DNA of 64,000 nucleotides. Origin: Myxococcales bacterium. Its GTDB lineage: Bacteria; Myxococcota_A; Polyangia; Polyangiales; DASUME01. The notes beneath the pieces are model-generated. The model was not told the DNA's origin, ran no database searches, and saw only the letters and a program-made list of their open reading frames with translations. Within the stretch, counting starts at the first letter, position 1; each line of letters opens with the position of its first letter. Position numbers and translations under genes: made by a program. The DNA lies in assembly GCA_047601445.1 (NCBI GenBank), contig JASGJH010000001.1:1664001-1728000 (forward strand), read 5' to 3'. Positions 1 through 64,000 of this stretch are shown here, piece after piece.

Positions 1-1045
1 GGCGCCAGTTCGCGGTGTTCGCGAGTTCCTGGGCGTCGGTGTTGGCGTCGATGGTCACGCGCTCGGCGTGGAATACGTCGAGCAGGGCTTTGCCGCCCCC
101 GAGGTAGCGCAGCACCGCCGCCTCACGGCCGCCCGTAATATCTGCGGCGAAGTTCAGCTGGAAGCTCGCATCGAAGGTGTCCTCACCGTTCTTCACGCGG
201 AGCGCACAGCTCTTGGGGTAGTCGCTGGTGAGGGACAGCCCAACGGTCCATGCCCAGCCGCTGAAGTAGATGTCGCCGCTTTCGTCGGCGAACGGTCGGC
301 TGTACAGCTGCGGGCAGCGATGGTCCTCCACCAGACTGAGCAGCTTGTCGCTCTCGACGTCGTACACCGCGAGATACTGCGGGGCAGCCAAGAAGTCCCA
401 GGTGTCGTAGTTGAGGAGGGTGAAGATGCGGTACATGCGATTGCCGCGCACGATCGCAACGCTCTCGAACTTGTAGCCCTCCTGCACGATGTCGGGTCCG
501 GCAATCTCGCCGGTGATTTGCAGCGTGGTCGGGTTCCAGGCGATGTGACTGCCGTCGCTGCCGTTGAAGATGTAAGCCTTCTGCTCGTTGACGAAGACGG
601 CGCCCCAGTCGTCGATCGCGAAGAACTCGGGCACGCCGTAGTTCATGAAGTTGAGGCTGCCCGCAGGCTTGAGCAAGCCGTCGTCCGCGAGCTCGAAGCG
701 CTCGACCACCGGCGCACTGGAGCTGGCGATGAAGAAGTACTTGCCCACCGCGTGCACGCTGGCGCGACCGTTCACCTCGCGCGCGCTGGCCAGGCTGATC
801 TCCGGCACGTCCAGCGAAGGCACGAGCGGGACGTAGCTCGTGGAGGTCGCGAAATCCGCTCCATAGACTTCAGTGGGCACCGCGAAGACATGGCCGCTAC
901 CGGCGTCGCCGTCGCCGGGCGTCTCGGAGTCGTCGTTCTTTCCCTTGGACGTGTCGTCGCCGCACGCCACCATCGGCGCGAGCGCCGCCGTCAACAGCGC
1001 CACCGACCACCAGCAGCGCGCTCCCTTGTTCATGTCCTGTTGCAT
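1..1045 (-). CDS. MxcI-like lipoprotein partner of a TonB-dependent receptor (3' end runs off the window)
   Basis: Not in the ORF track. Read manually: ATG at 1045 with AGGAG RBS upstream, MQQDMNKGARCWWSVALLTAALAPMVAC (lipobox), frame open to the window edge. Lies directly downstream of the TonB receptor. Confidence 0.75.
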   Translation of the reverse strand, partial: MQQDMNKGARCWWSVALLTAALAPMVACGDDTSKGKNDDSETPGDGDAGSGHVFAVPTEVYGADFATSTSYVPLVPSLDVPEISLASAREVNGRASVHAVGKYFFIASSSAPVVERFELADDGLLKPAGSLNFMNYGVPEFFAIDDWGAVFVNEQKAYIFNGSDGSHIAWNPTTLQITGEIAGPDIVQEGYKFESVAIVRGNRMYRIFTLLNYDTWDFLAAPQYLAVYDVESDKLLSLVEDHRCPQLYSRPFADESGDIYFSGWAWTVGLSLTSDYPKSCALRVKNGEDTFDASFQLNFAADITGGREAAVLRYLGGGKALLDVFHAERVTIDANTDAQELANTANWR

Positions 1046-1067
1046 CGTGTTTCTCCTGTGAATCCCC

Positions 1068-3491
1068 TCAAAGCGAAGCCGTCGCCTTGAAATAGAAAGC
1101 TCTCCCCGGGCGCAGCACGCCGTAGAAGTCGTAGGCCGCCTGGTCGGTGAGGTTCTGCACCTCGCCCGTGAAGCTCAGGGCCCGCGCCTCGTTCCGGACC
1201 TCGTAGATCAGCGCCAGCGAGTGCAAGAGCTGCGCGTCGACGCCGAGCTTGTTGGTGCCGATACCCTCCCAGCCGCGCAGAAACCCGTGCACGTAGCGCG
1301 TGGTCCAGGCCAGCGAGAGTTGGTCTCGGGTCGCGACCACGTTCTTGGTCTGCAGCCGCGCACTCCCGTTGCCGAAAAGGTAAGGCCGGTTGGGGATGCG
1401 GTCGCCCTCATTCTCGGCGAACGCGCCCTTGGTGGAGGTATTGCGGAAGTCCACGTAGGTGACGTTTCCATCGAGCGCCACGTACTCGCGCTTCGACGTC
1501 CAGCCGGCAGCCGCCTCCACGCCGAGCGAGCGCGCGCTGTACACGTTCTGGTAGGTCGCGGTCTGCTCGTCGCCCACCAGCACGATCAAGTCGTCAGCCT
1601 TGCGCAAGAAGCCGTTCACGTTGGCGCGGAGCTGCCCTGCGCGTGTGTCGCGCGCGTCGACGTTGAGCCCGAGATTCACGTTGTGACTCACTTCGGGCGC
1701 GAGCTTCAGGTTCGGTCCCACGGGGAAGGCGTTGCCGAAGATCTCGTCGGCGCGTGGCAGGCGCGTGGCCCACTCGTAGGAGGACTTGGCGTAGATCCAA
1801 TCGGCCCACGCGTAGCGCAAGGAGTCGCCCCAGCCGAAGCGATGGGTCGCGCGGTCCTGGCGCCGGATCAGCCCGTTCGAGAGCGGATCCTCGGAGCGCA
1901 GCACCTGCAGGTAGTCCTTGGCGAACAACGCGTTCTCGAGGCGCCCGCCGAGCAGCGATGACTGGTACTCGAGCCCGCTCACCAGGCCGTACAAGTGGCG
2001 CTCCACGTCGAGCGGATCGCGTGCCGCGGGGTTGACCTCCCGGCGCTCGTCGCCGTCGCGTCCGGTCAAGGTGGGAGAGAGCGATGCCCGCAGCGCGTGC
2101 ACGGTCGAGAGCTTCCACGCCAGCGTGGCGCGACCGTACACACCGTTCTCCTCGTACAGCTGGTCCTGAGCGCGGCCGACGCGCTCGCCAGGCTGAGGGC
2201 GCATGCGAAGGCACTGGCCAAACCAGTCGTAGACGCAATCGCCCAAATCACGATAGTGCGTGAGCCTGCGCGCGTAGCCCGCGACCGCGTTCAGCGTGAC
2301 GCCGCGCGCGAAGGTGTTCTCGTAGCGCAGCGTGGCGCCTCCGGAGAGTTCCTTGAGGTCCACGTCCCCGTACGGACTAAAGGTCATCAGCAAGTTGTGC
2401 TGAATCTGCTTGTCGTACTGGGTGAAGAACCCGCGCACGAGCAGGCGCTCCGCCCAGGGCTTGCCCACGACCCCCGTCTCGAGGTTCGCGCCTCCCGCGC
2501 GGTATCCGTCATGGAAACGGTACACGCGAGTGAGCCGCTCGCGGCCCTGGGCGTCCGCGATCTCGATGTTCATGGGATAGTTGTTGTCGGCCGAGTCGAA
2601 GAAGCCATTCACCCGCGTGAACCAGCCGCTAGGCTCGTGCAGGTGACGCGCGCTCGCCGTCAGGCGCTGGGTGCCGAACGACCCCAGCTGATAGGAGCCG
2701 GACGCGTGAGTGCCGCGCACGCGCTCGTCGCTCACCAGGTTGACCGCGCCGCCCAGCGCGTCGGCCCCAAAGCGAATCGGCACCACACCGCGATAGATCT
2801 CCACGCGCTCGACTAGGTTCACCGGCACGTTGGCGATGCCGAACGGATAGCCCGTGAACTCCAGCGGCACGCCGTCCAGGTAGAAGCGCACTTGGTCGTC
2901 AGTCAGCCCGTTGAGTGAGAACCTGGTGTCGGAGCCGAGCCCGCCCGCGCGCTGCACGCCCACGCCCTGCGTACGGGCCAGCACCTCACCGAGGTCGGCG
3001 CTTTGACGCTGCGCTTGCGCCGTCTCCACCACGTGCACCGCTTCCGCCGAGCGCCGCGCGGTCTCTGCTTTGGAGCGGCCGCGCACCGTCACTTCGAGCT
3101 TGGTGGTTTCCTGGTACGCAGCCCCACTGTCGCTCTGCGGAGGTGCGACTGGCGCAGGTGGTGCGAGCGGTGGATCTGGCGGCACAACCTCCGGTGGCAG
3201 CGCCGGCTCGAAGGGCGCCACTGGCTCCGACGGCGCAGGTTCCCCACCAGGAACCGCTGCGTCGACTTCGCGAGAATCGTCTACGAGAGCGGGCGCAGGC
3301 ACTGCACCTGCGTCGGCGTCGGAAGCCGACGCATCGGTTGGCGCTGGCTCGAGGGGACTCTCTTGAGCGAGTCCCGCGGCACTGCTGAACACCACCAGCG
3401 TGGCCATGAGCCATTGGGGCCAGCCCGAGCGAGCAGGCAGACGGATGCATCGCGACGTGACGTCGCTGGATTTCGCGGAGGGTGAATGCAT
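1068..3491 (-). CDS. TonB-dependent siderophore receptor (MxcH-like)
   Basis: Signal peptide, Pro-rich linker, plug motifs (LARTQGVGVQRAGGLGS; VERVEIYRGVVPIRFGADALGGAVN) and C-terminal NLTD...PGRAFY beta-barrel end. Confidence 0.93.
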   Translation of the reverse strand: MHSPSAKSSDVTSRCIRLPARSGWPQWLMATLVVFSSAAGLAQESPLEPAPTDASASDADAGAVPAPALVDDSREVDAAVPGGEPAPSEPVAPFEPALPPEVVPPDPPLAPPAPVAPPQSDSGAAYQETTKLEVTVRGRSKAETARRSAEAVHVVETAQAQRQSADLGEVLARTQGVGVQRAGGLGSDTRFSLNGLTDDQVRFYLDGVPLEFTGYPFGIANVPVNLVERVEIYRGVVPIRFGADALGGAVNLVSDERVRGTHASGSYQLGSFGTQRLTASARHLHEPSGWFTRVNGFFDSADNNYPMNIEIADAQGRERLTRVYRFHDGYRAGGANLETGVVGKPWAERLLVRGFFTQYDKQIQHNLLMTFSPYGDVDLKELSGGATLRYENTFARGVTLNAVAGYARRLTHYRDLGDCVYDWFGQCLRMRPQPGERVGRAQDQLYEENGVYGRATLAWKLSTVHALRASLSPTLTGRDGDERREVNPAARDPLDVERHLYGLVSGLEYQSSLLGGRLENALFAKDYLQVLRSEDPLSNGLIRRQDRATHRFGWGDSLRYAWADWIYAKSSYEWATRLPRADEIFGNAFPVGPNLKLAPEVSHNVNLGLNVDARDTRAGQLRANVNGFLRKADDLIVLVGDEQTATYQNVYSARSLGVEAAAGWTSKREYVALDGNVTYVDFRNTSTKGAFAENEGDRIPNRPYLFGNGSARLQTKNVVATRDQLSLAWTTRYVHGFLRGWEGIGTNKLGVDAQLLHSLALIYEVRNEARALSFTGEVQNLTDQAAYDFYGVLRPGRAFYFKATASL

Positions 3492-3574
3492 GGGTGACTC
3501 GCGCCGAACCGCGGAGCGCCGTCAGCGAACGAACAGGACGGCAACTTCAGCAGGGCTGGCGAAGCCTACTGCAA

Positions 3575-3591
3575 TTGACAATCACATTCAA
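3575..3591. promoter_or_regulatory. Fur-box-like operator
   Basis: TTGACAATCACATTCAA (TTGA-N9-TCAA), flanked by CAATTG on both sides, about 85 bp upstream of the TonB receptor. Confidence 0.65.
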
Positions 3592-3801
3592 CAATTGCCG
3601 AGATTTTTCTCACCGAGCGCGTCTCATCGCGAGCCCGGGTGCGCGCGGACCCGCGAGCGTCCGGTCCGGTCGTGGCAAGCAAAGCCAAAGCATTTGCGAG
3701 CAATTTTGCCGCGTCGAATCGGACCTTGGGGGCAGAGAAGCCGACCTCTCAAGCCTGAGGAGGACCTTCTCGGAATCGATCACCGACGCCGCAAAACGAT
3801 G

Positions 3802-3818
3802 TTGAAAATTGATTTCAT
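3802..3818. promoter_or_regulatory. second Fur-box-like site
   Basis: TTGAAAATTGATTTCAT, an AT-rich near-palindrome in a GC-rich context. Confidence 0.55.
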
Positions 3819-3861
3819 GATGTAGCCGACGAGCTGCATCAGCCAACGCGAGGGGTCGCGC

Positions 3862-4503
3862 TTACTGGAGACAGCCGCAGGCGATGCGGGCGCTGACGCC
3901 GCTATCGTCCGGGTCGAATCCTTGGCCGAGCCCATTGAGCCAGTAGTTGATGCCCGTGGACCATTGGTGGCAGCCCAAGCCGAGCTCGTCTGGCCGCGTC
4001 GACGCGACGACGTTCCCCGTTGATCCGAGCGCACTCAAGACCGCGTGACAATTCTCGGCGCTGCCGCCCTGCGCGCTCGAGCCAACGAAGGTCGGGGTGC
4101 GCGCGTCGTATCCCCCGTGCGCTTCGCAAGTCTGTCGACAGCTCTGCCCGTAGGCGCCGAGGTACCAACACACGCCCAAGAGTGACGTGTCGCAGGCGAC
4201 GGAATCGGTGTCTTCTCCCTGGTCCCCATTGTCGTCGGCGGGAGGCGTGAGCATTGCTCCCTCCGCGCGGCCCGCGAGGGCCCCATCCTGCAGCCCCTGC
4301 GCTGCGCCATCCCCCTCGCCTGCTGCGCCCGAGTCGCCCGAGGAGCCGGGGTCGAAGGCGGCGCCGTCGTCCAGCACGCTGTCGCCTGCGTCTGGCGCTT
4401 CATCTGAGCGCGCGTCTCGTCCGTCGTAGCCGATGAGAACGCACCCCGGCTGTGCGACCGCCAACAGAAACAGCGAAGCCATGACATGGGAGCGAAAGGA
4501 CAA
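3862..4503 (-). CDS. hypothetical lipoprotein with Cys-rich C-terminal domain
   Basis: Hydrophobic leader ending AQPGC, D/G/A-rich linker, then CWYLGAYGQSCRQTC...RIACGC domain. Confidence 0.65.
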   Translation of the reverse strand: MSFRSHVMASLFLLAVAQPGCVLIGYDGRDARSDEAPDAGDSVLDDGAAFDPGSSGDSGAAGEGDGAAQGLQDGALAGRAEGAMLTPPADDNGDQGEDTDSVACDTSLLGVCWYLGAYGQSCRQTCEAHGGYDARTPTFVGSSAQGGSAENCHAVLSALGSTGNVVASTRPDELGLGCHQWSTGINYWLNGLGQGFDPDDSGVSARIACGCLQ

Positions 4504-4627
4504 CGTTCACCACCCGACGACTCCTTAAACGCTATCACGCTCCGAACCTGCCGCGTCGAGGACTCACCTCAGATCGCAGCGGCGAACACGCTGAATGCCC
4601 GACATCCGCGCCCACGCACGGAGTCTG

Positions 4628-5932
4628 CTACGCGGCGACAGCCGGCTCTTCGACCACGCGGACCTTTTGTCGCGCGTCCGGCTGCTTGGTCGCGCGCTTC
4701 TCGCGCTTACGCCACCAGATCCACACGCCGCTCGCGCTGAGTGCGGCGACGACGAGGCCCATCAGCAGCACGAACACGCGGTACCAGGTGCCGAACACGG
4801 CTGCGAAATGCAGCCCGAACAGCCAGTTGGTCACGCTGTTGCCCGCGCTCATGCCGGTGGGCGCGTCGAAGCCGATTAGGTGACCGTCCTTGGCGTCGAA
4901 GTACACCTGCGTGTGCGGGTTCTTGAAGGTGATGTCGAGGCTGCTCTCCACGCCATACACGAAGGCGCCGTGATCGGCCGCGTAGTGCAGCCAGAGCTCG
5001 CGCTTGATGTCGAACTTGCGTAGCGCCGCCTGCTCCGCCATGAGTCGCTTGCCCACGGCGTGCGCCGCACGCGTGTCCATCCCCGGCGCGGGATGAGGCG
5101 GCTCGAGTTCGGGCAAGCTGTCGTGGACACTCGGCCGATAGCCGAGCACGCTCATCACGGGCGCGTACACCGGCTGCAAGTTGAGCGCCACGGCGGACCA
5201 AGCGAACACCAGCAGCATGGCCCAAACCCAGAGGCCGCTCGCGCGGTGCCAGCTGAAGATGAGGCTGAAGAGTCGCGACGTGTTCAGGAGCCAGGCGGGC
5301 AGCCAGCGCGCGAACCAGCTGCGAGAAGAACCGCGCTCGCGGGTCACCGCCCTCGGTAACGTAAGGTAGGCCCCCACGAAGCAGTCCAGGGTCCAGAGCA
5401 ACGCCACGATGCCGAACAACCAGCTGCCCACCTCGCCGAGCGCGAGCGAGTAGTGCAAGCGATAGACGAACGGCATCACGTTGACGAGCCCCTCCGAGAG
5501 ATCGCCCCAGCTGCGTGAGCCGAGCACCTCCCCGGTGTAAGGATTGGCGAACCACTGCCGCCAGCGTCCAGGCGTCTCCTCGATCCAGATGCTCAGGGCG
5601 CGCTCCGGCTCGTGCGAGAAGAACACGGCGTGGTGATTCGAATCGGCAGGAAGGTGCTGCCTCACGCGCTCGTCCACCTCGAAGGGATCGAGGCGTGTGA
5701 CGCCCGGAGCCGGCAACGCAACGCGGTGGAGCTTGGGACTCAGCGCGCCGTCGAGCTCTTCGTTGAACGCGAGCAAGCTGCCGGTGAGCCCGGCCAGGAG
5801 CAGGAACACCGACAGGCAGAGCCCCACGTAGCGATGGGCGAGAATGGCCACCCCTCGGATTCCGAGCGCTGCTGGACGACGGAAGACCTTGGGTTCGAGC
5901 GGAGTTCCTGCGATCGCCGGTGCGTCTTCCAT
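4628..5932 (-). CDS. PepSY-associated TM helix (iron-regulated membrane) protein
   Basis: HRYVGL...LTGSLL, YRLHYSL, WHRASGLW and GLHFA motifs. Start placed at ATG 5932 because the track start at 6007 falls inside the Fur-like box. Confidence 0.9.
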   Translation of the reverse strand: MEDAPAIAGTPLEPKVFRRPAALGIRGVAILAHRYVGLCLSVFLLLAGLTGSLLAFNEELDGALSPKLHRVALPAPGVTRLDPFEVDERVRQHLPADSNHHAVFFSHEPERALSIWIEETPGRWRQWFANPYTGEVLGSRSWGDLSEGLVNVMPFVYRLHYSLALGEVGSWLFGIVALLWTLDCFVGAYLTLPRAVTRERGSSRSWFARWLPAWLLNTSRLFSLIFSWHRASGLWVWAMLLVFAWSAVALNLQPVYAPVMSVLGYRPSVHDSLPELEPPHPAPGMDTRAAHAVGKRLMAEQAALRKFDIKRELWLHYAADHGAFVYGVESSLDITFKNPHTQVYFDAKDGHLIGFDAPTGMSAGNSVTNWLFGLHFAAVFGTWYRVFVLLMGLVVAALSASGVWIWWRKREKRATKQPDARQKVRVVEEPAVAA

Positions 5933-5997
5933 GGGGGCGCTCTTTCGCGGGCCAGACCACGAGGGGGGCCACGCACGCGACCCTACGGCACCATCGG

Positions 5998-6020
5998 GAT
6001 AATGCAAGGCATTTTCAATA
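5998..6020. promoter_or_regulatory. Fur-box-like operator upstream of the PepSY-TM gene
   Basis: GATAATGCAAGGCATTTTCAATA (reverse complement TATTGAAAATGCCTTGCATTATC). Confidence 0.65.
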
Positions 6021-6124
6021 ACACGCTTGGGGAACGCCTCGGCTGGGCCAAGGCTCTTTCATCCAGCGGCTGAACGCGACGCGCGGGCTCGCTCTTCTCC
6101 GCGATCCAGGCGGATCCCCGACTC

Positions 6125-6700
6125 TTACTTGAGCTTCTTGGCAGCCGCCGCGATGGCGGCCTTCAGCTCCGTGAGGCGCTTGTTGACGTCGGCCTTGACG
6201 GTCTTGAAGGTGTCCAGCGTGGCGTCATCGAATTCACCGATGCTCTTGCTGAGCTCCTTCTGCAGCCGCGTGACCTCCTTCAAGCTCGCCTGAGCCGCGG
6301 TCTTGGCCTTGCCCGTGGCCTTCGCCGCATTGGCCTGCAACTCGCGCGCGTCTTCATTCAGCGCGTTGAGCTTGGCCTTCGCCTCGGCCTTGTAGCCCTC
6401 GCGAGCTTTGCTTACGGCCCGGTTGGCATCCTTCTCGGCCTGTTCCGCGCTCTCCTGGGCTTCGCGAATCGCGTTCTGGGCCTCCGCGCGCGCCTGTTCG
6501 GCGGCCGCGGTCACCTGGGCCTTGAGGGACTCCACCTGTTGCTGCGCTTCGGCGAGCTTCTCATTGGCCTGCTTCTGCACCAGGGCGACGCGCTCGTCGG
6601 CCTGCTTCTGCACGGCGGCGAGGGCTTCGGTGTTGTCGCAGCCAGTCCAGAGCGGGCTGGCAAGCACGCACAGGAGGCCGAGCACTGCGGGGTGCTTCAT
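6125..6700 (-). CDS. Ala/Lys/Glu-rich coiled-coil lipoprotein
   Basis: MKHPAVLGLLCVLASPLWTGC lipobox followed by a long helical A/K/E/Q region. Start refined to ATG 6700. Confidence 0.75.
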   Translation of the reverse strand: MKHPAVLGLLCVLASPLWTGCDNTEALAAVQKQADERVALVQKQANEKLAEAQQQVESLKAQVTAAAEQARAEAQNAIREAQESAEQAEKDANRAVSKAREGYKAEAKAKLNALNEDARELQANAAKATGKAKTAAQASLKEVTRLQKELSKSIGEFDDATLDTFKTVKADVNKRLTELKAAIAAAAKKLK

Positions 6701-6981
6701 CTCGGATGGGCGGTCGTTTCGCTGAGCTTGGATGGGATGCGGCATAGGGCGCAAGGCTAGCCCGAGTTGGGACCCGGGGCCCAATTGGCGGCCCCCTCGG
6801 GGTGAGGCACGCGCATCCTGCGCGGCGCGGCGGCGGCCGCCCTGTCGGCAACCTATCGAAACCGATCCGGGTGGGCGACAGCGCAAATCACCCCCAACGC
6901 GCCCCGCTCCGACTGGCTCGAAGCCGGTGGTATCGTCCATCTTCAAGCGACTCGAGACGTCGCCTCCGGAATCGCGAAGTT

Positions 6982-8054
6982 GTGTCCAAACTCCCCTACT
7001 CCATCCTCGCCAAGCTCCTCCTCGCTGTGGCCTTCCACGCTTTCGTCATGGGCGCCGCGGCCGCCTGTGGTCCAGCGGAGACCGAGAATCGTGGTGGTCG
7101 TACAGGCCGAAGCGAGCCTCGTGTCCGAGCTGCAAGCCGTCGAGGCCGAAACCGACCACGAGCGCAGCGTGGTCGCGCGGGCCCGTACGGGTAAGCCCGT
7201 CCGCTTCCCGCTCTCGTTCACCCTCCGGCAACACAAGAAGCCCGTGACGCGTCTCAGCGTGCGCGCCCTGCGCGGCGATGTGGTGCTCTCCGAGCGCAGC
7301 GCGGACGTACGCTTCGAGTCCGGGCGTCAATTGGCCTGGTACGTCTACCTCAGCGCGCACTGTTCCAGCGGTTGTGCCGGCGAACATAGCTGCGACGCCT
7401 GTGGCGTGTGTGCTCCGAATCCGGCTTGCTCCGCTCGAGCGCGCCCCCAGCGATGACGACATGGCTGCGCCCTTCCCGCCGCCCATGTGCGATTCGAGCG
7501 GCGCGCTCGACGCGGGCGGCGACGCGAGCCAAATGAGCACGCCTTCGGATGACGCTGGCTCCCATCACGTCGGCTCCGATGACGCGGGTCAGGTCAACGT
7601 CACGCCGGACCGCGACGCCGGCTCGGATGCAGCGCAGACGCCGGCTGCGCCCGACGGCAGCGTTCCCCCGGACGGTGGATCGGACGCGCATGTGCCTGAG
7701 GTGATCGATGCCGCGTCGTTCTTCTGGCAATGCGTGAGCGGCCCCTGCGCCTGGGGTACCGAGGGCAACGCCTACGGCGTGGCCTGGCCAGCGGAGCTCC
7801 ACCCCCAAAACGCCCGCATGCTCTACAGCAACTCGGCCCCCATCTATCTCGGCGCGACCGCAGCCGAGGGCATTACCCTGCATGGGGTCGAAGGCAGCGC
7901 CGGCATCTACGCAGGCAGCACGAGCGCGGAATCCCACCGTCCCCTGGGTACCATCGGGCCCGGCATCTCCTTGACCATCACGAACCTGCAGCCCGACGAT
8001 TTGGTCAGCGTGCAGAGCGATTCGCCCTTCAGCTACACGCTCGAGCTGCCGTAG
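6982..8054 (+). CDS. hypothetical lipoprotein, apparently one gene broken by two +1 frameshifts
   Basis: GTG 6982 gives a lipoprotein leader (…VMGAAAAC). Deleting one A from GAATC at 7086-7090 and at 7417-7421 joins three frames into one 357-codon ORF ending at TAG 8054. Confidence 0.65.
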
Positions 8055-8061
8055 ACCGCGT

Positions 8062-8751
8062 CTACGCCGGATTGGTGCGGGCCCCGCGCGATGCCTCGTA
8101 CACCGCGATCGTGCGTTGGCCGCTCTCGACGCCGACCGACCACTTGGCGAGCGACACGCGCCAGCCGTGCTGCTCCATCGCTTCGAGCATGGGCAAGCTC
8201 TGCGCGCGAAACGGGTCGGCGAACAGGGCGGTTCCTGCGGGCGCGAGGTAGCTGTTACAGAGCGCGCGCAACCGGTCGTGCATCGTGGTCACGTACAGCA
8301 CGTCCGCGCCCAAAATGAAGTCGAAGGGCTCGTCGCTGTGAAAGGTCTCCCACTCCGCGATGCGCGCTTCCAGCTGCGCCACGCGGTTGCGCTCGGCATT
8401 CATGGTGCACAGGTGCAGCGCCACCTCACTGCGGTCCACCTGCAGCACCTTGGCGCCGAGGGAGGCGGCGACGACGCCCGGCAATCCGGTGCCGGCCCCC
8501 AGCTCCAACACGCGCTTGCCGCGCAGCTCCTCGGCGCGGGAGACGAGCTCATGGGCCAGCGCAATCGACGAAGGCCACAGCATGGCGCCGTAGGGCAGCC
8601 GCCCTTCTTCGCGGGCCAGGTACTCCTGCTCTTGGTCCATGGTGACGATCAGGCCGGTGTGGAGAAACGACCAGCTGCGCCCGCCGAGCGCGAGGCGATA
8701 CTCGTGGAGGGCAAAGTCACCGACCGATGTGGAAAGCGTGGACGAGGTCAC
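8062..8751 (-). CDS. class I SAM-dependent methyltransferase (Methyltransf_16 / lysine methyltransferase-like)
   Basis: PYGAMLWPSS, VLELGAGTGLPG and ILGADVLY motifs. Confidence 0.88.
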   Translation of the reverse strand: MTSSTLSTSVGDFALHEYRLALGGRSWSFLHTGLIVTMDQEQEYLAREEGRLPYGAMLWPSSIALAHELVSRAEELRGKRVLELGAGTGLPGVVAASLGAKVLQVDRSEVALHLCTMNAERNRVAQLEARIAEWETFHSDEPFDFILGADVLYVTTMHDRLRALCNSYLAPAGTALFADPFRAQSLPMLEAMEQHGWRVSLAKWSVGVESGQRTIAVYEASRGARTNPA

Positions 8752-8835
8752 GCTGCGTTATACACCGCGCGGGGCCCTTCCCTCCGACCCCGTCATCAGG
8801 AACCGCGATTTCTCGCACGGGCAGCGGTGGCGGGT

Positions 8836-9429
8836 TCATGGGCGTAGCGAGACCGAAGCGCTCCCCATCCAACGTTCGTCGATCACCGTCGAGCTCAGCG
8901 CGAACACGCAGGAGTCGGCACCATGCCGCAGGCACTGCGTCTGTTCGATGTTGACGGTGCATCCCATGGCCGCGATGGCCTCGGCGAGGATGCCTTGCTC
9001 CATGCCGCAGTGGTGTGGGGTCGTCTTCTCGAGCACCGCCTGCCCTTGCTCGAACTGCAGCACGCGCCAGCCACCGATGCCCACGCCGCGGTTGGCGAAG
9101 CGATACATACCGTCGATGCCGTACACGATATCGCGCGCCGATCGCGCCACCTCCTTGACGCGTCGCTCGTGGGAGAGCTGGAAGAGCTTGCGCCCCATCT
9201 GCACGAGTCCGTAGTGACCCACGGCACGATCGAGGGTGTCCATCAGCTCGAGCAACCACGCGATGGGATACCAGGCGTTGGCGTCGACGCGCGCGAGCTT
9301 GTCTGCTTCGTCCTTGCCGAGCACCTGCTCCGGCATGCGCAGCACCTTGAGCACCGCGAGAATGTCCGAGCCGATGGTGACGTGATCGACGCCCCGGTAC
9401 CCTCGCGGGCTCTTGCGTGTCGGCCTCAT
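8836..9429 (-). CDS. V4R (4-vinyl reductase)-like domain protein
   Basis: WYP motif and C-terminal HC…GIL…C…G.D.C.F pattern typical of V4R domains. Confidence 0.65.
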   Translation of the reverse strand: MRPTRKSPRGYRGVDHVTIGSDILAVLKVLRMPEQVLGKDEADKLARVDANAWYPIAWLLELMDTLDRAVGHYGLVQMGRKLFQLSHERRVKEVARSARDIVYGIDGMYRFANRGVGIGGWRVLQFEQGQAVLEKTTPHHCGMEQGILAEAIAAMGCTVNIEQTQCLRHGADSCVFALSSTVIDERWMGSASVSLRP

Positions 9430-9609
9430 GGCCGCAGTGTAAGGGGCCCTTGAAGCGCGCCACCAGCGCCGAATCGACCACGCAAAGTCGTGGTCGGCAG
9501 CTGCATTCCAACGCGCGGTGACCGTCCCGGGAGCTTGCGTCCCCTTCGATGGAATCGAGTATTTCTTGCGCCTACGGTCTCCAACGTGGGAGTCGGCTTG
9601 GCCTCTGCC

Positions 9610-9933
9610 TCAATGATGGGCGGCAGCCTGCGCCGCTGCTTGCTGCGACGCCGCCTGCATCGCCACGATGGCCGCGGAAGTGCTCGCCGCCGTGCCCGAT
9701 GCTCCCACCGACGACCCCGCCGTGCGCGGCATCTCGCAGACACAGGCGGAAGCACCGCCGCCGCTACGCCCCTGATCGCCGACGCCCACCATGCCGGTGA
9801 GCTCCATGCCCCAGGCCTTGCACATGGCCAGGCACTGCGGAGGGCCGCCTTGAACCTTCCATGGACTCGGGCACCCAGACAGACTCGCGACCATTCCGAG
9901 CATCCAACACCAACCTGCCAGCGACCGACCCAT
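9610..9933 (-). CDS. small Cys-rich lipoprotein
   Basis: GGAGG RBS before ATG 9933, LSGC lipobox, CxxxC and CxC motifs, Ala/Gln tail. Confidence 0.65.
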   Translation of the reverse strand: MGRSLAGWCWMLGMVASLSGCPSPWKVQGGPPQCLAMCKAWGMELTGMVGVGDQGRSGGGASACVCEMPRTAGSSVGASGTAASTSAAIVAMQAASQQAAAQAAAHH

Positions 9934-10163
9934 ACCCACCTCCGAAGCAAGCGATGCTATCGAAGGCGCGTTTGTCGGCCACTTTCTGCAACATGCGCGA
10001 TCACCCCGACACACAGAGCGAGCCTGGCAGTCGCCCTCAGCGACTTGCCTCCGAGCGATGGCTGCCGCTGTGCGAGCCCCAAAACGCTGAGTCGGAGAGG
10101 GATTCACCCCGAATCCCCTGACGACGGGTTGAACCGACAGGGCTCTAGCGTCACGAACGGCGG

Positions 10164-10712
10164 ATGGTTCGTTGGTTCCTCCTGTTGTTCCCCCTCCTCT
10201 GCTGCACTCTATCGAGCGCGCAGGTCGCCGCGCAGAGCGCGACCTCGGAAGGAGCAGCAGGCGTCGAACCAAGCGCGACCACCACACAGCGTCCCCCTCC
10301 GGGCACCTTCTTGCGTCCCAACGCGCGAGCCAATGGTTCAGCACGCCTGGTGCTCGATGAGCCGATCCACGCGGAGGCCAAGGAACTGCCCCCCCTGTGG
10401 CCCCCGATCGTGCTGATCGCGACGGGAGGCTGTGGCGCAGCCATCGGAGCCAGCATGGTGCTCGTCAACGTGTTCCCGTATGTGGGTCCACACTCCAGCG
10501 ACGAAGTCGATCCCAGCGAGCGCAACGCGGCACTAATTGGCCTCGGCCTTCTCGCCGTGGGCGGCGGCACACTCGTGGGGGGGTTGGTTTGGCTCAAGCA
10601 CCGCTCGCATGAACGGCTCCTGCGCTCACGCATGGTACGGCTCATGGATCCCCAGGCGCCCGCCTCGGTGCGGCTGATGGGTGCGGGCCTACGCGTGCAA
10701 TTCCGGATCTAG
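10164..10712 (+). CDS. hypothetical exported/membrane protein
   Basis: Signal peptide plus two hydrophobic Gly-rich helices and a terminal aromatic strand (GLRVQFRI). Confidence 0.6.
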   Translation: MVRWFLLLFPLLCCTLSSAQVAAQSATSEGAAGVEPSATTTQRPPPGTFLRPNARANGSARLVLDEPIHAEAKELPPLWPPIVLIATGGCGAAIGASMVLVNVFPYVGPHSSDEVDPSERNAALIGLGLLAVGGGTLVGGLVWLKHRSHERLLRSRMVRLMDPQAPASVRLMGAGLRVQFRI

Positions 10713-10870
10713 CCCACGCGCTGGACATCCCTCTCAGCAGCTCGCGCACGGCCCGTCGCAAGCCTTGCGACGCGCTGTGAGGCGTGCTGTCTTTCTCTGT
10801 GGGCACGCCCTCTTCACTCGCGGGAGCGGCCGTGCGACGGCGCCTCGACGCGCTGCTTCGCTCGGGCCGA

Positions 10871-11758
10871 TCAGCGCTTCCGCTGCGCCGTTGGCGAGGT
10901 TGGGCTCGCGTAGCGCGCCGCCATCTCCGACAACATCAAGTAGGCGCCCACGAGAAAGCAGACGGCTCCGACGAGTGTCCACAACGAGGACTCGAATGGA
11001 CTGAGCATGTGCCCGCCCGCAGCGACGTAGGAGCCCACTGCGGAGAGCCCAAACGCGACAGACCCCAACAGATTGATGAAGACGACCCACCAGGAGATGT
11101 TGCCGGGCAGGAGCCGAAACCAGCGGTGACACACTTCGGCAAAGGCCATGTAGCTGGCCACCAGGAAGCACAGCGACCCCACCGCATCGGGCGCCCACAC
11201 CAACACGTCTTCCTCGACGGGGTTCAACGTCCGCATGCCTTCGAAGGTGTTTCGATTGAACAGGAGCGTGCCACAGAACTGGATCAGACATGCCCACCAG
11301 GCGAGCTTGCGCGGCTGAAAGCGCCACCATGCAAACGCCGGGTACCGCTTGGTGACGGGGTCGCGCTCGTTGATGACCTCTCCAAGCTGGAGGTAGGCGG
11401 CGCTCGAGAAGAACAGCGATCCCACGAAGTACGTCGCGGCGCAGTAGGCGCCGGCGTGGGGGCGCGAGAGGTCCACCGCCGAAGCGAGCGCAAAGAGCGC
11501 AGAACCCACCATGAAGAGCACAGCGATCCACCAGCTGAAACTGCGCGGCTCCATGGGTAGCGCCCGCTGCGGCGCGGCACGTGTGGCTTCCTGCTCGGGC
11601 TCCGCATCGAGGCCCTTGCGGTTGCGCCGCGACTCGCGAACGCGGTGCTCTCCACTGGGCTCCTCGACGAGCCACTCGGTCACGAAGGGCCCCGGCCCTC
11701 GCACCCGCAAGAGGGTGTCGGGCGATCCCGCGTGCTCGTCTCGTTCGACCTCGTTCAT
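10871..11758 (-). CDS. multi-pass membrane protein (YrhK-like repeats)
   Basis: About 6 TM segments with repeated F.VGS..F motifs (WWIAVLFMVGSALF; YFVGSLFF; AVGSLCF). Start uncertain. Confidence 0.7.
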   Translation of the reverse strand: MNEVERDEHAGSPDTLLRVRGPGPFVTEWLVEEPSGEHRVRESRRNRKGLDAEPEQEATRAAPQRALPMEPRSFSWWIAVLFMVGSALFALASAVDLSRPHAGAYCAATYFVGSLFFSSAAYLQLGEVINERDPVTKRYPAFAWWRFQPRKLAWWACLIQFCGTLLFNRNTFEGMRTLNPVEEDVLVWAPDAVGSLCFLVASYMAFAEVCHRWFRLLPGNISWWVVFINLLGSVAFGLSAVGSYVAAGGHMLSPFESSLWTLVGAVCFLVGAYLMLSEMAARYASPTSPTAQRKR

Positions 11759-13232
11759 GACTGCGAACTCGGGTGTGCGCACGCGTGTGCTAGGCGCGCG
11801 CCGCAGGGCTCCATTCACGATAGCAGCCTTCGTCGCGCTCTGGAGTGTCGTGCTCCTGTTCGAGTGCAACCCCGCACACGCGTATCCGCCCGAGGAGCCT
11901 CCCCACATGGGACGGCGCGCAAAGGCCAACCCGTGGGCGTACGAGCAAGTCCCGACAATCGCGCCCAGCAGCGCCGATTCGAGCGCGATCCTCCCGCTCG
12001 AGGAAGAGACCATTCCCACCATCATCGGGGACGGCTGGCGCAACGGGCGCGCCGAGGTCGACGACGGTCAAGGCATCCTGGGCAAGCTCTATCCGCACGG
12101 AATCGAATGGCTTGCGGAGCACGGTGTGCAGCTCTTCGGCTGGTACATGATCGCCACGCAGGGCAATCCCGTGGGCGGCCAGGACCGCGCCTTTCGCTAC
12201 ACGGGCCTGTGGGACTTCGGCTTGGACCTCGACATGGGGACCATGGCCAACTTGCACGGCCTCTGGATCCACGTCTCGGGCTCCTGGGCGAGCGGCAAGA
12301 ACCTCAGCACGGACATCGGGACCTTTGCGCCGGTCAACACGGTCTACAGCGGGAAATCGATGCGCTTCTTCGAGGCGTATCTGGAGCAGCGCATGTTCGG
12401 TGACCGCCTCTCGATCCGCGTGGGCAGAGTGTCCGTCGGCTGGGAATACGGCCTCGAGTACGAATACTTCACGCAGTACCTGAGCGGCGTCTTCCGTCTG
12501 AATGTATTCTCACTTGCCGCGGCCACCCCGAACTTCGCCGAAATCCCCTACTCCAACTGGGGCATGCGCGTGCGCTACACCCCCAACCTGCACTGGCGCC
12601 TACAAGCCTCGTTCATGAACGGCTACCCGCAGGACTTCTCCGCCCCCAACAAGCACGGGCTGGACTTCAAGTTTCAGCCGCAAAAGGGCTCCTTCTTCAT
12701 CGTGGAGGGCAGCTATCAATGGGTGCCGTCGGACGAGGAACGCAATCGCAATCCCGGGCGCCTCCCGGGCCGCCTGATCTTGGGTGCCTACTACGACACC
12801 GGGCCCTTCGATCTGGTGAACGGCACGATGGGCACCGACCGCGGCCTCGCCACCGGCTACGCCATCGTGCGCCAAAAGCTCTGGGAACCAGCGCTCGATT
12901 CGAGCAGGGGACTGGTGGGGTGGACCTCAGCCACGGTGAGCGGCAAGCAGAACATCGTCGAGCTGCCGTGGTTCTGGAGCGGCGGCCTGGTCTGGACGGG
13001 TCTCATTCCGCGTCGGCACAAGGACGTCCTCGCGTTCGGCTTCGCCAATGAGTTCTTCAGCAAGGATGTGCCCAACCAGAGCTACGAAATCACGCTCGAG
13101 GCCGCCTATTCGGTCAACGCGACCACCTGGATCACGCTGACGCCGGACTTCCAATACATCGTGAATCCAGGCGGAACCCACACCACCGACAACGCATTCA
13201 TCGCAGGCATGCTCACGTACCTGACGTTCTGA
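11757..13232 (+). CDS. oprB: carbohydrate-selective porin, OprB family
   Basis: GNPVGG, EAYLEQ…LSIRVGR, E.TLEAAY and LTPDFQYIVNPGG motifs with terminal Phe. Start uncertain (11757 or 11775). Confidence 0.85.
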   Translation: MTANSGVRTRVLGARRRAPFTIAAFVALWSVVLLFECNPAHAYPPEEPPHMGRRAKANPWAYEQVPTIAPSSADSSAILPLEEETIPTIIGDGWRNGRAEVDDGQGILGKLYPHGIEWLAEHGVQLFGWYMIATQGNPVGGQDRAFRYTGLWDFGLDLDMGTMANLHGLWIHVSGSWASGKNLSTDIGTFAPVNTVYSGKSMRFFEAYLEQRMFGDRLSIRVGRVSVGWEYGLEYEYFTQYLSGVFRLNVFSLAAATPNFAEIPYSNWGMRVRYTPNLHWRLQASFMNGYPQDFSAPNKHGLDFKFQPQKGSFFIVEGSYQWVPSDEERNRNPGRLPGRLILGAYYDTGPFDLVNGTMGTDRGLATGYAIVRQKLWEPALDSSRGLVGWTSATVSGKQNIVELPWFWSGGLVWTGLIPRRHKDVLAFGFANEFFSKDVPNQSYEITLEAAYSVNATTWITLTPDFQYIVNPGGTHTTDNAFIAGMLTYLTF

Positions 13233-13274
13233 CATCGGAGCTCAGGCGGCTTCGATGGCCGACCACATTCAGCG

Positions 13275-14975
13275 TCAGTGCCCTGCGATGCGGCTCAGAC
13301 AGCGAGCGTGATCGAGGGGACGACCGAGCTCGGCGTAGCGCGCGGCGGCCTCGCTCAAGCCGGCCAGGGCGCGCGCGTCGTTCCCTTGGGCGCGGCGCAG
13401 CACACCGCGAGCTTCCCAGATCGCAGCGACCCAGGGCCCTCCATTCCACATTCCGGCGAGACGCTCGGCTTCATCGAGGCGTCGGCTCACCTGCTCGAGC
13501 TGTCCAGCCTCGGCGAGCGCGATCGCCGACACCGTGCGAAAGCCCATCGAGCACGGCTGGCACAACGTGCCCGCGGAGAGCAGGCCATCGCCCTCCTGGA
13601 TGGCGCGCAGCACGTCCTCCGAGGTCTCGGCGGCCATCACCTCGAGCGCCTTGATGCGGATGCGCAGATGCGGCGCGAGCCAGGTGGTGTTCATGATGGC
13701 AGCGGCCTGGCGGATCAGTTCCCGCGCGGACGCCTTATCGCCGCGAGCCAGGGCCAGCTGCGCGAGCTGCTCCAGCACCAGCACGCTCCCGGCGACGGCA
13801 CCGGTCTCGGCGTGGTGTTGCTCGGCCTCCAACAGCAGCTGCTCCGCTTCCACGAGACGGCCCGCGCAGAGCGCCAGAGCGCCGAGCATGAACTTGGCGA
13901 GACCGCGCCCCGGGATGGAGCCCGCCTGTTCCGCGAGCGCCAGCAACTCACGCGCCGCGGTCACCACCTGGTCGTGGCCATCCGGGCTGGCCATGCAGAA
14001 CTGGGCGAAACAGATGTGGCCGTCGAAGACGTTCGAGGTAAAAGCCGGTGCCGCCCGCACCCACTCCACCACTTCCTCGCGAAACAGCGCGCTCCAGCGT
14101 CCCTGCATGTGCGCAACCATGCCGAGCAGCGCCGTGGCCTCCCCCATCTCCCGCCCAAGCCCCGCGCCCAACGCGAGCTCACGCGTGTCGCGCGCCACGC
14201 GCTCGGCCTTCTCGGGCTCTCCGCTGTGAAGGTGCACGAGCCCCCAGGCGAGCGAGGCGCGAATGCGATCGACGAGGTCCACTGGCTGGAGGGCCGGTGT
14301 TGCCAGTGCGCGGTCATGCAGGGCCACGGCTGCCTTACTCGGTCCGATCCCAAGGTCGACCCGCAAGCGCTCCCGCAGCGCCTGGAACAGACGGATGGCT
14401 TCCCCGCGCCGACCGGCATCGAGGGCGGCTTGCATGAGGGCGCACTGCGCCTGCTCGTCGGTCGGATCGATGGCGATCAACCGCTCCCACAGCTTGCCAG
14501 CCCGCAACACCCGCACATATCGCTGCTGCAATTGCTTGCGCGGCTCTTCGAGCCACTCGACGTAGCGATCGTCCGGTAAGAGCTCTCCGCGGTACAGATC
14601 CGCAGCCCGCTCGCAGGCTGCGGCGTCGGATCCTGCGAGGGCCAGCTTGGCCGCCTCTTCGAACGCCCTCACGTCCACGACGAGCTCGACGTCGGACGCG
14701 AGCGCGATGACTTCACTGGACTCGATCACCTCGTGCTCACCGAGCGTACGCCGCGCGAAGTGCACTGCCTTGCGCAGGTTGGCGCCCGCAGCATCGGGAT
14801 CCAGGTCCGGCCAGAACCGATCCATCACCTGCTCACGGTGCAGTCGGCTTCCCGGGGTCAGGGCCAAGAGCTTCACCAACGCGGCACTGCGCTCACGTCG
14901 CCAGGCCTCGGAGGGGATCACACGATCCTCAATAGTTACGCGGAATTGGCCAAGTAGTTCGATCTGCAGCCGCAT
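13275..14975 (-). CDS. AfsR/SARP-type transcriptional regulator (wHTH + BTAD + TPR-like)
   Basis: MRLQIELLGQFRV…LVKLLAL…WPD…NLRKA, LYRGELLP and LGIGPS motifs. Start refined to ATG 14975. Confidence 0.88.
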   Translation of the reverse strand: MRLQIELLGQFRVTIEDRVIPSEAWRRERSAALVKLLALTPGSRLHREQVMDRFWPDLDPDAAGANLRKAVHFARRTLGEHEVIESSEVIALASDVELVVDVRAFEEAAKLALAGSDAAACERAADLYRGELLPDDRYVEWLEEPRKQLQQRYVRVLRAGKLWERLIAIDPTDEQAQCALMQAALDAGRRGEAIRLFQALRERLRVDLGIGPSKAAVALHDRALATPALQPVDLVDRIRASLAWGLVHLHSGEPEKAERVARDTRELALGAGLGREMGEATALLGMVAHMQGRWSALFREEVVEWVRAAPAFTSNVFDGHICFAQFCMASPDGHDQVVTAARELLALAEQAGSIPGRGLAKFMLGALALCAGRLVEAEQLLLEAEQHHAETGAVAGSVLVLEQLAQLALARGDKASARELIRQAAAIMNTTWLAPHLRIRIKALEVMAAETSEDVLRAIQEGDGLLSAGTLCQPCSMGFRTVSAIALAEAGQLEQVSRRLDEAERLAGMWNGGPWVAAIWEARGVLRRAQGNDARALAGLSEAAARYAELGRPLDHARCLSRIAGH

Positions 14976-14997
14976 GGCGGGTACGAAATTAGCACCC

Positions 14998-15017
14998 GGG
15001 GAACGCTTGGGGAACGC
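14998..15017. promoter_or_regulatory. direct repeat GGGGAACGC x2 with 11-bp period, candidate SARP binding site
   Basis: GGGGAACGC-TT-GGGGAACGC between the divergent BTAD regulator and peroxiredoxin genes. Confidence 0.55.
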
Positions 15018-15094
15018 CGGCTCTCTAGAGTGTTCTCCAGACGCGACCCGAGCAGGTCCGCAGCCCGAAACACCAACCCGAAAGGCACACCACC

Positions 15095-15763
15095 ATGGCA
15101 CTCCGCATCAACGACATCGCCCCCGACTTCCAGGCCGATACCACCGAGGGCCCCCTCTCGTTTCACGCCTGGCTGGGCAATAGCTGGGGCATCCTCTTCT
15201 CGCATCCCAAGGACTTTACGCCTGTATGCACCACCGAGCTCGGCTACGTGGCCAAGCTCAAGCCCGAGTTCGACAAGCGCGGGGTCAAGGTGATCGGTCT
15301 GTCCGTGGACGCGGTCGACCGGCACCAGGGCTGGGCCAAGGACATCGAGGAGACCCAGGGCACGGCGCCGAACTTCCCCATGATCGGGGATCCGACGCTC
15401 GCCGTCTCCAAGCTCTACGACATGTTGCCCGCGGAGGTCGCGGGCGAAGCCGCAGGCCGCACCGCCGCCGACAACCAGACCGTACGTACGGTCTACGTCG
15501 TGGGTCCCGACAAGCGCATCAAGCTGATGATCTCCTATCCGATGACCACCGGTCGCAACTTCGACGAGATCTTGCGCGTCATCGATTCGATGCAGCTCAC
15601 GGCCAAGCACAAGGTGGCCACCCCCGTGAACTGGAAGCAGGGCGAAGACGTGATCATCGTCCCGGCCGTATCGAACGACGACGCCAAGGGGCTCTTCCCG
15701 AACGGCTGGAAGGAAATCAAGCCCTACCTGCGTTTGGTGCGTCAGCCCGGGGCCAACAAGTGA
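15095..15763 (+). CDS. 1-Cys peroxiredoxin (Prx6 family)
   Basis: FSHPKDFTPVCTTE motif, YP.TTGRNFDEILR, ATPVNW. Confidence 0.96.
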   Translation: MALRINDIAPDFQADTTEGPLSFHAWLGNSWGILFSHPKDFTPVCTTELGYVAKLKPEFDKRGVKVIGLSVDAVDRHQGWAKDIEETQGTAPNFPMIGDPTLAVSKLYDMLPAEVAGEAAGRTAADNQTVRTVYVVGPDKRIKLMISYPMTTGRNFDEILRVIDSMQLTAKHKVATPVNWKQGEDVIIVPAVSNDDAKGLFPNGWKEIKPYLRLVRQPGANK

Positions 15764-16896
15764 AGAAGCGGGTCCTCATCCTGGGCGCCGGCTTTGCTGG
15801 TCTCGAGCTCGCAACCTCCCTCTCGGAGACCCATGGCGATAGCATCGAGATCACCATCCTCGACAAGTCGGACGCCTTCATCTTCGGCTTCGCGAAGCTC
15901 GACGTGATGTTCGGAAAGGCACCGCTGGAGAGCGTGCGCCTGCCCTATCGGGCGCTGAACAAGCCGGGGGTCACGTTCAAGCGCGAGGCGATTTTGGCCA
16001 TCGATCCCGCCACACGGTGCGTGACCACCGACGCGGGTGTCCACCAAGCGGACATGCTGGTGATCGCGCTCGGCGCGGACTACGACGTGTCCGGCACCCC
16101 CGGCATCATCCTCGGCGACAACGAGTTCTATTCGGTGCCCGGCGCCAGACACCTGGCCGACGTCTTGCCCAGCTTCACCAAGGGCCACGCCGTGATCGGC
16201 GTGTGCGGCGCGCCGTACAAGTGCCCGCCGGCCCCGAGCGAGTGCGCCCTGATGTTGCATGATTACCTCGTGGCTCGCGGCGTGCGCACGGAGTGTCACA
16301 TCACCTTGGTGAACCCCCTGCCGAGCCCGGTGCCGCCCTCACCGGAGACCTCCAAGGCCCTCATCGCAGCCTTCGCGGAGCGCGGCATCGAGTACCTGCC
16401 GAATCACCGCGTCGCGTCGGTGGATCGCGGACGCAACATGGTGACGCTGGAGGACGGGCACGAGCTGCCGTGCGATTTGTTCCTGGGCGTCCCCAAGAAC
16501 CGGGCGCCCGACGTGGTGGTCGCCGCCGGACTCACCGTCGATGGTTGGGTCACGGTGGATCCGCGCACACTCGAGACCAAGTTCCAGGGAGTCTACGCCG
16601 TGGGCGACCTGGCCAACACGGGCGCCCCCAAGGCCGGCGTGTTCGCGGAAGGCGCTGCGCGAGCCGTCGCCGCCAATCTGACGTCCATCCTGCGCGAGCA
16701 AGAACCCACGGCGAAGAACCCGGGAGCGGGCTCCTGCTACATCGAGTTCGGCGCCAACCGGATCGCCCGTGTCGACGTGGACTTCTTCTCGGGTCCCAAG
16801 CCGACGGGGACCTTCCATGCCCCGAGCGAGGCCCTGCGCGCAGACAAGCAGAGCTTCGGTGCGACGCGACGTGCACGCTGGTTCGGCCAAGGGTGA
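15760..16896 (+). CDS. sulfide:quinone oxidoreductase-like FAD-dependent oxidoreductase
   Basis: GTG start overlapping the Prx stop (GTGA). GAGFAG dinucleotide motif, YKCPPAP, VYAVGD, PKAGVFA and second Cys in GSCYIE. Confidence 0.8.
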   Translation: MKKRVLILGAGFAGLELATSLSETHGDSIEITILDKSDAFIFGFAKLDVMFGKAPLESVRLPYRALNKPGVTFKREAILAIDPATRCVTTDAGVHQADMLVIALGADYDVSGTPGIILGDNEFYSVPGARHLADVLPSFTKGHAVIGVCGAPYKCPPAPSECALMLHDYLVARGVRTECHITLVNPLPSPVPPSPETSKALIAAFAERGIEYLPNHRVASVDRGRNMVTLEDGHELPCDLFLGVPKNRAPDVVVAAGLTVDGWVTVDPRTLETKFQGVYAVGDLANTGAPKAGVFAEGAARAVAANLTSILREQEPTAKNPGAGSCYIEFGANRIARVDVDFFSGPKPTGTFHAPSEALRADKQSFGATRRARWFGQG

Positions 16897-17007
16897 TGCC
16901 GACCGGAGCCAGCGAGCACGTGCGCCATGCCGGGGTGAGGCCGTGAAAGCGCCTTTCCTTTTTTGAAGGCGTCGCGGTAATCATGGACCCCTTTTCGGGG
17001 GGATTCC

Positions 17008-20000
17008 GTGACGACACGAGCTTGCATGGCGTCAGCGCGCCATTGGGCGGCGATCTGCATTTTTGCGCTCGGCTGCAGCACCGCACCGGACCAGGAACCA
17101 GAACCCAAGGCTTCAACGAGCGGCAGCGGCGGCGGGACGACCGCTAGCGCGCCTCGCACTTCGGGCGAACCTGGTACGGTGCTCGCGGACGCACACGAAG
17201 CTCCACCTCTCCAGGTGCTCGGGCCCCTCGGCAGCGGCGAGCCCATCGATCTGGCTGCGTTGTTGGATCGCGCGAAGTTGCCGCACGACCAGAGCGTCCG
17301 CGTCTGGCTCGACGTCGACCACGACGGTCGCTTCACGAACGACGAGGTCACCTACGAGGGCGCTGCCACCCACGCGCTCGATGGCATTCGTCTGTCCGAG
17401 AGCCAACGGCGCTCCCTGCACCGGGACGACCCGCGGACCGTCAGGCTACGGCTCGCGTCTGGTGGACGCAGCTTCGATTTCGGCCTCATCGCCATGCCCC
17501 GCACACGGGCCGTGACCCCGATTCGCCTACGTAGCGGCCGCATCGACGCCGAGGCGCTTCCGGAGCCCATTCGCATCGAGAGCGGCCGACACCATGTCAT
17601 TCAGTTCGCCCGCATCCCCAGCGCCGACGAGAAAGCCGAGCTCGAAGAGCTTGGGGTCGCGCTGCTGGGCTACATCCCTGACCGCAGCTTCTGGGCGCGC
17701 ATCGAGGGCGAGCCGGAGCGCGTGCGTCAGACCTCCATCGCGGGCGGCCTCGTGTTGGCTCGACCTGCGACCGCCGACGTGAAGCTCGACGCATCGTTGT
17801 CCACGGCCGACGACGCTTCCCAGCAGCTCGCGGTGCACTTCTTTGCCGACGCGTCCCAGGATGAAATGACGCGCGTGTCGGCCCTCTTGGCGAAGGCGTC
17901 GATCAAGCGTTGGGAAAGCGACTACGCCGTCATCGCGCGGCCGAGCTTCGCCCTCGAGCAGCTCACCGGGCTCGAAGGCGTGCAGTGGGTGGAGCCCTAT
18001 GTGGAGGACACCCGACTCCACTCGGCCGCCGGCAATCTGCAGCACCGGGTCACACCGCTGAGGTCGGCACCGTACTCACTCGACGGAACCGGTGTGAAGG
18101 TGGCCGTGTTCGACGCGTTCTGGATCGACGGTACGCATCCCGACCTGGCTCCGCGGATCATCACCTCCGACCAATCCCTGCTCGCCAGCAACGGCATCCC
18201 GGTCGGAAGCCTCAATCGCGTCGGCGCCCATGCGACGCATATGGCGGGCGTGATCGCCTCGAGCGGCGCTGGAAACGCGGACGCCATCGGCGCAGCGCCG
18301 CAGGCGGTCTTGTACAGCTACCTCGAGGCGTACACCTACCAGAACCCGAATGCGACGATCCTGGCGCAGTCCAGCGCGCTCGGGTGGCGCATCATCAATC
18401 ACTCCTACGGGAGCGGCTATCCCTGCGCGGACCCGTCCACCGAGCCGTGCAAGAGTGATCCGCACTGGGCGAGCTACATCCAGCACGCGGCCGATGCGGA
18501 CACCTGGGCCACGCAAGCAGGCGTAATCTCCATCTACTCGGCCGGCAACGACGGCGCGGTCAAGCAATACCCGGACAACTGGCCCGACGAGAACTGGCAG
18601 ACGATCTACAGCGGCGCCGTGGCCAAGAACGTGATCGCCACCTGTGGCGCCTCCAAGATCGCCAACGCCGGCGAGACCTACTCGATCCGCGTGGATACCT
18701 CCAAGGGCCCCACCAGTGATGGACGCGTCAAACCCGATTTGTGCGCGGTCGCCGTCCCGGTGGTCGATGGCGGCATCGTCTACACCACCGAGCTCAACGG
18801 TGGCTACACCACCACGCAAGCGACCTCGGGTGCTGCGGCCCAGGTGACGGGCATCGTCGCCCTGCTCATGCAGGCGTACCGCAACGCACTCGGCCAGCCC
18901 GAGGCTCAACTGCCCCCTGATCTCGCGCGCGGCCTCCTGATCCACAGCGCCGACGACATGACCGAGCAGAACGCCTACCACGAGTGGTACGGCATCTTCG
19001 ACAGCCACGCAGCTCCTGGTCCCGACTACACCACGGGCTGGGGCTACGCGAACGCCCAGGCCGCAGTGGACCTTCTGCGTGCGAGCACGCATAGGGGATC
19101 GCAGCGCTTGTTCAACGGCCAGCTCCATGAATACGAGGTCACGGTGCCCGCCGGCCAACCCCTCAAGGTCACGCTTGCCTGGACCGATCCGCCTGCTTCC
19201 GTGGGTACGGGCCGCGCGCTCGTGAATGACCTGGATCTCAGTGTCAGCGAGGTCGGATCCGGCGCGACCTACTATCCCTGGGTGCTCGACAAGGACCAGC
19301 CCATGCAGCCGGCCACCACCGGCATCAACGTGGTGGATAACGTCGAGCAGGTGGTGCTCACCAACACGACCAACGCGGCCCTCACCTATCGGATCGCGAT
19401 CCGAGCTTCGGCGGTACCTCAGGGGCCCCAGGCCTACCAGCTCCTCACGGACTACGACCTCAGCTTCGACGGTCCCCCACCCGCGACCTTGCCTCCCAGC
19501 GCAAACTTCAGCGTGCTCTGTGCCAGCCTCGAGTGCGACTTCACGGACGCGAGCACGGATCCCGACGGCAGCGTGGTGACCCGCCTCTGGAACTTCGGCG
19601 ACGGCACCACCAGCCAGCAACGAAACCCCAGGCACCTCTTCGCGGCACCTGGCAGCTACAACGTCACGCTGACGGTCACCGACGACACGAACCTGACCGC
19701 GACGCGCAGCAGCGCCACGGGCGTGACCTCCTGCTTCACGGCCGTCAACTCCGCTCACTACACGGCCGGCCGGGCGACTCGCACGGGCTTCTTGAGTTAC
19801 ACCTACTACGCCGTCGGAAGCGGGACAAAACTCGGCGCGGCTAGCACCAGCACGTCGCTGCAAGGCGGGAATGGCTCCTTCGATCTCGTGTCGAGCTGCC
19901 CAGCTCCCCTCCCCGCTCCGCCCACCGTAAGTTCCATCAGCGCCTCGGTGAGCAACGGCGTCGTGACGGTGTCTGGCACGGCCTCGGACATCAACAACAA

Positions 20001-20382
20001 CGTGAGTCGCGTGGAGGTGGCCATCGTCGCTGGCGCCGCCGAGACCCGCTCCACCGCGACCGGAACCAGCTCCTGGAGTCGCAGCATCTCGGGGCTCGCC
20101 CCTGGCAGCTACAGCGCCTACGCCCAGGCCTTCGACAGCACGAACTTGATGAGTACCCCGAGTGCCAGCGTACCCTTCACGATCCCCGTCCCGACGCCCG
20201 AGCAGTGCTTCACGGCCGCGAACTCGGCGCACTACAGCGCCGGACGTGCCACGCGCAAGCTCCAGTTGTTCACGTACTACTACTTCGCCGTGGGCTCGAA
20301 CGAATCGCTCGGCCAGGCGAGCACCACCACCTCCCTGCGCGGCACGCCAGGCAACTGGCGAGTCGTAACGAGCTGCCCCTGA
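17008..20382 (+). CDS. secreted S8 (subtilisin-like) peptidase with PKD, Ig-like and two PHB-depolymerase-type binding domains
   Basis: Lipobox ALGC; triad VAVFD / HATHMAG / ATSGAA; SAGND; KPDL; PKD WNFGDG; two CFTA.NSAHY.AGRA…SCP repeats. Confidence 0.88.
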   Translation: MTTRACMASARHWAAICIFALGCSTAPDQEPEPKASTSGSGGGTTASAPRTSGEPGTVLADAHEAPPLQVLGPLGSGEPIDLAALLDRAKLPHDQSVRVWLDVDHDGRFTNDEVTYEGAATHALDGIRLSESQRRSLHRDDPRTVRLRLASGGRSFDFGLIAMPRTRAVTPIRLRSGRIDAEALPEPIRIESGRHHVIQFARIPSADEKAELEELGVALLGYIPDRSFWARIEGEPERVRQTSIAGGLVLARPATADVKLDASLSTADDASQQLAVHFFADASQDEMTRVSALLAKASIKRWESDYAVIARPSFALEQLTGLEGVQWVEPYVEDTRLHSAAGNLQHRVTPLRSAPYSLDGTGVKVAVFDAFWIDGTHPDLAPRIITSDQSLLASNGIPVGSLNRVGAHATHMAGVIASSGAGNADAIGAAPQAVLYSYLEAYTYQNPNATILAQSSALGWRIINHSYGSGYPCADPSTEPCKSDPHWASYIQHAADADTWATQAGVISIYSAGNDGAVKQYPDNWPDENWQTIYSGAVAKNVIATCGASKIANAGETYSIRVDTSKGPTSDGRVKPDLCAVAVPVVDGGIVYTTELNGGYTTTQATSGAAAQVTGIVALLMQAYRNALGQPEAQLPPDLARGLLIHSADDMTEQNAYHEWYGIFDSHAAPGPDYTTGWGYANAQAAVDLLRASTHRGSQRLFNGQLHEYEVTVPAGQPLKVTLAWTDPPASVGTGRALVNDLDLSVSEVGSGATYYPWVLDKDQPMQPATTGINVVDNVEQVVLTNTTNAALTYRIAIRASAVPQGPQAYQLLTDYDLSFDGPPPATLPPSANFSVLCASLECDFTDASTDPDGSVVTRLWNFGDGTTSQQRNPRHLFAAPGSYNVTLTVTDDTNLTATRSSATGVTSCFTAVNSAHYTAGRATRTGFLSYTYYAVGSGTKLGAASTSTSLQGGNGSFDLVSSCPAPLPAPPTVSSISASVSNGVVTVSGTASDINNNVSRVEVAIVAGAAETRSTATGTSSWSRSISGLAPGSYSAYAQAFDSTNLMSTPSASVPFTIPVPTPEQCFTAANSAHYSAGRATRKLQLFTYYYFAVGSNESLGQASTTTSLRGTPGNWRVVTSCP

Positions 20383-20411
20383 GCGTGCGAGCTCGTTCGC
20401 TTCGCACGCTC
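20381..20411 (+). terminator. GC-rich hairpin after the S8 gene
   Basis: GAGCGTGCGA / TCGCACGCTC 10-bp stem, with no U-tract. Confidence 0.35.
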
Positions 20412-20449
20412 ACCAGGCACTGGCGTCGTTCTTGCTGACGCTCTGGTCC

Positions 20450-21244
20450 ATGACCGAATGGGACGCAGGGGCCTACGTACAGCGCTCGGGCTTGCAACAG
20501 AGGATGGCGGTCGAAGTGCTGGCCTTGCTCACGCTCGAAGGCGATGAGTCGGTGCTAGATGTCGGCTGTGGCGATGGCCGGATCACGGCCGCGGTGGCAC
20601 GCCGCGTTCCTCGAGGGCGTGTCGTGGGGGTGGACGCATCGCAGCGAATGGTGGACTTTGCCCGAGCCCACCTCGAGACGGACCAACCGAACCTCCACTT
20701 CCAGCGCGCCGACGCCCGCGACCTGCCCTTTGAGGCCGAGTTCGACCTGGCTCTCTCTTGCAACGCCCTGCACTGGATCCCCGACCAGGAGACCGCACTC
20801 GCCGCCATGCACCGCGCCCTCAAGCCCCGGGGTCGCGCCCAGCTCCGGCTCGTGCCCGCAGGAGAGCGCAAGAGCCTCGAGCAAGTGATTGAGGAGACAC
20901 GTCGCAGCCCGCGCTGGGAATCGAGCTTTGGGGGCTTCTCCAATCCCTACCTGCACAAGACGCCGGAAGACTATGCCGAACTGGCCCGGCGCAGCGGCTT
21001 TCGCGTGTTGCAGCAGCAGGTCTCGGACAAGGTCTGGGATTTTGGTTCGCATGAGGCGTTCGGCGCGTTCGGTGACGTGACCTTCGCCGCCTGGACCGAG
21101 CGGTTGCCGGACGCCGAGCGCCACGCCTTCGTGGAGGACGTGTTGCGGAGATACCGGAGCGTTGCGATGAAGCGAGAAGGCGAAGACAACTGCTTTAGGT
21201 TCTACCAAATGGATCTCGCGTTGGAGGTCTCCTCGTCCCGCTGA
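20450..21244 (+). CDS. class I SAM methyltransferase (trans-aconitate methyltransferase-like)
   Basis: W.A..Y…S..Q, VLDVGCGDG and S.NALHW motifs. Confidence 0.85.
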   Translation: MTEWDAGAYVQRSGLQQRMAVEVLALLTLEGDESVLDVGCGDGRITAAVARRVPRGRVVGVDASQRMVDFARAHLETDQPNLHFQRADARDLPFEAEFDLALSCNALHWIPDQETALAAMHRALKPRGRAQLRLVPAGERKSLEQVIEETRRSPRWESSFGGFSNPYLHKTPEDYAELARRSGFRVLQQQVSDKVWDFGSHEAFGAFGDVTFAAWTERLPDAERHAFVEDVLRRYRSVAMKREGEDNCFRFYQMDLALEVSSSR

Positions 21245-21320
21245 CGCGTCCCTCGCCATCGACTTGCCAGAACAGGCCTCCTCCAAAAGAATCGGGGCAC
21301 GCATGAGCGTGGGGAGTCCA

Positions 21321-22572
21321 ATGGCACGAGAGGATCGAGAGTTCGACATCGCCTTGTTCGGCGCGACTGGCTTCGTCGGCAAGTTGACGGCGCAATACCT
21401 GGCGAAGACGGCCCCTGCCGGTGCCCGCATCGCGTTGGTGGGACGTTCGCTCGCCAAGCTCGAGGCTACGCGAGCCGAACTCGCATGCCCCGCAAGCTGG
21501 ACCCTGGTTCGTGCCGACTCGCAGAACCTCGAAGACATGCGCGCGCTGGCACGCGACGCCCAGGTCGTGGTCAGCACGGTGGGTCCCTATGCACGCTACG
21601 GGTCGCTCCTCGTCCAGGCCTGCGTGGAGGCAGGAACGGACTACGCCGACCTGACCGGCGAGCCGCTCTGGGTGCGCGACATGATCGAGCAGTGGCACCT
21701 GGCGGCCATCGCCTCGGGCAGTCGCATCGTCAACTCCTGTGGCTACGATTCGAATCCCCTCGGACCTCAGCGTCTACGCGTTGTCCAGGCAAGCAACCGC
21801 CGACCGAACCGGTGCCCTCGAGAGCGCGACGCTCGTGGCCGCCTGGAAGGGAGAAGCCAGCGGCGGCACCATCGACTCCGGGCGCGCCATGTTCGAGGCC
21901 ATCGCTGCCGACAAAGCCCTGCGAGCCGACGTGACGAACCCGTACTTGCTCAGCCAGCAGCCGGAGCTCGAGCCCGATCTCGGCAAGCAATCGGACTCTG
22001 CACTGGGGCGTGCATCGTCGATCGATCCGAGCCTCAAGGGTTGGTACGGCAGCTTCGTCATGGCGACGCACAACACCAAGTTGGTGCGGCGTTCCAACGC
22101 GCTGCTCGGCCATGCCTACGGCAAGAGACTCAAGTATCGAGAGGTGATGAGCGCAGGCAAGTCCGCGCTCTCGCCCGCCATCGCGCTCGCAATGGCAGGC
22201 GGCCTCGCCTGCTTCAATCTCATCGGCCCGAGCCTCACCAAGGGGCTCGGCAAGCGCATCTTCGACGGCCTGGCTCCCAAGCCCGGAGATGGCCCCGACC
22301 AAGCTTCCCGCGACGCCGGCTGGTTCCGCAGCGAGACGTTTGCCCAGACCGAAAGCGGAGCACGCTACAAAGCGACGTGCGCTGCCAAGGGCGACCCAGG
22401 CTACGCAGCCACGGCCGTGATGCTCGGTGAGAGCGCCCTGTGCTTGGCCTTCGACCGTGACCAGCTGAGCACCGTCACCGGCGTCGTCACGCCCGCGGCC
22501 GTGATGGCCGAGCCGCTCGGACGGCGTCTGCGCGCCGCAGGGATGACCCTGCAGGTCGAGCGCCTGCGCTGA
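21321..22572 (+). CDS. saccharopine dehydrogenase-like / trans-acting enoyl reductase, apparent +1 frameshift at ~21753
   Basis: FGATGFVG, VGPY, YADLTGE in one frame; SGGT and GDPGY.AT in the next. Removing one A from GAATC 21752-21756 restores the family motif CGYDSIPSDL. Confidence 0.85.
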
Positions 22573-22683
22573 GCCCAACCGCCGCGCGTCTAATTCGCGG
22601 CCACAAACCAGGTCACGCACCCGCCGCCGAACGACGGCCCCGCAACTGGCTCGATCAAGCCGGCACGTCGTTGACTTGCGGCA

Positions 22684-22720
22684 TTGACACGAGCTCCACA
22701 TCGGGTAACCATTTGGTTAC
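22684..22720 (+). promoter_or_regulatory. promoter -35 (TTGACA) and ArsR operator palindrome
   Basis: TTGACA at 22684-22689. Perfect inverted repeat GTAACC-ATTT-GGTTAC at 22705-22720, immediately before the ArsR start. Confidence 0.75.
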
Positions 22721-22723
22721 TCA

Positions 22724-23047
22724 ATGAGCGCAGCACGCCATGCCGAAGCAGACGTCTTTCGAGCCATCGCCGACCCCACGCGGCGAGCGATTCTCGATCG
22801 CCTGCGTGCCGGCCCAGCACCGGTGAACGCCCTCGCCGCCGACTTCGATCACACGCGACCTGCTATTTCCAAGCATCTTCGCGTGCTCAAGCAGGCCCAT
22901 CTCGTGAGCGAGCAGCGTCATGGACGCGAGCGCCTTTATGCCCTCGAGCCCCTCGCGCTGCAGAAGGTGGCCGGCTGGCTCGAGGGCTACCGCGCGTTCT
23001 GGCAACGCAGCCTCGGCAACTTGAAGCGTCACCTGGAGGGCACATGA
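22724..23047 (+). CDS. ArsR/SmtB family transcriptional regulator
   Basis: FRAIADPTRRAIL…ISKHLRVL…GRER.Y motif. Confidence 0.93.
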   Translation: MSAARHAEADVFRAIADPTRRAILDRLRAGPAPVNALAADFDHTRPAISKHLRVLKQAHLVSEQRHGRERLYALEPLALQKVAGWLEGYRAFWQRSLGNLKRHLEGT

Positions 23048-23821
23048 CAAAAGGTACTTCGGCACGATCCATCGCTGACCTGCACGGCGGCACCATCCTC
23101 GCGACCGTGGAGATCGCGGTCCCCCCGGAGCGCGTATTCCGGGCCCTCACCAGCGACGAGGTGACGCTCTGGTGGGGCTCGGACGACACCTACCGCACGA
23201 CCGGCTTCGAGTCGGAGCTGCGCGTCGGCGGACACTGGCGCTCCACCGGCGTAAGCAACGAGGGCAAGGCGTTCTCGGTGGGCGGCACATACCTCGAAAT
23301 CGAATCCGCCACGGCGCCTCGTGCAGACCTGGGAGCCCGATTGGGACGCTGGCAACTCGACTCGGCTCACCTACCTGCTCGACCCCACGCCCGCGGGTAC
23401 GCGCGTCACTGTGCGGCACGAGGGCTTCGCCGGGCGCCCCGACTCTTGCGCGGGCCACGCGGCGGGCTGGGAGCGCGTGCTCGGCTGGCTCACGGGACAT
23501 CTGCGAGCAGCGGAACCGCCGAAGCACTACTTCGTGGTCAAGCTCATCACGCCGCGCCCTTCCTTCATGGCCGACATGGACGCGGAAGAGCGCGCCGCCA
23601 TGATGGCCCACGTCGGGTATTGGACCGAGCTCCTGCGCAGGGGTCACGCCGTAGCGTTCGGCCCGGTCGCCGACCCAGCCGGCCCTTACGGACTGGGCGT
23701 TCTCTGCGCCCGCGACGAGGGCGAACTGGCGGCGCTCCTGGCGAAGGACCCGGCCATCCTCGCCGAGCGCGGCCTACGCCACGAGGTCGCCCCGATGCTG
23801 CAAGCGATGGTCCGCGAGTAG
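23044..23821 (+). CDS. SRPBCC (AHSA1) + YCII domain protein, apparent +1 frameshift at ~23303
   Basis: ATGA overlap with ArsR; PPERVFRALT…WWG. Removing one A from GAATC 23302-23306 gives EIDPPRRLVQTW, then H..GW and a YCII-like AH..YW…FGPV.DP segment. Confidence 0.85.
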
Positions 23822-24062
23822 CCGCTCACAGGTCCCCTCGCTGGATCTCTGACAGGTAGGTCGACCGCGTGCGCAGCCATCTGAGTTCCAGCTCACAGTC
23901 CGAAGGAACACCGCTGCGCCGCCCGACTGGCTGGTCGGTCGAGCGTCGCGCAAGCGGCGCGTTCGTCGCCACGTGGCGGTCGGCCTCGTCGATGGCGCAC
24001 TGCGCAAAGCCATTCCGTTCCCCATTTCAATCATGGTAATAGTCAAAAGGTTCGGGGGGAAC

Positions 24063-24503
24063 ATGGAAGGTCGCGTGGTGCAGGCCCATTTCGCGATGGC
24101 GCGCGTGGGCAGTGTGTTGGTAACGGCAATCGGACAGGGCGACCTGACGGACGACGAGATCGGCGAGATGATCAAGCGCTTCGACGTCAAGGACTTCCAG
24201 ACCTTGCTGTTCGCTGCGCGCGGCGCCGGGCCCAATTCCAAACAGCGCGGGCGCATCGCGGACTACTGGAAGAAGAGCTGGGCCAAGACGCCGCGCACTG
24301 GGTTGGTGACGGACTCCACGGCCGCGCGTTTCGTGGCCCAGGCGTTTGCATGGCTGCTCAACAACGAGATGAAGGCCTTTCCTTCGGCGGAGCTCGACGC
24401 GGCGGTCGCGTACCTGGCGAGCACGGCATCCGTCGCGGAAGTTGCGGGCGCCATCGCAGCACTGCACACCGCCGTCGAGTTCAAGCAGCGACGCGCGGGC
24501 TGA
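24063..24503 (+). CDS. hypothetical protein (SpoIIAA/STAS-like myxobacterial family)
   Basis: GGGGGA RBS; P...QR..IA and F...EL..AVAYL patterns; GC3-rich codons. Confidence 0.55.
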   Translation: MEGRVVQAHFAMARVGSVLVTAIGQGDLTDDEIGEMIKRFDVKDFQTLLFAARGAGPNSKQRGRIADYWKKSWAKTPRTGLVTDSTAARFVAQAFAWLLNNEMKAFPSAELDAAVAYLASTASVAEVAGAIAALHTAVEFKQRRAG

Positions 24504-24624
24504 GACTTCAGGGGCTGAACGGCAGCGCAATCAGTCTCTCAGGCTCCTCTCGTCGTCCCGCATCACGCCGTGGCACCGCTGCGGACCGTCCGGTCCACGA
24601 GCCGTGCCGTGGTAGCGTGGGGCC

Positions 24625-25158
24625 ATGCCCACCGAGCCCCGACTCTGCATTCCCAGGCCGCGAGCGCGCGGGCTGCTCGGCCTGGCGCGCCGGCTGTGGA
24701 CCGCGCCCACCAGCGTGCTCGGTTATCTCCTGGCCAGCCTGCTGGGCTGCGGCCGTGGTGAACGCGTCGGCGGTGAAGCCGTCTGCGCCTGGCTCTACCG
24801 TCTGCCTGAAGGACGCATGCGTGGGCTTGGTGCCATCGCGATCGGCCACGTGATCATCGTGGAACCTCGATTCCTGGCGGGACGAGAGGCGTGGGTCCTC
24901 GCCCATGAGCTCTCCCATGCCCGCCAGCACGACTGGCTCGGTCCCACCTACCTACTCGTGCACCTCGTCCTGCAGCTCGTGAGCGCCCTCGCCTCCCTGG
25001 GTCGGCGTCGCTCCGGCTTTCCGCCGCAGCACGCTTACAATCCCCTGGAGCGCGGTTTTCTCTGCGTTCCCTTCGACGTGTTGACCTTGCCGCAGGCGCC
25101 AGTGGGCGTTCAGGCCAGTCAGGTCTTACGAGCATTTGGACTGGCGGGGCCGGCGTAG
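24625..25158 (+). CDS. small HExxH metallopeptidase-like protein (copy 1)
   Basis: AIAIGHVI…LAHELSHARQ..WLGP.Y…YNPLE motif. Confidence 0.7.
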   Translation: MPTEPRLCIPRPRARGLLGLARRLWTAPTSVLGYLLASLLGCGRGERVGGEAVCAWLYRLPEGRMRGLGAIAIGHVIIVEPRFLAGREAWVLAHELSHARQHDWLGPTYLLVHLVLQLVSALASLGRRRSGFPPQHAYNPLERGFLCVPFDVLTLPQAPVGVQASQVLRAFGLAGPA

Positions 25159-25171
25159 TACCAGTTCGGCC

Positions 25172-25804
25172 ATGCGCCCCGTAATCGTCGTCCATGGCAT
25201 CTTCGACCCGGCGGTGCGCATCATGCCATTGGTGCATGCCCTGCGTCGTCGCGGAATGCCCCGCGTACGGCGAGCCCGCCTACCCGCGCTCGGCACCACG
25301 CGGATCGAGGTGATGGCCCAGCTGCTCGCGATGCGCGTCGCCCATGTGAAAGCCGAGTACCGCTGCGCGCGCGTGGACCTCGTGGGCTTCAGCATGGGCG
25401 CCCTGGTGGCCCGAGCCTACCTGGAGCTCGCCGCGGGCCACGAGCACATCCGTACCTTCGTCTCCATTTCCGGCCCGCACCGCGGCACCCTGACCGCCCA
25501 TGCCCTCCCGTTCGTGGGCGTGCGACAGATGCGCCCGCGGAGCGAGCTGCTGCGAGCCCTCGGCGACGACGTCGGCCATTTTCCAGACGTGCGCGTGCAT
25601 TGCCTCTACACGCCCTTCGACGCCATGATCGTGCCACCCACGAGCGGAGTCCTGAAAGGCGCCACCAGCGTGCACTGTCTGCACGACATCCCGGCCCACC
25701 ACCGCATGCTGCACGACCCGCGGGTCCACGACCTGGTCGCCCAGCTCCTCCAAGCGGACAACGGCGACCCGCAGCAGCGGGCTGATGTCATCTTGACGGC
25801 CTAG
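25172..25804 (+). CDS. lipase/esterase (LipA/EstA-like alpha/beta hydrolase), copy 1
   Basis: VVHGI, GFSMG nucleophile elbow, SGPHRGT, D.MIVP and H..ML motifs. Confidence 0.88.
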   Translation: MRPVIVVHGIFDPAVRIMPLVHALRRRGMPRVRRARLPALGTTRIEVMAQLLAMRVAHVKAEYRCARVDLVGFSMGALVARAYLELAAGHEHIRTFVSISGPHRGTLTAHALPFVGVRQMRPRSELLRALGDDVGHFPDVRVHCLYTPFDAMIVPPTSGVLKGATSVHCLHDIPAHHRMLHDPRVHDLVAQLLQADNGDPQQRADVILTA

Positions 25805-26318
25805 GCGCGGCCGAAGGCGGCAACGGACAGGGCACGTCTTTGGGAGAGGGTTGACACTGGGCGACCCAGCTCCACGAAGCGCTCACACACTGGTCCATGA
25901 AGCGTTGAATGATCCATGTCACCTCGGGCTCCACCTGCTTCGCCCGAGCCGCGTTCCAGCCATTCATCGCATCGCCTGAAACCTCGAGCGACCAAGCCGG
26001 CCCGTGACCGACGTACAGGCTAAAGCCATAATTTCCGCGCGATACGTAGTTGCCCGGCGGTCCAAATCTCGCGGGCAATTCGACATGGAAGGAGCTGAGG
26101 TCGAGCTTCTTTCCGCAGCCATCGTCATGAGTCAGCTGCGCAGTGACCTGCTCGTAGCGTTCTTGAAGAAGTGATTGCATGCACGCGTGCGGCGCAGCCT
26201 GACCCGGCTGGAGTTGAAACGGCACGGTGATCGACCAGTGGTCCGGCGGGCACCCCGTGAGCACGACAGCCAGGGCGAGCGCGAAGCTCAGGATGGACGC
26301 GGGGCGGGCGCGCTTCAC
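25788..26318 (-). CDS. hypothetical lipoprotein
   Basis: GTG 26318 and leader ending VVLTGC; directly downstream of the RCC1 gene. Confidence 0.55.
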   Translation of the reverse strand: MKRARPASILSFALALAVVLTGCPPDHWSITVPFQLQPGQAAPHACMQSLLQERYEQVTAQLTHDDGCGKKLDLSSFHVELPARFGPPGNYVSRGNYGFSLYVGHGPAWSLEVSGDAMNGWNAARAKQVEPEVTWIIQRFMDQCVSASWSWVAQCQPSPKDVPCPLPPSAAPRPSR

Positions 26319-26341
26319 GTGGAAAAGTGCGCGGTGGATCG

Positions 26342-29170
26342 CTAGTCCCACACCACAATCTCGGGCTGAGTGGCGTACGGGAGTCCACGGAAACCAAGGC
26401 GGCCGCGATCGATGAGCCCCCAGCAAGCAGTCGTGCCGTCGGCTCGTACGGCGCATGCGTGCTGGACGCCGCCGCCGACGGTGACGGCGTCGCTGACGCC
26501 TTGCACTTGGATCGGCTGGTAGTTGCTGCCCGGAACCGCGGTGCTGCCGAGCTGCCCCGAGTCAGAGGATCCCCAACACCATACCGTCCCATCGCGCCGC
26601 ACAGCGCATGCGAAGCCCTGCCCCATGCCGATGGAGCGCACGTCCCCCAGCCCCAGCACCTGCGCTGGGGGCTGGTTCCAGTTGTCCCACTTGCCCCAGC
26701 ACCACACGGTGGAATCCGCTGCGATCACGCAACTAGCATAGGTGCCCGCGGCCAGGGCCACCGCCAGCGGGAGCCCATTCACCACCGCCGGGGCCGTCAG
26801 GCCCGAGTCGCTGCCGGTGCTCTCTCCCCAACACCATACGGCTCCGCTCTCCAGGAGGGCGCAGCCGTGCACCGTTCCCGCAGCCACTGCGATCACATCC
26901 GAAATTTCGGTGACCGAGTGCAGCCGAACGTCCACATAGCTGCCTAGCGCTTCATGCTCATTCGAGCCCCAACACGTCACGAGGCCGTTCTCACCTAGCG
27001 CACACGTGTGGTTATCCCCCGCTGCAAGCGATGCGATTCCGCTGAGCCCCGCAATGGCCTCCGGCGCGCGGCGTACCTGCGTGTCATCGACGACAATTTG
27101 ATCATCGTGGGTGTCGCCCCAGCACCAGACGCTGCCATCACTGCGGACGGCGCATGCGTGCAAACGCCCCACCGCGAGGTCCTTGGCGTCCGCGATGTTG
27201 AGGACCTCCATGGGGCTCTGCGAAGAGGCATAGATGCCCGTACCGAGCTGCCCAGCCTCGTTGTCTCCCCAACAGGCGATGGAGCCGGCGTTCCGCAGCG
27301 CGCAGCTCGAGGCCCAACCAGAGTCCACCTTCCGAGCGTCCGCAAGATCCGTCACGGTGACAGCGGGCTGAGTCCTCAGGCTGAGCTGATTGTCCTGATT
27401 CTTTCCCCAGCAGAAGAAGCGTTCATCCTCCTCCTGAGCACAAGTGTGGTACGCCCCGCGAAACAGGGACACGGCTGCCGCCAGTCCGTTCACCTGAACC
27501 GGCTGTGTCCGCTGCGTCGTGGTTCCGTCGCCGAGTTGGCCAAACTCATTGCTACCCCAGCAAACCACACTCCCGTCGTCCTTCCGGGCACAGCTGTGGG
27601 TCTGTCCCAAGACGATTTCGACGACGTCGCTCAAGCCCTCCACTGCCTGGGGCGTCGCCCTACTGGTGGTCGTGCCATCACCAAGCTGGCCACGATAGTT
27701 CGAGCCCCAACACCACACGGTCTTGTCTTCACGGAGAGCACAGGTGTGACGCTCGCCGATCGCGATCTGCACCACGTCCGCCAGGTCGTTGACCAATGCC
27801 GGCGTTGGCACGTCCAGAGGGCGGTCCTGAGCGCACTCCCCCTCGTTGTTGTACCCCCAGCACCACACCATGCGGTCTTCTAGTAATGCACAGTCATGCC
27901 CACCGCCCACGGCGAGATCGATGGCCGGGCCCAGATCGGCTTGCACGGGCGGCACGGTCGGAGCCTGCTGCGGAGCGGTGCCGTCGCCCGGAAAGCCGTA
28001 GCCCCAACACCAGACCTCTCCTTCGCTGCTGAGCACGCAGTACTGGTTGCCCCCACCGACTAGCCTCGCGGCCATCGGCAACCCGTCCATCTCTGCGGGA
28101 GTGGCGAGCCATGGCTTCTGCTCGTCCACGACGGGAAAGCCCAGCTGCCCGAGGTAGTTCGACCCCCAGCACCAGACGGTCCCATCCTGCCGGCGCGCAC
28201 ACGTGTTGCCCAGGCTCGTAGCGAGCTCGTTCGCATCGTCTATCCCGAGAACATCCGCGTGCGAGAAGGTCGGGTCTTCCGATCCGTTCCCCAGGACGCC
28301 AAAAGAGTTCGTGCCCCAGCACTCCACGCGTCCATCCGAGCGTCTGGCACAACCGTGGTTGGCGCCGCCGACGATCTGCGCCACCGCGGCTCTGCAGGTG
28401 GCATCGGTGGTGTCCGTCCCTCGCGATGCGTAGCCTTGAGTGCACTCGGCCTTGGCGACACAAGCAGTGCTCGGATCCGCGTCGTGATCCCACTGCTTGG
28501 ACGAACAAGCAGCAGCCGGCAGCGCTCCACCGCTGCAGAAATTCCCGGCCGCACACTGAGCGCACAGCGTTGGCGCCTTGGCGGAACCGACGCTTTGAAT
28601 CGAGGTCCCCGGCGCGCACACGAACTGGAGTTCGCAGCTGCCCTGATTGATGTCGTCAGCGAAGTAACCGTCCGGGCAGGGCTCGCAGGCGCGGTCCCAG
28701 GTAGGGCCCGGATCATGGGTCACGAAGGTGCCCGTCGGGCAATCACGCCACGGCTCGCAGGTGGGCGCACCCGCGGAGAACGTACCCTCCGCACATGGCT
28801 GACAAACTCGGTTCGCGACGGGCGTCCCTTCCACGGCGATGAACTCGCCTTCGGAACAAGGCGTCCACCGCGCGCACGCGGTCGCGGGATTGCCATCATG
28901 ATCGAAGGTCCCCGAAGCGCAGGTCGGCTCGCTCGTATCGCCGGCGTCGTGATCGCCCGCTCCGGTGTCGGCCTCGCCGCCTGCGCCGCTGTCAGAAGCG
29001 TCTGCGCCAGCGTCGCCGGGCGGTGTGTATCCCCCCGCGTCAGGCGTGACCTCGGCCCCATCGGCGCCGCGGTCCGGGGTGCCACATGCCGCCGCCAACA
29101 ACATCGCCGCTAGCGCGAAGAACGACGTTCGAGCGCCGCCGCTGCCGCGAACGGAGCTGGTGTGGGCCAT
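26342..29170 (-). CDS. RCC1-repeat lipoprotein with Cys-rich (TNFR-like) repeats
   Basis: LAAAC lipobox, C..C..G.F repeats and many H.CA…G.VWCWG.N..GQLG repeats. Confidence 0.9.
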   Translation of the reverse strand: MAHTSSVRGSGGARTSFFALAAMLLAAACGTPDRGADGAEVTPDAGGYTPPGDAGADASDSGAGGEADTGAGDHDAGDTSEPTCASGTFDHDGNPATACARWTPCSEGEFIAVEGTPVANRVCQPCAEGTFSAGAPTCEPWRDCPTGTFVTHDPGPTWDRACEPCPDGYFADDINQGSCELQFVCAPGTSIQSVGSAKAPTLCAQCAAGNFCSGGALPAAACSSKQWDHDADPSTACVAKAECTQGYASRGTDTTDATCRAAVAQIVGGANHGCARRSDGRVECWGTNSFGVLGNGSEDPTFSHADVLGIDDANELATSLGNTCARRQDGTVWCWGSNYLGQLGFPVVDEQKPWLATPAEMDGLPMAARLVGGGNQYCVLSSEGEVWCWGYGFPGDGTAPQQAPTVPPVQADLGPAIDLAVGGGHDCALLEDRMVWCWGYNNEGECAQDRPLDVPTPALVNDLADVVQIAIGERHTCALREDKTVWCWGSNYRGQLGDGTTTSRATPQAVEGLSDVVEIVLGQTHSCARKDDGSVVCWGSNEFGQLGDGTTTQRTQPVQVNGLAAAVSLFRGAYHTCAQEEDERFFCWGKNQDNQLSLRTQPAVTVTDLADARKVDSGWASSCALRNAGSIACWGDNEAGQLGTGIYASSQSPMEVLNIADAKDLAVGRLHACAVRSDGSVWCWGDTHDDQIVVDDTQVRRAPEAIAGLSGIASLAAGDNHTCALGENGLVTCWGSNEHEALGSYVDVRLHSVTEISDVIAVAAGTVHGCALLESGAVWCWGESTGSDSGLTAPAVVNGLPLAVALAAGTYASCVIAADSTVWCWGKWDNWNQPPAQVLGLGDVRSIGMGQGFACAVRRDGTVWCWGSSDSGQLGSTAVPGSNYQPIQVQGVSDAVTVGGGVQHACAVRADGTTACWGLIDRGRLGFRGLPYATQPEIVVWD

Positions 29171-29424
29171 GGTGCAAGAGCTGCGCAAAACGGGCATGGG
29201 ACGCGCCATCGTAGGTCACGGAGCGGGGGGCCGCAGGGGATTCGCGGGCCAAGCCCTCGTTCTCACGGGGTGAAGGCCTGCGCCGGACCCGGATGTGTCG
29301 GTGAGCACACAGTGGGACCTCTTGGGAGCCGCCACCGCCTGGCACGGGCCAGCCCCGCGTTGCCCAGTCGATCTCGGGAACCTCCACAGCCCCGCGGTGT
29401 CCGACTGAACGCGGAGGCTCCACC

Positions 29425-29898
29425 ATGTTCGAACTGCTGTTGGCCGCCCAGCTGCTCTGTTGTCCTGTGTTGGTCGCGATTTTCCTCCAGACGCTGAGGG
29501 CCTTGCCCGAGGCGCCCGAGCTGGAGCTGGGACAGCGCGCCTGGGTGGCGGCGCGCTTCAGCATGGGCCAGGCGAACGCGCTGGGGCCGCTATTCAAGCA
29601 CCTGGTGCGGGCGTCGCGTCATGGATTGCAGCTGGCGCACGAGATCCAGGAGAGCATCCGTCAGGAGCGCATCGCGAGGCAGCCGTCGGGCACCCTGGCC
29701 CCTCTGCTTTCGCTGTGGCAGCGCCGCCAGTTCCAGCAGAACGCAGAGCTGGCCGACCTGGCGCACCTCGTCGAACAGCTCGAGCAAATGGGATGCATCC
29801 TCGCGCGCTACCGCGCAGGTGCCGGCCGCTTGATGGAACTGAGGCTGCCGCTCAGCTGTCTGAACGCAGAGCTGCACGCGCGAGAGCAAAGGCCGTGA
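29425..29898 (+). CDS. hypothetical protein
   Basis: GGAGG RBS, N-terminal hydrophobic helix, GC3-biased codons. Confidence 0.5.
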   Translation: MFELLLAAQLLCCPVLVAIFLQTLRALPEAPELELGQRAWVAARFSMGQANALGPLFKHLVRASRHGLQLAHEIQESIRQERIARQPSGTLAPLLSLWQRRQFQQNAELADLAHLVEQLEQMGCILARYRAGAGRLMELRLPLSCLNAELHAREQRP

Positions 29899-29910
29899 TA
29901 GCGGGCCCGC

Positions 29911-30430
29911 ATACCCACCGAGACACAGCTCTGCATTCCCAGGCCGCGAGCGCGCGGGCCGCTTGGCATGCTGCGGCGGATGTGGACTGACCCCACCAGT
30001 TTGCTCGGGCATCTACTCGCGCTGCTCGTGGGCTGCGGCCAGGGCGAGCGCGTGGGCGGCAAAGCAGTTCCCGCATGGCTCTATCGTCTGCCCAAAAGCC
30101 GCCTGCAGGGCTTGGAGCCATCGCCATCGGGCACGTCATCATCGTGGAGCCACGATTTCTAATGGGTCGAGAAGCGTGGGTGTTGGCCCACGAGCTCTCC
30201 CATGGGCGCCAGCACGACTGGCTCGGTCCCACCTATCCGCTCTTGCACATGGTCTTGCAGCTGCTGAGCGCCCCCGTCGCGTTGGTCAGACCGCGCAGGG
30301 GCTTTCCACCCGAGCACGCTTACAATCCCCTTGAGCGCGGCTTTCTCTCCATTCCGTTCGACGTGCCGACCATGCCGCAAGCACCGTCGGATATTCGTGC
30401 CGGCGAGGTCTTGCGCGCGTTTGGAATAGC
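29911..30430 (+). pseudogene. degenerate second copy of the HExxH protein
   Basis: Aligns by eye to 24625-25158. Start ATG is now ATA (29911), and one base is missing at ~30108 (CAGGGCTT vs CGTGGGCTT). Confidence 0.75.
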
Positions 30431-30503
30431 CCCCCGGAATCCAGCCGAACACACGCGCGGCGAACGAGCTGCGGAGACTCCCGCGACGCACGTGACGCTG
30501 ATC

Positions 30504-31163
30504 TCAGCGCTTGCGAGTCCGGCCCGCGGGGCTCGCTGCGATGCCCCGCAGGAGCAACTGAATCGCCGAGCGCGCTGCGCGCTGGATGTCGTCCACATCG
30601 GGCAGGACAGGCGCTAGCGCACCGTCGGCGTGCAACGACGCGAGCCCGTGAACGAGGGACCAGCTCGCGAGCGCGATGTCGCCCGGATTGCCGCTCAGTT
30701 CACCGGCTCCATGGCACGCCTGGATGGCCGCCAGCAGAACCCCGAAGGCCTCTTCGCCAGCCGCTTGCAGATCCGGATGGGACGCCTTGTCGCACTCCGG
30801 GCCGAACATCAGCCGGTAGATGGAGGGATGCTCTGCCGCGAAACGCACATACGCGAGCCCCACGCTCTGCAGCGCCGCCAGCGACGAGCCTGCGCCCTTG
30901 CGAGCCTCTTCGGTGCAGCGCGCGAGCTCCCGAAATCCCTTCGCCAGCACGGCCGCCAGCAGGGCTTCCTTGTCGGTAAAGTGGCGATAGGGGGCCGCCA
31001 CGCTGACGCCCGCTCTGCTCGCCACCTGCCGCAAGGTCAGCTCACTCGGCCCATCCGTTTCGATCATGCGCTCGGCAGCCTCGATCAAGGCACGCCGCAA
31101 GTCCCCGTGGTGATAGCTGGTTTTTGCGGGTTCGCCGCGGGACTTGGTGCGGGGTTTGGCCAT
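30504..31163 (-). CDS. TetR family transcriptional regulator (WHG-type C-terminus)
   Basis: YHHGDLRRALI, LRQVA.RAGVS.AAPYRHF.DKE and WSLVHGLASL. Confidence 0.95.
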   Translation of the reverse strand: MAKPRTKSRGEPAKTSYHHGDLRRALIEAAERMIETDGPSELTLRQVASRAGVSVAAPYRHFTDKEALLAAVLAKGFRELARCTEEARKGAGSSLAALQSVGLAYVRFAAEHPSIYRLMFGPECDKASHPDLQAAGEEAFGVLLAAIQACHGAGELSGNPGDIALASWSLVHGLASLHADGALAPVLPDVDDIQRAARSAIQLLLRGIAASPAGRTRKR

Positions 31164-31191
31164 GCCCGCCACAAGATAGCGATCCGGATCG

Positions 31192-31236
31192 ATGTTGACA
31201 ACGTTAGCATGAGGCCTATGTTAACAACGTTATCAT
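31192..31236. promoter_or_regulatory. tandem TetR operators
   Basis: Two near-palindromic 19-mers, ATGTTGACAACGTTAGCAT (31192-31210) and ATGTTAACAACGTTATCAT (31218-31236), between divergent tetR and SDR genes. Confidence 0.8.
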
Positions 31237-31261
31237 CGTCCATTTGAGGAGGAGGTCATCC

Positions 31262-32074
31262 ATGAAGGCGAAGCATCGCCGCACGGCGCTCGTGACAGGC
31301 GCGTCGCGCGGAATCGGACTCGAGTTGGCGCGTGCGCTGGCCGCGCAAGGCCACGACCTCGCACTGGTGGCACGCGATCAGGAGGCGCTCACGGGCGTCG
31401 CACAAGAGTTGGCGCGCACGGGTGTCGCGACCCACGTGATCCGCGCCGATCTCTCCGAGACGGCTACGCCGCGCGCACTCCTGGAGGAGCTCTCGCAGCG
31501 CGGCCTCACGGTGGATCTCTTGGTCAACAACGCCGGCTTCGGTGTGTTCGGCCCCTTCGCAGACAGCGACGTCGACCGCACCCTCGACATGTTACGCGTC
31601 AACATCGTGACGCTCACCGCGCTGACGCGCTTGCTCTTGCCTGGCATGATCGCGCGGGGTCGGGGCGGAATCTTGAACGTTGCCTCGTCGGCAGCCTTTC
31701 AGCCGGGCCCCCTGATGGCCAGCTACTACGCCAGCAAAGCGTATGTGCTCTGGTTCAGCGAAGCGCTCGCGGTGGAGCTGCGCGGCAGCGGCGTCAACGT
31801 GTGCGCCCTTTGCCCCGGGCCCACGCACTCGAGCTTCGTCGACGCGGCAGCCATCCCGGCGTCGAGCTTGTTCGATCGCAACCGTTTCGAGGATGCCAGC
31901 GAGGTCGCCCGCCAGGGCCTCCGTGCACTCGAGCGCGGACAGGTCGTGGCGGTCACGCGCCTGCGTTATCGCTTGCTCGCGTTCGGCAATCGATTTCTTC
32001 CGCGCAGCGTGGTGGCGCGGCTGGTAGAGCGGATGCAGCGCCCGCGGCTGATCGCTTCGATTGGAGGGCCGTGA
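31262..32074 (+). CDS. short-chain dehydrogenase/reductase
   Basis: TGASRGIG, NNAG and YYASK motifs; GGAGG RBS. Confidence 0.95.
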   Translation: MKAKHRRTALVTGASRGIGLELARALAAQGHDLALVARDQEALTGVAQELARTGVATHVIRADLSETATPRALLEELSQRGLTVDLLVNNAGFGVFGPFADSDVDRTLDMLRVNIVTLTALTRLLLPGMIARGRGGILNVASSAAFQPGPLMASYYASKAYVLWFSEALAVELRGSGVNVCALCPGPTHSSFVDAAAIPASSLFDRNRFEDASEVARQGLRALERGQVVAVTRLRYRLLAFGNRFLPRSVVARLVERMQRPRLIASIGGP

Positions 32075-32937
32075 TGCCGTCGGTAGACACCCCGGCCGGC
32101 ACGCTGTGGATCGAGCAGCGCGGCACGGGCGGCCCGTCCCTGCTGTGGTGGCCAGGTCTCTTTTGCCAGGCTTCGGTCTTCGAACAGGTCGTTCGGGAAT
32201 TGCCCGGCTTTCGGCACACGCTGATCGATCCGCCAGGCCACGGTCGAAGCACGGCCTCCCGCTTCAGCCTCGACGACTGTGCCACCGCACTGCTGCAGAT
32301 CGCAGACCAGAACGGCGACGAGGGCTGTCTGGTGGTCGGTCAATCGTGGGGAGCCGTGGTCGCACTCAAGGCCGCGCTGCGCGCTCCACGGCGCATCGCG
32401 GGACTCGTGCTCTTGCATCCAATCGCCGAGCCCGACCCTTGGTGGGTTCGCCTCAAGAACCGCATGCTGCTGGCCATGGTCACGCTGCTCGGCATGGGGC
32501 GAGTGACGCGCTCCGCCATCGCCCGTACGGTGTTCTCGCCCCAAACCCCCAGGAGCGTCGTGACCGAAGCGTTCGCAACAACCTCGGGCTGGAGCCGAAG
32601 AGGCTTGGCGCGAGCCGTGCGTGCGGTCCTGCTGGAGCGGCAAGGATTTCTCTTCAGCTTGCAGCAGCTACGCTTGCCCGTGGAGATCCTGGTGGGCCGA
32701 GACGACCAGGCGTTTCCGGCGCCGTTCGGACTGCGCACGGCAGCCGCAATCCGCGGTGCTCGCCATGTCGTGATCGACGGCGTCGGCCACATGTCGCCGC
32801 TCGAGGATCCCTGCGCGGTGCGGCGCGCAGTGCAGCGCGCGAGCGCCCGCTGGCAGGCTAGCGCGGAGCCCCCGTGCGACTCGACCTCCGCAGCTGATCG
32901 TCAGGAGGCCGCAGGCCCCAGCGCCACATCGCTATAG
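32074..32937 (+). CDS. alpha/beta hydrolase
   Basis: DPPGHGRS, GQSWG and GH..PLE motifs; coupled to the SDR stop. Confidence 0.88.
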   Translation: MPSVDTPAGTLWIEQRGTGGPSLLWWPGLFCQASVFEQVVRELPGFRHTLIDPPGHGRSTASRFSLDDCATALLQIADQNGDEGCLVVGQSWGAVVALKAALRAPRRIAGLVLLHPIAEPDPWWVRLKNRMLLAMVTLLGMGRVTRSAIARTVFSPQTPRSVVTEAFATTSGWSRRGLARAVRAVLLERQGFLFSLQQLRLPVEILVGRDDQAFPAPFGLRTAAAIRGARHVVIDGVGHMSPLEDPCAVRRAVQRASARWQASAEPPCDSTSAADRQEAAGPSATSL

Positions 32938-33069
32938 TGTGCGGGACGCTTGCGGCGCCGCGTCCCTGGGGGCCCAGACCGCGGGACGCCCGCAACGCGG
33001 TGGACTCGAATCACGACAGGCCCGACATGCGCGGTCGCAGACTGCCCCATGTGCGACGGGCACGCCTAC

Positions 33070-33430
33070 CCGGGGTGCCCTGGTCGCCCGTGCCTATCTC
33101 CAACTCGCCGCTGGTCACGAGCACGTTCATACCTTCATGTTCATGTCTGGACCGCACCGCGGCACGCTGACCGCCTATGCCCTCCCCCTCACGGGCGTGC
33201 TACCGATGCGCCCGGGTAGCGAGGTGCTGCGGACCCTCGGACACGACATCAGCGGCTTCCCCGAGCTGTGCGTGCACTGCCTCTACGCACCGTCGACGCT
33301 ATCATCGTACCGCGGACCAGCGGCGTCCTGACAGGCGCCAGGAGCGTTCACTGTCTGCACGAAATTCCCGCGCGCCACCGCATGCTGCACGATCCGTCGG
33401 CTACACGATCTGGTGGCCAGGCTTCTGTGA
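33070..33430 (+). pseudogene. C-terminal remnant of a second lipase copy
   Basis: GALVARAYLQLAAGHEH…SGPHRGTLTA matches the 25172-25804 gene. The N-terminal half and GxSxG are missing, and there are frameshifts after ~33290. Confidence 0.75.
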
Positions 33431-33550
33431 CAGGAGCACCGTGAACAGGCCCACCCTGAGCGGCGGCGGCCAGGACTCGAAGGGGCAGACCGCGGGAGCC
33501 CCTGAGTAGAGCGTCCGTTCGTGGTGGCCGATGCTCGCCAGGAAAGGTCC

Positions 33551-34456
33551 TCAAGGCGAGGCCACGCGCTCCACCGTCGAGTATCGCTGCAGCCATGAGA
33601 GAAGCAGGCGGTTGACCTCCTGCGGGCGCTCCTGATGAAGAAAGTGTCCTGCGCCTCGCACACGCTCGACGCGAAGGCCTGCCGGGAAGTCGACCACACG
33701 CATCAAGTCGTCGTGGAGGCGCGTGTCCATGGCTCCATCGCACTCCCCGGTGAGCGCTAGCGTCGGCACAGGAAGCGGGGCGCTCAACACCTTGCGCATC
33801 CGCCGGTGGTTCTCCGAGAAGAACGCGAACAGCGCGCGATAGTAAGACAGGGCGGCGCGGGTAACTCCGGGCTGCGCAAAGGTCTGTTTGAGCCTGACGA
33901 GTTCGTCGGCCGGCAGCTCGTAACCTGGCGACCAGTCCCGACACAGCGTTTCCATCAGCGCGAAGTCGCGGCGAGAGAACACGTACTCCGCGATGCCACG
34001 TAGCTGGAACAGGAACATGTACCAGGACTTCAGGAGCTGGCTCGGACGCGTGGTGAGGAGCTCGCGCTCGATGCGGCCCGGGTGCGCGATGGCCAGCGTG
34101 GTCAGCGAAGCAAAGCGCTCAGGGGCGAGACCGGCGGCGACGTACGCGACGACGGCGCCCCAATCGTGCCCCACGAGGTGACAGCGCTCTTCGCGAAGTT
34201 CCTCAAGCCAGGCCAGCACGTCTTCCGCCAAGTGCAGCATGTGATAGTCGCCGTCCCTCGGTTGAGAGCTCGGCTCGTAGCCGCGCATGGTAGGCACCAC
34301 CACGCGAAAGCCGGCCGCGACGAGCGCCGGCACCTGCAGGCGAAACGAGCGGGGATTCTCGGGAAACCCGTGTAGGCAGAGCACGAGCGGCCCGCTTCCG
34401 AACTCGTGGACAGTGAACGTCAAGGCGCCACGATGGAGCTGGAACGTGCGACTCAT
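33551..34456 (-). CDS. epoxide hydrolase-like alpha/beta hydrolase
   Basis: HGFPE, GHDWGA, SWYMFLFQ and GHFLHQE motifs. Confidence 0.92.
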   Translation of the reverse strand: MSRTFQLHRGALTFTVHEFGSGPLVLCLHGFPENPRSFRLQVPALVAAGFRVVVPTMRGYEPSSQPRDGDYHMLHLAEDVLAWLEELREERCHLVGHDWGAVVAYVAAGLAPERFASLTTLAIAHPGRIERELLTTRPSQLLKSWYMFLFQLRGIAEYVFSRRDFALMETLCRDWSPGYELPADELVRLKQTFAQPGVTRAALSYYRALFAFFSENHRRMRKVLSAPLPVPTLALTGECDGAMDTRLHDDLMRVVDFPAGLRVERVRGAGHFLHQERPQEVNRLLLSWLQRYSTVERVASP

Positions 34457-35337
34457 GGCCGCTCCTCGTTCAACTCGCGCGCGGGTCCCTGCACTGCGAC
34501 CGCGGAGCGACCCGCGGCGAGCTCGGCGTAGTAGCGGCTGCGCTCCTCCGCAAACGCGGGGATCGCCAAGTTGCGTGGCGTGTACCAGGGCAAGTAGGTT
34601 CGCAGCGTCATGGGCAGCAAGTAGAAGAAGGACTCACAGCTCCGTTGGAGCGTGCGCAGCAGACCGCCACGCGGCCGTGCACTGGTAGCGCCCGGGGCAT
34701 CTTGCGCAGCGAGCAGCGCCCAGGTCGCACGGAACACGAATCGCAGTAGATGCCACTGTGCAAATAGAGCCACGCGCACGCGATAGCCGTAGTCACCGCA
34801 TACCTGCTCGTAAACGTCGAAGGCCACGGTGCGGTGCTCCAGCTCTTCGAGCAGGTGCCATTCGATGAGCTCGCGGGGTCCCGGCCGCAAGTGCTCGAGC
34901 CACCCCCCTTCCAGGCAAAATAGCGCGAAACCCACCGTGAACGCCTCGAAACCCTCCGCATAGGCCAAGTTGAAGCGCAGCGAACGGGTCCTGGTGAAGC
35001 GCTGACAATCTGCTTCGAACTCGGCTTCGAGGCGCTCCAGCGCTGGCATCGGGGGAAGGCGAACAGCATCGTTGAAGCGCCGGTGTTGACGGTAGTGCTG
35101 GCCCTCCTGTGCACAGAACAGCCGCAGGTCCTCGGCCAGCGCCGGCGATGTGACGTACTGCTTGGCCTCCTGCATGCTGCGAATCAGGTAGGGCTCCACG
35201 TACGGGAGCATGCGCGAGATGGCGAGGAATATGCTCGAGGTCTCCGGCTCCTCACCGAAGATGACCGGATCGATTCGAGAGGTGATGGGAAGATGGAGAC
35301 GACGAACGGTGATGGGCGCCGTGACGGGGGTGTGCAT
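34453..35337 (-). CDS. predicted metal-dependent hydrolase (ferritin-like family)
   Basis: F.AQEGQH…H, EAFT and WH..EELEHRTVAFDV motifs. Confidence 0.85.
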   Translation of the reverse strand: MHTPVTAPITVRRLHLPITSRIDPVIFGEEPETSSIFLAISRMLPYVEPYLIRSMQEAKQYVTSPALAEDLRLFCAQEGQHYRQHRRFNDAVRLPPMPALERLEAEFEADCQRFTRTRSLRFNLAYAEGFEAFTVGFALFCLEGGWLEHLRPGPRELIEWHLLEELEHRTVAFDVYEQVCGDYGYRVRVALFAQWHLLRFVFRATWALLAAQDAPGATSARPRGGLLRTLQRSCESFFYLLPMTLRTYLPWYTPRNLAIPAFAEERSRYYAELAAGRSAVAVQGPARELNEERP

Positions 35338-35451
35338 GATGGTCTCGCGGGGGTTGACTCACCCTGGGCCTCCGCCGAAGCAGTGACAAACGATCAATCG
35401 TGAACATAGATAAGACATGCTAATTCATGTCGGTTCCCACCCCGGAGCACG

Positions 35452-36387
35452 ATGGCCACCCCAATCTCCGTTCCACTGCATTTTTTGCCTGCTTTCGAGC
35501 TCGCTGCGCAGCACTTGAGTATCCGACGTGCAGCGGAGGAACTGCACCTTACCCCCTCCGCCGTCAGCCAGCAGATCCGTGCATTGGAGGGTGCCCTTGG
35601 CTTCAGCTTGTTTCGACGCGCCACCCGTGCACTTCACCTCACGCCCCTTGGCGCAGAGTACGCCGCCGTGGTCAAGGAGACGCTCGACACCTATCGACAG
35701 GGCAGCGAGCGACTACTCAAGCAACGCGGACAACCCGCCCTGCGCCTGTCGAGTGACTCCTTCATCGCGCACGAAGTCCTGATCCCGCAGCTGCACGCAT
35801 TTCGCGAGGTCCAGCGCGGAGTCGACCTGCGCATCGAGACGAGCAACGCATTGGTCGACTTCGAGCGCGAGGGATTCGACGCTGCAGTGCGCTTCGGCCG
35901 AGGTCCCTGGCCAGGGCTCGCAAGCAGCACGCTGTGCTCGGTGCTAGCAACGCCCGTGTGCGCACCAGGCCTCCTTCCCGGAGGTCGTCTCCCCGCGCGG
36001 GGCAACTGGACGCGTTACCCGCTCATCGCCTTCCGCGACTACCCTGATCCATGGCCGGTGATGTCCAAGCTTCTGGGTGTGGTTTTGCCGCGCGAGCGAC
36101 TGGTCTTCGACAGCTACTTCGCGAGCATTCGGGCAGCCGAGAAAGGACTCGGCATCGCGATCGGCCTCTTTCCCGTCACTTCTGGCCCGGTGCTCGAAGG
36201 AAAATTGATCACGCCGCTCAACGTCCGTGTGCGCACGCACGCACGCTACCACTTCGTTTGCCGCCGCGAAGACGCGGCTCGGCCCGCCCTGGGTACCCTA
36301 CGCAAGTGGCTCAAGGAGCGCTTCGCGGCTCTGCCATTTCTGGAAAATCCGGGCAAGACCGCGGTGCGGACGATGGACGAACCTTGA
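35452..36387 (+). CDS. LysR family regulator (GcvA-like)
   Basis: AAEELHLTPSAVSQQIRALE HTH and D.AVRFG.G.WPGL. Confidence 0.93.
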   Translation: MATPISVPLHFLPAFELAAQHLSIRRAAEELHLTPSAVSQQIRALEGALGFSLFRRATRALHLTPLGAEYAAVVKETLDTYRQGSERLLKQRGQPALRLSSDSFIAHEVLIPQLHAFREVQRGVDLRIETSNALVDFEREGFDAAVRFGRGPWPGLASSTLCSVLATPVCAPGLLPGGRLPARGNWTRYPLIAFRDYPDPWPVMSKLLGVVLPRERLVFDSYFASIRAAEKGLGIAIGLFPVTSGPVLEGKLITPLNVRVRTHARYHFVCRREDAARPALGTLRKWLKERFAALPFLENPGKTAVRTMDEP

Positions 36388-36541
36388 CCAGGGTTTGCGA
36401 GCAGAGCGGGGCCTGCTGACCCTAGCCGCCGCTGCAAGTTCCTTCTTCGGATCGGAGTCGAGCCAGAACCAGAGGAGGACGGCATTGAAAGATGCCCCGG
36501 AACGCAAGGGCCCAGTCCTGCAGGGTGAATCAGCGCACGCC

Positions 36542-37504
36542 TCAGCTTGGGCGAGTTGCCCTGCTCTGGGACACGTTCACGCTTTCGAGATCGAGGTGGT
36601 CGGAGACTTCGCGCTCGCTAGCCCGACACCGCGCAGCAGCGTGAGTGCCCTCGCTCCCTGCTTTGCAAGCCCGTCCTCCGGACAGAGCGTGCCGGCCGCC
36701 AATGGTCTGCTCCGCGCGGTCGCTGCTTGCTCGATGATCGGGCTTGGGCTGCGATGGAGGAAGGCCGAGCATCATGCGCCAGGGCGTGTTCTCGTAATCC
36801 AGGCCGAGCTGCTCATCGAGCGGGACCAGCTCGGGATCAGTGAAGGTGCCGAACGCGCGATCCCACAGCGTGAACAAGAAGGCGTAGTTGGTATTGGTAA
36901 AGCGGACGTCGGCGCTGTGATGCACGAAGTGCACGCGCGGTGTGACGAATAGCTTCTCCAGCATGCCCTGGTAGGGCAGCCGGATGTTGGAGTGGATCCA
37001 GTGCTGATTGCAGAACTGAAACAGGATCAGCGCGGTCAGCCAGGGCTCACTGGTGGGGGGAAACAAGAGTACGGCGAGGGTGTCTGGTAGCGCGGTGAGC
37101 ACGGCGTGCACGGGCGATGACCGCAGCCCCGCGAGCCACCACACGTGCTTCGAGGAGTGATGAAACGCGTGCGCATGCCAGAGCACGTTCGAATGAAGCG
37201 CGCGATGGGTCCAGTAAACCATGAAGTCGGCGCACACCAGGCTCACGGCGAGCACGAGGAGCGGGGGCCACTCCTCCACCATCGCGTACCAGCGCTCGAC
37301 CGCTGCCAAGGACGTCCACCATTCGGAAAGTGGTCCGCTCACCGCCCGGTCGTATCCGGCTCCCAACAACAGGAAGAGGACCACCGCGATCGCGTCGAGC
37401 CGAATCTCGCGCGGTCCAGACTGCCGGCGAAATGGGATCAGCTTGGACACGAGCTGATGCCCCAGACCGATGGCGAAAAACGCGGCGTGGAAAATAGGTC
37501 CCAT
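36542..37504 (-). CDS. sterol desaturase / fatty acid hydroxylase family protein
   Basis: His boxes HRALH, HAFHH, HSN and HFVHH; NYA..FTLWDR.FGT. Confidence 0.9.
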   Translation of the reverse strand: MGPIFHAAFFAIGLGHQLVSKLIPFRRQSGPREIRLDAIAVVLFLLLGAGYDRAVSGPLSEWWTSLAAVERWYAMVEEWPPLLVLAVSLVCADFMVYWTHRALHSNVLWHAHAFHHSSKHVWWLAGLRSSPVHAVLTALPDTLAVLLFPPTSEPWLTALILFQFCNQHWIHSNIRLPYQGMLEKLFVTPRVHFVHHSADVRFTNTNYAFLFTLWDRAFGTFTDPELVPLDEQLGLDYENTPWRMMLGLPPSQPKPDHRASSDRAEQTIGGRHALSGGRACKAGSEGTHAAARCRASEREVSDHLDLESVNVSQSRATRPS

Positions 37505-37533
37505 GTGCGAGCACTCCGTGGAGACAGCGACTG

Positions 37534-38613
37534 CTAAGCGGCCGATGATTCAGCGGGAGAAGGTCTGGGTCGCAGGGAATGGGTGGCCTCTTGCAGGAGC
37601 CGATCGCTTGCGAGGGCGAGCACCATCACGATGCCCGTCAAGCCCAGTACGGCGAGCTCGCCGTGTTGCTGGAAGCCCACGAGTCCCATGCCCCAACAGA
37701 GCAGCACCCACTGGATCACGTACAGCTGGGTGACGCGTTCGCTGGCGCGATACAGCACGTCAGCCAACCGACTCCGCACGAAAAAGGGCGTGAGCCAATG
37801 GGCCAGGCAGAACAACATGCTCGCGCTCCCCATCGACGCGAGCATGCTGCCGAAGCCGCCGTGGAAGAAGTCGCCGTAGTGGGTGGCGGGATCGACCTGA
37901 CAAAGGACGTAGCCGACGACCGCGAGTGCGAGACCGAGTCGCAGCATCACGCGGAGCAGGCGTTCGACGTCGCACCCGGCGTGCTGGTAGAGGCGCCCCA
38001 AGAACACGCCGTAGAGAATCACCGACAGCCAAGGAAAGACGGGGAAGAACACGTTCGAGTCGGCGGCCCACATCAGGTCGCACAGGTAGTCGAGCCCCGC
38101 GATCTGCGGTCGATAGCCGCGCAGCCCGCTGCTCACCAAGGCGACCGCGAGCGACGAAGCCAGCACGAAGTACGGCCGCACCAGGAGACCCCGGAGCAGC
38201 GCCATCAAGCCAGCGGAGATCCCCGCGAGCTGCAAGACGTCTCCAGTGAGGAGCAAGTACAGGAGCCCTGCGGGTTGAATCGGCGGCACGAAGCCGTAGC
38301 TGCGAACGAATGACTCCGGCATGAACTGACCGAAGTACGGAACCAAGAAGCTGAGCAGGTTCATGACGTAACCGAGGGCAAAGAGCGTGGCGCCCCGGCG
38401 TGCCGCCTGCGTCGGCGTCTTCTCCGAGAGGGCGAACGAAAAGCCCATGGCGACAAGGAACATCGCGGCGCCCCTTCCCGCGAAGTGAATCGGCATGCCG
38501 AACGTGGCGCTCGTCTGGACGTCGGGCCGCCCATACATGAGGAGCGTGTGCACGAGCATCATCACGAAGACGCTCGCGCCGCGGCCAAAGTCGATGGCGA
38601 TCACTCGCTGCAT
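37534..38613 (-). CDS. membrane acyltransferase-like protein (HGSNAT / DUF1624 family)
   Basis: R..AIDFGRG..V..M..VH, DVLQLAG and FPVFPW motifs; about 10 TM segments. Confidence 0.8.
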   Translation of the reverse strand: MQRVIAIDFGRGASVFVMMLVHTLLMYGRPDVQTSATFGMPIHFAGRGAAMFLVAMGFSFALSEKTPTQAARRGATLFALGYVMNLLSFLVPYFGQFMPESFVRSYGFVPPIQPAGLLYLLLTGDVLQLAGISAGLMALLRGLLVRPYFVLASSLAVALVSSGLRGYRPQIAGLDYLCDLMWAADSNVFFPVFPWLSVILYGVFLGRLYQHAGCDVERLLRVMLRLGLALAVVGYVLCQVDPATHYGDFFHGGFGSMLASMGSASMLFCLAHWLTPFFVRSRLADVLYRASERVTQLYVIQWVLLCWGMGLVGFQQHGELAVLGLTGIVMVLALASDRLLQEATHSLRPRPSPAESSAA

Positions 38614-38801
38614 GAGACTGCCTCGCAGGGCGGGTTGAGCCGACTACCGGCTCATGGCCGGACCGAGGCCGACGCCTACTCACTCGTGACATTAATGAAC
38701 TCGCGAATCAACTTCATTTACCAACCGAATCGACCATCAACTGATTTTATTAATTTTATTTCCAGTCACATCCGCATCCCGTCGGCGATTCCATGTCACA
38801 A

Positions 38802-38818
38802 TTGAATTTGCATATCGA
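38802..38818. promoter_or_regulatory. Fur-box-like site in the AT-rich divergent promoter of the siderophore cluster
   Basis: TTGAATTTGCATATCGA within an AT-rich island at 38690-38825. Confidence 0.55.
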
Positions 38819-38944
38819 CAACAACCGTGCGAGAGATCGCACGCCTTCCGCCAACAGACCACCTCAAGGCCCGAGGACCGCGCTCCCAGTGCCTCAATGC
38901 AGCCCTCCCAGCATCGCTGGACGGGCTCCGGAGAGCTTGGACGC

Positions 38945-40594
38945 ATGGATTCGCACCACGAGACTGCAGGATCGATCCAGATCGGGTCGCTGCCCCACGA
39001 CGTCGCCAACGATCCACTCACATCGCTGCTGGCCGCGCACGGGCGCGGCGTCGAAGCGGGTACCTCCGCCCACGAACCAAGCGTCGCCCCTGTCTTGGCG
39101 GGCTCACGCGAAGGGCTGACACAGCTCGCGCGGTTGCTCGCACGGGCCACGGACACGGCCCTTTCGGCACGCAGACTGAGCGGGCCGCTGCCTCCGGGAA
39201 GTCCCGGCGAAGTTATGCGCAACGCCGCACTCGCACTAGGGCCGGCCGAGCTGCCGCGCGATGGAATCGGCGCAGAAGCCGCGCTCGAGCGCGTCACACG
39301 CTTGCTCATCGAGTACGGACTCGATTTGACGCACCCACGCGCGGTTGCGCACTTGCAGCCAGCGCCGCTGGCCGTGGCCGTGGTCGCGGATACGCTCGCG
39401 AGTCTTAGCAATGCCTCCCTCGACACCTACGACTCGGGTCCGTCGGGCATCGCCGTGGAGCGCTGGCTGATCGCGACGCTCGCCAGAATGGCGAAGCTCG
39501 GCGCATGTGCAGGCGGCGTGATGACTCCGGGCGGGTCGATGTCCAACCTCCTCGCCCTGCTGCTGGCGCGCGATGCGGCCGCACTGCGGCGCGGTGTAGA
39601 TGCCCGCCGTTCAGGCGTGAGCGCAATGTCGAAGCCGGTGGTCTTCTGCTCGGAGCTCTCGCACTTCTCCGTGCATCGTGCATGCGCCGCGTTGGGCCTC
39701 GGTGAGGACGCGGTCCGGCCCGTCCCCACGGACGACCGTCGGTGCATGCGCGTGGACGCGCTGGCGGCGCTCTTGAGCAGCCTCGACGCGTCTCACACAC
39801 CGATCGCGATCGTGGCCACCGCGGGCACGACCGACTTCGGTTCGGTCGACCCGCTGCATGCCATCGCCGAGCTCGCGCGAGCGCACCGCGTGTGGCTGCA
39901 CGTGGACGCCGCCTACGGCTTCGGGGCGCTCTTCTCGGAGCGCCTGGCCGAAAAGCTTACGGGCCTGGAGCGCGCTGACTCCATCACGCTCGACCTGCAC
40001 AAGCTCGGATGGCAGCCGGCTGCCACCAGTGTGCTCCTGGTGGCAGACACCGCGACCTTCACGGCGCTCGAACGCGAGGTGGCCTATTTGAATCCGAACG
40101 ACGACGCCGAGGCTGGTCTCGACGGCCTGCTCGGACGCAGTCTGCAGACCACCCGCCGGCCCGATGCGCTGAAGGTGGCAGCCACCTTTCTGTCGGAGGG
40201 CCAACGGGGTCTCGGCGACATGGTGGACACCTGCCACGCGCTCGCGCGCCATGCCGAAGAGCGCATTGCGGCGGAGCCCGAGCTCGAGCTGATCGCTCCC
40301 GCGGAGCTCACTACCGTGGTGTTTCGCTATCGCTGCCGACACTGGCTCGGCGACCGCGACCACTTCGAAAACCAAGTGAACGGCGCCTTGCGCCGCCGGC
40401 TCCTGGAGCGTGGCCACGCGCTGATCGGGCGCACGGAAGTCACTCCCACAAGGGCCCAGGCACGTCCGCTCGTCTGCCTCAAGTTCACCTTGCTCAATCC
40501 CACCACCAAGCCCGATGAGCTCGACGAGCTCGTGCAGACCGTTCTGCGGGCGGGCCGCGAAGCCGAGCGCCACCTGGGAGACCACCTCGCATGA
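38945..40594 (+). CDS. group II PLP-dependent decarboxylase (DesA/DfoJ-like diamine-forming)
   Basis: HP…AHL, TPGGSMSN, HFSV, ATAGTTDFGSVDPL, HVDAAYG and DLHK (PLP lysine). Start 38945 or 38897. Confidence 0.93.
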   Translation: MDSHHETAGSIQIGSLPHDVANDPLTSLLAAHGRGVEAGTSAHEPSVAPVLAGSREGLTQLARLLARATDTALSARRLSGPLPPGSPGEVMRNAALALGPAELPRDGIGAEAALERVTRLLIEYGLDLTHPRAVAHLQPAPLAVAVVADTLASLSNASLDTYDSGPSGIAVERWLIATLARMAKLGACAGGVMTPGGSMSNLLALLLARDAAALRRGVDARRSGVSAMSKPVVFCSELSHFSVHRACAALGLGEDAVRPVPTDDRRCMRVDALAALLSSLDASHTPIAIVATAGTTDFGSVDPLHAIAELARAHRVWLHVDAAYGFGALFSERLAEKLTGLERADSITLDLHKLGWQPAATSVLLVADTATFTALEREVAYLNPNDDAEAGLDGLLGRSLQTTRRPDALKVAATFLSEGQRGLGDMVDTCHALARHAEERIAAEPELELIAPAELTTVVFRYRCRHWLGDRDHFENQVNGALRRRLLERGHALIGRTEVTPTRAQARPLVCLKFTLLNPTTKPDELDELVQTVLRAGREAERHLGDHLA

Positions 40595-42042
40595 CCCAAG
40601 CACGCTTCAACGGTCCCAAGGCAGACAGCCGAGTCGAAGCGGGCGGTTCGGCCCGCGAGCAAGCCTACCAGGCGGTCGCCATTGGCTGCGGCCCATTCAA
40701 CCTGGGACTCGCGGCGCTCGCGTCGACGCTACCCGAACTCGATCTCGTGGCGTTCGAGGCGCAGCCCGAGCTGCGCTGGCACCCGGGGCTGATGTTCGAA
40801 GACGCCACCTTCCAGCTCAGCTTTCTCGCCGATCTCGTCACCCTGGTGGATCCCACCCATCCACTCTCGTTCCTCGCTTACCTGCGCGACGTCGATCGGA
40901 TGTATCCGTTCTTCATCCGCGAGCGCTTCCACCCTACCCGACGCGAGTACGAGGACTACCTGCGTTGGGTGGCCGGAAAGCTGCCCAGCGTTCGCTTCGG
41001 CCACCGCGTGGAGGAGGTGCGCTGGGACCGGAGTCTTTTCCTGTTCGTGGTGCACGTCGTCGGCCCCGCCGGCCGCACGCGCGTGCTGGCAAAAGACCTC
41101 GTCATCGGCATCGGCACCGAGCCGTGCTTGCCCGAAGCGCTCACAGCTCTGCCTCGCAACCGCTGCGTGCATTCAGGGCACTACCTGCACGAACTCCCGC
41201 AGATCACCCGGGCTCGGCATCTCACGGTGGTGGGCTCGGGCCAGTCGGCCGCGGAGTGTGCGCTCGACGCGCTGCGGCGCAACCTCGATGGCGGTGCGCC
41301 CCTGTCATGGATCACGCGCACCCCCGCGTTTGCGCCGCTCGATTACACGAAGCTCGTCCTCGAAATGACCACGCCTGCCTACGTCCGCTACTTCCACGGA
41401 TTGCCGCAGGACACCAAGGACCGCCTCGTACGCGAGCAGTGGCAGCACTACAAAGGGATCTCCGTCGACACCCTCGAAGCCATCCACGACACGCTCTATC
41501 AGCGCGAGCTCAGGACAGGCCTCGAACCTGTGGAGCTACGCAGCGGAGTGGCCGTGGAAGGGGCGCGGCTCGACGGGTCGGGGGACGTGATTCTGCGCTG
41601 TCGCCACCGCGACACCAACACCACATTCGAGCACAGGACGTCTTTGGTGGTGGCGGCCACGGGATACCGTGAGCGCTCGCCGGCCTTCCTCGAACCGCTC
41701 GAGCCCCTGCTGATGCGCGACGACCTGGGCCGCTACCGGGTCCGGCTCGACTACTCGATCGAGCTCGACTCCACCATCACCGGACGCATCTTCGTGGCCA
41801 ACGCCGAGCTGCATACCCACGGCGTCGCCACGCCGGACCTCGGCATGTGCGCGTTCCGCAACGCCACCATCCTCAACACGATCACGGGACGCGAGGTGCA
41901 CCGTCTACCTCGGCGCACAGCCTTCAGCAGCTTCGCCCTGCCCGCGCCCGAGCCGGTGCGTGAGCGAGAGCAAGCCGTGCGGCGCCAGGGTGCCGCCGTG
42001 GTCGGCCACGCCGGGCTCGACTTACCACAGCTGGAGCGTTGA
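40591..42042 (+). CDS. lysine/diamine N-hydroxylase (DesB/IucD/AlcA family)
   Basis: IGCGPFNLGLA, WHPGLM, FLADLVTL.DPT, GSGQSAAE, YKGIS and ATGY motifs. Confidence 0.95.
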   Translation: MTQARFNGPKADSRVEAGGSAREQAYQAVAIGCGPFNLGLAALASTLPELDLVAFEAQPELRWHPGLMFEDATFQLSFLADLVTLVDPTHPLSFLAYLRDVDRMYPFFIRERFHPTRREYEDYLRWVAGKLPSVRFGHRVEEVRWDRSLFLFVVHVVGPAGRTRVLAKDLVIGIGTEPCLPEALTALPRNRCVHSGHYLHELPQITRARHLTVVGSGQSAAECALDALRRNLDGGAPLSWITRTPAFAPLDYTKLVLEMTTPAYVRYFHGLPQDTKDRLVREQWQHYKGISVDTLEAIHDTLYQRELRTGLEPVELRSGVAVEGARLDGSGDVILRCRHRDTNTTFEHRTSLVVAATGYRERSPAFLEPLEPLLMRDDLGRYRVRLDYSIELDSTITGRIFVANAELHTHGVATPDLGMCAFRNATILNTITGREVHRLPRRTAFSSFALPAPEPVREREQAVRRQGAAVVGHAGLDLPQLER

Positions 42043-42896
42043 CCATGACTCAGCAGCATTTCCACGTGGTGATCGTGGGCGCGGGACCCGCAGGCCTCGG
42101 AGCCGGTCTGTTCACAGCGCGCTACGGCCTGCGAACGCTCCTCTTCGATTGCGGCAAGAGCGTGCTCAAGCAGTGCGCCTACCTGGACAACTACCTCGGT
42201 TTTCCCGGCGGCATCGACGCCGACCAGTTCCTGGCATCGGCGCGCGCCCACGTGCTGGAAGCAGGCTGCCAGATCGCGCGCCGACGCGTGGTCTCCGTGC
42301 AGCGGGCGCCGCACGGGCCAGCGCGCTTCGTGGTCACGACGAATACCGGAGAGTGTGCCCTGGCTGATCGCGTGATCGCCGCGAGCGGCTTCGTCGCCCC
42401 TTACTTGCTCGGGCTCGAAGCCCAGTTGGTCGACTCAGAAGGCGAACTGCGGCCGGGCGCGGTAGCGAACCATGGCCGCACCGCGGTGGAGGGACTGTAT
42501 TTGGCGGGCTGTCTCTCGGGCGCCGAGAGCCAGGCGATGATCAGCGCTGGACACGCCGCCCAGGTCGCCCTCGAACTGGTGCGCGACGTGCGCCAAGAGG
42601 GAGGCCTGTGGGAAGCCCTCGCACGCTACCTCGACTGGCAGGTACGGCGGGGCACGTACGACCGTGAAAGCTGGGTCGAACGCGTACGCGCGTACTTCGA
42701 ACCACTGGTGCGCGCCGAGTCCGAGCACGATCGCACTGCCTTCGAGGCACAGCTCGCACGCTGGATCTCGGCCAAGCGCGCCCAGCAACTCGACACGAGC
42801 GAGGTCAAGCAACGCAGGGGCCGTGCGCGCGAGCTGCGTGGTGCAGTCTCCCCTCACACCGCAAGCCCGGTACAGACCGGACTGGAGGGATCGTGA
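42039..42896 (+). CDS. truncated thioredoxin-reductase-like FAD-binding protein
   Basis: GAGPAG, NYLGFPGGI and T.VEGLYLAG motifs. No CxxC and no recognisable NADPH domain. Confidence 0.75.
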   Translation: MTMTQQHFHVVIVGAGPAGLGAGLFTARYGLRTLLFDCGKSVLKQCAYLDNYLGFPGGIDADQFLASARAHVLEAGCQIARRRVVSVQRAPHGPARFVVTTNTGECALADRVIAASGFVAPYLLGLEAQLVDSEGELRPGAVANHGRTAVEGLYLAGCLSGAESQAMISAGHAAQVALELVRDVRQEGGLWEALARYLDWQVRRGTYDRESWVERVRAYFEPLVRAESEHDRTAFEAQLARWISAKRAQQLDTSEVKQRRGRARELRGAVSPHTASPVQTGLEGS

Positions 42897-44125
42897 CCCT
42901 CAAGCTTTTTCTGCTGCTCATGACGGCCATCGCGGTGGTGTGCGACTCGATGCTGCACCCCTTCTATCCCCAGTACTTCGCCAGCGTGTTCGGCGTGACG
43001 GACGCCCGTCACGTCGGGGCCTACATCGCCAGCTGCAGCCTGACCGTGCTGCTTACGTTCCCGCTCTGGGCGCTGATCGCGAAGCGAGTGAGCGTCCTTC
43101 GGCTCCTGATCGGGACTCAGCTCGGCACCTGCTTGTTGAGCCTCGTCTGCTACGGCACGCGCTCGCTCCTCGCATTCTGGGTCCTCTCCCTGTGCATGAT
43201 GGTGTGCAAGGCCAGCTATCTCCTGATCTATCCGTACGTGATGAGCTTGGAGCCCAAGGAGAACCATGTCAGCACCATCAGCCTGCTCGCGTTCGTGGTG
43301 TACTTCGGGAACATCTTGGCGGCCCTTGCGAGCGGTGCGCTCTTCGAGTTCGTCGACCCGCGCTCGCTGTTCGTTGCCATGGCGGCAGGCGACGCGCTTC
43401 AAATCGCCCTGTGCTGCTTCATGTTGCGTGCGGCCGAATCGCACCCAGCCCCGTCGTCGAGCAAGGACGAAACCCGGATCCCGACGCGCTACTTGCTGAA
43501 GCTCGGGCTCGTGATGTTCGTGCTCTACTTCAGCGCCTACATCAGCGAGCCTTTTTTTGCACAGTTCTGGGAGACGGTCGCTGCCCTCGACAACAAGTTC
43601 GTGGCCGGCAGTGTGTTCGCCATCCCGGGTGCGGCCGCACTGCTCGGGCTCTTCTTGAACGCTTCCGCAAGCGACGAGGAGGCCACCCCCTACTCCGGAA
43701 TCGCGCCCGCCATCGCGCTCGGAGTGGCCTCGCTGGCGATGCAAGCGAGTGGGCTTCCGCTCGCCGTGGTGGCCGGGCGCTTCCTGTACGGTTGGGCACT
43801 CTTCCAATCGATGGTGCGGCTCGATGGACTGCTATTCCGCTACAGCACCCCCGAGACCTACGCCGTCGATTTCAGCCAAGCCAACCTCTTTCAAGGGCTC
43901 GGCGTCCTGGTCGCCTCGAGCTGTGCAGGTTCGCTCGTCGAGGCCTTCGGGGTGCGGTTGCCCTTTGGCGTGGCCGCCCTCGGTTTCGTGATCGGCGGCC
44001 TCTTGTACCTGAGCCTCTTTCGCTCGGAGCTGCGCGGAGGCGCAGAGGCCTCGCTCGACTCGCGGGCAGAACCGCCCGCTTCGACTTCTCAGGTGACCGT
44101 CGACGAAGGGAGCAGTGCAGCGTGA
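42893..44125 (+). CDS. MFS transporter (candidate siderophore exporter)
   Basis: About 12 hydrophobic segments; GTGA-coupled at both ends within the operon. Confidence 0.85.
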   Translation: MTLKLFLLLMTAIAVVCDSMLHPFYPQYFASVFGVTDARHVGAYIASCSLTVLLTFPLWALIAKRVSVLRLLIGTQLGTCLLSLVCYGTRSLLAFWVLSLCMMVCKASYLLIYPYVMSLEPKENHVSTISLLAFVVYFGNILAALASGALFEFVDPRSLFVAMAAGDALQIALCCFMLRAAESHPAPSSSKDETRIPTRYLLKLGLVMFVLYFSAYISEPFFAQFWETVAALDNKFVAGSVFAIPGAAALLGLFLNASASDEEATPYSGIAPAIALGVASLAMQASGLPLAVVAGRFLYGWALFQSMVRLDGLLFRYSTPETYAVDFSQANLFQGLGVLVASSCAGSLVEAFGVRLPFGVAALGFVIGGLLYLSLFRSELRGGAEASLDSRAEPPASTSQVTVDEGSSAA

Positions 44126-46011
44126 AGACCGAACCTTTGTCCCCACTCCAAGTGACCGAACACCTCGAGCCCGAGGTGTGGTCCAAGGTCAATCGGCTAG
44201 TCATCGCCAAGGCGATCAGCGAGTTCGCTCACGAGCTGCTGATCGCGCCGCTCCTGGTGCGGATGGAAGGAGACTGGGGGCACTACGTGCTCACCACGGA
44301 CCAGCCCGACGTGGAGTATCGCTTCCGCGCCCGCGTCCTGAGCCTCGATCACTGGTGGATCGACAAGCTGTCTTTGAAGAAGGTCCAGCGCGGCTCCGCC
44401 GCCTCCCTCGACGCCCTCTGGTTCATGGTCGAGCTCCGAACCATGCTCGGGCTCTCGGACGCAGTGCTCCCTGAGTATCTCGAAGAGCTCGCCTGCACGC
44501 TCTATGGAGCCGCCCACAAGCACGCACGACCGGGGCCGAGCGCCGCCGTCCTGTGCCGCGGAACGTTCCAGGAGATCGAGACCGCCATGCTCGAAGGCCA
44601 CCCCATCTTCGTGGCCAACAACGCTCGCCTCGGCTTCAACGCTCGAGACTACCCTGCCTACGCGCCAGAGCTGGGGAAACCCATCTCGCTGACCTGGCTT
44701 GCGGTGCGCAAGGAGCTGCTCGCCTTCTCCTGTGTCGATGCGAGCGATTCTGCCCGTGCGCAAGACCCGCACCGCCTCGACTACACCGAGCTCATGGAGC
44801 AGGAGCTGGACCCGAAGACGCGGGACGCCTTCCACGGTGTGCTCGCTGCGCGCGGACTCGACACCGTGGACTATCGCCTGATGCCCGTCCACCCCTGGCA
44901 ATGGACCGATTGCGTCGCCCAGCTCTTCGCGGCCGACCTGGCGCGCGCCGACCTCGTCTACCTGGGTTCAGGCAGCGATCACTACCTCGCGCAGCAGTCG
45001 ATCCGCACACTCTACAACATCAGCCAGCCGCACAAGCGCTACGTAAAGACCTCGCTAAACATCCTGAACATGGGATTCACGCGCGGCATTCCGGCCTCCA
45101 TCGTGCGGGGCGCGGGCGTCAACGAGTGGGTCGAAGAGTTGGTGCGCGGGGATCCCTACCTCCATGCCCACGGCTTCCGCGTGATCCGCGAAGTGGCTTT
45201 CATGGCCTACCGCCACCGTCACTACGAGCGCGTCGTCAGTGAGCGCTCCTCCACTTACAAGGAGATGATGGGGGCCGTCTTCCGCGAGAACCCGGCGCGC
45301 CATCTCGCGACGGGTCAACGCTTGATGACGATGGCCGCGCTCATGTACATCGATCGCGACGGTGCGGCCCTGCTCCCGGCGCTGATCGAGGCCTCCGGAC
45401 TCGGCGTCGCCGAATGGCTGCGCCGCTACCTGCGCTGCTACCTGAAGCCCCTCCTGCACTGTTTCTACCAGCATCACCTGACGTTCTCTCCACACTGTGA
45501 AAACGTCATCCTGGTCCTCGAGCACCACGCGCCCGTGCGCCTCATCATCAAGGACCTCGCCGAAGACATCGGCGTGCTCAACCCGGACTTCGAACTTCCA
45601 CCGAAGGTACGAGGGCTCGCGCTCAAGGTTCCAGAGGATGTCATGACGCTCTCGATCTTCACGGATGCGTTCGACTGCGTGTTCCGCTTCCTGGCCCAGA
45701 TTCTCCTCGAACACGAGAACTTCTCCAACGAGGCCTTCTGGAGCGTCGTGGCGGCCTCCATCCACGAATACCAGTCGGAGCACCCTCACCTCGCCGAGAA
45801 GTTCCGCCGCTACGACCTCTTTGCCCCCACCTTCCTCCGCAACTGCCTCAATCGCCTGCAGCTCACCAACAACCGGATGATGGTCGACCTCAACGCACCC
45901 GAGCCGGTGGACAGCCTGCAGTTCGTTGGCACCCTGCTGAACCCGATCACTCACTTGAAAACGCGACGGGCCCTCCCCGTTCGAGCCGGAGAGACCCACG
46001 ATGCACTCTGA
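44122..46011 (+). CDS. IucA/IucC family NIS siderophore synthetase (DesD/AlcC-like)
   Basis: GTG 44122. KAISEFAHE, EGHP.FVAN..R.GF, PVHPWQW, AQQSIRT, YVK…LNMGF.RG and CLNRLQL motifs. Confidence 0.93.
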   Translation: MKTEPLSPLQVTEHLEPEVWSKVNRLVIAKAISEFAHELLIAPLLVRMEGDWGHYVLTTDQPDVEYRFRARVLSLDHWWIDKLSLKKVQRGSAASLDALWFMVELRTMLGLSDAVLPEYLEELACTLYGAAHKHARPGPSAAVLCRGTFQEIETAMLEGHPIFVANNARLGFNARDYPAYAPELGKPISLTWLAVRKELLAFSCVDASDSARAQDPHRLDYTELMEQELDPKTRDAFHGVLAARGLDTVDYRLMPVHPWQWTDCVAQLFAADLARADLVYLGSGSDHYLAQQSIRTLYNISQPHKRYVKTSLNILNMGFTRGIPASIVRGAGVNEWVEELVRGDPYLHAHGFRVIREVAFMAYRHRHYERVVSERSSTYKEMMGAVFRENPARHLATGQRLMTMAALMYIDRDGAALLPALIEASGLGVAEWLRRYLRCYLKPLLHCFYQHHLTFSPHCENVILVLEHHAPVRLIIKDLAEDIGVLNPDFELPPKVRGLALKVPEDVMTLSIFTDAFDCVFRFLAQILLEHENFSNEAFWSVVAASIHEYQSEHPHLAEKFRRYDLFAPTFLRNCLNRLQLTNNRMMVDLNAPEPVDSLQFVGTLLNPITHLKTRRALPVRAGETHDAL

Positions 46012-48413
46012 ACCCCTGGTCGCGCCAAAAGGCGAGTCCGCCGCGCTGACGGGCGGCGTCGTATTCGCCCAGCACCATCCTGTTTTCGGACCCGTGCAGA
46101 TTCGGCGCATGCGCAATCCGGAGGACATTCCGACGGTTCACGCCTGGGTTGGCCGAGAGTACGCGCGCTTCTGGGGCATGGTCGGGTACTCGTCCGAGCA
46201 GGTGGCCGCCGGCTATCGCGAGATCGCTCGCAACGCAGACGTCTTCCTCGGCTTTCAGGGGGACACGCCCATTTTCCTCATCGAATCCTACGACCCAAGA
46301 CGCGACCCCGTCGGGGGTCACTACGAGGTGCTGCCGGGCGACCGCGGCATGCACGTATTGATGGCTCCACCTGACCGACGCGTGAAGGGCTTCAGCTGGG
46401 CGGTCTTCTCGCTCGTGATGGACTTTCTTTTCGCCGATCCCGGCACGAAGCGCATCGTGGTGGAGCCGGACATCCGCAATCGCCGTATCCACGCGCTCAA
46501 CCGGCGCGCAGGCTTCCGCTACCAGAAGATGATCGAGCTTGGAAGCAAGACCGCCCACTTGGCATTCTGCACGCGCGCTCACTATCTGGAAGCCCTGGCA
46601 ACGCGAGAGGATACCCGGCTCGCCTACCCGCGCGCGCCTACGGCTCCCCATGGGCACGTCCAGCCAGAAGCCTGGCAGGCCGCCAACCGCGCACTGATCT
46701 GCAAGGCGATCTCCGAGTTTGCACACGAGGCGTTGCTCGAGCCCGTGCGAGTCGCCGAGGACGGACCGTGGGGGGTCTACGTACTGGAAGACTCCGAGCA
46801 TACCGTCAGCTATCGCTTTCGCGCACGCATGCTCGCCCTCGACCACTGGTGGATTCGAGCGTAGTTCGCTCGAGAAGCGCGCGGAACACGCCCCCAGCGA
46901 ACTCGACGCGCTCGCGTTCTTCGTGGAGTTCAACCTGCAGCTCGGCATGACCTCCGCGTTGCTACCGGTGTACTTGCAGGAGATCTCCGCCACGCTCTAT
47001 GCAGCGGCCTACAAGCACGAGCGCCAGGTGTTGAGCGCGGCCGACCTGGTCCACGCGGACTTCCAGGAGATCGAGACGTCCATGGCAGAGGGGCACCCAT
47101 GCTTCGTCGCCAACAGCGGACGCGTCGGCTTCGACGCCGATGACTACATCGCCTTTGCACCGGAAGCGGGCACCGATATCCGCATCGTTTGGCTCGCCGC
47201 CCACCGGCAGCACACGCAGTTCACCTCATCGTCCGATCTTTCCTATGAACGGCTCCTCCTGGAGGAGCTCGGTCCGGACACGCTGGCCGACTTCGCGCAG
47301 CGCCTCACGGGCCTGGGCCTCGTGGCCAGCGACTACGTCTATGTGCCGGTTCACCCTTGGCAGTGGTTCAACAAGCTGGTGTTCTTGTTCGCCACCGACC
47401 TGGCCAAGCGCGACCTCGTGTGCCTCGGCTACGGTGAGGATCGCTATCGGGCCCAGCAGTCCATCCGCACCCTGTTCAACCTGAGCCACCCCCGGAAGCG
47501 CTACGTCAAGATGGCGCTGTCGGTGCTCAACATGGGGTTCATGCGCGGATTGTCGGCCGACTACATGCGGGCCACGCCGGCGATCAACGACTGGGTTCAT
47601 CAGGTCGTCGAGAACGATCCTTGTTTCGCCGAGCTCGGCTTTGGCATCCTGCGCGAAGAAGCTGCCGTGGGCTACCGCAGTCCGCTGCTGCAAGCGGCCG
47701 TGCCCAGCGCGAGCCCATACCGCAAGATGCTCGCTGCGCTTTGGCGGGAGAGTCCGACGCAGCTGCTCGGCCCGGGCCGTCGGCTGATGACGATGGCCGC
47801 GCTCCTGCATCGCGATCGCGACGGGCGGGCGCTCTTGCCCCAGCTCATCAAGGCGTCCGGAGTGGACGTCGACGCGTGGCTCGCAGCGTACCTACGCTGC
47901 TATCTCGCGCCGCTACTTCACTGCCTGTACCGCTACGAGCTCGCCTTCATGCCGCACGGAGAAAACATCATTCTGCTGCTGGAGGAGAACCTGCCCATCA
48001 AGGCTCTGCTGAAGGACATCGCGGAGGAGGCCGTCGTGATGGACCCGGAAGCTGAGCTTCCCCCCGAGGTCGCGCGGCTGCGCGCTCCGGTTCCCGAGGA
48101 CGTGAAGGTGCTGTCCATCTTCACGGACGTATTCGACTGCTTCTTTCGCTACCTCGTTCAGATCCTGCTCGAGGAGGCGGGCTACCCCGAGGATCGCTTC
48201 TGGGAACGCGTGGCGGACTGCATCCGCGTCTACCAGGCAAGCCATCCCGAGCTCGCCGCGAAGTTCCAGCGCTACGACGTATTCGCAGCCACGTTCCAGC
48301 GGTCGTGCTTGAACCGTCTTCAACTGCGCAACAATCGCCAGCTGATCGATCTGACCGACCCTGCCAAGAACCTGCAGTTCGTGGGCACGCTGGCAAACCC
48401 AGTCGCGAGCTAA
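46001..48413 (+). CDS. acyltransferase (AlcB/DesC) fused to an IucA/IucC synthetase (DfoC-like), apparent +1 frameshift at ~46854
   Basis: YARFWGM, GDRGMH and VVEPD.RN GNAT motifs, then KAISEFAHE. Removing one T from GATTC 46852-46856 gives LDHWWIERSSLEK (paralog: LDHWWIDKLSLKK) and joins the 46719-48413 frame with HPWQW and PHGEN. Confidence 0.9.
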
Positions 48414-48419
48414 TCCCAG

Positions 48420-49328
48420 ATGGACGACATGGCGTCGCGACTGGAATCGACCCTCGATGCTATCGAAGGGGTGTCGCTGCATTTTCTCTACACGGTGATC
48501 GCCCTCGAGTTGTTGGTCTTGTGGGTGCGGAAGAAGTGGGGCGCAAAGAAAGAGAGCTGGGCGAGCCTCGTCGGATTCAACCTCGGCACGGTGCCCTACG
48601 ACTTGTTCTTTGCGGCAATGCAGTACGAACTCATGGTTTGGATGTACGACCACGCCCGGCTGCTGACGCTCGGGGACGCCTGGTACGTTTGGGTCTTGGC
48701 GTTCGTGCTCTACGACCTGGCCTGGTGGCTGGTGCACTTCGCGGCTCACAAAAATCGCTTCTTGTGGTGCATCCACGGTGCGCATCACACGCCGTCGGAG
48801 ATGAACATGAGCGTGGCCATCCGTGGCTCACTATTGGATTTCGTTCAGTACGTGCACTTGATGGTCTGGCTCCCGATACTGGGCTTCCATCCATTCATGG
48901 TCCTGATCGTCAACGTGACCGCCAGGCTCTACGGCCTGTTCACGCACGTACACAAGGACTTCGCACCGCGCACGCCGATGCTGGATGGCTTCCTCATCAC
49001 TCCCTCGTTGCACCGAGTGCATCACGCGAAGAATCCCGTCTACATCGACACCAACTACGCCAACATGTTTTCGCTCTGGGACCGGGTGTTCGGGACACTG
49101 CAGTTGGAGGTGGCGGACGAGGAACCCGTGTTCGGCGTCACCGACGAAGGCGTGAATGCAGAGAGCGTGATCAGCAGTCAGCTCGGAATCTGGAAGAGCA
49201 TGCTCGCAGACATGCGGGCCACACCGCGGTGGATGGACAAGATCAAGATTCCGTTCATGCCGCCGGACTGGCATCCGCGTGCAGCAACGAACGCGCGGGT
49301 GATTCGCGGGACAGCCCTACGGTCCTAG
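48420..49328 (+). CDS. sterol desaturase / alkylglycerol monooxygenase-like protein
   Basis: HFAAH, HGAHH and HRVHH boxes; YID.NYA..F.LWDRVFGT. Starts 7 nt after the synthetase stop. Confidence 0.9.
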   Translation: MDDMASRLESTLDAIEGVSLHFLYTVIALELLVLWVRKKWGAKKESWASLVGFNLGTVPYDLFFAAMQYELMVWMYDHARLLTLGDAWYVWVLAFVLYDLAWWLVHFAAHKNRFLWCIHGAHHTPSEMNMSVAIRGSLLDFVQYVHLMVWLPILGFHPFMVLIVNVTARLYGLFTHVHKDFAPRTPMLDGFLITPSLHRVHHAKNPVYIDTNYANMFSLWDRVFGTLQLEVADEEPVFGVTDEGVNAESVISSQLGIWKSMLADMRATPRWMDKIKIPFMPPDWHPRAATNARVIRGTALRS

Positions 49329-49668
49329 TCGTCGGCCGAAGCCATCGTCGTGTACAGGCTCGGAGCACTCTGCGTTCCCTCACTTCGCCCGCGAGGCGTG
49401 GGCCGTTCCGACGGTTCTCGTCGCGTTGGCCGGCCAGTCTCCCGATACTCAGGAAATAGTATGGTTCACCCCGCCGATCGCGAGCGTCGTTTCAGGACTT
49501 CTGATACCAACTGGTGCCCCAACCATCGTCGAGCTAGCGAAGGCGACGCGACGTCGGTGAGCTCCAGGTGAACGTTCACGGCGCAGCCAAGCGACGTCGA
49601 GCGACGCCTCGCGCCTCCGTCCGCGACCGGCTCGTGCGCCGACGCACGTTCAGTCCAGAGGAGAGAAC

Positions 49669-51252
49669 ATGTCCGCTACGTCCTTCAAAATCAGCGCGCT
49701 CGCGCTGAGCCTGTCCGCCGTCGGCGCCTGCGCCGACCAGGGCGCGCACACCAACCTCGACCAGGCTGAGGGCCGTCGAGTGCTGGCTTCGACGCCCCAG
49801 GCGTTGACTGCGCCAACCACCTATCTCGTCGTCTACAAGCCGGCACCGTTCACGACCGTCCTTTACGTTCCTGCAACGGCTTCCTTCGACATCAGTGTCG
49901 CCGGTGGCAAGCTGGTGTCTTCGTTCCCGGACATCGGCGTGGCCGTCGCCCAGTCCACCAGCGAGACCTTCGCTTCGAAGCTCGCCAAGAACCTGCTCGT
50001 CGAGGGCGTGACCGCCACTGGCGCTGCCGGGATCGCGCTGTCGCCCGCCAGCTTCTCCCCGCCCGCCTGGCCGCCGCTCGGCAACCTGCCCGCGGCCCCG
50101 GCGCCGACGCCCGGTGCCGAGCCCCTGGCTGGCTATCAGTGGAACATGGATCAGATCCACGCCGCACAGGCGCGCGCGATCACCCCGGGTAGGCGCTCGA
50201 TCGTGGTGGGCGTGGCGGATAGCGGCATCGACGACTCGCACGTCGACCTCGCCGGCCAGGTCGACACCAAGCGCAGCGTGAGCTGTGTCGGTGGTATCCC
50301 GGACGATCGCGCCGCGTCATGGCGGGCCGACGACGCGGGCCACGGCACCGCCATGGCGGGCGTAATCGCGGCCAAGAAGAACGGCAAGGGCGTCGCCGGT
50401 ATCGCGCCCGGTGTGTCACTCGCAGCCATCAAGGTTGCGCAGTACGTCCCGGACATCGACTACTACGCAATCTACCCGGAAGCCTTCGTGTGCGGCCTGT
50501 ACTGGGCGGCCAACCGCGGTGTGAACCTGGTCAACGCCAGCCTGGCGCTCGACCCCTGGCTGTACAACTGCCCCAGCGACCCGGCGCAGAAGACGATCAT
50601 CACGGCCACGCAGCGCGCCGTTGCCTACGCTTCCAGCAAGAACGTCACCGTAGTGGCAGCGATGAGCAACGAGGGCGAGGACCTGACCAAGAAGAGCATG
50701 GACCCTTACACCGGTGCGGCCGTCACGCCCGACTGCAAGCTGCTCCCGGTCGAGGCCAGCAACGTGATCGGCGTCAGCGCCGTCGGCTTCACCGGCGACC
50801 TCGCCTTCTACAGCAACTACGGCCTCGGCGTGACCGACTTCGCCGCTCCCGGTGGCGACATGTTCGTGGACGCTGTCGGCTACCCGTCGCCCCAGATCAT
50901 CTCGCCTATCCCGAAGACCAGCAGCATCTACAACTGGGCTGCCGGCTGGGACGGACGCGTGGGCGTGAACTGCAGCGACGGCCTCGACCCCAATGACTCC
51001 ACGGACGTGACCGCCTGCGAGGAGACCTACGCGCTGCTCCAGGGCACCTCGATCGCCACGCCCCACGTGACGGGCATCGCGGCGCTCGCCCTGAGCAAGA
51101 ACCCGCTGCTCACGCCCACGGCGCTCTTCAACGCCCTGAAGGCGGGTGCCACGCCGAAGGCATGCCCGGCCGCCTCCACCTGCGAAGGCCCGGTCGCCAA
51201 CAACGGCTACTTTGGCAACGGCCTCGTGGACGCCCTCAACACGATCGACTGA
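49669..51252 (+). CDS. S8 serine peptidase (lipoprotein)
   Basis: VGAC lipobox; VADSGID, HGTAMAG and QGTSIATPHV catalytic motifs. Confidence 0.93.
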   Translation: MSATSFKISALALSLSAVGACADQGAHTNLDQAEGRRVLASTPQALTAPTTYLVVYKPAPFTTVLYVPATASFDISVAGGKLVSSFPDIGVAVAQSTSETFASKLAKNLLVEGVTATGAAGIALSPASFSPPAWPPLGNLPAAPAPTPGAEPLAGYQWNMDQIHAAQARAITPGRRSIVVGVADSGIDDSHVDLAGQVDTKRSVSCVGGIPDDRAASWRADDAGHGTAMAGVIAAKKNGKGVAGIAPGVSLAAIKVAQYVPDIDYYAIYPEAFVCGLYWAANRGVNLVNASLALDPWLYNCPSDPAQKTIITATQRAVAYASSKNVTVVAAMSNEGEDLTKKSMDPYTGAAVTPDCKLLPVEASNVIGVSAVGFTGDLAFYSNYGLGVTDFAAPGGDMFVDAVGYPSPQIISPIPKTSSIYNWAAGWDGRVGVNCSDGLDPNDSTDVTACEETYALLQGTSIATPHVTGIAALALSKNPLLTPTALFNALKAGATPKACPAASTCEGPVANNGYFGNGLVDALNTID

Positions 51253-51258
51253 GCGACT

Positions 51259-51286
51259 GGCAGGCGCCTGCTTGGGGGCGCCTGCC
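51259..51286. terminator. hairpin between convergent genes
   Basis: GGCAGGCGCC / GGCGCCTGCC 10-bp stem with an 8-nt loop. Confidence 0.6.
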
Positions 51287-51318
51287 TTGCAACGTCGTGC
51301 CGGGGTTTGGCGGACCGC

Positions 51319-52221
51319 CTAGTCCGAGAACCCCTGCTTGAACAATCCCGCTTTCAGGTCCCGCTCGAGCGCCGTTGCGTCGTGGGCGACCACCACGTGG
51401 ACGTCCTTGGGCAGCGCGTTCAATGCCTGGAGCTCGGCGGCCACGGCGGCGCGGTCCTCCTTCATCAAGGGTGTGCCCGCGAGGCCGGGACGACCGCGCT
51501 CGAGGCGGATGTTGTCCTCGGTCCAGGCGATGTCGCCCACGAACAGGTAGCGCTTGCCATCCGCCAGCTCGACGTAGATCAGCTGTGTACCCGGCGTGTG
51601 ACCCGGCGCCTTCTGGAGCACCACACCAGGCGCCACCGCGTGCAGACCGCTGTAGTCAAGCAACTTGAGTTGCTCGAGGGTTCCAGGCGCGAACTTCTCG
51701 CGATCGAGCTTGGGCCCATTGAACTGCTCGCGCGTCATGATCACGTGACCCACGATGGCCGGAAAGTTGGGCGCACTGGCGACGCCACCCACGTGATCCG
51801 GATGCTCGTGCGTAAACACGATGCTCTGCGTTTTCAGCATGGCCTTTTGCAGGCGCGCGTAGGCACTCTCATCGAACTTGGACCCCGGCATGTCTTCACC
51901 GTCCTTGGGGCTGAAGGCGGTGTCGATGATCAACGAGTGGTCTGGCCACATCACGCGGTGGGCGAGCAACACCATGGGATGCATCTTGAAGCCGTCGCCC
52001 GCGACGACCATGGTGCGCGGAAACGCGAAGTCGGCGATCTTTTCTACCTCGATCGACGTGGGCAGCGGACCGCCGCCCTGAGTCGCGGCTTGATGAAGGG
52101 CCTTCAGATCGATCACGAAGGGGGCGTCCGGGTCCGCCGCCGTGTCGAGCAGCAGAACCTTGGCAGCCAACAAGAACGCCGAGAACACAGCCAAACCGAT
52201 GAGCCAACGCTTGAGTCGCAT
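51319..52221 (-). CDS. metallo-beta-lactamase fold hydrolase
   Basis: THEHPDHVGG, APGHTPG, VGD and AHD motifs; N-terminal membrane anchor. Confidence 0.9.
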   Translation of the reverse strand: MRLKRWLIGLAVFSAFLLAAKVLLLDTAADPDAPFVIDLKALHQAATQGGGPLPTSIEVEKIADFAFPRTMVVAGDGFKMHPMVLLAHRVMWPDHSLIIDTAFSPKDGEDMPGSKFDESAYARLQKAMLKTQSIVFTHEHPDHVGGVASAPNFPAIVGHVIMTREQFNGPKLDREKFAPGTLEQLKLLDYSGLHAVAPGVVLQKAPGHTPGTQLIYVELADGKRYLFVGDIAWTEDNIRLERGRPGLAGTPLMKEDRAAVAAELQALNALPKDVHVVVAHDATALERDLKAGLFKQGFSD

Positions 52222-52296
52222 CGCTCACTCTCGTAGCACACGCGCTACGTGCCGACAGCGGGCCGCCCCTCGCGCCCAGTAGGTCCGCTTGGCGAA

Positions 52297-54819
52297 TCAG
52301 TGACCGCCGAGTTTCGCCTTGAAGAGATCGATTAGCGGCTGATTGATGATCCCATCGGTGGGCCACGTCGTGTTTGGATTGCTGCGGTAAACCGCGAAGT
52401 TCGGCTCGTGGTAGGCGTGGAACGTGAAGTGAACGTTGCGCGCCAGCAAGGTATCGAAGACGTCGTTCACCCAGGTTATCCCGCCGCGGTTGTCCTCGTA
52501 GCAGTGGTAGATGACGCCGAACTCGCCCAGGTACACCGGCACCTTGTTCAGAGCCGCCCAATTCAGCGTGTCGTCGATCTCCGCAGCGAGGGCGGCCTGG
52601 TTCCTGTGGGCAACCGCTCCTCCCTTCCAGAACTCGAGGCGCGCCATGGCTCGCGGGCACTGCGGGCGATTCTCTTCGGGATGCGGACGGCACATGTCCT
52701 GGCCCCATACAGCGTCGCCGCGCATCCACACCTCCACGCTGTAGGTATGGCCGGGCTTCGGCGTGAAGAAATGGGCCTGGTTGGTGAGGACCGCCCAGTG
52801 ATCGCTGTTGGCTATCGCGACGGATGTCGAGCCGCCGTGGGGCCCCGTCGATTCGGCGCTCTTGTCCCCGCTCGCTCCGGCCGGCTTCCACAGATCGAAG
52901 CCGGCGATCGTCTCGAGCGGATCGACCACGACGTTACGCACGAAGGCGCCGTTCGGTGCGAACTCCTTGACCACGAGGTCGTCGAAGTAGACCTTGCCAC
53001 CCGCGCGCTCGGCGGTGAGAGCGGGCCGCATCATCGTGGTAGTCGAAGCGTCCCACGCAAACCTCGCCGAGGTGTAGAGCTGCCATCCCGTGGTCCCAGA
53101 CGGAAGCTGCGGGGGCGGCGGGTTATCTCCGACGCCGATCAGCCCGGACTGTTCGTTCAACACGGGAAAATCGGCAGGGTAGCCGCGACCTTCCCCGAAG
53201 GAGGTCCAGTCCGCGAATTGGTGCGTGTACTCGATGGGCGAATAGAAATGGAACTGGTAGAGGATGTTGTCATCCTGCACCATGAAGAAGCTACCGCCGT
53301 TGATGGCCCGCTCGACGACGATGACATGCAGCGGATCCTCGACCCGGATGGCATTCACGATCCGCTGCGCGAGGTTGGGCCAATCCGCGGGGTTGGCCGG
53401 GGTCGCCTCGTTCAGGATGTCGTAGCCAGCGATCGTGGGCTCGTTCCGGTAGCGCCGGGCAATGGCCGCCCACATATCGATCAGGCGCTGCTGGGTGTTC
53501 ACGTTCGTCCAGAGCTCGGTGCCGCCGCCCGTCGATTGATAGCCACCCTGGGGGACGTGCACGTTCAAGACTAGATAGACGCCGTGGGCGCGGGCCCACT
53601 CGATGTTCTTGTCGATCCAGTCCCAACCGCTCTTCTTGTAGCGGCGTGGCAGCCCCGTGGTCCCTGGGGCGGGGTCGTCTTCGAGGAGCTGGTAGTTCAG
53701 GTAGAAGCGGACGGCGTTCATTCCCCACTGAGAGATGCGCGCGAAGTCGTCCTCGTTGTGGTGAAAAGCCGGCGGTTGAGTCGGCAAGCCCCACACGCTG
53801 TTCCCGAAGGCGACGCCGCGCAGCATGGTCTTCTGGCCGGCATCGTTCACGAGATCCTGGAGCTGGCGCTTCAACATCCGCGGAGAGCCCACGCGCCCGA
53901 TGCGATTCTGGCGACGCCCCACGTCCTCGTAGTGCTGGATGGCCCAGCGCCAGGAGGTGCCGTACTGAGCCGCCACGTCCGCATAGAGTTGCGAGTACTC
54001 CTTGACGTGAAAATCAGGCGCAGAGGGGCGCCCCTCGACCATGCCGGTGTCGAAGAAATGATGCAGCCCCAGCAGGTTCGTCGGATTCGCGGCGCGAAGC
54101 TCCGGGTTGATGCCGAGGTAGTACGCAGAGTGGATCGCGTAGCTCGCACGACGCCCTTCACCCACGCCGTGAACGAGCCAGTGCATCGTGGCGCCGTAGT
54201 CGTCGTAGTTCTCGGCGATGTCCGGGTTGTATTTCTTGTACTCGTCCAGATTGAAGAGCGGTGAGGTGAGGACGACTCGTCCGACGCGCCTCTCGATGGG
54301 GTAGCCGCGCGTGAGGTAGTGGTTTGCGGCCGCCACGTAGTTGATGCCGAAGGCCTTCTGGAGATCGGCGTAGATGCGAAGATACTCCTTCACGTAGAAA
54401 TCGTCGGCCGACGCGCGCCCCTCTTTCACGCCAGCGACCACGTAGTGGTTGACGTGCTGCGGCCAGCTCGCTGAGCCAGTGCCGTAGGCGGTGACCAAAT
54501 CCGGATTCAGCCGGGCGTAGGCCTGGACGTCGAAGGTCGAAGAGGCGCGTCGCCCCTCGCCAATGCCGGTCGTCCACCAGTGGGATTGGAGCTGCGCATC
54601 CGTCATCGAAGCCAGATCCGCATTTCTGGTTCGGTAATACTTCACGTTGAAGACGAACGGGCTGAACGCCTTCGCCTGATCGAGCGCGCTCTCGACACGG
54701 CCGACTTCTTCGAGGGGCTCGCTCGTCTCTTCATCCGGGCCGCAGCTACCAGCGGCGACGAGCACGACAACCAATAGGACTCGAGCGAGTCCCTCACGGG
54801 CGCGTTGGGTTTGGCTCAT
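52297..54819 (-). CDS. GH5 glycoside hydrolase lipoprotein with six N-terminal repeats and an inserted CBM-like domain
   Basis: AAGSC lipobox; GMNAVR, LNVH, ILNE (acid/base), FHFY and LGEFG (nucleophile). Start refined to 54819. Confidence 0.88.
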   Translation of the reverse strand: MSQTQRAREGLARVLLVVVLVAAGSCGPDEETSEPLEEVGRVESALDQAKAFSPFVFNVKYYRTRNADLASMTDAQLQSHWWTTGIGEGRRASSTFDVQAYARLNPDLVTAYGTGSASWPQHVNHYVVAGVKEGRASADDFYVKEYLRIYADLQKAFGINYVAAANHYLTRGYPIERRVGRVVLTSPLFNLDEYKKYNPDIAENYDDYGATMHWLVHGVGEGRRASYAIHSAYYLGINPELRAANPTNLLGLHHFFDTGMVEGRPSAPDFHVKEYSQLYADVAAQYGTSWRWAIQHYEDVGRRQNRIGRVGSPRMLKRQLQDLVNDAGQKTMLRGVAFGNSVWGLPTQPPAFHHNEDDFARISQWGMNAVRFYLNYQLLEDDPAPGTTGLPRRYKKSGWDWIDKNIEWARAHGVYLVLNVHVPQGGYQSTGGGTELWTNVNTQQRLIDMWAAIARRYRNEPTIAGYDILNEATPANPADWPNLAQRIVNAIRVEDPLHVIVVERAINGGSFFMVQDDNILYQFHFYSPIEYTHQFADWTSFGEGRGYPADFPVLNEQSGLIGVGDNPPPPQLPSGTTGWQLYTSARFAWDASTTTMMRPALTAERAGGKVYFDDLVVKEFAPNGAFVRNVVVDPLETIAGFDLWKPAGASGDKSAESTGPHGGSTSVAIANSDHWAVLTNQAHFFTPKPGHTYSVEVWMRGDAVWGQDMCRPHPEENRPQCPRAMARLEFWKGGAVAHRNQAALAAEIDDTLNWAALNKVPVYLGEFGVIYHCYEDNRGGITWVNDVFDTLLARNVHFTFHAYHEPNFAVYRSNPNTTWPTDGIINQPLIDLFKAKLGGH

Positions 54820-55416
54820 TCCGCACGCGTAACAGGAGTGCATGCTGCTTGGGCGTAGCGTCACCCCGTATGACCGTGAGGTCCCACGGCCACGCTCGAC
54901 GCCATCCGTATCGACACGCGTGCCCAAATGGGGACGAACCAGGGCGCGCGCGATCCAGCGAAGCGCCGTGATGATGCCGCGCTCGAAGTTCTCACGCTGT
55001 TCGCGGTGCCCTGAGTTGACCCGGACGCGGAGGCACGAGCTCTACCTGCGCTTCCCCCGATCGAGTTCACGGTCCGCTCGAAGCAATCATGCACGACGCA
55101 CACCCTTGGCTCCCTGCGCGTACAGGCAGAGCCCTTCGGGTCGCACTGCTTTGGCGAGGCAGGCCACACTCGCTAGCGAGGTGCGCGCGGGGCCGGTTCC
55201 TTGCGCGCAAAACTTTACGAATCGCTGTGATGGCGATCACCAAGCCGCGCTAACACTTCCCGCTCAATAACGACAAAATGGGATCCGTGAAGCTCTCGAA
55301 TCCAGGACGCGCCTGCATCTCCCCCTACATTGGCGCCGCGGATCCGCAATCGAAATTGCGTGATTGACGCTCACTTTCTCAATAAGCTGACCAACAGTGA
55401 CTAGGAAGGACCCACG

Positions 55417-58398
55417 TTGGGCGCAATTCAGAATGCACTGAGACCGGCGCCCGAAGCCGCTCCCGCGCGACCGCATAGGCCCCGGCAGAAGAGGCCCGAG
55501 AGGTTACTGCGGAGGGCTCCGCTCAAATGGCTCGTACGTAACGCGCTCAGGGTCGTCGCAGGCAGCTGGCTGTTGACGCGCGCCTATCTGCTTTGGGTAT
55601 TGGTCCCCCCCCAGCAGCTGGTCACCTATACGAAGGCAGCCAATCTGTGGCTGCAGGGCCAGGCTCCCTATCTCGACTTCCCGGTCCCCTACGCACCCGG
55701 CATGTTGGTGCTGTCGACCGTACCGCAACTGCTCGCGAACCAGGTCTCCTACGAGCACCTGTTTGCAGGGCTCATGCTGCTGTTCGACTTGGCGATCGTG
55801 TTCGTGCTGTGGCGACTGCCCACGGCTGTGTTCGGCGAGAGCGTCGGGTCGAAGAATCAGGCCGCGGCGCGCAACCGGTATCGATCGCTGGTCACGGTCG
55901 TCGGCTATCTGGGGCTGACGGCCGTGGCGGGGCCGTTCGGCCTCAGCAGCTTCGAGCTGGTGCCGGCGTTCTTCACGGTCGCCTTCCTGTCGGCGGCCCT
56001 GAGTCGCAAGCGTAACCGGTGGCTGCCCGAGCTGCTGCTCGCGCTCGGCATCTGGGTCGACCTGGTTCCGCTGGTTCTCCTGCTGCCATTTGCGGCGCTA
56101 CGCCTGGCCCGTACCCGAAGGCCTGCGAGCGGACCCCACGAGGGCTCGATCCCGGAGATGAGCGGGCCGCGAGTCAAGAGGGCTCGCGGCCCGGCCCGCA
56201 GGCTCGCGCAAAGCGCTGCCACGCTGGCCGTGTTTCTGGTCGCCCTTTTCTGGCCGTTCTACCAGCTGGCTGGCTCGGACCTCTGGCAGTTCTTGCCCGG
56301 CGAGTCGAATGCCGGCCTCGGCCTCGAAAGCCTCTACGCGAGCGTCGCCATGCTCGCCCAAAAGGTGTTCTCGCTGTCCGAGCCGGTGCGCACCACGTAC
56401 TCCGCGAAGGGGCTCGAGCTCACGGGACCTCTCGCCAGCTCGCTGGCGTCGGCATCCGTGTGGGTGGTCGGCCTGGGCCAGCTGGCGGCAGGCGCGTGGT
56501 TCGCCGTGCGGGTTTGCCGAGCGCGGCCAGAGGCGCGAAACGTCGTGTTCGCGCAGGCGGCCCTGGCCCAGCTCCTCTCGCTGCTCGTTCTGCACAGAGC
56601 CTCTTCATCAGAACGCCTGCTCTGGGTGGCCCCGCTGTGCGCGCTCTTTTTCGGGCAGCCGAATCGCCTGGCACCGCGTCTCACCACCCAGGCATTTGCT
56701 ATTTTCGCCCTCGGCTGGGTGACTCTGCGCTTCCATGCGCCCGAGCTGAGAGGCCTCGAGCTGCTCCCGGCACTGCTGGTGGGCGCGCGCTATGCGCTCT
56801 TGGGCCTGACCTTCGTGCAGCTGCTGGGGCCGGAGCCAGCCGCCCCGACCGCGGCACACAGCCGCGCCCAGCGCCCATGGACCCGGGCCCTCCCCTACCT
56901 GACGGCCACGCTCTTCCTGGCCTGGACCGTGGCGGCGAGTCTGAGCGACGAGACGGACTCCGACATCTTCTTTCACATGAAGGTCGCCGAAGACATCTTC
57001 GCGTCCTTCACCTTCCCCACCCTCGACGGCTACTCGGCGACAGCGGCTGGGCGTCCCTTCGTGGCGCACGAGTGGCTCTCCGGGTCGATCTTCCTGTGGA
57101 CGCTGAACCTTTTCGGGCCCTCCGGGCTCAGCTGGCTGGTGGCGCTGCTCGCCTCCGGCTGCGCGGCGCTGATGTTCTCGACCCTGCCCAAGCGCCTTCG
57201 CAACAACGTGCTCGCGCTCCCGCTGTTGATGCTGTGCACGTACATGTTCTTGACGCGCGCGTACATGCGGCCACACATGTTCTCGCTCGTGCTCGAGGCG
57301 CTGCTCGTGGGCAGCCTCGAACGCTGGCGCGTCACGCGCTCGTGGCGCAGCTTGGTGTGGCTGGTGCCGATGCAGGTCCTCTGGATCAACCTGCATGGAG
57401 GCGCGCTCCTCGCGCCGACGCTGGTGGGCGTGGTGTTCGGCGCAGTGGCGCTGTGCGTGGTCTTTCCGCGACTCCAAAGCAGCCATCCAGACGACGCAGC
57501 GTTCACCTGGGACCACGTGCGCCAGCTGTTCTGGCTCGAGCTGGCGATGCTGGCCGCAACGCTCGTGAATCCCTACGGGATCGGCATATTCTTGTTCGCC
57601 ATCAGGCTGGGGTCCGGGCCTGAATACGTGACGCAGATGGTGACCGAGTGGCGGCCGACCCTGCACCTCGCCAACCGCCTCGACTATTGGTTCTGGCCGT
57701 ACCTGGCCTACATGGCGGTGCTGGCCTGTTGCCTGATCGCTCGTCGGCGCGAGAAGCCGGTGGTCGATGTCTTTCTGGCCCTGACGCTCGCCTGGATTTC
57801 GTTGCGCGCCCGGCGCTTTTTGGGTGAGTTCGCCGTGCTCACGTTCCCCATCATGGCGCGCTCCATCTACCGAGCCCTCGACTCCAAGGTGAGGCCGCGG
57901 TTTTGGCTGCCGCGCCATGGCTTCAACATCGCGCTGGCCGCATTGATGCTCGCCACCACGCTGCGCCACGGGTTCGCCGTCAACATGTTCGCCCGGCGCC
58001 ACCTCGGAATCGGCATGCAGGGCGACCTCGCCTACGACGAGATCGCGTCCCTCAAGGCGATGGACCTGAGCGGAGCGATCATGAACGACTACGAAGACGG
58101 GGGACTCATCATTCGCGAGCTCGGTCCCAAGCTCCGGCCCGTGATGGACCCGCGCATCGACATCTATGGCGCCGAGCTGGTCGAGGAGTGGGTCGCCGCG
58201 TCGCTCTCCGTGGATGCATTCGTGGCCTATGCCGACAAATACGGCGTCAATGCTGTCTTGAGGAAGCGGTTCATGATGCGCCAGGACGAAGTGAGGGCAT
58301 ACCTCGCGAGCAGTCCCGACTGGCAGCTGTTGCCTTCGAGTCACGGTCGGTATCTCTACGTGCGCAAGGAACCGCTCGGCGCGGCAGGCCACCCCTAG
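55417..58398 (+). CDS. fusion of two GT-C-like membrane glycosyltransferase domains
   Basis: N-half is GT87-like (G..PY.DF.V.Y.PG; GL..ES). C-half has D.FFH…HEWLS…RPHMFS…LWINLHGG…EW.P…DPR.D.YG. Start uncertain. Confidence 0.7.
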   Translation: MGAIQNALRPAPEAAPARPHRPRQKRPERLLRRAPLKWLVRNALRVVAGSWLLTRAYLLWVLVPPQQLVTYTKAANLWLQGQAPYLDFPVPYAPGMLVLSTVPQLLANQVSYEHLFAGLMLLFDLAIVFVLWRLPTAVFGESVGSKNQAAARNRYRSLVTVVGYLGLTAVAGPFGLSSFELVPAFFTVAFLSAALSRKRNRWLPELLLALGIWVDLVPLVLLLPFAALRLARTRRPASGPHEGSIPEMSGPRVKRARGPARRLAQSAATLAVFLVALFWPFYQLAGSDLWQFLPGESNAGLGLESLYASVAMLAQKVFSLSEPVRTTYSAKGLELTGPLASSLASASVWVVGLGQLAAGAWFAVRVCRARPEARNVVFAQAALAQLLSLLVLHRASSSERLLWVAPLCALFFGQPNRLAPRLTTQAFAIFALGWVTLRFHAPELRGLELLPALLVGARYALLGLTFVQLLGPEPAAPTAAHSRAQRPWTRALPYLTATLFLAWTVAASLSDETDSDIFFHMKVAEDIFASFTFPTLDGYSATAAGRPFVAHEWLSGSIFLWTLNLFGPSGLSWLVALLASGCAALMFSTLPKRLRNNVLALPLLMLCTYMFLTRAYMRPHMFSLVLEALLVGSLERWRVTRSWRSLVWLVPMQVLWINLHGGALLAPTLVGVVFGAVALCVVFPRLQSSHPDDAAFTWDHVRQLFWLELAMLAATLVNPYGIGIFLFAIRLGSGPEYVTQMVTEWRPTLHLANRLDYWFWPYLAYMAVLACCLIARRREKPVVDVFLALTLAWISLRARRFLGEFAVLTFPIMARSIYRALDSKVRPRFWLPRHGFNIALAALMLATTLRHGFAVNMFARRHLGIGMQGDLAYDEIASLKAMDLSGAIMNDYEDGGLIIRELGPKLRPVMDPRIDIYGAELVEEWVAASLSVDAFVAYADKYGVNAVLRKRFMMRQDEVRAYLASSPDWQLLPSSHGRYLYVRKEPLGAAGHP

Positions 58399-58668
58399 CT
58401 GCGGTGCGATCCGACCGCGTGCCTGCGCACGAGCACGCTGCCGTCGGGCCCGCATGACGACCTAGCCCGGCCAACGTGACGGACCCAAGGTGACCTCACC
58501 GGGCTGCGGCTGGTCGTCGGCGTCCCCAGAGGGCCCTTATCAGCCCCCTCAGCCTGCTCGAATTGAGTCGGCTGGCACGGACGCGGGGGGTCGACGCTGG
58601 CCGATCCGGCGTCAGCCGGCTGGTCGGCAGGCCGAAAACAGAGCAGGATGGCCCCTTCATCGGGAGCT

Positions 58669-59784
58669 ATGACGCAGCACGACCGTGACCGGGCTTGGGC
58701 GGACTGGGCCATGCGCTTGATCGCGGCCGACTTCCGACGGTCGGCCGATACCAATCTGTTGCCGGTACACGTGCCGGGCTTCCCGGGCATCAAGCTCTAC
58801 CTCAAAGACGAATCGACCCACGTCACGGGTAGCCTGAAGCACCGCCTGGCGCGCGCACTCTTCCTCTACGCGCTGGCGAATGGGAACTTGCGTGAGGGCA
58901 CCCTGGTGGTCGAGGCGTCGTCTGGGAGCACGGCCATCTCGGAGGCTTACTTCGCCCGCCTGCTGAAGCTACCTTTCGTGGCGGTGATGCCCGCGGCGAC
59001 CTCCAAGGAGAAGGTGGCCATCATCGAGTCCTATGGGGCGCGCTGCCACCTGGTCGATGATCCCACAACGGTCTACGCGGTGGCCGCGCGGATCGCAGGC
59101 GAGGCACGTGGCCACTACATGGATCAGTTTACGTTCGCCGAGCGAGCCACCGATTGGCGCGGCAACAACAACATCGCCGAGAGCATTTTCCAGCAGATGT
59201 CCGAGGAGGAGCATCCCGTGCCACGCTGGCTCGTGGTGGGCGCGGGGACGGGCGGCACGGCGACCACGCTAGGGCGCTACATCCGTTACCGCAATTACGC
59301 CACGCAGCTGTGCGCGGTGGACCCCGAACACTCGGTCACCTTCGACTACTACCGCACGGGAAACGCCGCGCTGCAATCCGAGCGCTCTTCGGGCATCGAA
59401 GGCATCGGGCGCCCACGAGTCGAACCGTCCTTCGTGCGCACCGTGATCCACCGCATGATCAAAGTACCCGATGCGGCCTCCTACGCGGCAATGTTCTTCC
59501 TGGCCAAGCTGATCGGCAAACGCACGGGGCCTTCCACGGGAACGAACCTGTGGGCGGCCTTCGAGTTGATGTGCGAGATGGCCGCCGCGGGGGAGCAGGG
59601 GTCCGTCGTCACGTTGATCTGCGACTCGGGCGAGCGCTACTTGCAGACCTACTACAGCGACGTGTGGATGGCGCAGAAGAAGATCGACCTACGCGCATGG
59701 CGTCGCCAGCTCAAGTCGGCCTCCGAGACCGGCACCTGGGAGTCGCTCGTTCCTAGCGCAACCCTGGACGACCTTGAAAGGTGA
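58669..59784 (+). CDS. cds1: PLP-dependent cysteine synthase family, Cds1-like L-cysteine desulfhydrase
   Basis: [43 protein letters not shown] and [13 protein letters not shown] motifs. Confidence 0.88.
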
Positions 59785-59791
59785 GAGGGGC

Positions 59792-60163
59792 ATGGCGAAG
59801 ATCCTTCTGATTGAAGACAACGAAATGAACCGCGATATGCTCTCTCGCCGGCTAGTCCGCAGAGGGCACGAGGTCTCGCTGGCATTCGACGGACGACAGG
59901 GCCTCGACAAGGCGCAGCGCGAGCTCCCCGATCTCGTTCTGATGGACATTAGCCTCCCCGAGATCGATGGTTGGGAGGCAACCCGCCGCTTGCGCGCGAA
60001 TCCCACGACGGCGGGTATCCCGGTGATCGCACTGACGGCCCATGCCTTGGAGACCGATCGCGCGACGTCGCTGGAGGCGGGCTGCGACGACTACGACACC
60101 AAGCCCGTGGAGCTAGAGCGCCTGTTGGGCAAGATGGACGCGTTGCTCGCGCGCAAGCGCTGA
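59792..60163 (+). CDS. single-domain response regulator (DivK/CheY-like)
   Basis: IEDN, LMDISLP, ALTA and TKP motifs. Confidence 0.95.
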   Translation: MAKILLIEDNEMNRDMLSRRLVRRGHEVSLAFDGRQGLDKAQRELPDLVLMDISLPEIDGWEATRRLRANPTTAGIPVIALTAHALETDRATSLEAGCDDYDTKPVELERLLGKMDALLARKR

Positions 60164-60166
60164 CCG

Positions 60167-61375
60167 ATGCCGGGCCCTGCGGCATTTCTCGTGCAGATGC
60201 GCCACGAGCTGCGCAACCCGGTGAATGCCATCCTGGGCTACAGCCAGCTCTTGCTCGAGGAGGCTGATGGCGATGCGCTCGATGCCGAGGCGCGCCGCGA
60301 CATCTTGCGTATCGAGGACGCCGGTCGCCAGCTGCTGCGGGTGATCAACGAGATCCTCGATCCCGTGGGGTCCCTCGAGCAGGACGTCGCCGTGATCGGG
60401 GCACGCCTGCGCCATGCGGTACGCACCCCGGTGACGAGCGTGCAGGGATACGTCGAGATGATCCTCGAGCAGGAAAACGAGGACACTCCCCTTGCCAAAG
60501 ACCTGCTGCGGATTCACCAGGCCGCGGGCACGCTGGTCGAGCTGACCAACTCCATGGAGAGGCTGTACCTGTTGCGCACCGGCGCGAGCGCCAACATCGA
60601 ACCGGGCGAGAGCTCGGCCGAGGCCATCCAAGTGGCCAGCACGCTGGAGCAACTTCCCAAGGACACCACGCGCGCAGGACTCTTGCTGGTGATCGACGAC
60701 GAGGAGCCCAATCGCTCGCTGCTTCAGCGCAGGTTGGCCCTACAAGGGCACGACGTGTTGCTGGCCGCGAGTGGTGAGGAGGGACTCACGTTGGCCGAGA
60801 GTTACCCGGTGGACGTGATCCTGCTCGATATCATGATGCCCGGCCTCAACGGCTATGAAGTGCTCGCGCGCATCAAGGCGAGCGCACGTCTGCGCGAGAT
60901 CCCGGTGCTGATGACGACCGCGCTCGACGAACCTGCCAGCATCAGCGCCTGCCTCCAACTGGGTGCCGAGGACTACCTTGCCAAGCCGTTCGAGCCCGTC
61001 GTGCTGCGGGCACGTGTCTCGTCTTGCCTGGCGCGCAAACGTGCGCGCAGCTTCGAGCTCGACTACCTGCGCGGTGTCGCCGCGGTGACCTCGGCGGCGG
61101 TGGCCGTGGAGAGCGGTTCGTTCGATCCCGCCTCTTTGGATGAAGTCGGGCAGAGGCCCGACGCCCTGGGCAACCTGGCCCGACTCTTTCGGCGAGTTGG
61201 AGTCGAGGTCGCCGCGCGCGAGCGCCGTCTACGCGAACGCGTGGAGCAGCTGAAGATCGAGATCGATCACCACAAGAAGGCGACGCAGGTCGCCGAGATT
61301 ACCGAGTCGGACTACTTTCGTGGCCTGCGCGAGCAGGTGCGCGGACTCGCCGCGCGTCGGAAAGACCGCCCATGA
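60167..61375 (+). CDS. HisKA-HisKA-receiver protein with C-terminal coiled tail
   Basis: RHELRNP and RHAVRTP H-boxes; receiver DD/D/T/K residues; no HATPase; tail LKIEID…QVAEITESDYF. Confidence 0.8.
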   Translation: MPGPAAFLVQMRHELRNPVNAILGYSQLLLEEADGDALDAEARRDILRIEDAGRQLLRVINEILDPVGSLEQDVAVIGARLRHAVRTPVTSVQGYVEMILEQENEDTPLAKDLLRIHQAAGTLVELTNSMERLYLLRTGASANIEPGESSAEAIQVASTLEQLPKDTTRAGLLLVIDDEEPNRSLLQRRLALQGHDVLLAASGEEGLTLAESYPVDVILLDIMMPGLNGYEVLARIKASARLREIPVLMTTALDEPASISACLQLGAEDYLAKPFEPVVLRARVSSCLARKRARSFELDYLRGVAAVTSAAVAVESGSFDPASLDEVGQRPDALGNLARLFRRVGVEVAARERRLRERVEQLKIEIDHHKKATQVAEITESDYFRGLREQVRGLAARRKDRP

Positions 61376-61423
61376 CTCAACGCGACCCCGCTAGCCCGCG
61401 TCAGGCCCGCATCAGGAGGTAGC

Positions 61424-62176
61424 ATGTCGAAGATCGTCTCCATCCACTCGTATCGGGGCGGCACCGGAAAGTCGAACCTCACGGCTAACCTGGCGGCAGC
61501 GCTCGCGGGCCTGGGCAAGCGCGTGGCCGTGGTCGACACGGACATTCAATCCCCTGGCATCCACATGTTGTTCGGGCTCTCGGACATGGACGAGCTCAAG
61601 ACGCTCAACGACTACCTCTGGGGACGCTGCGCCATCCGCGAGACTGCAGTCGACGTCACCCCTACCTCCCTCGATGGCACGGGGGGCAAGGTGTGGCTAG
61701 TCCCCTCGAGCCTCAAAGCTGGCGAGATCGCCAAGGTGCTGCGCGAGGGCTACGACGTCGGGCTACTCAACGATGGCTTCCGTGACCTGATGGACGAGCT
61801 CGAGCTCGATCACTTGCTGATCGACACGCACCCAGGGCTGAACGAGGAGACCTTGCTCTCGATTGCCATCTCCGACGAGCTCGTCGTCTTGCTGCGCCCA
61901 GATCGCCAGGATTTTCAGGGCACGGCGGTCACGGTGGAGGTCGCACGCAAGCTCGAGGTCACCCAGCTCGTGATGGTGCTCAACAAGGTACTGCCCAGCG
62001 TTCTCGAGCGCGGCTTCGTGGCAGAAGTCGAGCGTGCGTACGGAGCGCCCGTGATCGGCGTCTTGCCAGAGTCGAGCGAGATGCTGGAGCTTGGCAGCAG
62101 CGCCTTGTTCAGCCTGCGTTTTCCAGACCATCCGCTCAGCCGCGAGATGAGGCGGGTTGCGGCGCAACTAGTCTAG
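61424..62176 (+). CDS. MinD/ParA family ATPase
   Basis: HSYRGGTGKSN deviant Walker A, VDTDIQSPG, IDTHPG and LNKV motifs; GGAGG RBS. Confidence 0.92.
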   Translation: MSKIVSIHSYRGGTGKSNLTANLAAALAGLGKRVAVVDTDIQSPGIHMLFGLSDMDELKTLNDYLWGRCAIRETAVDVTPTSLDGTGGKVWLVPSSLKAGEIAKVLREGYDVGLLNDGFRDLMDELELDHLLIDTHPGLNEETLLSIAISDELVVLLRPDRQDFQGTAVTVEVARKLEVTQLVMVLNKVLPSVLERGFVAEVERAYGAPVIGVLPESSEMLELGSSALFSLRFPDHPLSREMRRVAAQLV

Positions 62177-62179
62177 AGG

Positions 62180-63613
62180 TCAGCCGGGTTCGCTGCTTTC
62201 GGGTGCGGTCCGAGGTAGCGTCACCGTGAAGGTCGAGCCGACGCCCTGCGTGCTCTCGACGGTGATGTCGCCGCCCAGGATGCGACAGAGCTTGCGGCTG
62301 AGCGCGAGCCCGAGCCCCGTCCCGCCGTACTTGCTGCTGGTGCTGCTTTCGGCCTGCGTGAACTCCTGAAACAGCGAGCCGAGCTGGTCGGGCGTGATGC
62401 CGATGCCCGTGTCGCGCACCGCGAACTTCAAGAGCTTGCCGTCGGCTTCTGCCGAGACCGAGAGCGTGACCGTGCCGCGTTCGGTGAACTTCGCCGCGTT
62501 GGACATCAAGTTGAGGAGCACCTGCCGAACCTTGGTGACGTCCGTATGAAGTGCGCCGAGCTCTCCCTGGGTCTCCACGACGAGCTTGTTATCCTTCTTC
62601 TTGAACAAGGGCTCGGCCACGGACACCACAGCGGTCAGCATCGCCGTGACATCGACTTGCTCGGCAAAGATCGCCATTCGGCCCGCCTCGATCTTGCTCA
62701 GGTCGAGCACGTCGGTGATGAGCGCCAAGAGGTGTCGTCCGCTCGCGTTGATCTTCGACAGGTCCTCCGTGAAGGCTCCTTCGCCGCGCTCCGTGGCCTC
62801 TTCGTGCAGCATCTCGCTGTAGCCGATGATGGCGTTGAGCGGGGTGCGCAGCTCGTGGGACATGTTGGCCAGAAAGCGCGACTTGTGGCGGCTGGCCTCC
62901 GCGATCTCGAGGTTGCGTTGCTCGAGCTGGCTCAGCGCTTCGGACAACGCGCTGGTCGACACCTCCAGGCGCTGGTTGAGCGAAACTTGGGCGGCCTTCT
63001 CTGCGTCGAGCAGGGAGGCGTGGTAGCGGATGGCGGAATACACGATGGTGCCGACCGCGGCGATGTGGAACAGGAAGAAGAACCTGCGCGCGTTCTCGGG
63101 CAAGAACGGCGCGTGGCTCGCCAGCATGGGGTCGATGGCCGTGAACGCCAAGAGCGCGACCAAGAGCGCGACGAACCAGGGTAGCGATTGGCGCGCACCG
63201 TGGAAGAGGATGGCGACGAGCGGGGCCAGGAACGTCCACAGGATGAACCCGCTCGAGTTGGCAAAGCCCCCAAGAAAGAACTGCAACGCCAGGGGTCCCA
63301 GGAAGATGAGCAATGCCTGCTGGAAGCGAAACCGCGGGAAGTTGCGCGTGATCAGAAACACGATCGCACTCACGACCGTCAGTCCCTGATAAACGAGGGG
63401 CACCATCGCAGCGAGTGGCACGCCGAGCTTGTAGTAGGTCAAAGCCAGGGTCGGACAGGCCGGCGCCTTGGCTAGCGCGACGGTGAGGAGCAGGCGCTTC
63501 TTGCGCAACGCTGCATCGTCATCTCCCGGCGCCGCAACCACCGTGACCAGACGTTCCCACAACCGAGCTATGGCCCCCGGCGGGCTCGTCTCCGCGGTTG
63601 CTGCTGCCGACAT
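62180..63613 (-). CDS. membrane sensor histidine kinase (6 TM + HisKA + HATPase)
   Basis: [24 protein letters not shown] and GGTGLGL motifs. Start refined to ATG 63613 with GGAGG RBS. Confidence 0.93.
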
Positions 63614-63718
63614 CCCAACCTCCCGAGTCGCCCGCAAGCTATCACAAAACAGCAGTACCCAAGGCCGCGGAGCACCTTCTGGCGTGCTTTCTGCATCGCG
63701 CTCGGCTGGAGGGGCACG

Positions 63719-64000
63719 ATGAAATTGCACGTCCTGGCCGCGCTGGCCTTGTCCGCCCTGGCGTCCTGCGGCAGCGATGACCTCGGCACCGGCGTGGAGG
63801 AGCCCGACTGTCCAAAGGGCTCCACGCTCACCTACGCAGAGAACATCCAGCCCTTCATGGCGGAGTACTGCACCAGCTGTCACTCCGCTAGCGTGCCGGA
63901 ATCCCAGCGCGACGGGGCACCGACCAATCTGAACTTCGACACCGAAGCGGAGATCATCGCGAATACCACCGGAATCATCAAGCAAGCGGCGGCTGGTCCA
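63719..64000 (+). CDS. c-type cytochrome lipoprotein (runs off the window)
   Basis: Not in the ORF track. Read manually: [17 protein letters not shown] lipobox and CTSCH heme-binding motif. Confidence 0.75.

Follow-up and report, generated by a model that had tools for sequence, protein, structure and literature searches.

Nanopore sequencing errors are known to pile up at methylated motifs, GATC among them. They affect some copies of a motif only, they confuse A with G, and they reveal the motif. In the available text of these reports, errors arise at particular copies of a methylated motif only (PMC12392509); G-to-A miscalls at GATC are strand-specific, methylation amplifies an A/G bias, and published errors at methylated motifs are mostly substitutions (PMC11610603; bioRxiv 10.64898/2026.01.14.699587). 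The errors in the myxobacterial genome described here likewise pile up at GATC, affect some copies only, confuse A with G and reveal the motif. They differ in that they are +1 insertions, a purine being written as GA, and in that the motif was read from the frameshifts of a finished record. Among titles and abstract beginnings, we found no report of GATC read as GAATC or of both calls being kept.

The known GATC methyltransferases include E. coli Dam and DpnM (PDB 2dpm). The genome encodes an enzyme that, like these two, matches TIGR00571 and PF02086 over its full length, carries the catalytic DPPY motif and the GATC-reading residues, and is an orphan as Dam is. It differs from them in being nearer to DpnM than to E. 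coli Dam, in scoring under the cut-off of NF008152, the E. coli-type equivalog (188 against 441), and in its folB-like and mlaF-like neighbors; its activity is predicted from sequence. The gammaproteobacterial system joins Dam to MutH (PDB 1azo, 2aoq) and to SeqA, a companion of the dam clade. A stand-alone MutH and a conserved Dam-like gene are found here as well, but without SeqA, with nuclease motifs retained in MutL, and with a MutH that falls just under the NCBIfam cut-offs. Dnd phosphorothioation is also known to target GATC. It has the GATC word and the G-A step in common with the errors, but no dnd or ssp gene was found in this genome.

Extra bases in the window

The window is a 64,000-nucleotide stretch of a 9.5 Mb genome (G000) that is 98.7% complete in one contig, with a contamination estimate of 5.43%. 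A preliminary description had named five GAATC/GATTC words as GATC with one surplus base whose removal rejoins the reading frames, and all five are present. A motif-blind 7-state codon HMM, with a score threshold of 6 for a frameshift at a word, placed a +1 frameshift at four of them (7417, 21752, 23302 and 46852); at 7086 the frames are joined via a paralog. The window holds 98 such words, and the score exceeds 0 in six, namely the five sites and one neighbor of 21752. A fifth HMM call, at 36702, was dropped; it scored 1.95 and falls within the tail of a gene.

The first two sites fall in a myxobacterial lipoprotein-like gene of no known family (6980..8054, plus strand, start approximate), which is in three frame pieces. 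Pfam and NCBIfam searches with this gene gave 0 matches and an Atlas search with its last piece gave no usable match. At 7086..7090 (plus strand) AGATC has become AGAATC, the main class genome-wide. The HMM missed this site (score 4.8, under the threshold) because the upstream piece is short. The frame join is backed by the paralog, at G000:~8290600 (ACGETSEGPTELLVVV against ACGPAETE/IVVVV). The second break of the gene, at 7417..7421 (plus strand, score 9.0), is CGATCC turned into CGAATCC, and no exact homolog spans it. The same change at 21752..21756 (plus strand, score 12.7) splits a saccharopine-dehydrogenase-like oxidoreductase gene (21303..22572, plus strand; PF03435), which switches frame against its homolog in another genome (G022). 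The motif GYDSIPSD, said to be restored there, agrees with CGFDSIPHD and CGFDSIPSD in homologs. A third CGATCC to CGAATCC change, at 23302..23306 (plus strand, score 11.8), breaks an AHSA1/SRPBCC plus YCII gene (23107..23821, plus strand) within its AHSA1 domain. Restoration of EIDPPRRL at this site is borne out by PF08327, of which positions 2-58 and 64-122 lie in successive frames. At 46852..46856 GGATCG reads GGATTCG, which is CGAATCC on the minus strand (score 17.0). This site splits a gene for an acetyltransferase fused to an IucA/IucC siderophore synthetase (46001..48413, plus strand), with PF13523 in frame 1 and PF04183 and PF06276 in frame 2. In tblastx the locus aligns continuously with a paralog with exactly one surplus base, and the paralog reads DHWWIDKLSL where WWIERSSL was proposed. 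For the pieces around 7086, 7417 and 23302 the tblastx output was for the most part low-complexity noise. A search of 31 genomes for DNA closely related to the genes of the window returned weak paralog matches only, and an Rfam search of the window gave 0 matches.

With strand normalized, four sites are CGATCC as described; site 7086 reads AGAATCG, and the label CGATCT given to it requires the opposite strand convention. The proposal that the four genes are intact is supported, their apparent breaks being assembly errors.

Error contexts across genomes

Across the 9.5 Mb genome the HMM called 436 +1 frameshifts. A GAATC/GATTC word lies within 20 nt of 198 of them (15.1 expected), and 193 of 9,936 such words score above 6 (26.5 expected). 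The control words GACTC (34/16,224) and GAAAC (21/9,101) are at background. This strong GATC enrichment is what a systematic consensus error at GATC, as first suggested, should give. About 0.5% of GATC sites are affected. The base that precedes GAATC in 207 calls is A in 159 and C in 36; the main class is thus AGATC and not the CGATCC put forward as motif, and the window is unrepresentative of the genome-wide error contexts. Neither CGATCC nor RGATCY holds as motif, since errors are as frequent at AGATCG and AGATCA as at AGATCC, and GGATCC is almost free of them. GACGGA was not accepted as a third motif (20/4,173 vs 11.1).

The main form is AGATC to AGAATC, and GAGATC and GAAATT are further forms. 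The rarer AATT class comprises GAATT to GAAATT and one CAATT to CGAATT. One rule fits all forms: GA takes the place of a purine 1-2 nt ahead of the presumed methyl-adenine. Little or no excess is seen for the remaining union orders, namely AGGATC, AAGATC, CAGATC and GAGTC. The two upstream bases spread the error rate about 70-fold, from 2.7% at TCAGATC to 0.04% at GGAGATC, so that few hits need not mean that modification is partial. The rate is flat over codon position (0.68-0.96% in the four well-filled classes), and the motif occurs about equally in both orientations (102 plus, 105 minus), whatever the strand of the gene. A test for leading/lagging strand bias found none. Error sites are Poisson along the genome overall; the CGAATCC class is regional, with 14 of 15 sites at 0.33-3.56 Mb. 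Among the -1 calls GAATC is slightly enriched (16/188 vs 6.5 expected), and 17 -1 calls lie near homopolymer runs of at least 5. Whole-genome k-mer ratios are featureless (GAATC 0.93 and CGAATCC 1.10 of expectation), because the errors are too few against the real GAATC words. As candidate substitution errors, G-to-A differences before ATC in the consensus stand at 238 vs 82 (controls 0.55-2.1 fold). A codon-aware version of this test gave 4 vs 1 (control 1 vs 1), and of 39 in-frame stop candidates 0 lay at TGA-ATC.

Related genomes were sampled for the same signature. In a genome of the same genus (G007; 120 loci, 1.65 of 6.4 Mb), 3 of 1,121 words scored against 1.2 expected, and the signature is lacking. 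Among isolated insertions in the alignments of the two genomes, GAATC/GATTC accounts for 25 of the 90 in G000 and 0 of the 61 in G007, which carries plain GATC at 16 of those 25 sites. Samples of 0.2 Mb were taken from each of two other genomes. G021, a long-contig assembly, shares the signature (18/196 words, which correspond to about 12 distinct events; 1.8 expected), and G022 is without it (0/156 words in 197 kb) despite a Dam-like gene and long contigs.

Candidate enzymes and mismatch repair genes

The cause had been placed elsewhere in the genome, and a search for GATC methyltransferases found a Dam/DpnM-family enzyme at G000:593316-594443 (TIGR00571, 290.9 bits against a cut-off of 114.85; PF02086, 3e-63). 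Its best solved relative is DpnM (E 9e-67). The roles of E. coli Dam residues in reading GATC are described in the available part of PMC4417163. K9, N120, L122, R124, P134 and Y138 are identical in the G000 enzyme and Y119 is F as in DpnM (numbering counted by hand on the alignment). The gene adjoins folB-like and mlaF-like genes and is found in 29 of the 31 genomes searched, in none of which a DpnII nuclease was found; judged by its sequence, the methyltransferase is intact and orphan. A candidate second methyltransferase, M.RsrI-like, lies at G000:8797639-8798496. Searches of the genome for Type I and C5 methyltransferases found none.

The stand-alone MutH has 221 aa and matches E. coli MutH at E 1.6e-49, with scores just below the NCBIfam cut-offs (233.7 vs 243; 194.2 vs 229.9). 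In the alignment to 1azo and 2aoq it keeps the catalytic D-x6-E-x-K and the methyl-sensing tyrosine. One copy of MutH is found in 24 of the 31 genomes, which also hold a conserved Dam-like gene, and named homologs occur in the cultured relatives Sorangium and Minicystis. SeqA was found in 0 of 31 genomes with a query that matched in the E. coli control. MutL of G000 contains the DQHAADERIHYD and CPHGRP nuclease motifs. DQHA and CPHGRP are kept in G000 and in 6 of the 8 MutH-bearing genomes examined, and are lost only in G012 and G023. Dam, MutH and a nuclease-motif MutL thus coexist in Polyangiales. Titles and abstract beginnings held no report of MutH with Dam in myxobacteria, though a review on the evolution of methyl-directed repair may cover it.

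Origin of the extra bases and implications

The extra bases are almost certainly consensus errors of a long-read assembly and not biology. They are +1 only, occur at GATC genome-wide, show no preference for a codon position and disrupt single-copy genes that are essential. The genome has a single copy of valS (G000:257573), tsaD (G000:3286102), yidC (G000:7989572) and ccmF, and in each the frame switches at a GAATC/GATTC site. Real mutations or programmed frameshift sites are an extremely improbable source: single-copy valS, tsaD and yidC would then be without function, the affected genes share 70-94% identity apart from the break with intact orthologs in G007 (five tested), and a balanced, gene-strand-independent orientation does not resemble a signal for ribosomal slippage. 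The extra base at 25 sites and the breaks in valS, tsaD and yidC together point to assembly errors. A mixture of co-assembled strains with G/A SNPs at GATC, both alleles being kept, is a very faint prospect. The contamination estimate would allow it, and a second strain along part of the chromosome could account for the regional CGAATCC class. Real SNPs, however, would be commonest at synonymous positions and would turn up in every motif, whereas the error rate is flat over codon positions and depends on two upstream bases, and the same signature recurs in G021.

That m6A made by the Dam-like enzyme lies behind the errors is very probable. Phosphorothioation by Dnd/Ssp at the G-A step of GATC, 7-deazaguanine, m5C, m4C or an unknown hypermodification could leave the same artefact, and the commonest extra base does sit at the G-A step, no more than about 0.5% of sites carry an error, and an insertion-dominated signature is unlike the published substitutions. 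We hold such a cause to be quite improbable. The Dnd system had been named as a candidate at the outset, but searches for dndC, dndD, dndE, DGQHR, SspD-like, DpdA and C5 methyltransferase genes gave no match (weak for dndE, whose control query matched nowhere) in this 98.7% complete genome. The sole PAPS-reductase protein resembles CysD, NF041059 for dpdA has no match, and both PF01702 matches score like tRNA enzymes. The GAGATC and AATT classes lie off the G-A step of GATC, and a GATC-type m6A enzyme is present with MutH. As to the platform, the PacBio polymerase pauses opposite m6A, and extra pulses that survive consensus would suit the insertion-only bias, the few homopolymer deletions and the main error, which on the other strand is an extra T opposite adenine. 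A PacBio origin is nevertheless unlikely and nanopore the likely platform, as GAGATC and CGAATT are not neighbor-base duplications and all forms are A/G ambiguities, a documented nanopore weakness.

The full explanation that we favor, long-read consensus errors on native DNA at Dam-type Gm6ATC, is likely. The Dam-like enzyme would make Gm6ATC at nearly all sites of the native DNA that was assembled from long reads. Reads of one strand would, in some contexts and chiefly in AGATC, exchange the purine 1-2 nt before the methyl-adenine for the other purine, while the opposite strand would read it correctly. A polisher that retained both calls would turn G or A into GA as a consensus insertion, giving AGAATC or GAGATC from AGATC and CGAATCY from CGATCY; for this polishing step we see an even chance. 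The AATT class would follow the same rule. It probably marks a second m6A motif, and the M.RsrI-like enzyme is perhaps behind it. The lack of excess at AGGATC, AAGATC, CAGATC and GAGTC fits the retention of both calls only with a tie-breaking assumption, and the regional CGAATCC class is not predicted. Three observations count against Dam-type consensus errors: G022 has a Dam-like gene and long contigs without the signature, insertions dominate here while published errors are mostly substitutions, and GAATC is slightly enriched among -1 calls as well.

The artefact itself is no new biology. Nonetheless, about 300 genes of a species-representative genome, essential ones included, mimic pseudogenes, and the fault recurs in at least one further assembly of the order (G021). 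With the rule that GA replaces a purine before m6A, such sites can be flagged easily. The occurrence of Dam, MutH and a nuclease-motif MutL in Polyangiales bears on the origin of methyl-directed repair. Tentatively, the error footprint may be an indirect in vivo sign of GATC methylation in Polyangiales by a lineage-conserved orphan Dam-type enzyme that would serve a genuine MutH. Such methyl-directed repair would run without SeqA and beside a nuclease-motif MutL, as a living intermediate between nicking by MutL and nicking by MutH, and in lineages like G012 and G023 the loss of the MutL motif may mean that the hand-over is complete.

One-base insertions at GATC

The genome under study (G000, GCA_047601445.1) is one contig of 9.50 Mb with a G+C content of 66%, and its completeness and contamination were estimated by the tool at 98.68% and 5.43%. 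Frameshifts were called with a motif-blind, seven-state HMM with frameshift states, whose codon model was trained on the genome's own long frames. It placed 624 frameshifts, 436 with an extra base (+1) and 188 with a missing base (-1). Of the +1 calls, 198 have GAATC or GATTC no more than 20 nt away (15.1 expected for random coding positions), as do 16 of the -1 calls (6.5 expected). The signature shared by five frameshifts in the preliminary description thus extends genome-wide. Scored singly, 193/9,936 such words exceed the threshold of 6 for a +1 shift, where chance predicts 26.5; merging neighbours leaves 185. Control words stay at background (GACTC 34/16,224; GAAAC 21/9,101).

The window spans contig positions 1,664,001-1,728,000. 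The five words are present in it at 7086, 7417, 21752, 23302 and 46852, and the HMM recovers all of these frameshifts except 7086, which scores 4.8 against the threshold of 6. There, an intact paralog N-terminus, ACGETSEGPTELLVVV, set against ACGPAETE|IVVVV supports joining the frames. At 7417 support comes from the codon score (9.0), at 21752 and 46852 homologs back the joined frame, and at 23302 a Pfam AHSA1 domain is split in two. The fifth HMM call in the window, at 36702, was discarded (score 1.95). A siderophore cluster at 42664-48413 contains two IucA/IucC paralogs, the second being a fusion with an acetyltransferase domain if the error at 46852 is discounted.

The base preceding GAATC in 207 calls is A in 159, C in 36, G in 10 and T in 2, with the two orientations used equally; AGATC→AGAATC is therefore the main class, and the window's own form, CGATCC→CGAATCC, is a minor one with 15 sites genome-wide. 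Further classes are GAGATC (67/9,626 words, 25.7 expected) and GAAATT (16/1,014, 2.7 expected). As the detector recovers 282/400 simulated insertions, we put the total near 300 insertions, by our own arithmetic about 0.5% of the 55,119 GATC sites. Alignment of 120 loci of a same-genus genome, G007 (1.65 of 6.4 Mb, ~80% identity), agrees with this, since about 30 of 6,579 coding GATC sites in the aligned part are affected (0.46%). Isolated one-base insertions in these loci fall in GAATC/GATTC in 25/90 cases in G000 and 0/61 in G007, and by our count 16 of these 25 sites are an unaltered GATC in G007. The 33 coding-frame insertions in G000 comprise 24 of GAATC type, 4 of GAGATC type and 5 others, which include one further GAGATC-type site and three AATT sites. 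The alignments also define the forms xAGATC→xGAGATC, GAATT→GAAATT and CAATT→CGAATT.

Sites of the main class are spread evenly over the chromosome (KS p 0.86). The CGAATCC class is regional, with 14/15 sites at 0.33-3.56 Mb (p 6e-5), as is the wider S-GAATC-Y class (p 4e-4), both post hoc among four classes; four of the 15 CGAATCC sites lie in the window (permutation p 4e-4). The AATT class shows the same tendency less clearly (11/16 at 0.5-4 Mb). This minor-class region (0.33-3.9 Mb of the contig) includes the window and is origin-distal, since dnaA lies at 5.77 Mb and the skew peaks at 1.12 Mb. Error calls in G000 have no leading/lagging strand bias, and other frameshift calls show no gradient along its chromosome. 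Candidate causes of the regionality are uneven coverage, a shift in strand ratio and the presence of a second strain.

Consensus error or mutation

Real polymorphism is disfavoured by the near-flat AGAATC rate over codon positions (0.68-0.96% across four well-filled classes). By the two upstream bases the rate runs from 2.7% (TCAGATC) down to 0.04% (GGAGATC), the behaviour expected of a signal-context error. Genes broken in G000, judged by G007 orthologs, include valS, tsaD, uvrA, yidC and ccmF; valS, tsaD, yidC and ccmF have one tblastn locus each, and their alignments stop or switch frame at the insertion. The enrichment, the G007 alignments and the broken single-copy genes thus uphold a systematic consensus error at GATC: the pattern is real, an assembly artefact of ordinary cause. 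The signature recurs in G021, a long-contig assembly from another family of the order with the same methyltransferase (18/196 words in a 197 kb sample, ~12 separate events against 1.8). It is absent from G007 (3/1,121 words against 1.2) and, despite long contigs and the methyltransferase gene, from G022 (0/156 words, 197 kb sample). In G021 (loci L071-L080) GAATC insertions occur at a higher rate than in G000, and one of its Dam-like matches and its MutL look split in search tables.

Motif-linked consensus errors are an established phenomenon. Published work reports error-prone G sites miscalled on one strand and correct on the other in R10.4.1 data, with GATC as the chief motif in two species (PMC11610603), A-to-G and G-to-A as the main nanopore substitutions, increased near methylated motifs (bioRxiv 10.64898/2026.01.14.699587), and errors at only some copies of a methylated motif (PMC12392509). 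Our four forms have in common that 'GA' takes the place of a purine located 1-2 nt ahead of the presumed methyl-adenine (the R→GA rule). Reads would split half G and half A at this purine, and a polisher whose gap penalty is below its mismatch penalty could keep both. Insertions would then dominate and substitution errors go undetected; such errors were not demonstrable at the motif in substitution and nonsense comparisons. That the polisher keeps both calls is for us as likely as not, because no published account of it appeared among the literature search listings and 'AG' insertions, the reverse order, show little or no excess.

Candidate modification enzymes and mismatch repair

MutH cuts unmethylated GATC. 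Its presence favours m6A at GATC as the modification. The search for a GATC methyltransferase yielded a Dam-like D12 enzyme at 593316-594443 (TIGR00571, 290.9 bits; cut-off 114.85), whose nearest solved structure is DpnM (E 9e-67) and whose sequence aligns with the GATC-reading residues of EcoDam identified in PMC4417163. Its closest named records are from Polyangiales, Sandaracinaceae and other Myxococcota; together with the named MutH homologs from Minicystis and Sorangium, they suggest that G000 is an uncultured member of Polyangiales. Among the 31 genomes searched, 29 have a Dam-like gene and none a DpnII-type nuclease. Phosphorothioation, suggested earlier, finds no support: G000 has no dndC, dndD, dndE, DGQHR or SspD-like match, the dndE search being weak (its control matched nowhere). 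There is also no dpdA match in G000, which has two full-length tRNA-guanine transglycosylase genes at 666758 and 4727004.

Methyltransferase matches in G000 fall into the D12 class (two) and the N6/N4 class (at most three), and no C5 methyltransferase or type I M subunit was found. A beta-class enzyme at 8797639-8798496 (search-set locus L016:1282-2271) has M.RsrI, whose target is GAATTC, as best solved relative (E 1e-26); the gene type occurs in 25/31 genomes and is, by homology, a candidate, no more, for the AATT error class. The second D12-class adenine methyltransferase (553916-554638, L015:1492-2553) is distant from Dam and could be linked to no error motif. In a region of atypical codon use, possibly a defence island, a NurA-domain gene at ~173600-176200 (L017:56-2579) stands beside a methyltransferase fragment.

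The stand-alone MutH at 4784468-4784752 (L265:1345-2010) matches E. coli MutH over its full length (E 1.6e-49) and lies slightly below NCBIfam cut-offs. MutH occurs once each in 24/31 genomes searched, SeqA in 0/31, and homologs in Minicystis and Sorangium are already so named in databases. In 151 genomes sampled from the phylum, 63 have MutH and 67 a Dam-like match at E ≤ 1e-60. The two do not always co-occur: in one family (f30) MutH is present in 10/13 and such a Dam match in 0/13, for which a more distant GATC methyltransferase and another MutH role are alternatives. DQHA and CPHGRP motifs are retained in 12 of 15 MutL proteins examined, including G000 and five further MutH-bearing genomes; DQHA has been lost from the MutL of two MutH-bearing genomes (G012 and G023), and one of the 15 proteins is truncated at a contig end. 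In most MutL, whether MutH is present or not, the glutamate that ends the textbook motif is altered. By its MutL, which keeps nuclease motifs unlike that of the E. coli type, G000 falls outside that type. Repair in G000 working like the E. coli type would be compatible with these genes. What this analysis newly contributes is the R→GA rule, the rate across the whole genome, the finding of the signature in G021 as well, and an inventory of Dam, MutH and MutL.

Follow-up and report, generated by a model that had tools for sequence, protein, structure and literature searches.

Gene organization and control region

The window, a 64,000-nucleotide stretch of a Myxococcales genome, contains nine genes at 36542-49328, and profile searches placed all of them in the families named in the preliminary description. 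The operon on the plus strand begins with a PLP-dependent decarboxylase of the DesA/DfoJ kind (38897-40594; PF00282, 184 bits; best PDB match DfoJ, 5o5c, E 2.5e-84), whose true start may lie downstream of 38897. It is followed by a Lys/Orn N-oxygenase representing a diamine N-hydroxylase of the DesB/DfoA type (40591-42042; PF13434, 356 bits), a Pyr_redox_2 flavoprotein of a haloarchaeal-type family (42039-42896), a predicted MFS exporter in the BsbE/TenE position (42893-44125; PF07690), a stand-alone type C NIS synthetase of the IucA_IucC family (synthetase 1, 44122-46011), a frame-split DfoC-like fusion of an acyltransferase with NIS synthetase 2 (46001-48413; PF13523, Acetyltransf_8, and PF04183, IucA_IucC) and, as the last operon gene, the membrane di-iron hydroxylase/desaturase FAH2 (48420-49328; PF04116). 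The minus strand carries an HGSNAT_cat/DUF1624 membrane acyltransferase of the Tenacibaculum hp2 type (37534-38613; PF07786) and, 29 bases downstream of it, FAH1, a second PF04116 (FA_hydroxylase) protein (36542-37504). At the six operon junctions, ORF coordinates showed overlaps of 4 bases in four cases and of 11 bases in one, with a gap of 6 bases at the remaining junction, in agreement with the translational coupling proposed earlier. The assignment to a myxobacterial host also held, with four MYXO-CTERM matches over cut-off against none in 14 controls and with the closest named synthetase orthologues coming from a Polyangiaceae MAG.

Names such as hp2 and hp4 refer to the T. maritimum ten operon, tenABECDC2D2hp1-4, which is co-transcribed (PMC12276236) and contains two synthetases, one fusion, an MFS protein, an HGSNAT protein and a sterol desaturase.

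The core set of DesABCD/DfoJAC, a PLP decarboxylase, a diamine N-hydroxylase, a GNAT acyltransferase and a type C synthetase, is present in one operon, and this operon is a predicted accessory maker of desferrioxamine-type siderophores. The decarboxylase was 58-71% identical to other Myxococcota cluster enzymes as compared to 36-42% for the enterobacterial and Streptomyces ones, and is predicted to convert lysine or ornithine to the diamine. The N-hydroxylase scored 309-343 bits against 6xbb, DfoA (5o8p) and putrescine N-hydroxylase (7us3) in the PDB comparison but at most 159 bits against amino-acid hydroxylases, and was therefore typed as a diamine hydroxylase. The MFS protein was 34-48% identical to MFS genes of other desferrioxamine-type clusters. 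A diaminopropane route was dropped because a genome-wide profile search detected no Dat over cut-off.

The two gene sets diverge from a control region at 38690-38820, previously described as an AT-rich Fur-like promoter. The AT-richness is real, with 63 A+T in 100 bases, a value reached by 4 in 100,000 genome windows. The Fur-like part is less distinct: a single moderate box (38798-38816) is equalled in score by 65 genome positions and matches at most 11 of the 19 bases of the E. coli consensus. No sigma-70 promoter was found in the control region, where the sigma-70 and terminator scans performed at chance level. A Fur gene is present in the genome.

The two synthetases and the split fusion gene

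Both synthetases were typed as type C relatives of DesD and DfoC, scoring 597-633 bits against the PDB sequences of DfoC, DesD and AlcC as compared to 252 bits for IucC and 30 bits for IucA. This upholds the earlier claim of two synthetases in a desferrioxamine-type NIS cluster, and these were the only two PF04183 matches genome-wide. DesD residues listed in PMC9356276 were mapped by alignment. The ATP/Mg residues S275, R277, K291, R303, R370, H440, E442, N443 and D460 and the amine anchor D497 are kept in both enzymes, and H153, located past the frame break, is present in synthetase 2. The groove of synthetase 2 is canonical DesD/DfoC (HSC groove M438, S556, E464). Synthetase 1 has S456, C459, D482 and N574 at the positions where DesD has M, G, E and S, a signature that residue mapping of neighbours detected in 1 of 106 other synthetases. 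A signature survey of 150 library representatives found a comparable groove in four. These changes are common to a 57%-identical orthologue, which together with the intact ATP/Mg residues suggests selection. In a quick tree each synthetase paired with its counterpart in locus L036 of the Polyangiaceae MAG (SH-aLRT 100 and 98), indicating that the two-enzyme design is conserved. The ten-like synthetases of L227, L229 and L230 formed their own Bacteroidota clade (97) and the window synthetases paired only with L036. A type C subfamily with a different pocket, as represented by synthetase 1, could be of use for chelator engineering.

The acyltransferase-NIS fusion of the preliminary description has both of its domains, the GNAT domain matching the DfoC N-domain best (E 5.6e-50), but it has no single open frame, a break that had gone unnoticed. 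A stop at 46864 ends the GNAT frame, and the synthetase part goes on in another frame; the intact 834-aa L036 orthologue (1892-4396) aligned in two frames, placing the break between 46855 and 46863. As about 3-4% of the genes in the assembly are split likewise, the break is probably an assembly error. This survey compared 358 genes that are 60-90% conserved in a same-genus genome and returned 14 rows, around nine of them mid-gene and about five near N-termini that may be artefacts. A looser survey (5 of 117) was set aside because three of the five rows seemed to arise from its use of stop-to-stop queries. Programmed frameshifting was dropped, as no slippery run is present at the break.

A real frameshift would mean that synthetase 2 is lost while the acyltransferase would still come from a GNAT product of 287 aa, leaving either a decaying cluster or an ABCD pathway that depends solely on the variant synthetase 1. 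The break is there in the sequence, outside any long homopolymer, the GNAT domain (residues 41-180) finishes ahead of it and the measured rate predicts only about 0.25-0.4 errors for 12.8 kb. We nevertheless consider a real frameshift quite unlikely given the like splits elsewhere in the assembly, the high GC3 of both gene halves (0.79 and 0.85), the retention of all active-site residues in the second half and a cluster otherwise free of visible lesions. We keep to an assembly error as the probable cause.

Flavoprotein, membrane enzymes and candidate uptake genes

The flavoprotein had been called TrxB-like, a label that did not survive comparison. TIGR01292 (TrxB) matched residues 9-119 only, at 64 bits against a cut-off of 343, and alignment showed no redox CxxC. 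The model (pLDDT 85.9) has a TTHA0370-like FAD domain and a helical tail, with no NADPH domain, and thioredoxin reductase identity was ruled out on these three grounds. TTHA0370 itself (PDB 2cvj) is also without an NADPH domain and superimposed with a TM of 0.83 over the target, but lacks the 90-aa helical tail. Without an NAD(P)H domain the flavoprotein is missing an electron donor of its own.

Homologues of the flavoprotein numbered 93 at E<=1.2e-31, after which values fell to 5e-13. They adjoin iron-siderophore-type ABC genes (PF01497/FecCD) in 10 of 14 haloarchaeal loci, with no ABC neighbour in the other four; the PF01497 family is not confined to siderophores and includes proteins for cobalamin and further metal complexes. 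This association makes a role in iron release during iron-siderophore utilisation more likely than a tailoring role, as judged from sequence, and the setting of the gene in two myxobacterial clusters fits as well. A mostly non-subscription literature search turned up no paper on the haloarchaeal family that was evident by title or abstract start. Among 401 genomes of the host's own phylum a full-length flavoprotein was found only in G000, the other 10 matches being short TTHA0370-like proteins; a Haliangium MAG (L005) has the flavoprotein in the same slot after the N-hydroxylase at 51% identity. A metagenome scan for context recovered mostly ordinary thioredoxin reductases; of its 80 loci no more than one resembled a member of the family, and this one was left out of the context counts. 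In related clusters this slot is occupied by an FhuF-like gene (L032, L042, L062, L234-236, L238) or by a nitroreductase (L229, L230 and ten hp1). IruO/FNR1 of S. aureus and B. cereus has the TrxR-type FAD fold in common with the flavoprotein, and IruO reduces Fe(III)-hydroxamate siderophores (PMC10294844). IruO is 17% identical and has the NADPH domain, so the flavoprotein would at most work like IruO without being of the two-domain IruO/FNR type. Its gene context suggests how haloarchaea might free iron from siderophores.

The preliminary description counted the flavoprotein among the tailoring genes, and it could in principle modify the siderophore as an oxidase or reductase, by analogy with the dithiol oxidases HlmI and GliT, which have the same FAD fold. 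Its coupling inside a biosynthetic operon here and in L005 fits such a role, as do the structural Z values of 23.4 for HlmI and 22.2 for GliT, above the 19.7 for IruO, but these Z values reflect the common FAD domain only (residues 2-194). The missing CxxC, the placement of haloarchaeal homologues in uptake operons, the lack of any annotated siderophore biosynthesis gene in all 14 haloarchaeal loci and the failure to find the flavoprotein in five other Myxococcota genomes with related clusters make a tailoring role very unlikely, and gene context points to iron utilisation instead.

The divergent DUF1624-like acyltransferase was confirmed and belongs to a siderophore-cluster-associated subfamily. 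Homologues stood beside a DesD-type synthetase in 10 of 16 fetched loci (10 of 12 at E<=1e-35), others occur in L032, L042, L062, L256 and L257, and the gene at the hp2 position of the ten-like locus L229 was 34% identical. This HGSNAT subfamily follows DesD-type clusters in Bacteroidota, Gammaproteobacteria and Myxococcota, and is a candidate for the terminal N-acylation of the ten pathway. Among the literature searched, mostly non-subscription, only the ten paper ties HGSNAT to desferrioxamine-type clusters (PMC12276236).

None of the other myxobacterial clusters examined had an FAH2 homologue next to it. FAH2 has the His boxes and by sequence is a homologue of Tenacibaculum hp4, with 40% identity both to P0213, a T. 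maritimum desaturase of 306 aa, and to the gene at the hp4 position in L229. Its closest homologues are 55-80% identical and it falls outside the hp4 subclade; a search by sequence found no solved relative. A close homologue occurred once in 221 genomes of the G637 family, inside the ten-like cluster itself, which is too few for a co-occurrence count. A mostly non-subscription literature search found no paper combining desferrioxamine and a fatty acid hydroxylase. The second desaturase, FAH1, stands behind the DUF1624 gene as described, but no evidence ties it to the cluster: it is 31% identical to FAH2 over 140 aa, and at E<=1e-30 it had one homologue in 60 relatives, in a genome without an NIS match.

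A separate candidate uptake module lies 30 kb upstream on the minus strand (1-6007), with a PepSY protein (4628-6007; PF03929), an MxcH-family TonB receptor (1068-3491; NF038079, 1075 bits against a cut-off of 925) and a lipoprotein (<1-1045). Strong Fur-like boxes are found in it at 3571, 3798 and 5998. The receptor is 53% identical to one directly after the fusion synthetase in L036. MxcH-family receptors were also detected in seven of nine same-genus genomes without this cluster, and the link of receptor to cluster is therefore not specific.

Proposed pathway and relation to known systems

Building on the observed gene identities, coupling, residues and co-occurrence, we infer each substrate, product and regulatory step of the following scheme. 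The decarboxylase would form a diamine, likely cadaverine or putrescine, which the flavin monooxygenase would N-hydroxylate and the GNAT domain would acylate from succinyl-CoA or some other acyl-CoA. Provided that it is intact in vivo, the DfoC-like synthetase 2 would join the monomers into oligomers. For synthetase 1, whose groove is altered, use of another acid or capping of the chain is likely. N-acylation of the free terminal amine is likely the task of the HGSNAT-like membrane enzyme, oxidation of an acyl tail or chain end may be that of FAH2, and the MFS protein would export the product. The ferric complex likely re-enters via the MxcH-family receptor/PepSY module, and the haloarchaeal-type flavoprotein likely helps free the iron. 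On balance we lean towards this explanation as a whole, an accessory, likely Fur-repressed operon for linear, probably end-acylated desferrioxamine-type hydroxamates that works like ten and bsb but was assembled independently.

The operon could also make ordinary desferrioxamines or bisucaberin-type dimers, with one of the synthetases superfluous or inactive and the main product unaffected by the DUF1624 protein and the desaturases. We consider this unlikely, as the preserved ATP/Mg site and shared groove changes of synthetase 1 suggest selection and the HGSNAT subfamily follows DesD-type clusters, although synthetase 2 has the canonical groove, T. mesophilum BsbD2 alone gave plain bisucaberin B while the BsbD1 part showed no activity (PMC6164419), and the ten paper shows no function for hp2 or hp4 (PMC12276236).

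A bolder joint reading, which we offer tentatively and hold to be rather improbable, makes the flavoprotein a new ferrisiderophore reductase class, an FAD domain without an NAD(P)H domain served by an external donor, common in the uptake operons of haloarchaea and transferred a single time to bacteria, where it would fill the FhuF/nitroreductase slot. With a polar-groove type C synthetase subfamily, an HGSNAT-like transmembrane acyltransferase and an alkylglycerol-monooxygenase-like di-iron enzyme, the locus would then make a desferrioxamine-type family that is the first from myxobacteria and carries a new monomer or end group. Cleavage of the N-alkyl chain by FAH2/hp4 might even give the terminal hydroxamic acid of tenacibactins K-M and T. 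maritimum compounds 10-16. The variant type C synthetase, the siderophore-linked HGSNAT and the haloarchaeal-type flavoprotein are three enzymes offered for testing.

Catecholate and citrate-hydroxamate are the two main myxobacterial siderophore classes (PMC10127202). The window genome is of the same phylum as the nannochelin and myxochelin producers and has an MxcH-family receptor, but it has no type A citrate synthetase and no DHB-AMP ligase over cut-off: the best genome-wide match to TIGR02275 (MxcE) was 222 against a cut-off of 724, and there is thus no sign of myxochelin. Our mostly non-subscription literature search found no paper on desferrioxamine-type clusters in myxobacteria. Together with eight or more related Myxococcota loci, this locus points to a desferrioxamine-type branch that has been overlooked. 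The decarboxylase-hydroxylase module was 50-71% identical in L036/L186 (Polyangiaceae MAG), L005, L254, L256, L257 and L259-L261. Orthologues of both synthetases occur in L036, where the fusion is intact and no DUF1624 or desaturase is seen alongside (contigs cut), and L256 and L257 have DUF1624 with two synthetases. None of these loci shows the whole gene set or an adjacent desaturase. The receptor adjoins the cluster in L005, L036, L254, L259 and L260, unlike the distant one here.

Erwinia DfoJAC and Streptomyces DesABCD (desferrioxamine E/B) have the core four activities and the fusion architecture in common with the operon, and DfoC is the best PDB match for synthetase and GNAT. Their decarboxylase and hydroxylase are only about 40% identical, and the window cluster adds a synthetase, an MFS protein, a flavoprotein, an HGSNAT protein and a desaturase. 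A fulvivirgamide study reportedly describes a two-step acylated desferrioxamine system.

The set of tailoring genes had been described as atypical, but it is mostly known from ten. The ten and bsb systems (acyl-desferrioxamines, tenacibactin-like compounds, bisucaberin B) share the decarboxylase, N-hydroxylase, MFS protein, C-D fusion with a second type C synthetase, HGSNAT protein and sterol desaturase, and the earlier description of T. mesophilum bsb likewise has a pair of synthetases with a C-D fusion (PMC6164419). The ten product comprises 20 acylated desferrioxamine-like compounds (PMC12276236). Since nearly the same gene kinds make these, an acylated or modified product as first proposed is plausible here, but the same precedent takes away most of its novelty and limits the surprise. 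The match to this characterised gene set is close without being identical. The second free acyltransferase C2, nitroreductase hp1 and lipase hp3 are absent among the ORFs at 36542-49328, ten having two acyltransferases and the window cluster one (a single GNAT match genome-wide at E<=1e-8), and the window synthetases do not group with the pair of L229. A flavoprotein is added, DUF1624 is divergent and the stand-alone synthetase is ahead of the fusion. What differs from ten is the myxobacterial host, the variant-groove synthetase 1 and the haloarchaeal-type flavoprotein.

Gene content, distribution and uptake genes

The window covers positions 1664001-1728000 of the host genome (9.50 Mb, single contig, 98.7% complete, 5.4% contaminated). 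The host is a myxobacterium, in line with the first description, as borne out by MYXO-CTERM matches and the nearest named orthologues. All nine genes at 36542-49328 were found with the families originally assigned to them, and the seven plus-strand genes overlapped or almost abutted, in agreement with the proposed coupled operon. GC content did not differ between the cluster and its flanks. Cluster DNA was absent from 9 of 9 same-genus genomes (72-99% complete) and a PF04183 gene of any kind was present in only 3 of 60 relatives, so that the cluster counts as accessory. Elsewhere in the window (52297-54927, minus strand) a protein of the GH5 cellulase family was seen, whose N-terminal ~250 aa form a repeat region without assignment.

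A PepSY gene, a TonB receptor of the MxcH family and a lipoprotein lie at 1-6007 on the minus strand together with three strong Fur-like boxes. This receptor (1068-3491), with the lipoprotein and PepSY gene alongside, is the only MxcH-family receptor in the genome, and in the Polyangiaceae MAG locus L036 a 53% homologue directly follows the acyltransferase-synthetase fusion. As 7 of 9 cluster-free relatives also have MxcH-family receptors, we consider it only likely that the receptor is cognate to the cluster's siderophore. No myxochelin ligase (DHB-AMP ligase) was found in the genome and MxcH-type receptors adjoin hydroxamate clusters in L036, L005 (a Haliangium MAG), L254, L259 and L260; the NCBI myxochelin receptor-family name is therefore not ligand-specific. 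Fur is encoded in the genome, and a Fur-like matrix made from five sites of two other genomes and scored over 9.5 Mb ranked the box at 5998 third, that at 3798 eighth and that at 38798 within the top 65. Apart from the Fur-like box, the AT-rich control region holds an imperfect direct repeat, ATCAACTTCATTT / ATCAACTGATTTT (38708-38755), which may be the site of a second regulator, for example a LysR protein like that encoded at 35452-36387, whose gene is accompanied by a separate inverted repeat (35414-35431).

Two type C synthetases and a frame break

The stand-alone synthetase (synthetase 1, 44122-46011) and the GNAT-fused synthetase (synthetase 2, 46001-48413) were both type C, scoring 597-633 bits with DfoC, DesD and AlcC versus 252 with IucC and 30 with IucA. 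The decarboxylase was closest to DfoJ, the GNAT domain to DfoC and the N-hydroxylase to diamine hydroxylases. No Dat was detected above the cut-off in the genome, making cadaverine or putrescine more likely than diaminopropane as the diamine.

Active-site residues were mapped using the SgDesD residues listed in PMC9356276, and by this list synthetase 2 was canonical. Synthetase 1 retained D497 and all phosphate and Mg ligands save E464 (here D482), and carried S456, C459 and N574 in place of DesD M438, G441 and S556. Among 106 other synthetases of the comparison loci these groove changes were common only to the L036 orthologue, and a comparable T-P-H-x-E-N / KDLAED / NCLNR pattern occurred in 4 of 150 library representatives. 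A quick 40-row tree joined each of the window's synthetases to its L036 counterpart (100 and 98) rather than to the Bacteroidota pairs. We infer a division of labour in which synthetase 1 would use a different acid substrate. The Chitinophaga clusters L007, L014 and L025 (10001-13630) each have two tandem type C synthetases, all six with Q at the amine-anchoring D497, and represent another two-synthetase design.

Both parts of the acyltransferase-synthetase fusion reported in the preliminary description were present, but not as the single open frame described. The GNAT frame (46001-46864) ends after reading into the N-terminal domain of the synthetase, the remainder being in another frame, and the intact 834-aa L036 orthologue aligned in two frames (residues 43-300 and 303-822). 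To gauge assembly error, 608 coding frames of two same-genus genomes were compared, giving 358 usable matches (153,277 aa) with frame splits in 14 rows, ~9 of them clearly mid-gene. This is about one split per 33-50 kb, or 0.25-0.4 expected within the cluster. Because the active site of synthetase 2 downstream of the break is intact and the cluster has no further lesion, the break is quite probably an assembly error. If the break were real, the GNAT domain would still be whole and synthetase 1 would complete the ABCD set. From translations only, apparent frameshifts were also seen at 15226-16896 (peroxiredoxin-like/FAD oxidoreductase region), 21264-22572 (saccharopine-dehydrogenase-like gene in two frames) and 22684-23859 (SRPBCC-like gene), which fits residual assembly errors.

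A flavoprotein family shared with haloarchaea

The flavoprotein (42039-42896, plus strand) was modelled as a TrxR-type FAD domain like TTHA0370 with a helical tail. Model and alignment of this TrxB-like protein showed neither an NADPH domain nor a CxxC motif. There were 93 close homologues, followed by a sharp drop in score. The named homologues were nearly all haloarchaeal, as were the four nearest Atlas clusters and, among the matches listed, all hits of a plasmid search that matched 47 records. We viewed 14 of these 47 loci, drawn non-randomly from the top 30 rows and including two for which an ABC gene could be seen before they were picked; in this sample the flavoprotein adjoined a substrate-binding protein or iron ABC permease at 10 loci and other neighbours at 4. 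Stop and start often overlapped between the flavoprotein gene and its ABC-system neighbour, all 8 binding proteins tested belonged to PF01497, and no biosynthetic genes were seen at any of the 14 loci. In the haloarchaeal loci L247, L249 and L250 a HEAT-repeat protein sits alongside the binding protein and flavoprotein, and L249 has two flavoprotein copies, each with a binding protein ahead of it.

In a FastTree phylogeny rooted on short TTHA0370-like proteins, the 27 non-acidic flavoproteins, including that of the window, formed one clade (1.0) nested among acidic members. This topology is consistent with a single transfer out of haloarchaea, with the caveat of a distant root. L005 has the flavoprotein at the same place, behind the N-hydroxylase; in five further Myxococcota genomes that hold related clusters it was not found, and related clusters have FhuF-like or nitroreductase genes in its slot. 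The two-domain relative IruO is known to reduce Fe(III)-hydroxamates (PMC10294844). Taken with the iron ABC neighbours, these observations lead us to read the flavoprotein as a putative iron-utilisation enzyme, with the odds leaning slightly towards a reductase.

Accessory genes and relation to known systems

The co-transcribed ten operon of Tenacibaculum maritimum encodes a decarboxylase, hydroxylase, MFS, C-D fusion, C2, D2, nitroreductase (hp1), HGSNAT protein (hp2), lipase (hp3) and sterol desaturase (hp4), of which hp2 and hp4 are given no function by the authors (PMC12276236). Its 20 products are desferrioxamine-like, bear C4-C16:1 tails and fall into three series by end group (PMC12276236; PMC12224167). 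In the bsb cluster of T. mesophilum, BsbD2 alone makes bisucaberin B (PMC6164419).

Homologues of the HGSNAT-type acyltransferase DUF1624 (37534-38613, minus strand) were sampled in 301 Bacteroidota and 251 genomes of Simiduia's order. Of 16 new places fetched, 10 were in DesD-type clusters, 1 was between GNAT and N-hydroxylase genes and 5 were elsewhere; at E<=1e-35, 10 of 12 were in DesD-type clusters. The Myxococcota loci L256 and L257 likewise have DUF1624 together with two synthetases, so DUF1624 is taken to be part of the cluster. The desaturase/hydroxylase FAH2 (48420-49328, plus strand) shared 40% identity with the hp4-position gene of L229, a ten-like Bacteroidota locus, and with a T. 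maritimum desaturase of 306 aa; among the Tenacibaculum homologues, two carry the label alkylglycerol monooxygenase. Since no desaturase adjoins the other myxobacterial clusters examined, FAH2 is a candidate cluster gene on the basis of its 6-base spacing and the ten precedent. Membership of the second desaturase, FAH1 (36542-37504, minus strand), was not upheld, the one point in its favour being its position behind DUF1624. In L005 a penicillin-acylase-like protein (weak PvdQ match) fused to a siderophore-type GNAT domain (16865-19651), with its own Fur-like boxes upstream, is possibly an acyl-tail editing enzyme, and an integrase/transposase-like gene (695-2767) lies ~2.4 kb upstream of the cluster.

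In PMC10127202 the main siderophore classes of myxobacteria are given as catecholates and citrate-hydroxamates, and no report of a desferrioxamine-type cluster in myxobacteria was found in the literature searched. Of 201 genomes in the L036 family, 6 had related loci (4 of the 6 DesD-like), as did several of 301 genomes of the L005 class; such loci are thus rare yet recurrent. The Myxococcota loci L258 and L262, which pair a distant (25%) synthetase with a 38-39% synthetase of different groove and also hold GNAT, hydroxylase, MFS and an MxcH-type receptor, are possibly nannochelin-like citrate-hydroxamate systems.

The cluster would work like ten and bsb, but it lacks the C2, hp1 and hp3 of ten and, by the quick tree, its synthetases are not orthologous to the ten/bsb pair. 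The ten precedent takes away much of the cluster's novelty; the variant synthetase 1 and the haloarchaeal-type flavoprotein go beyond the routine.
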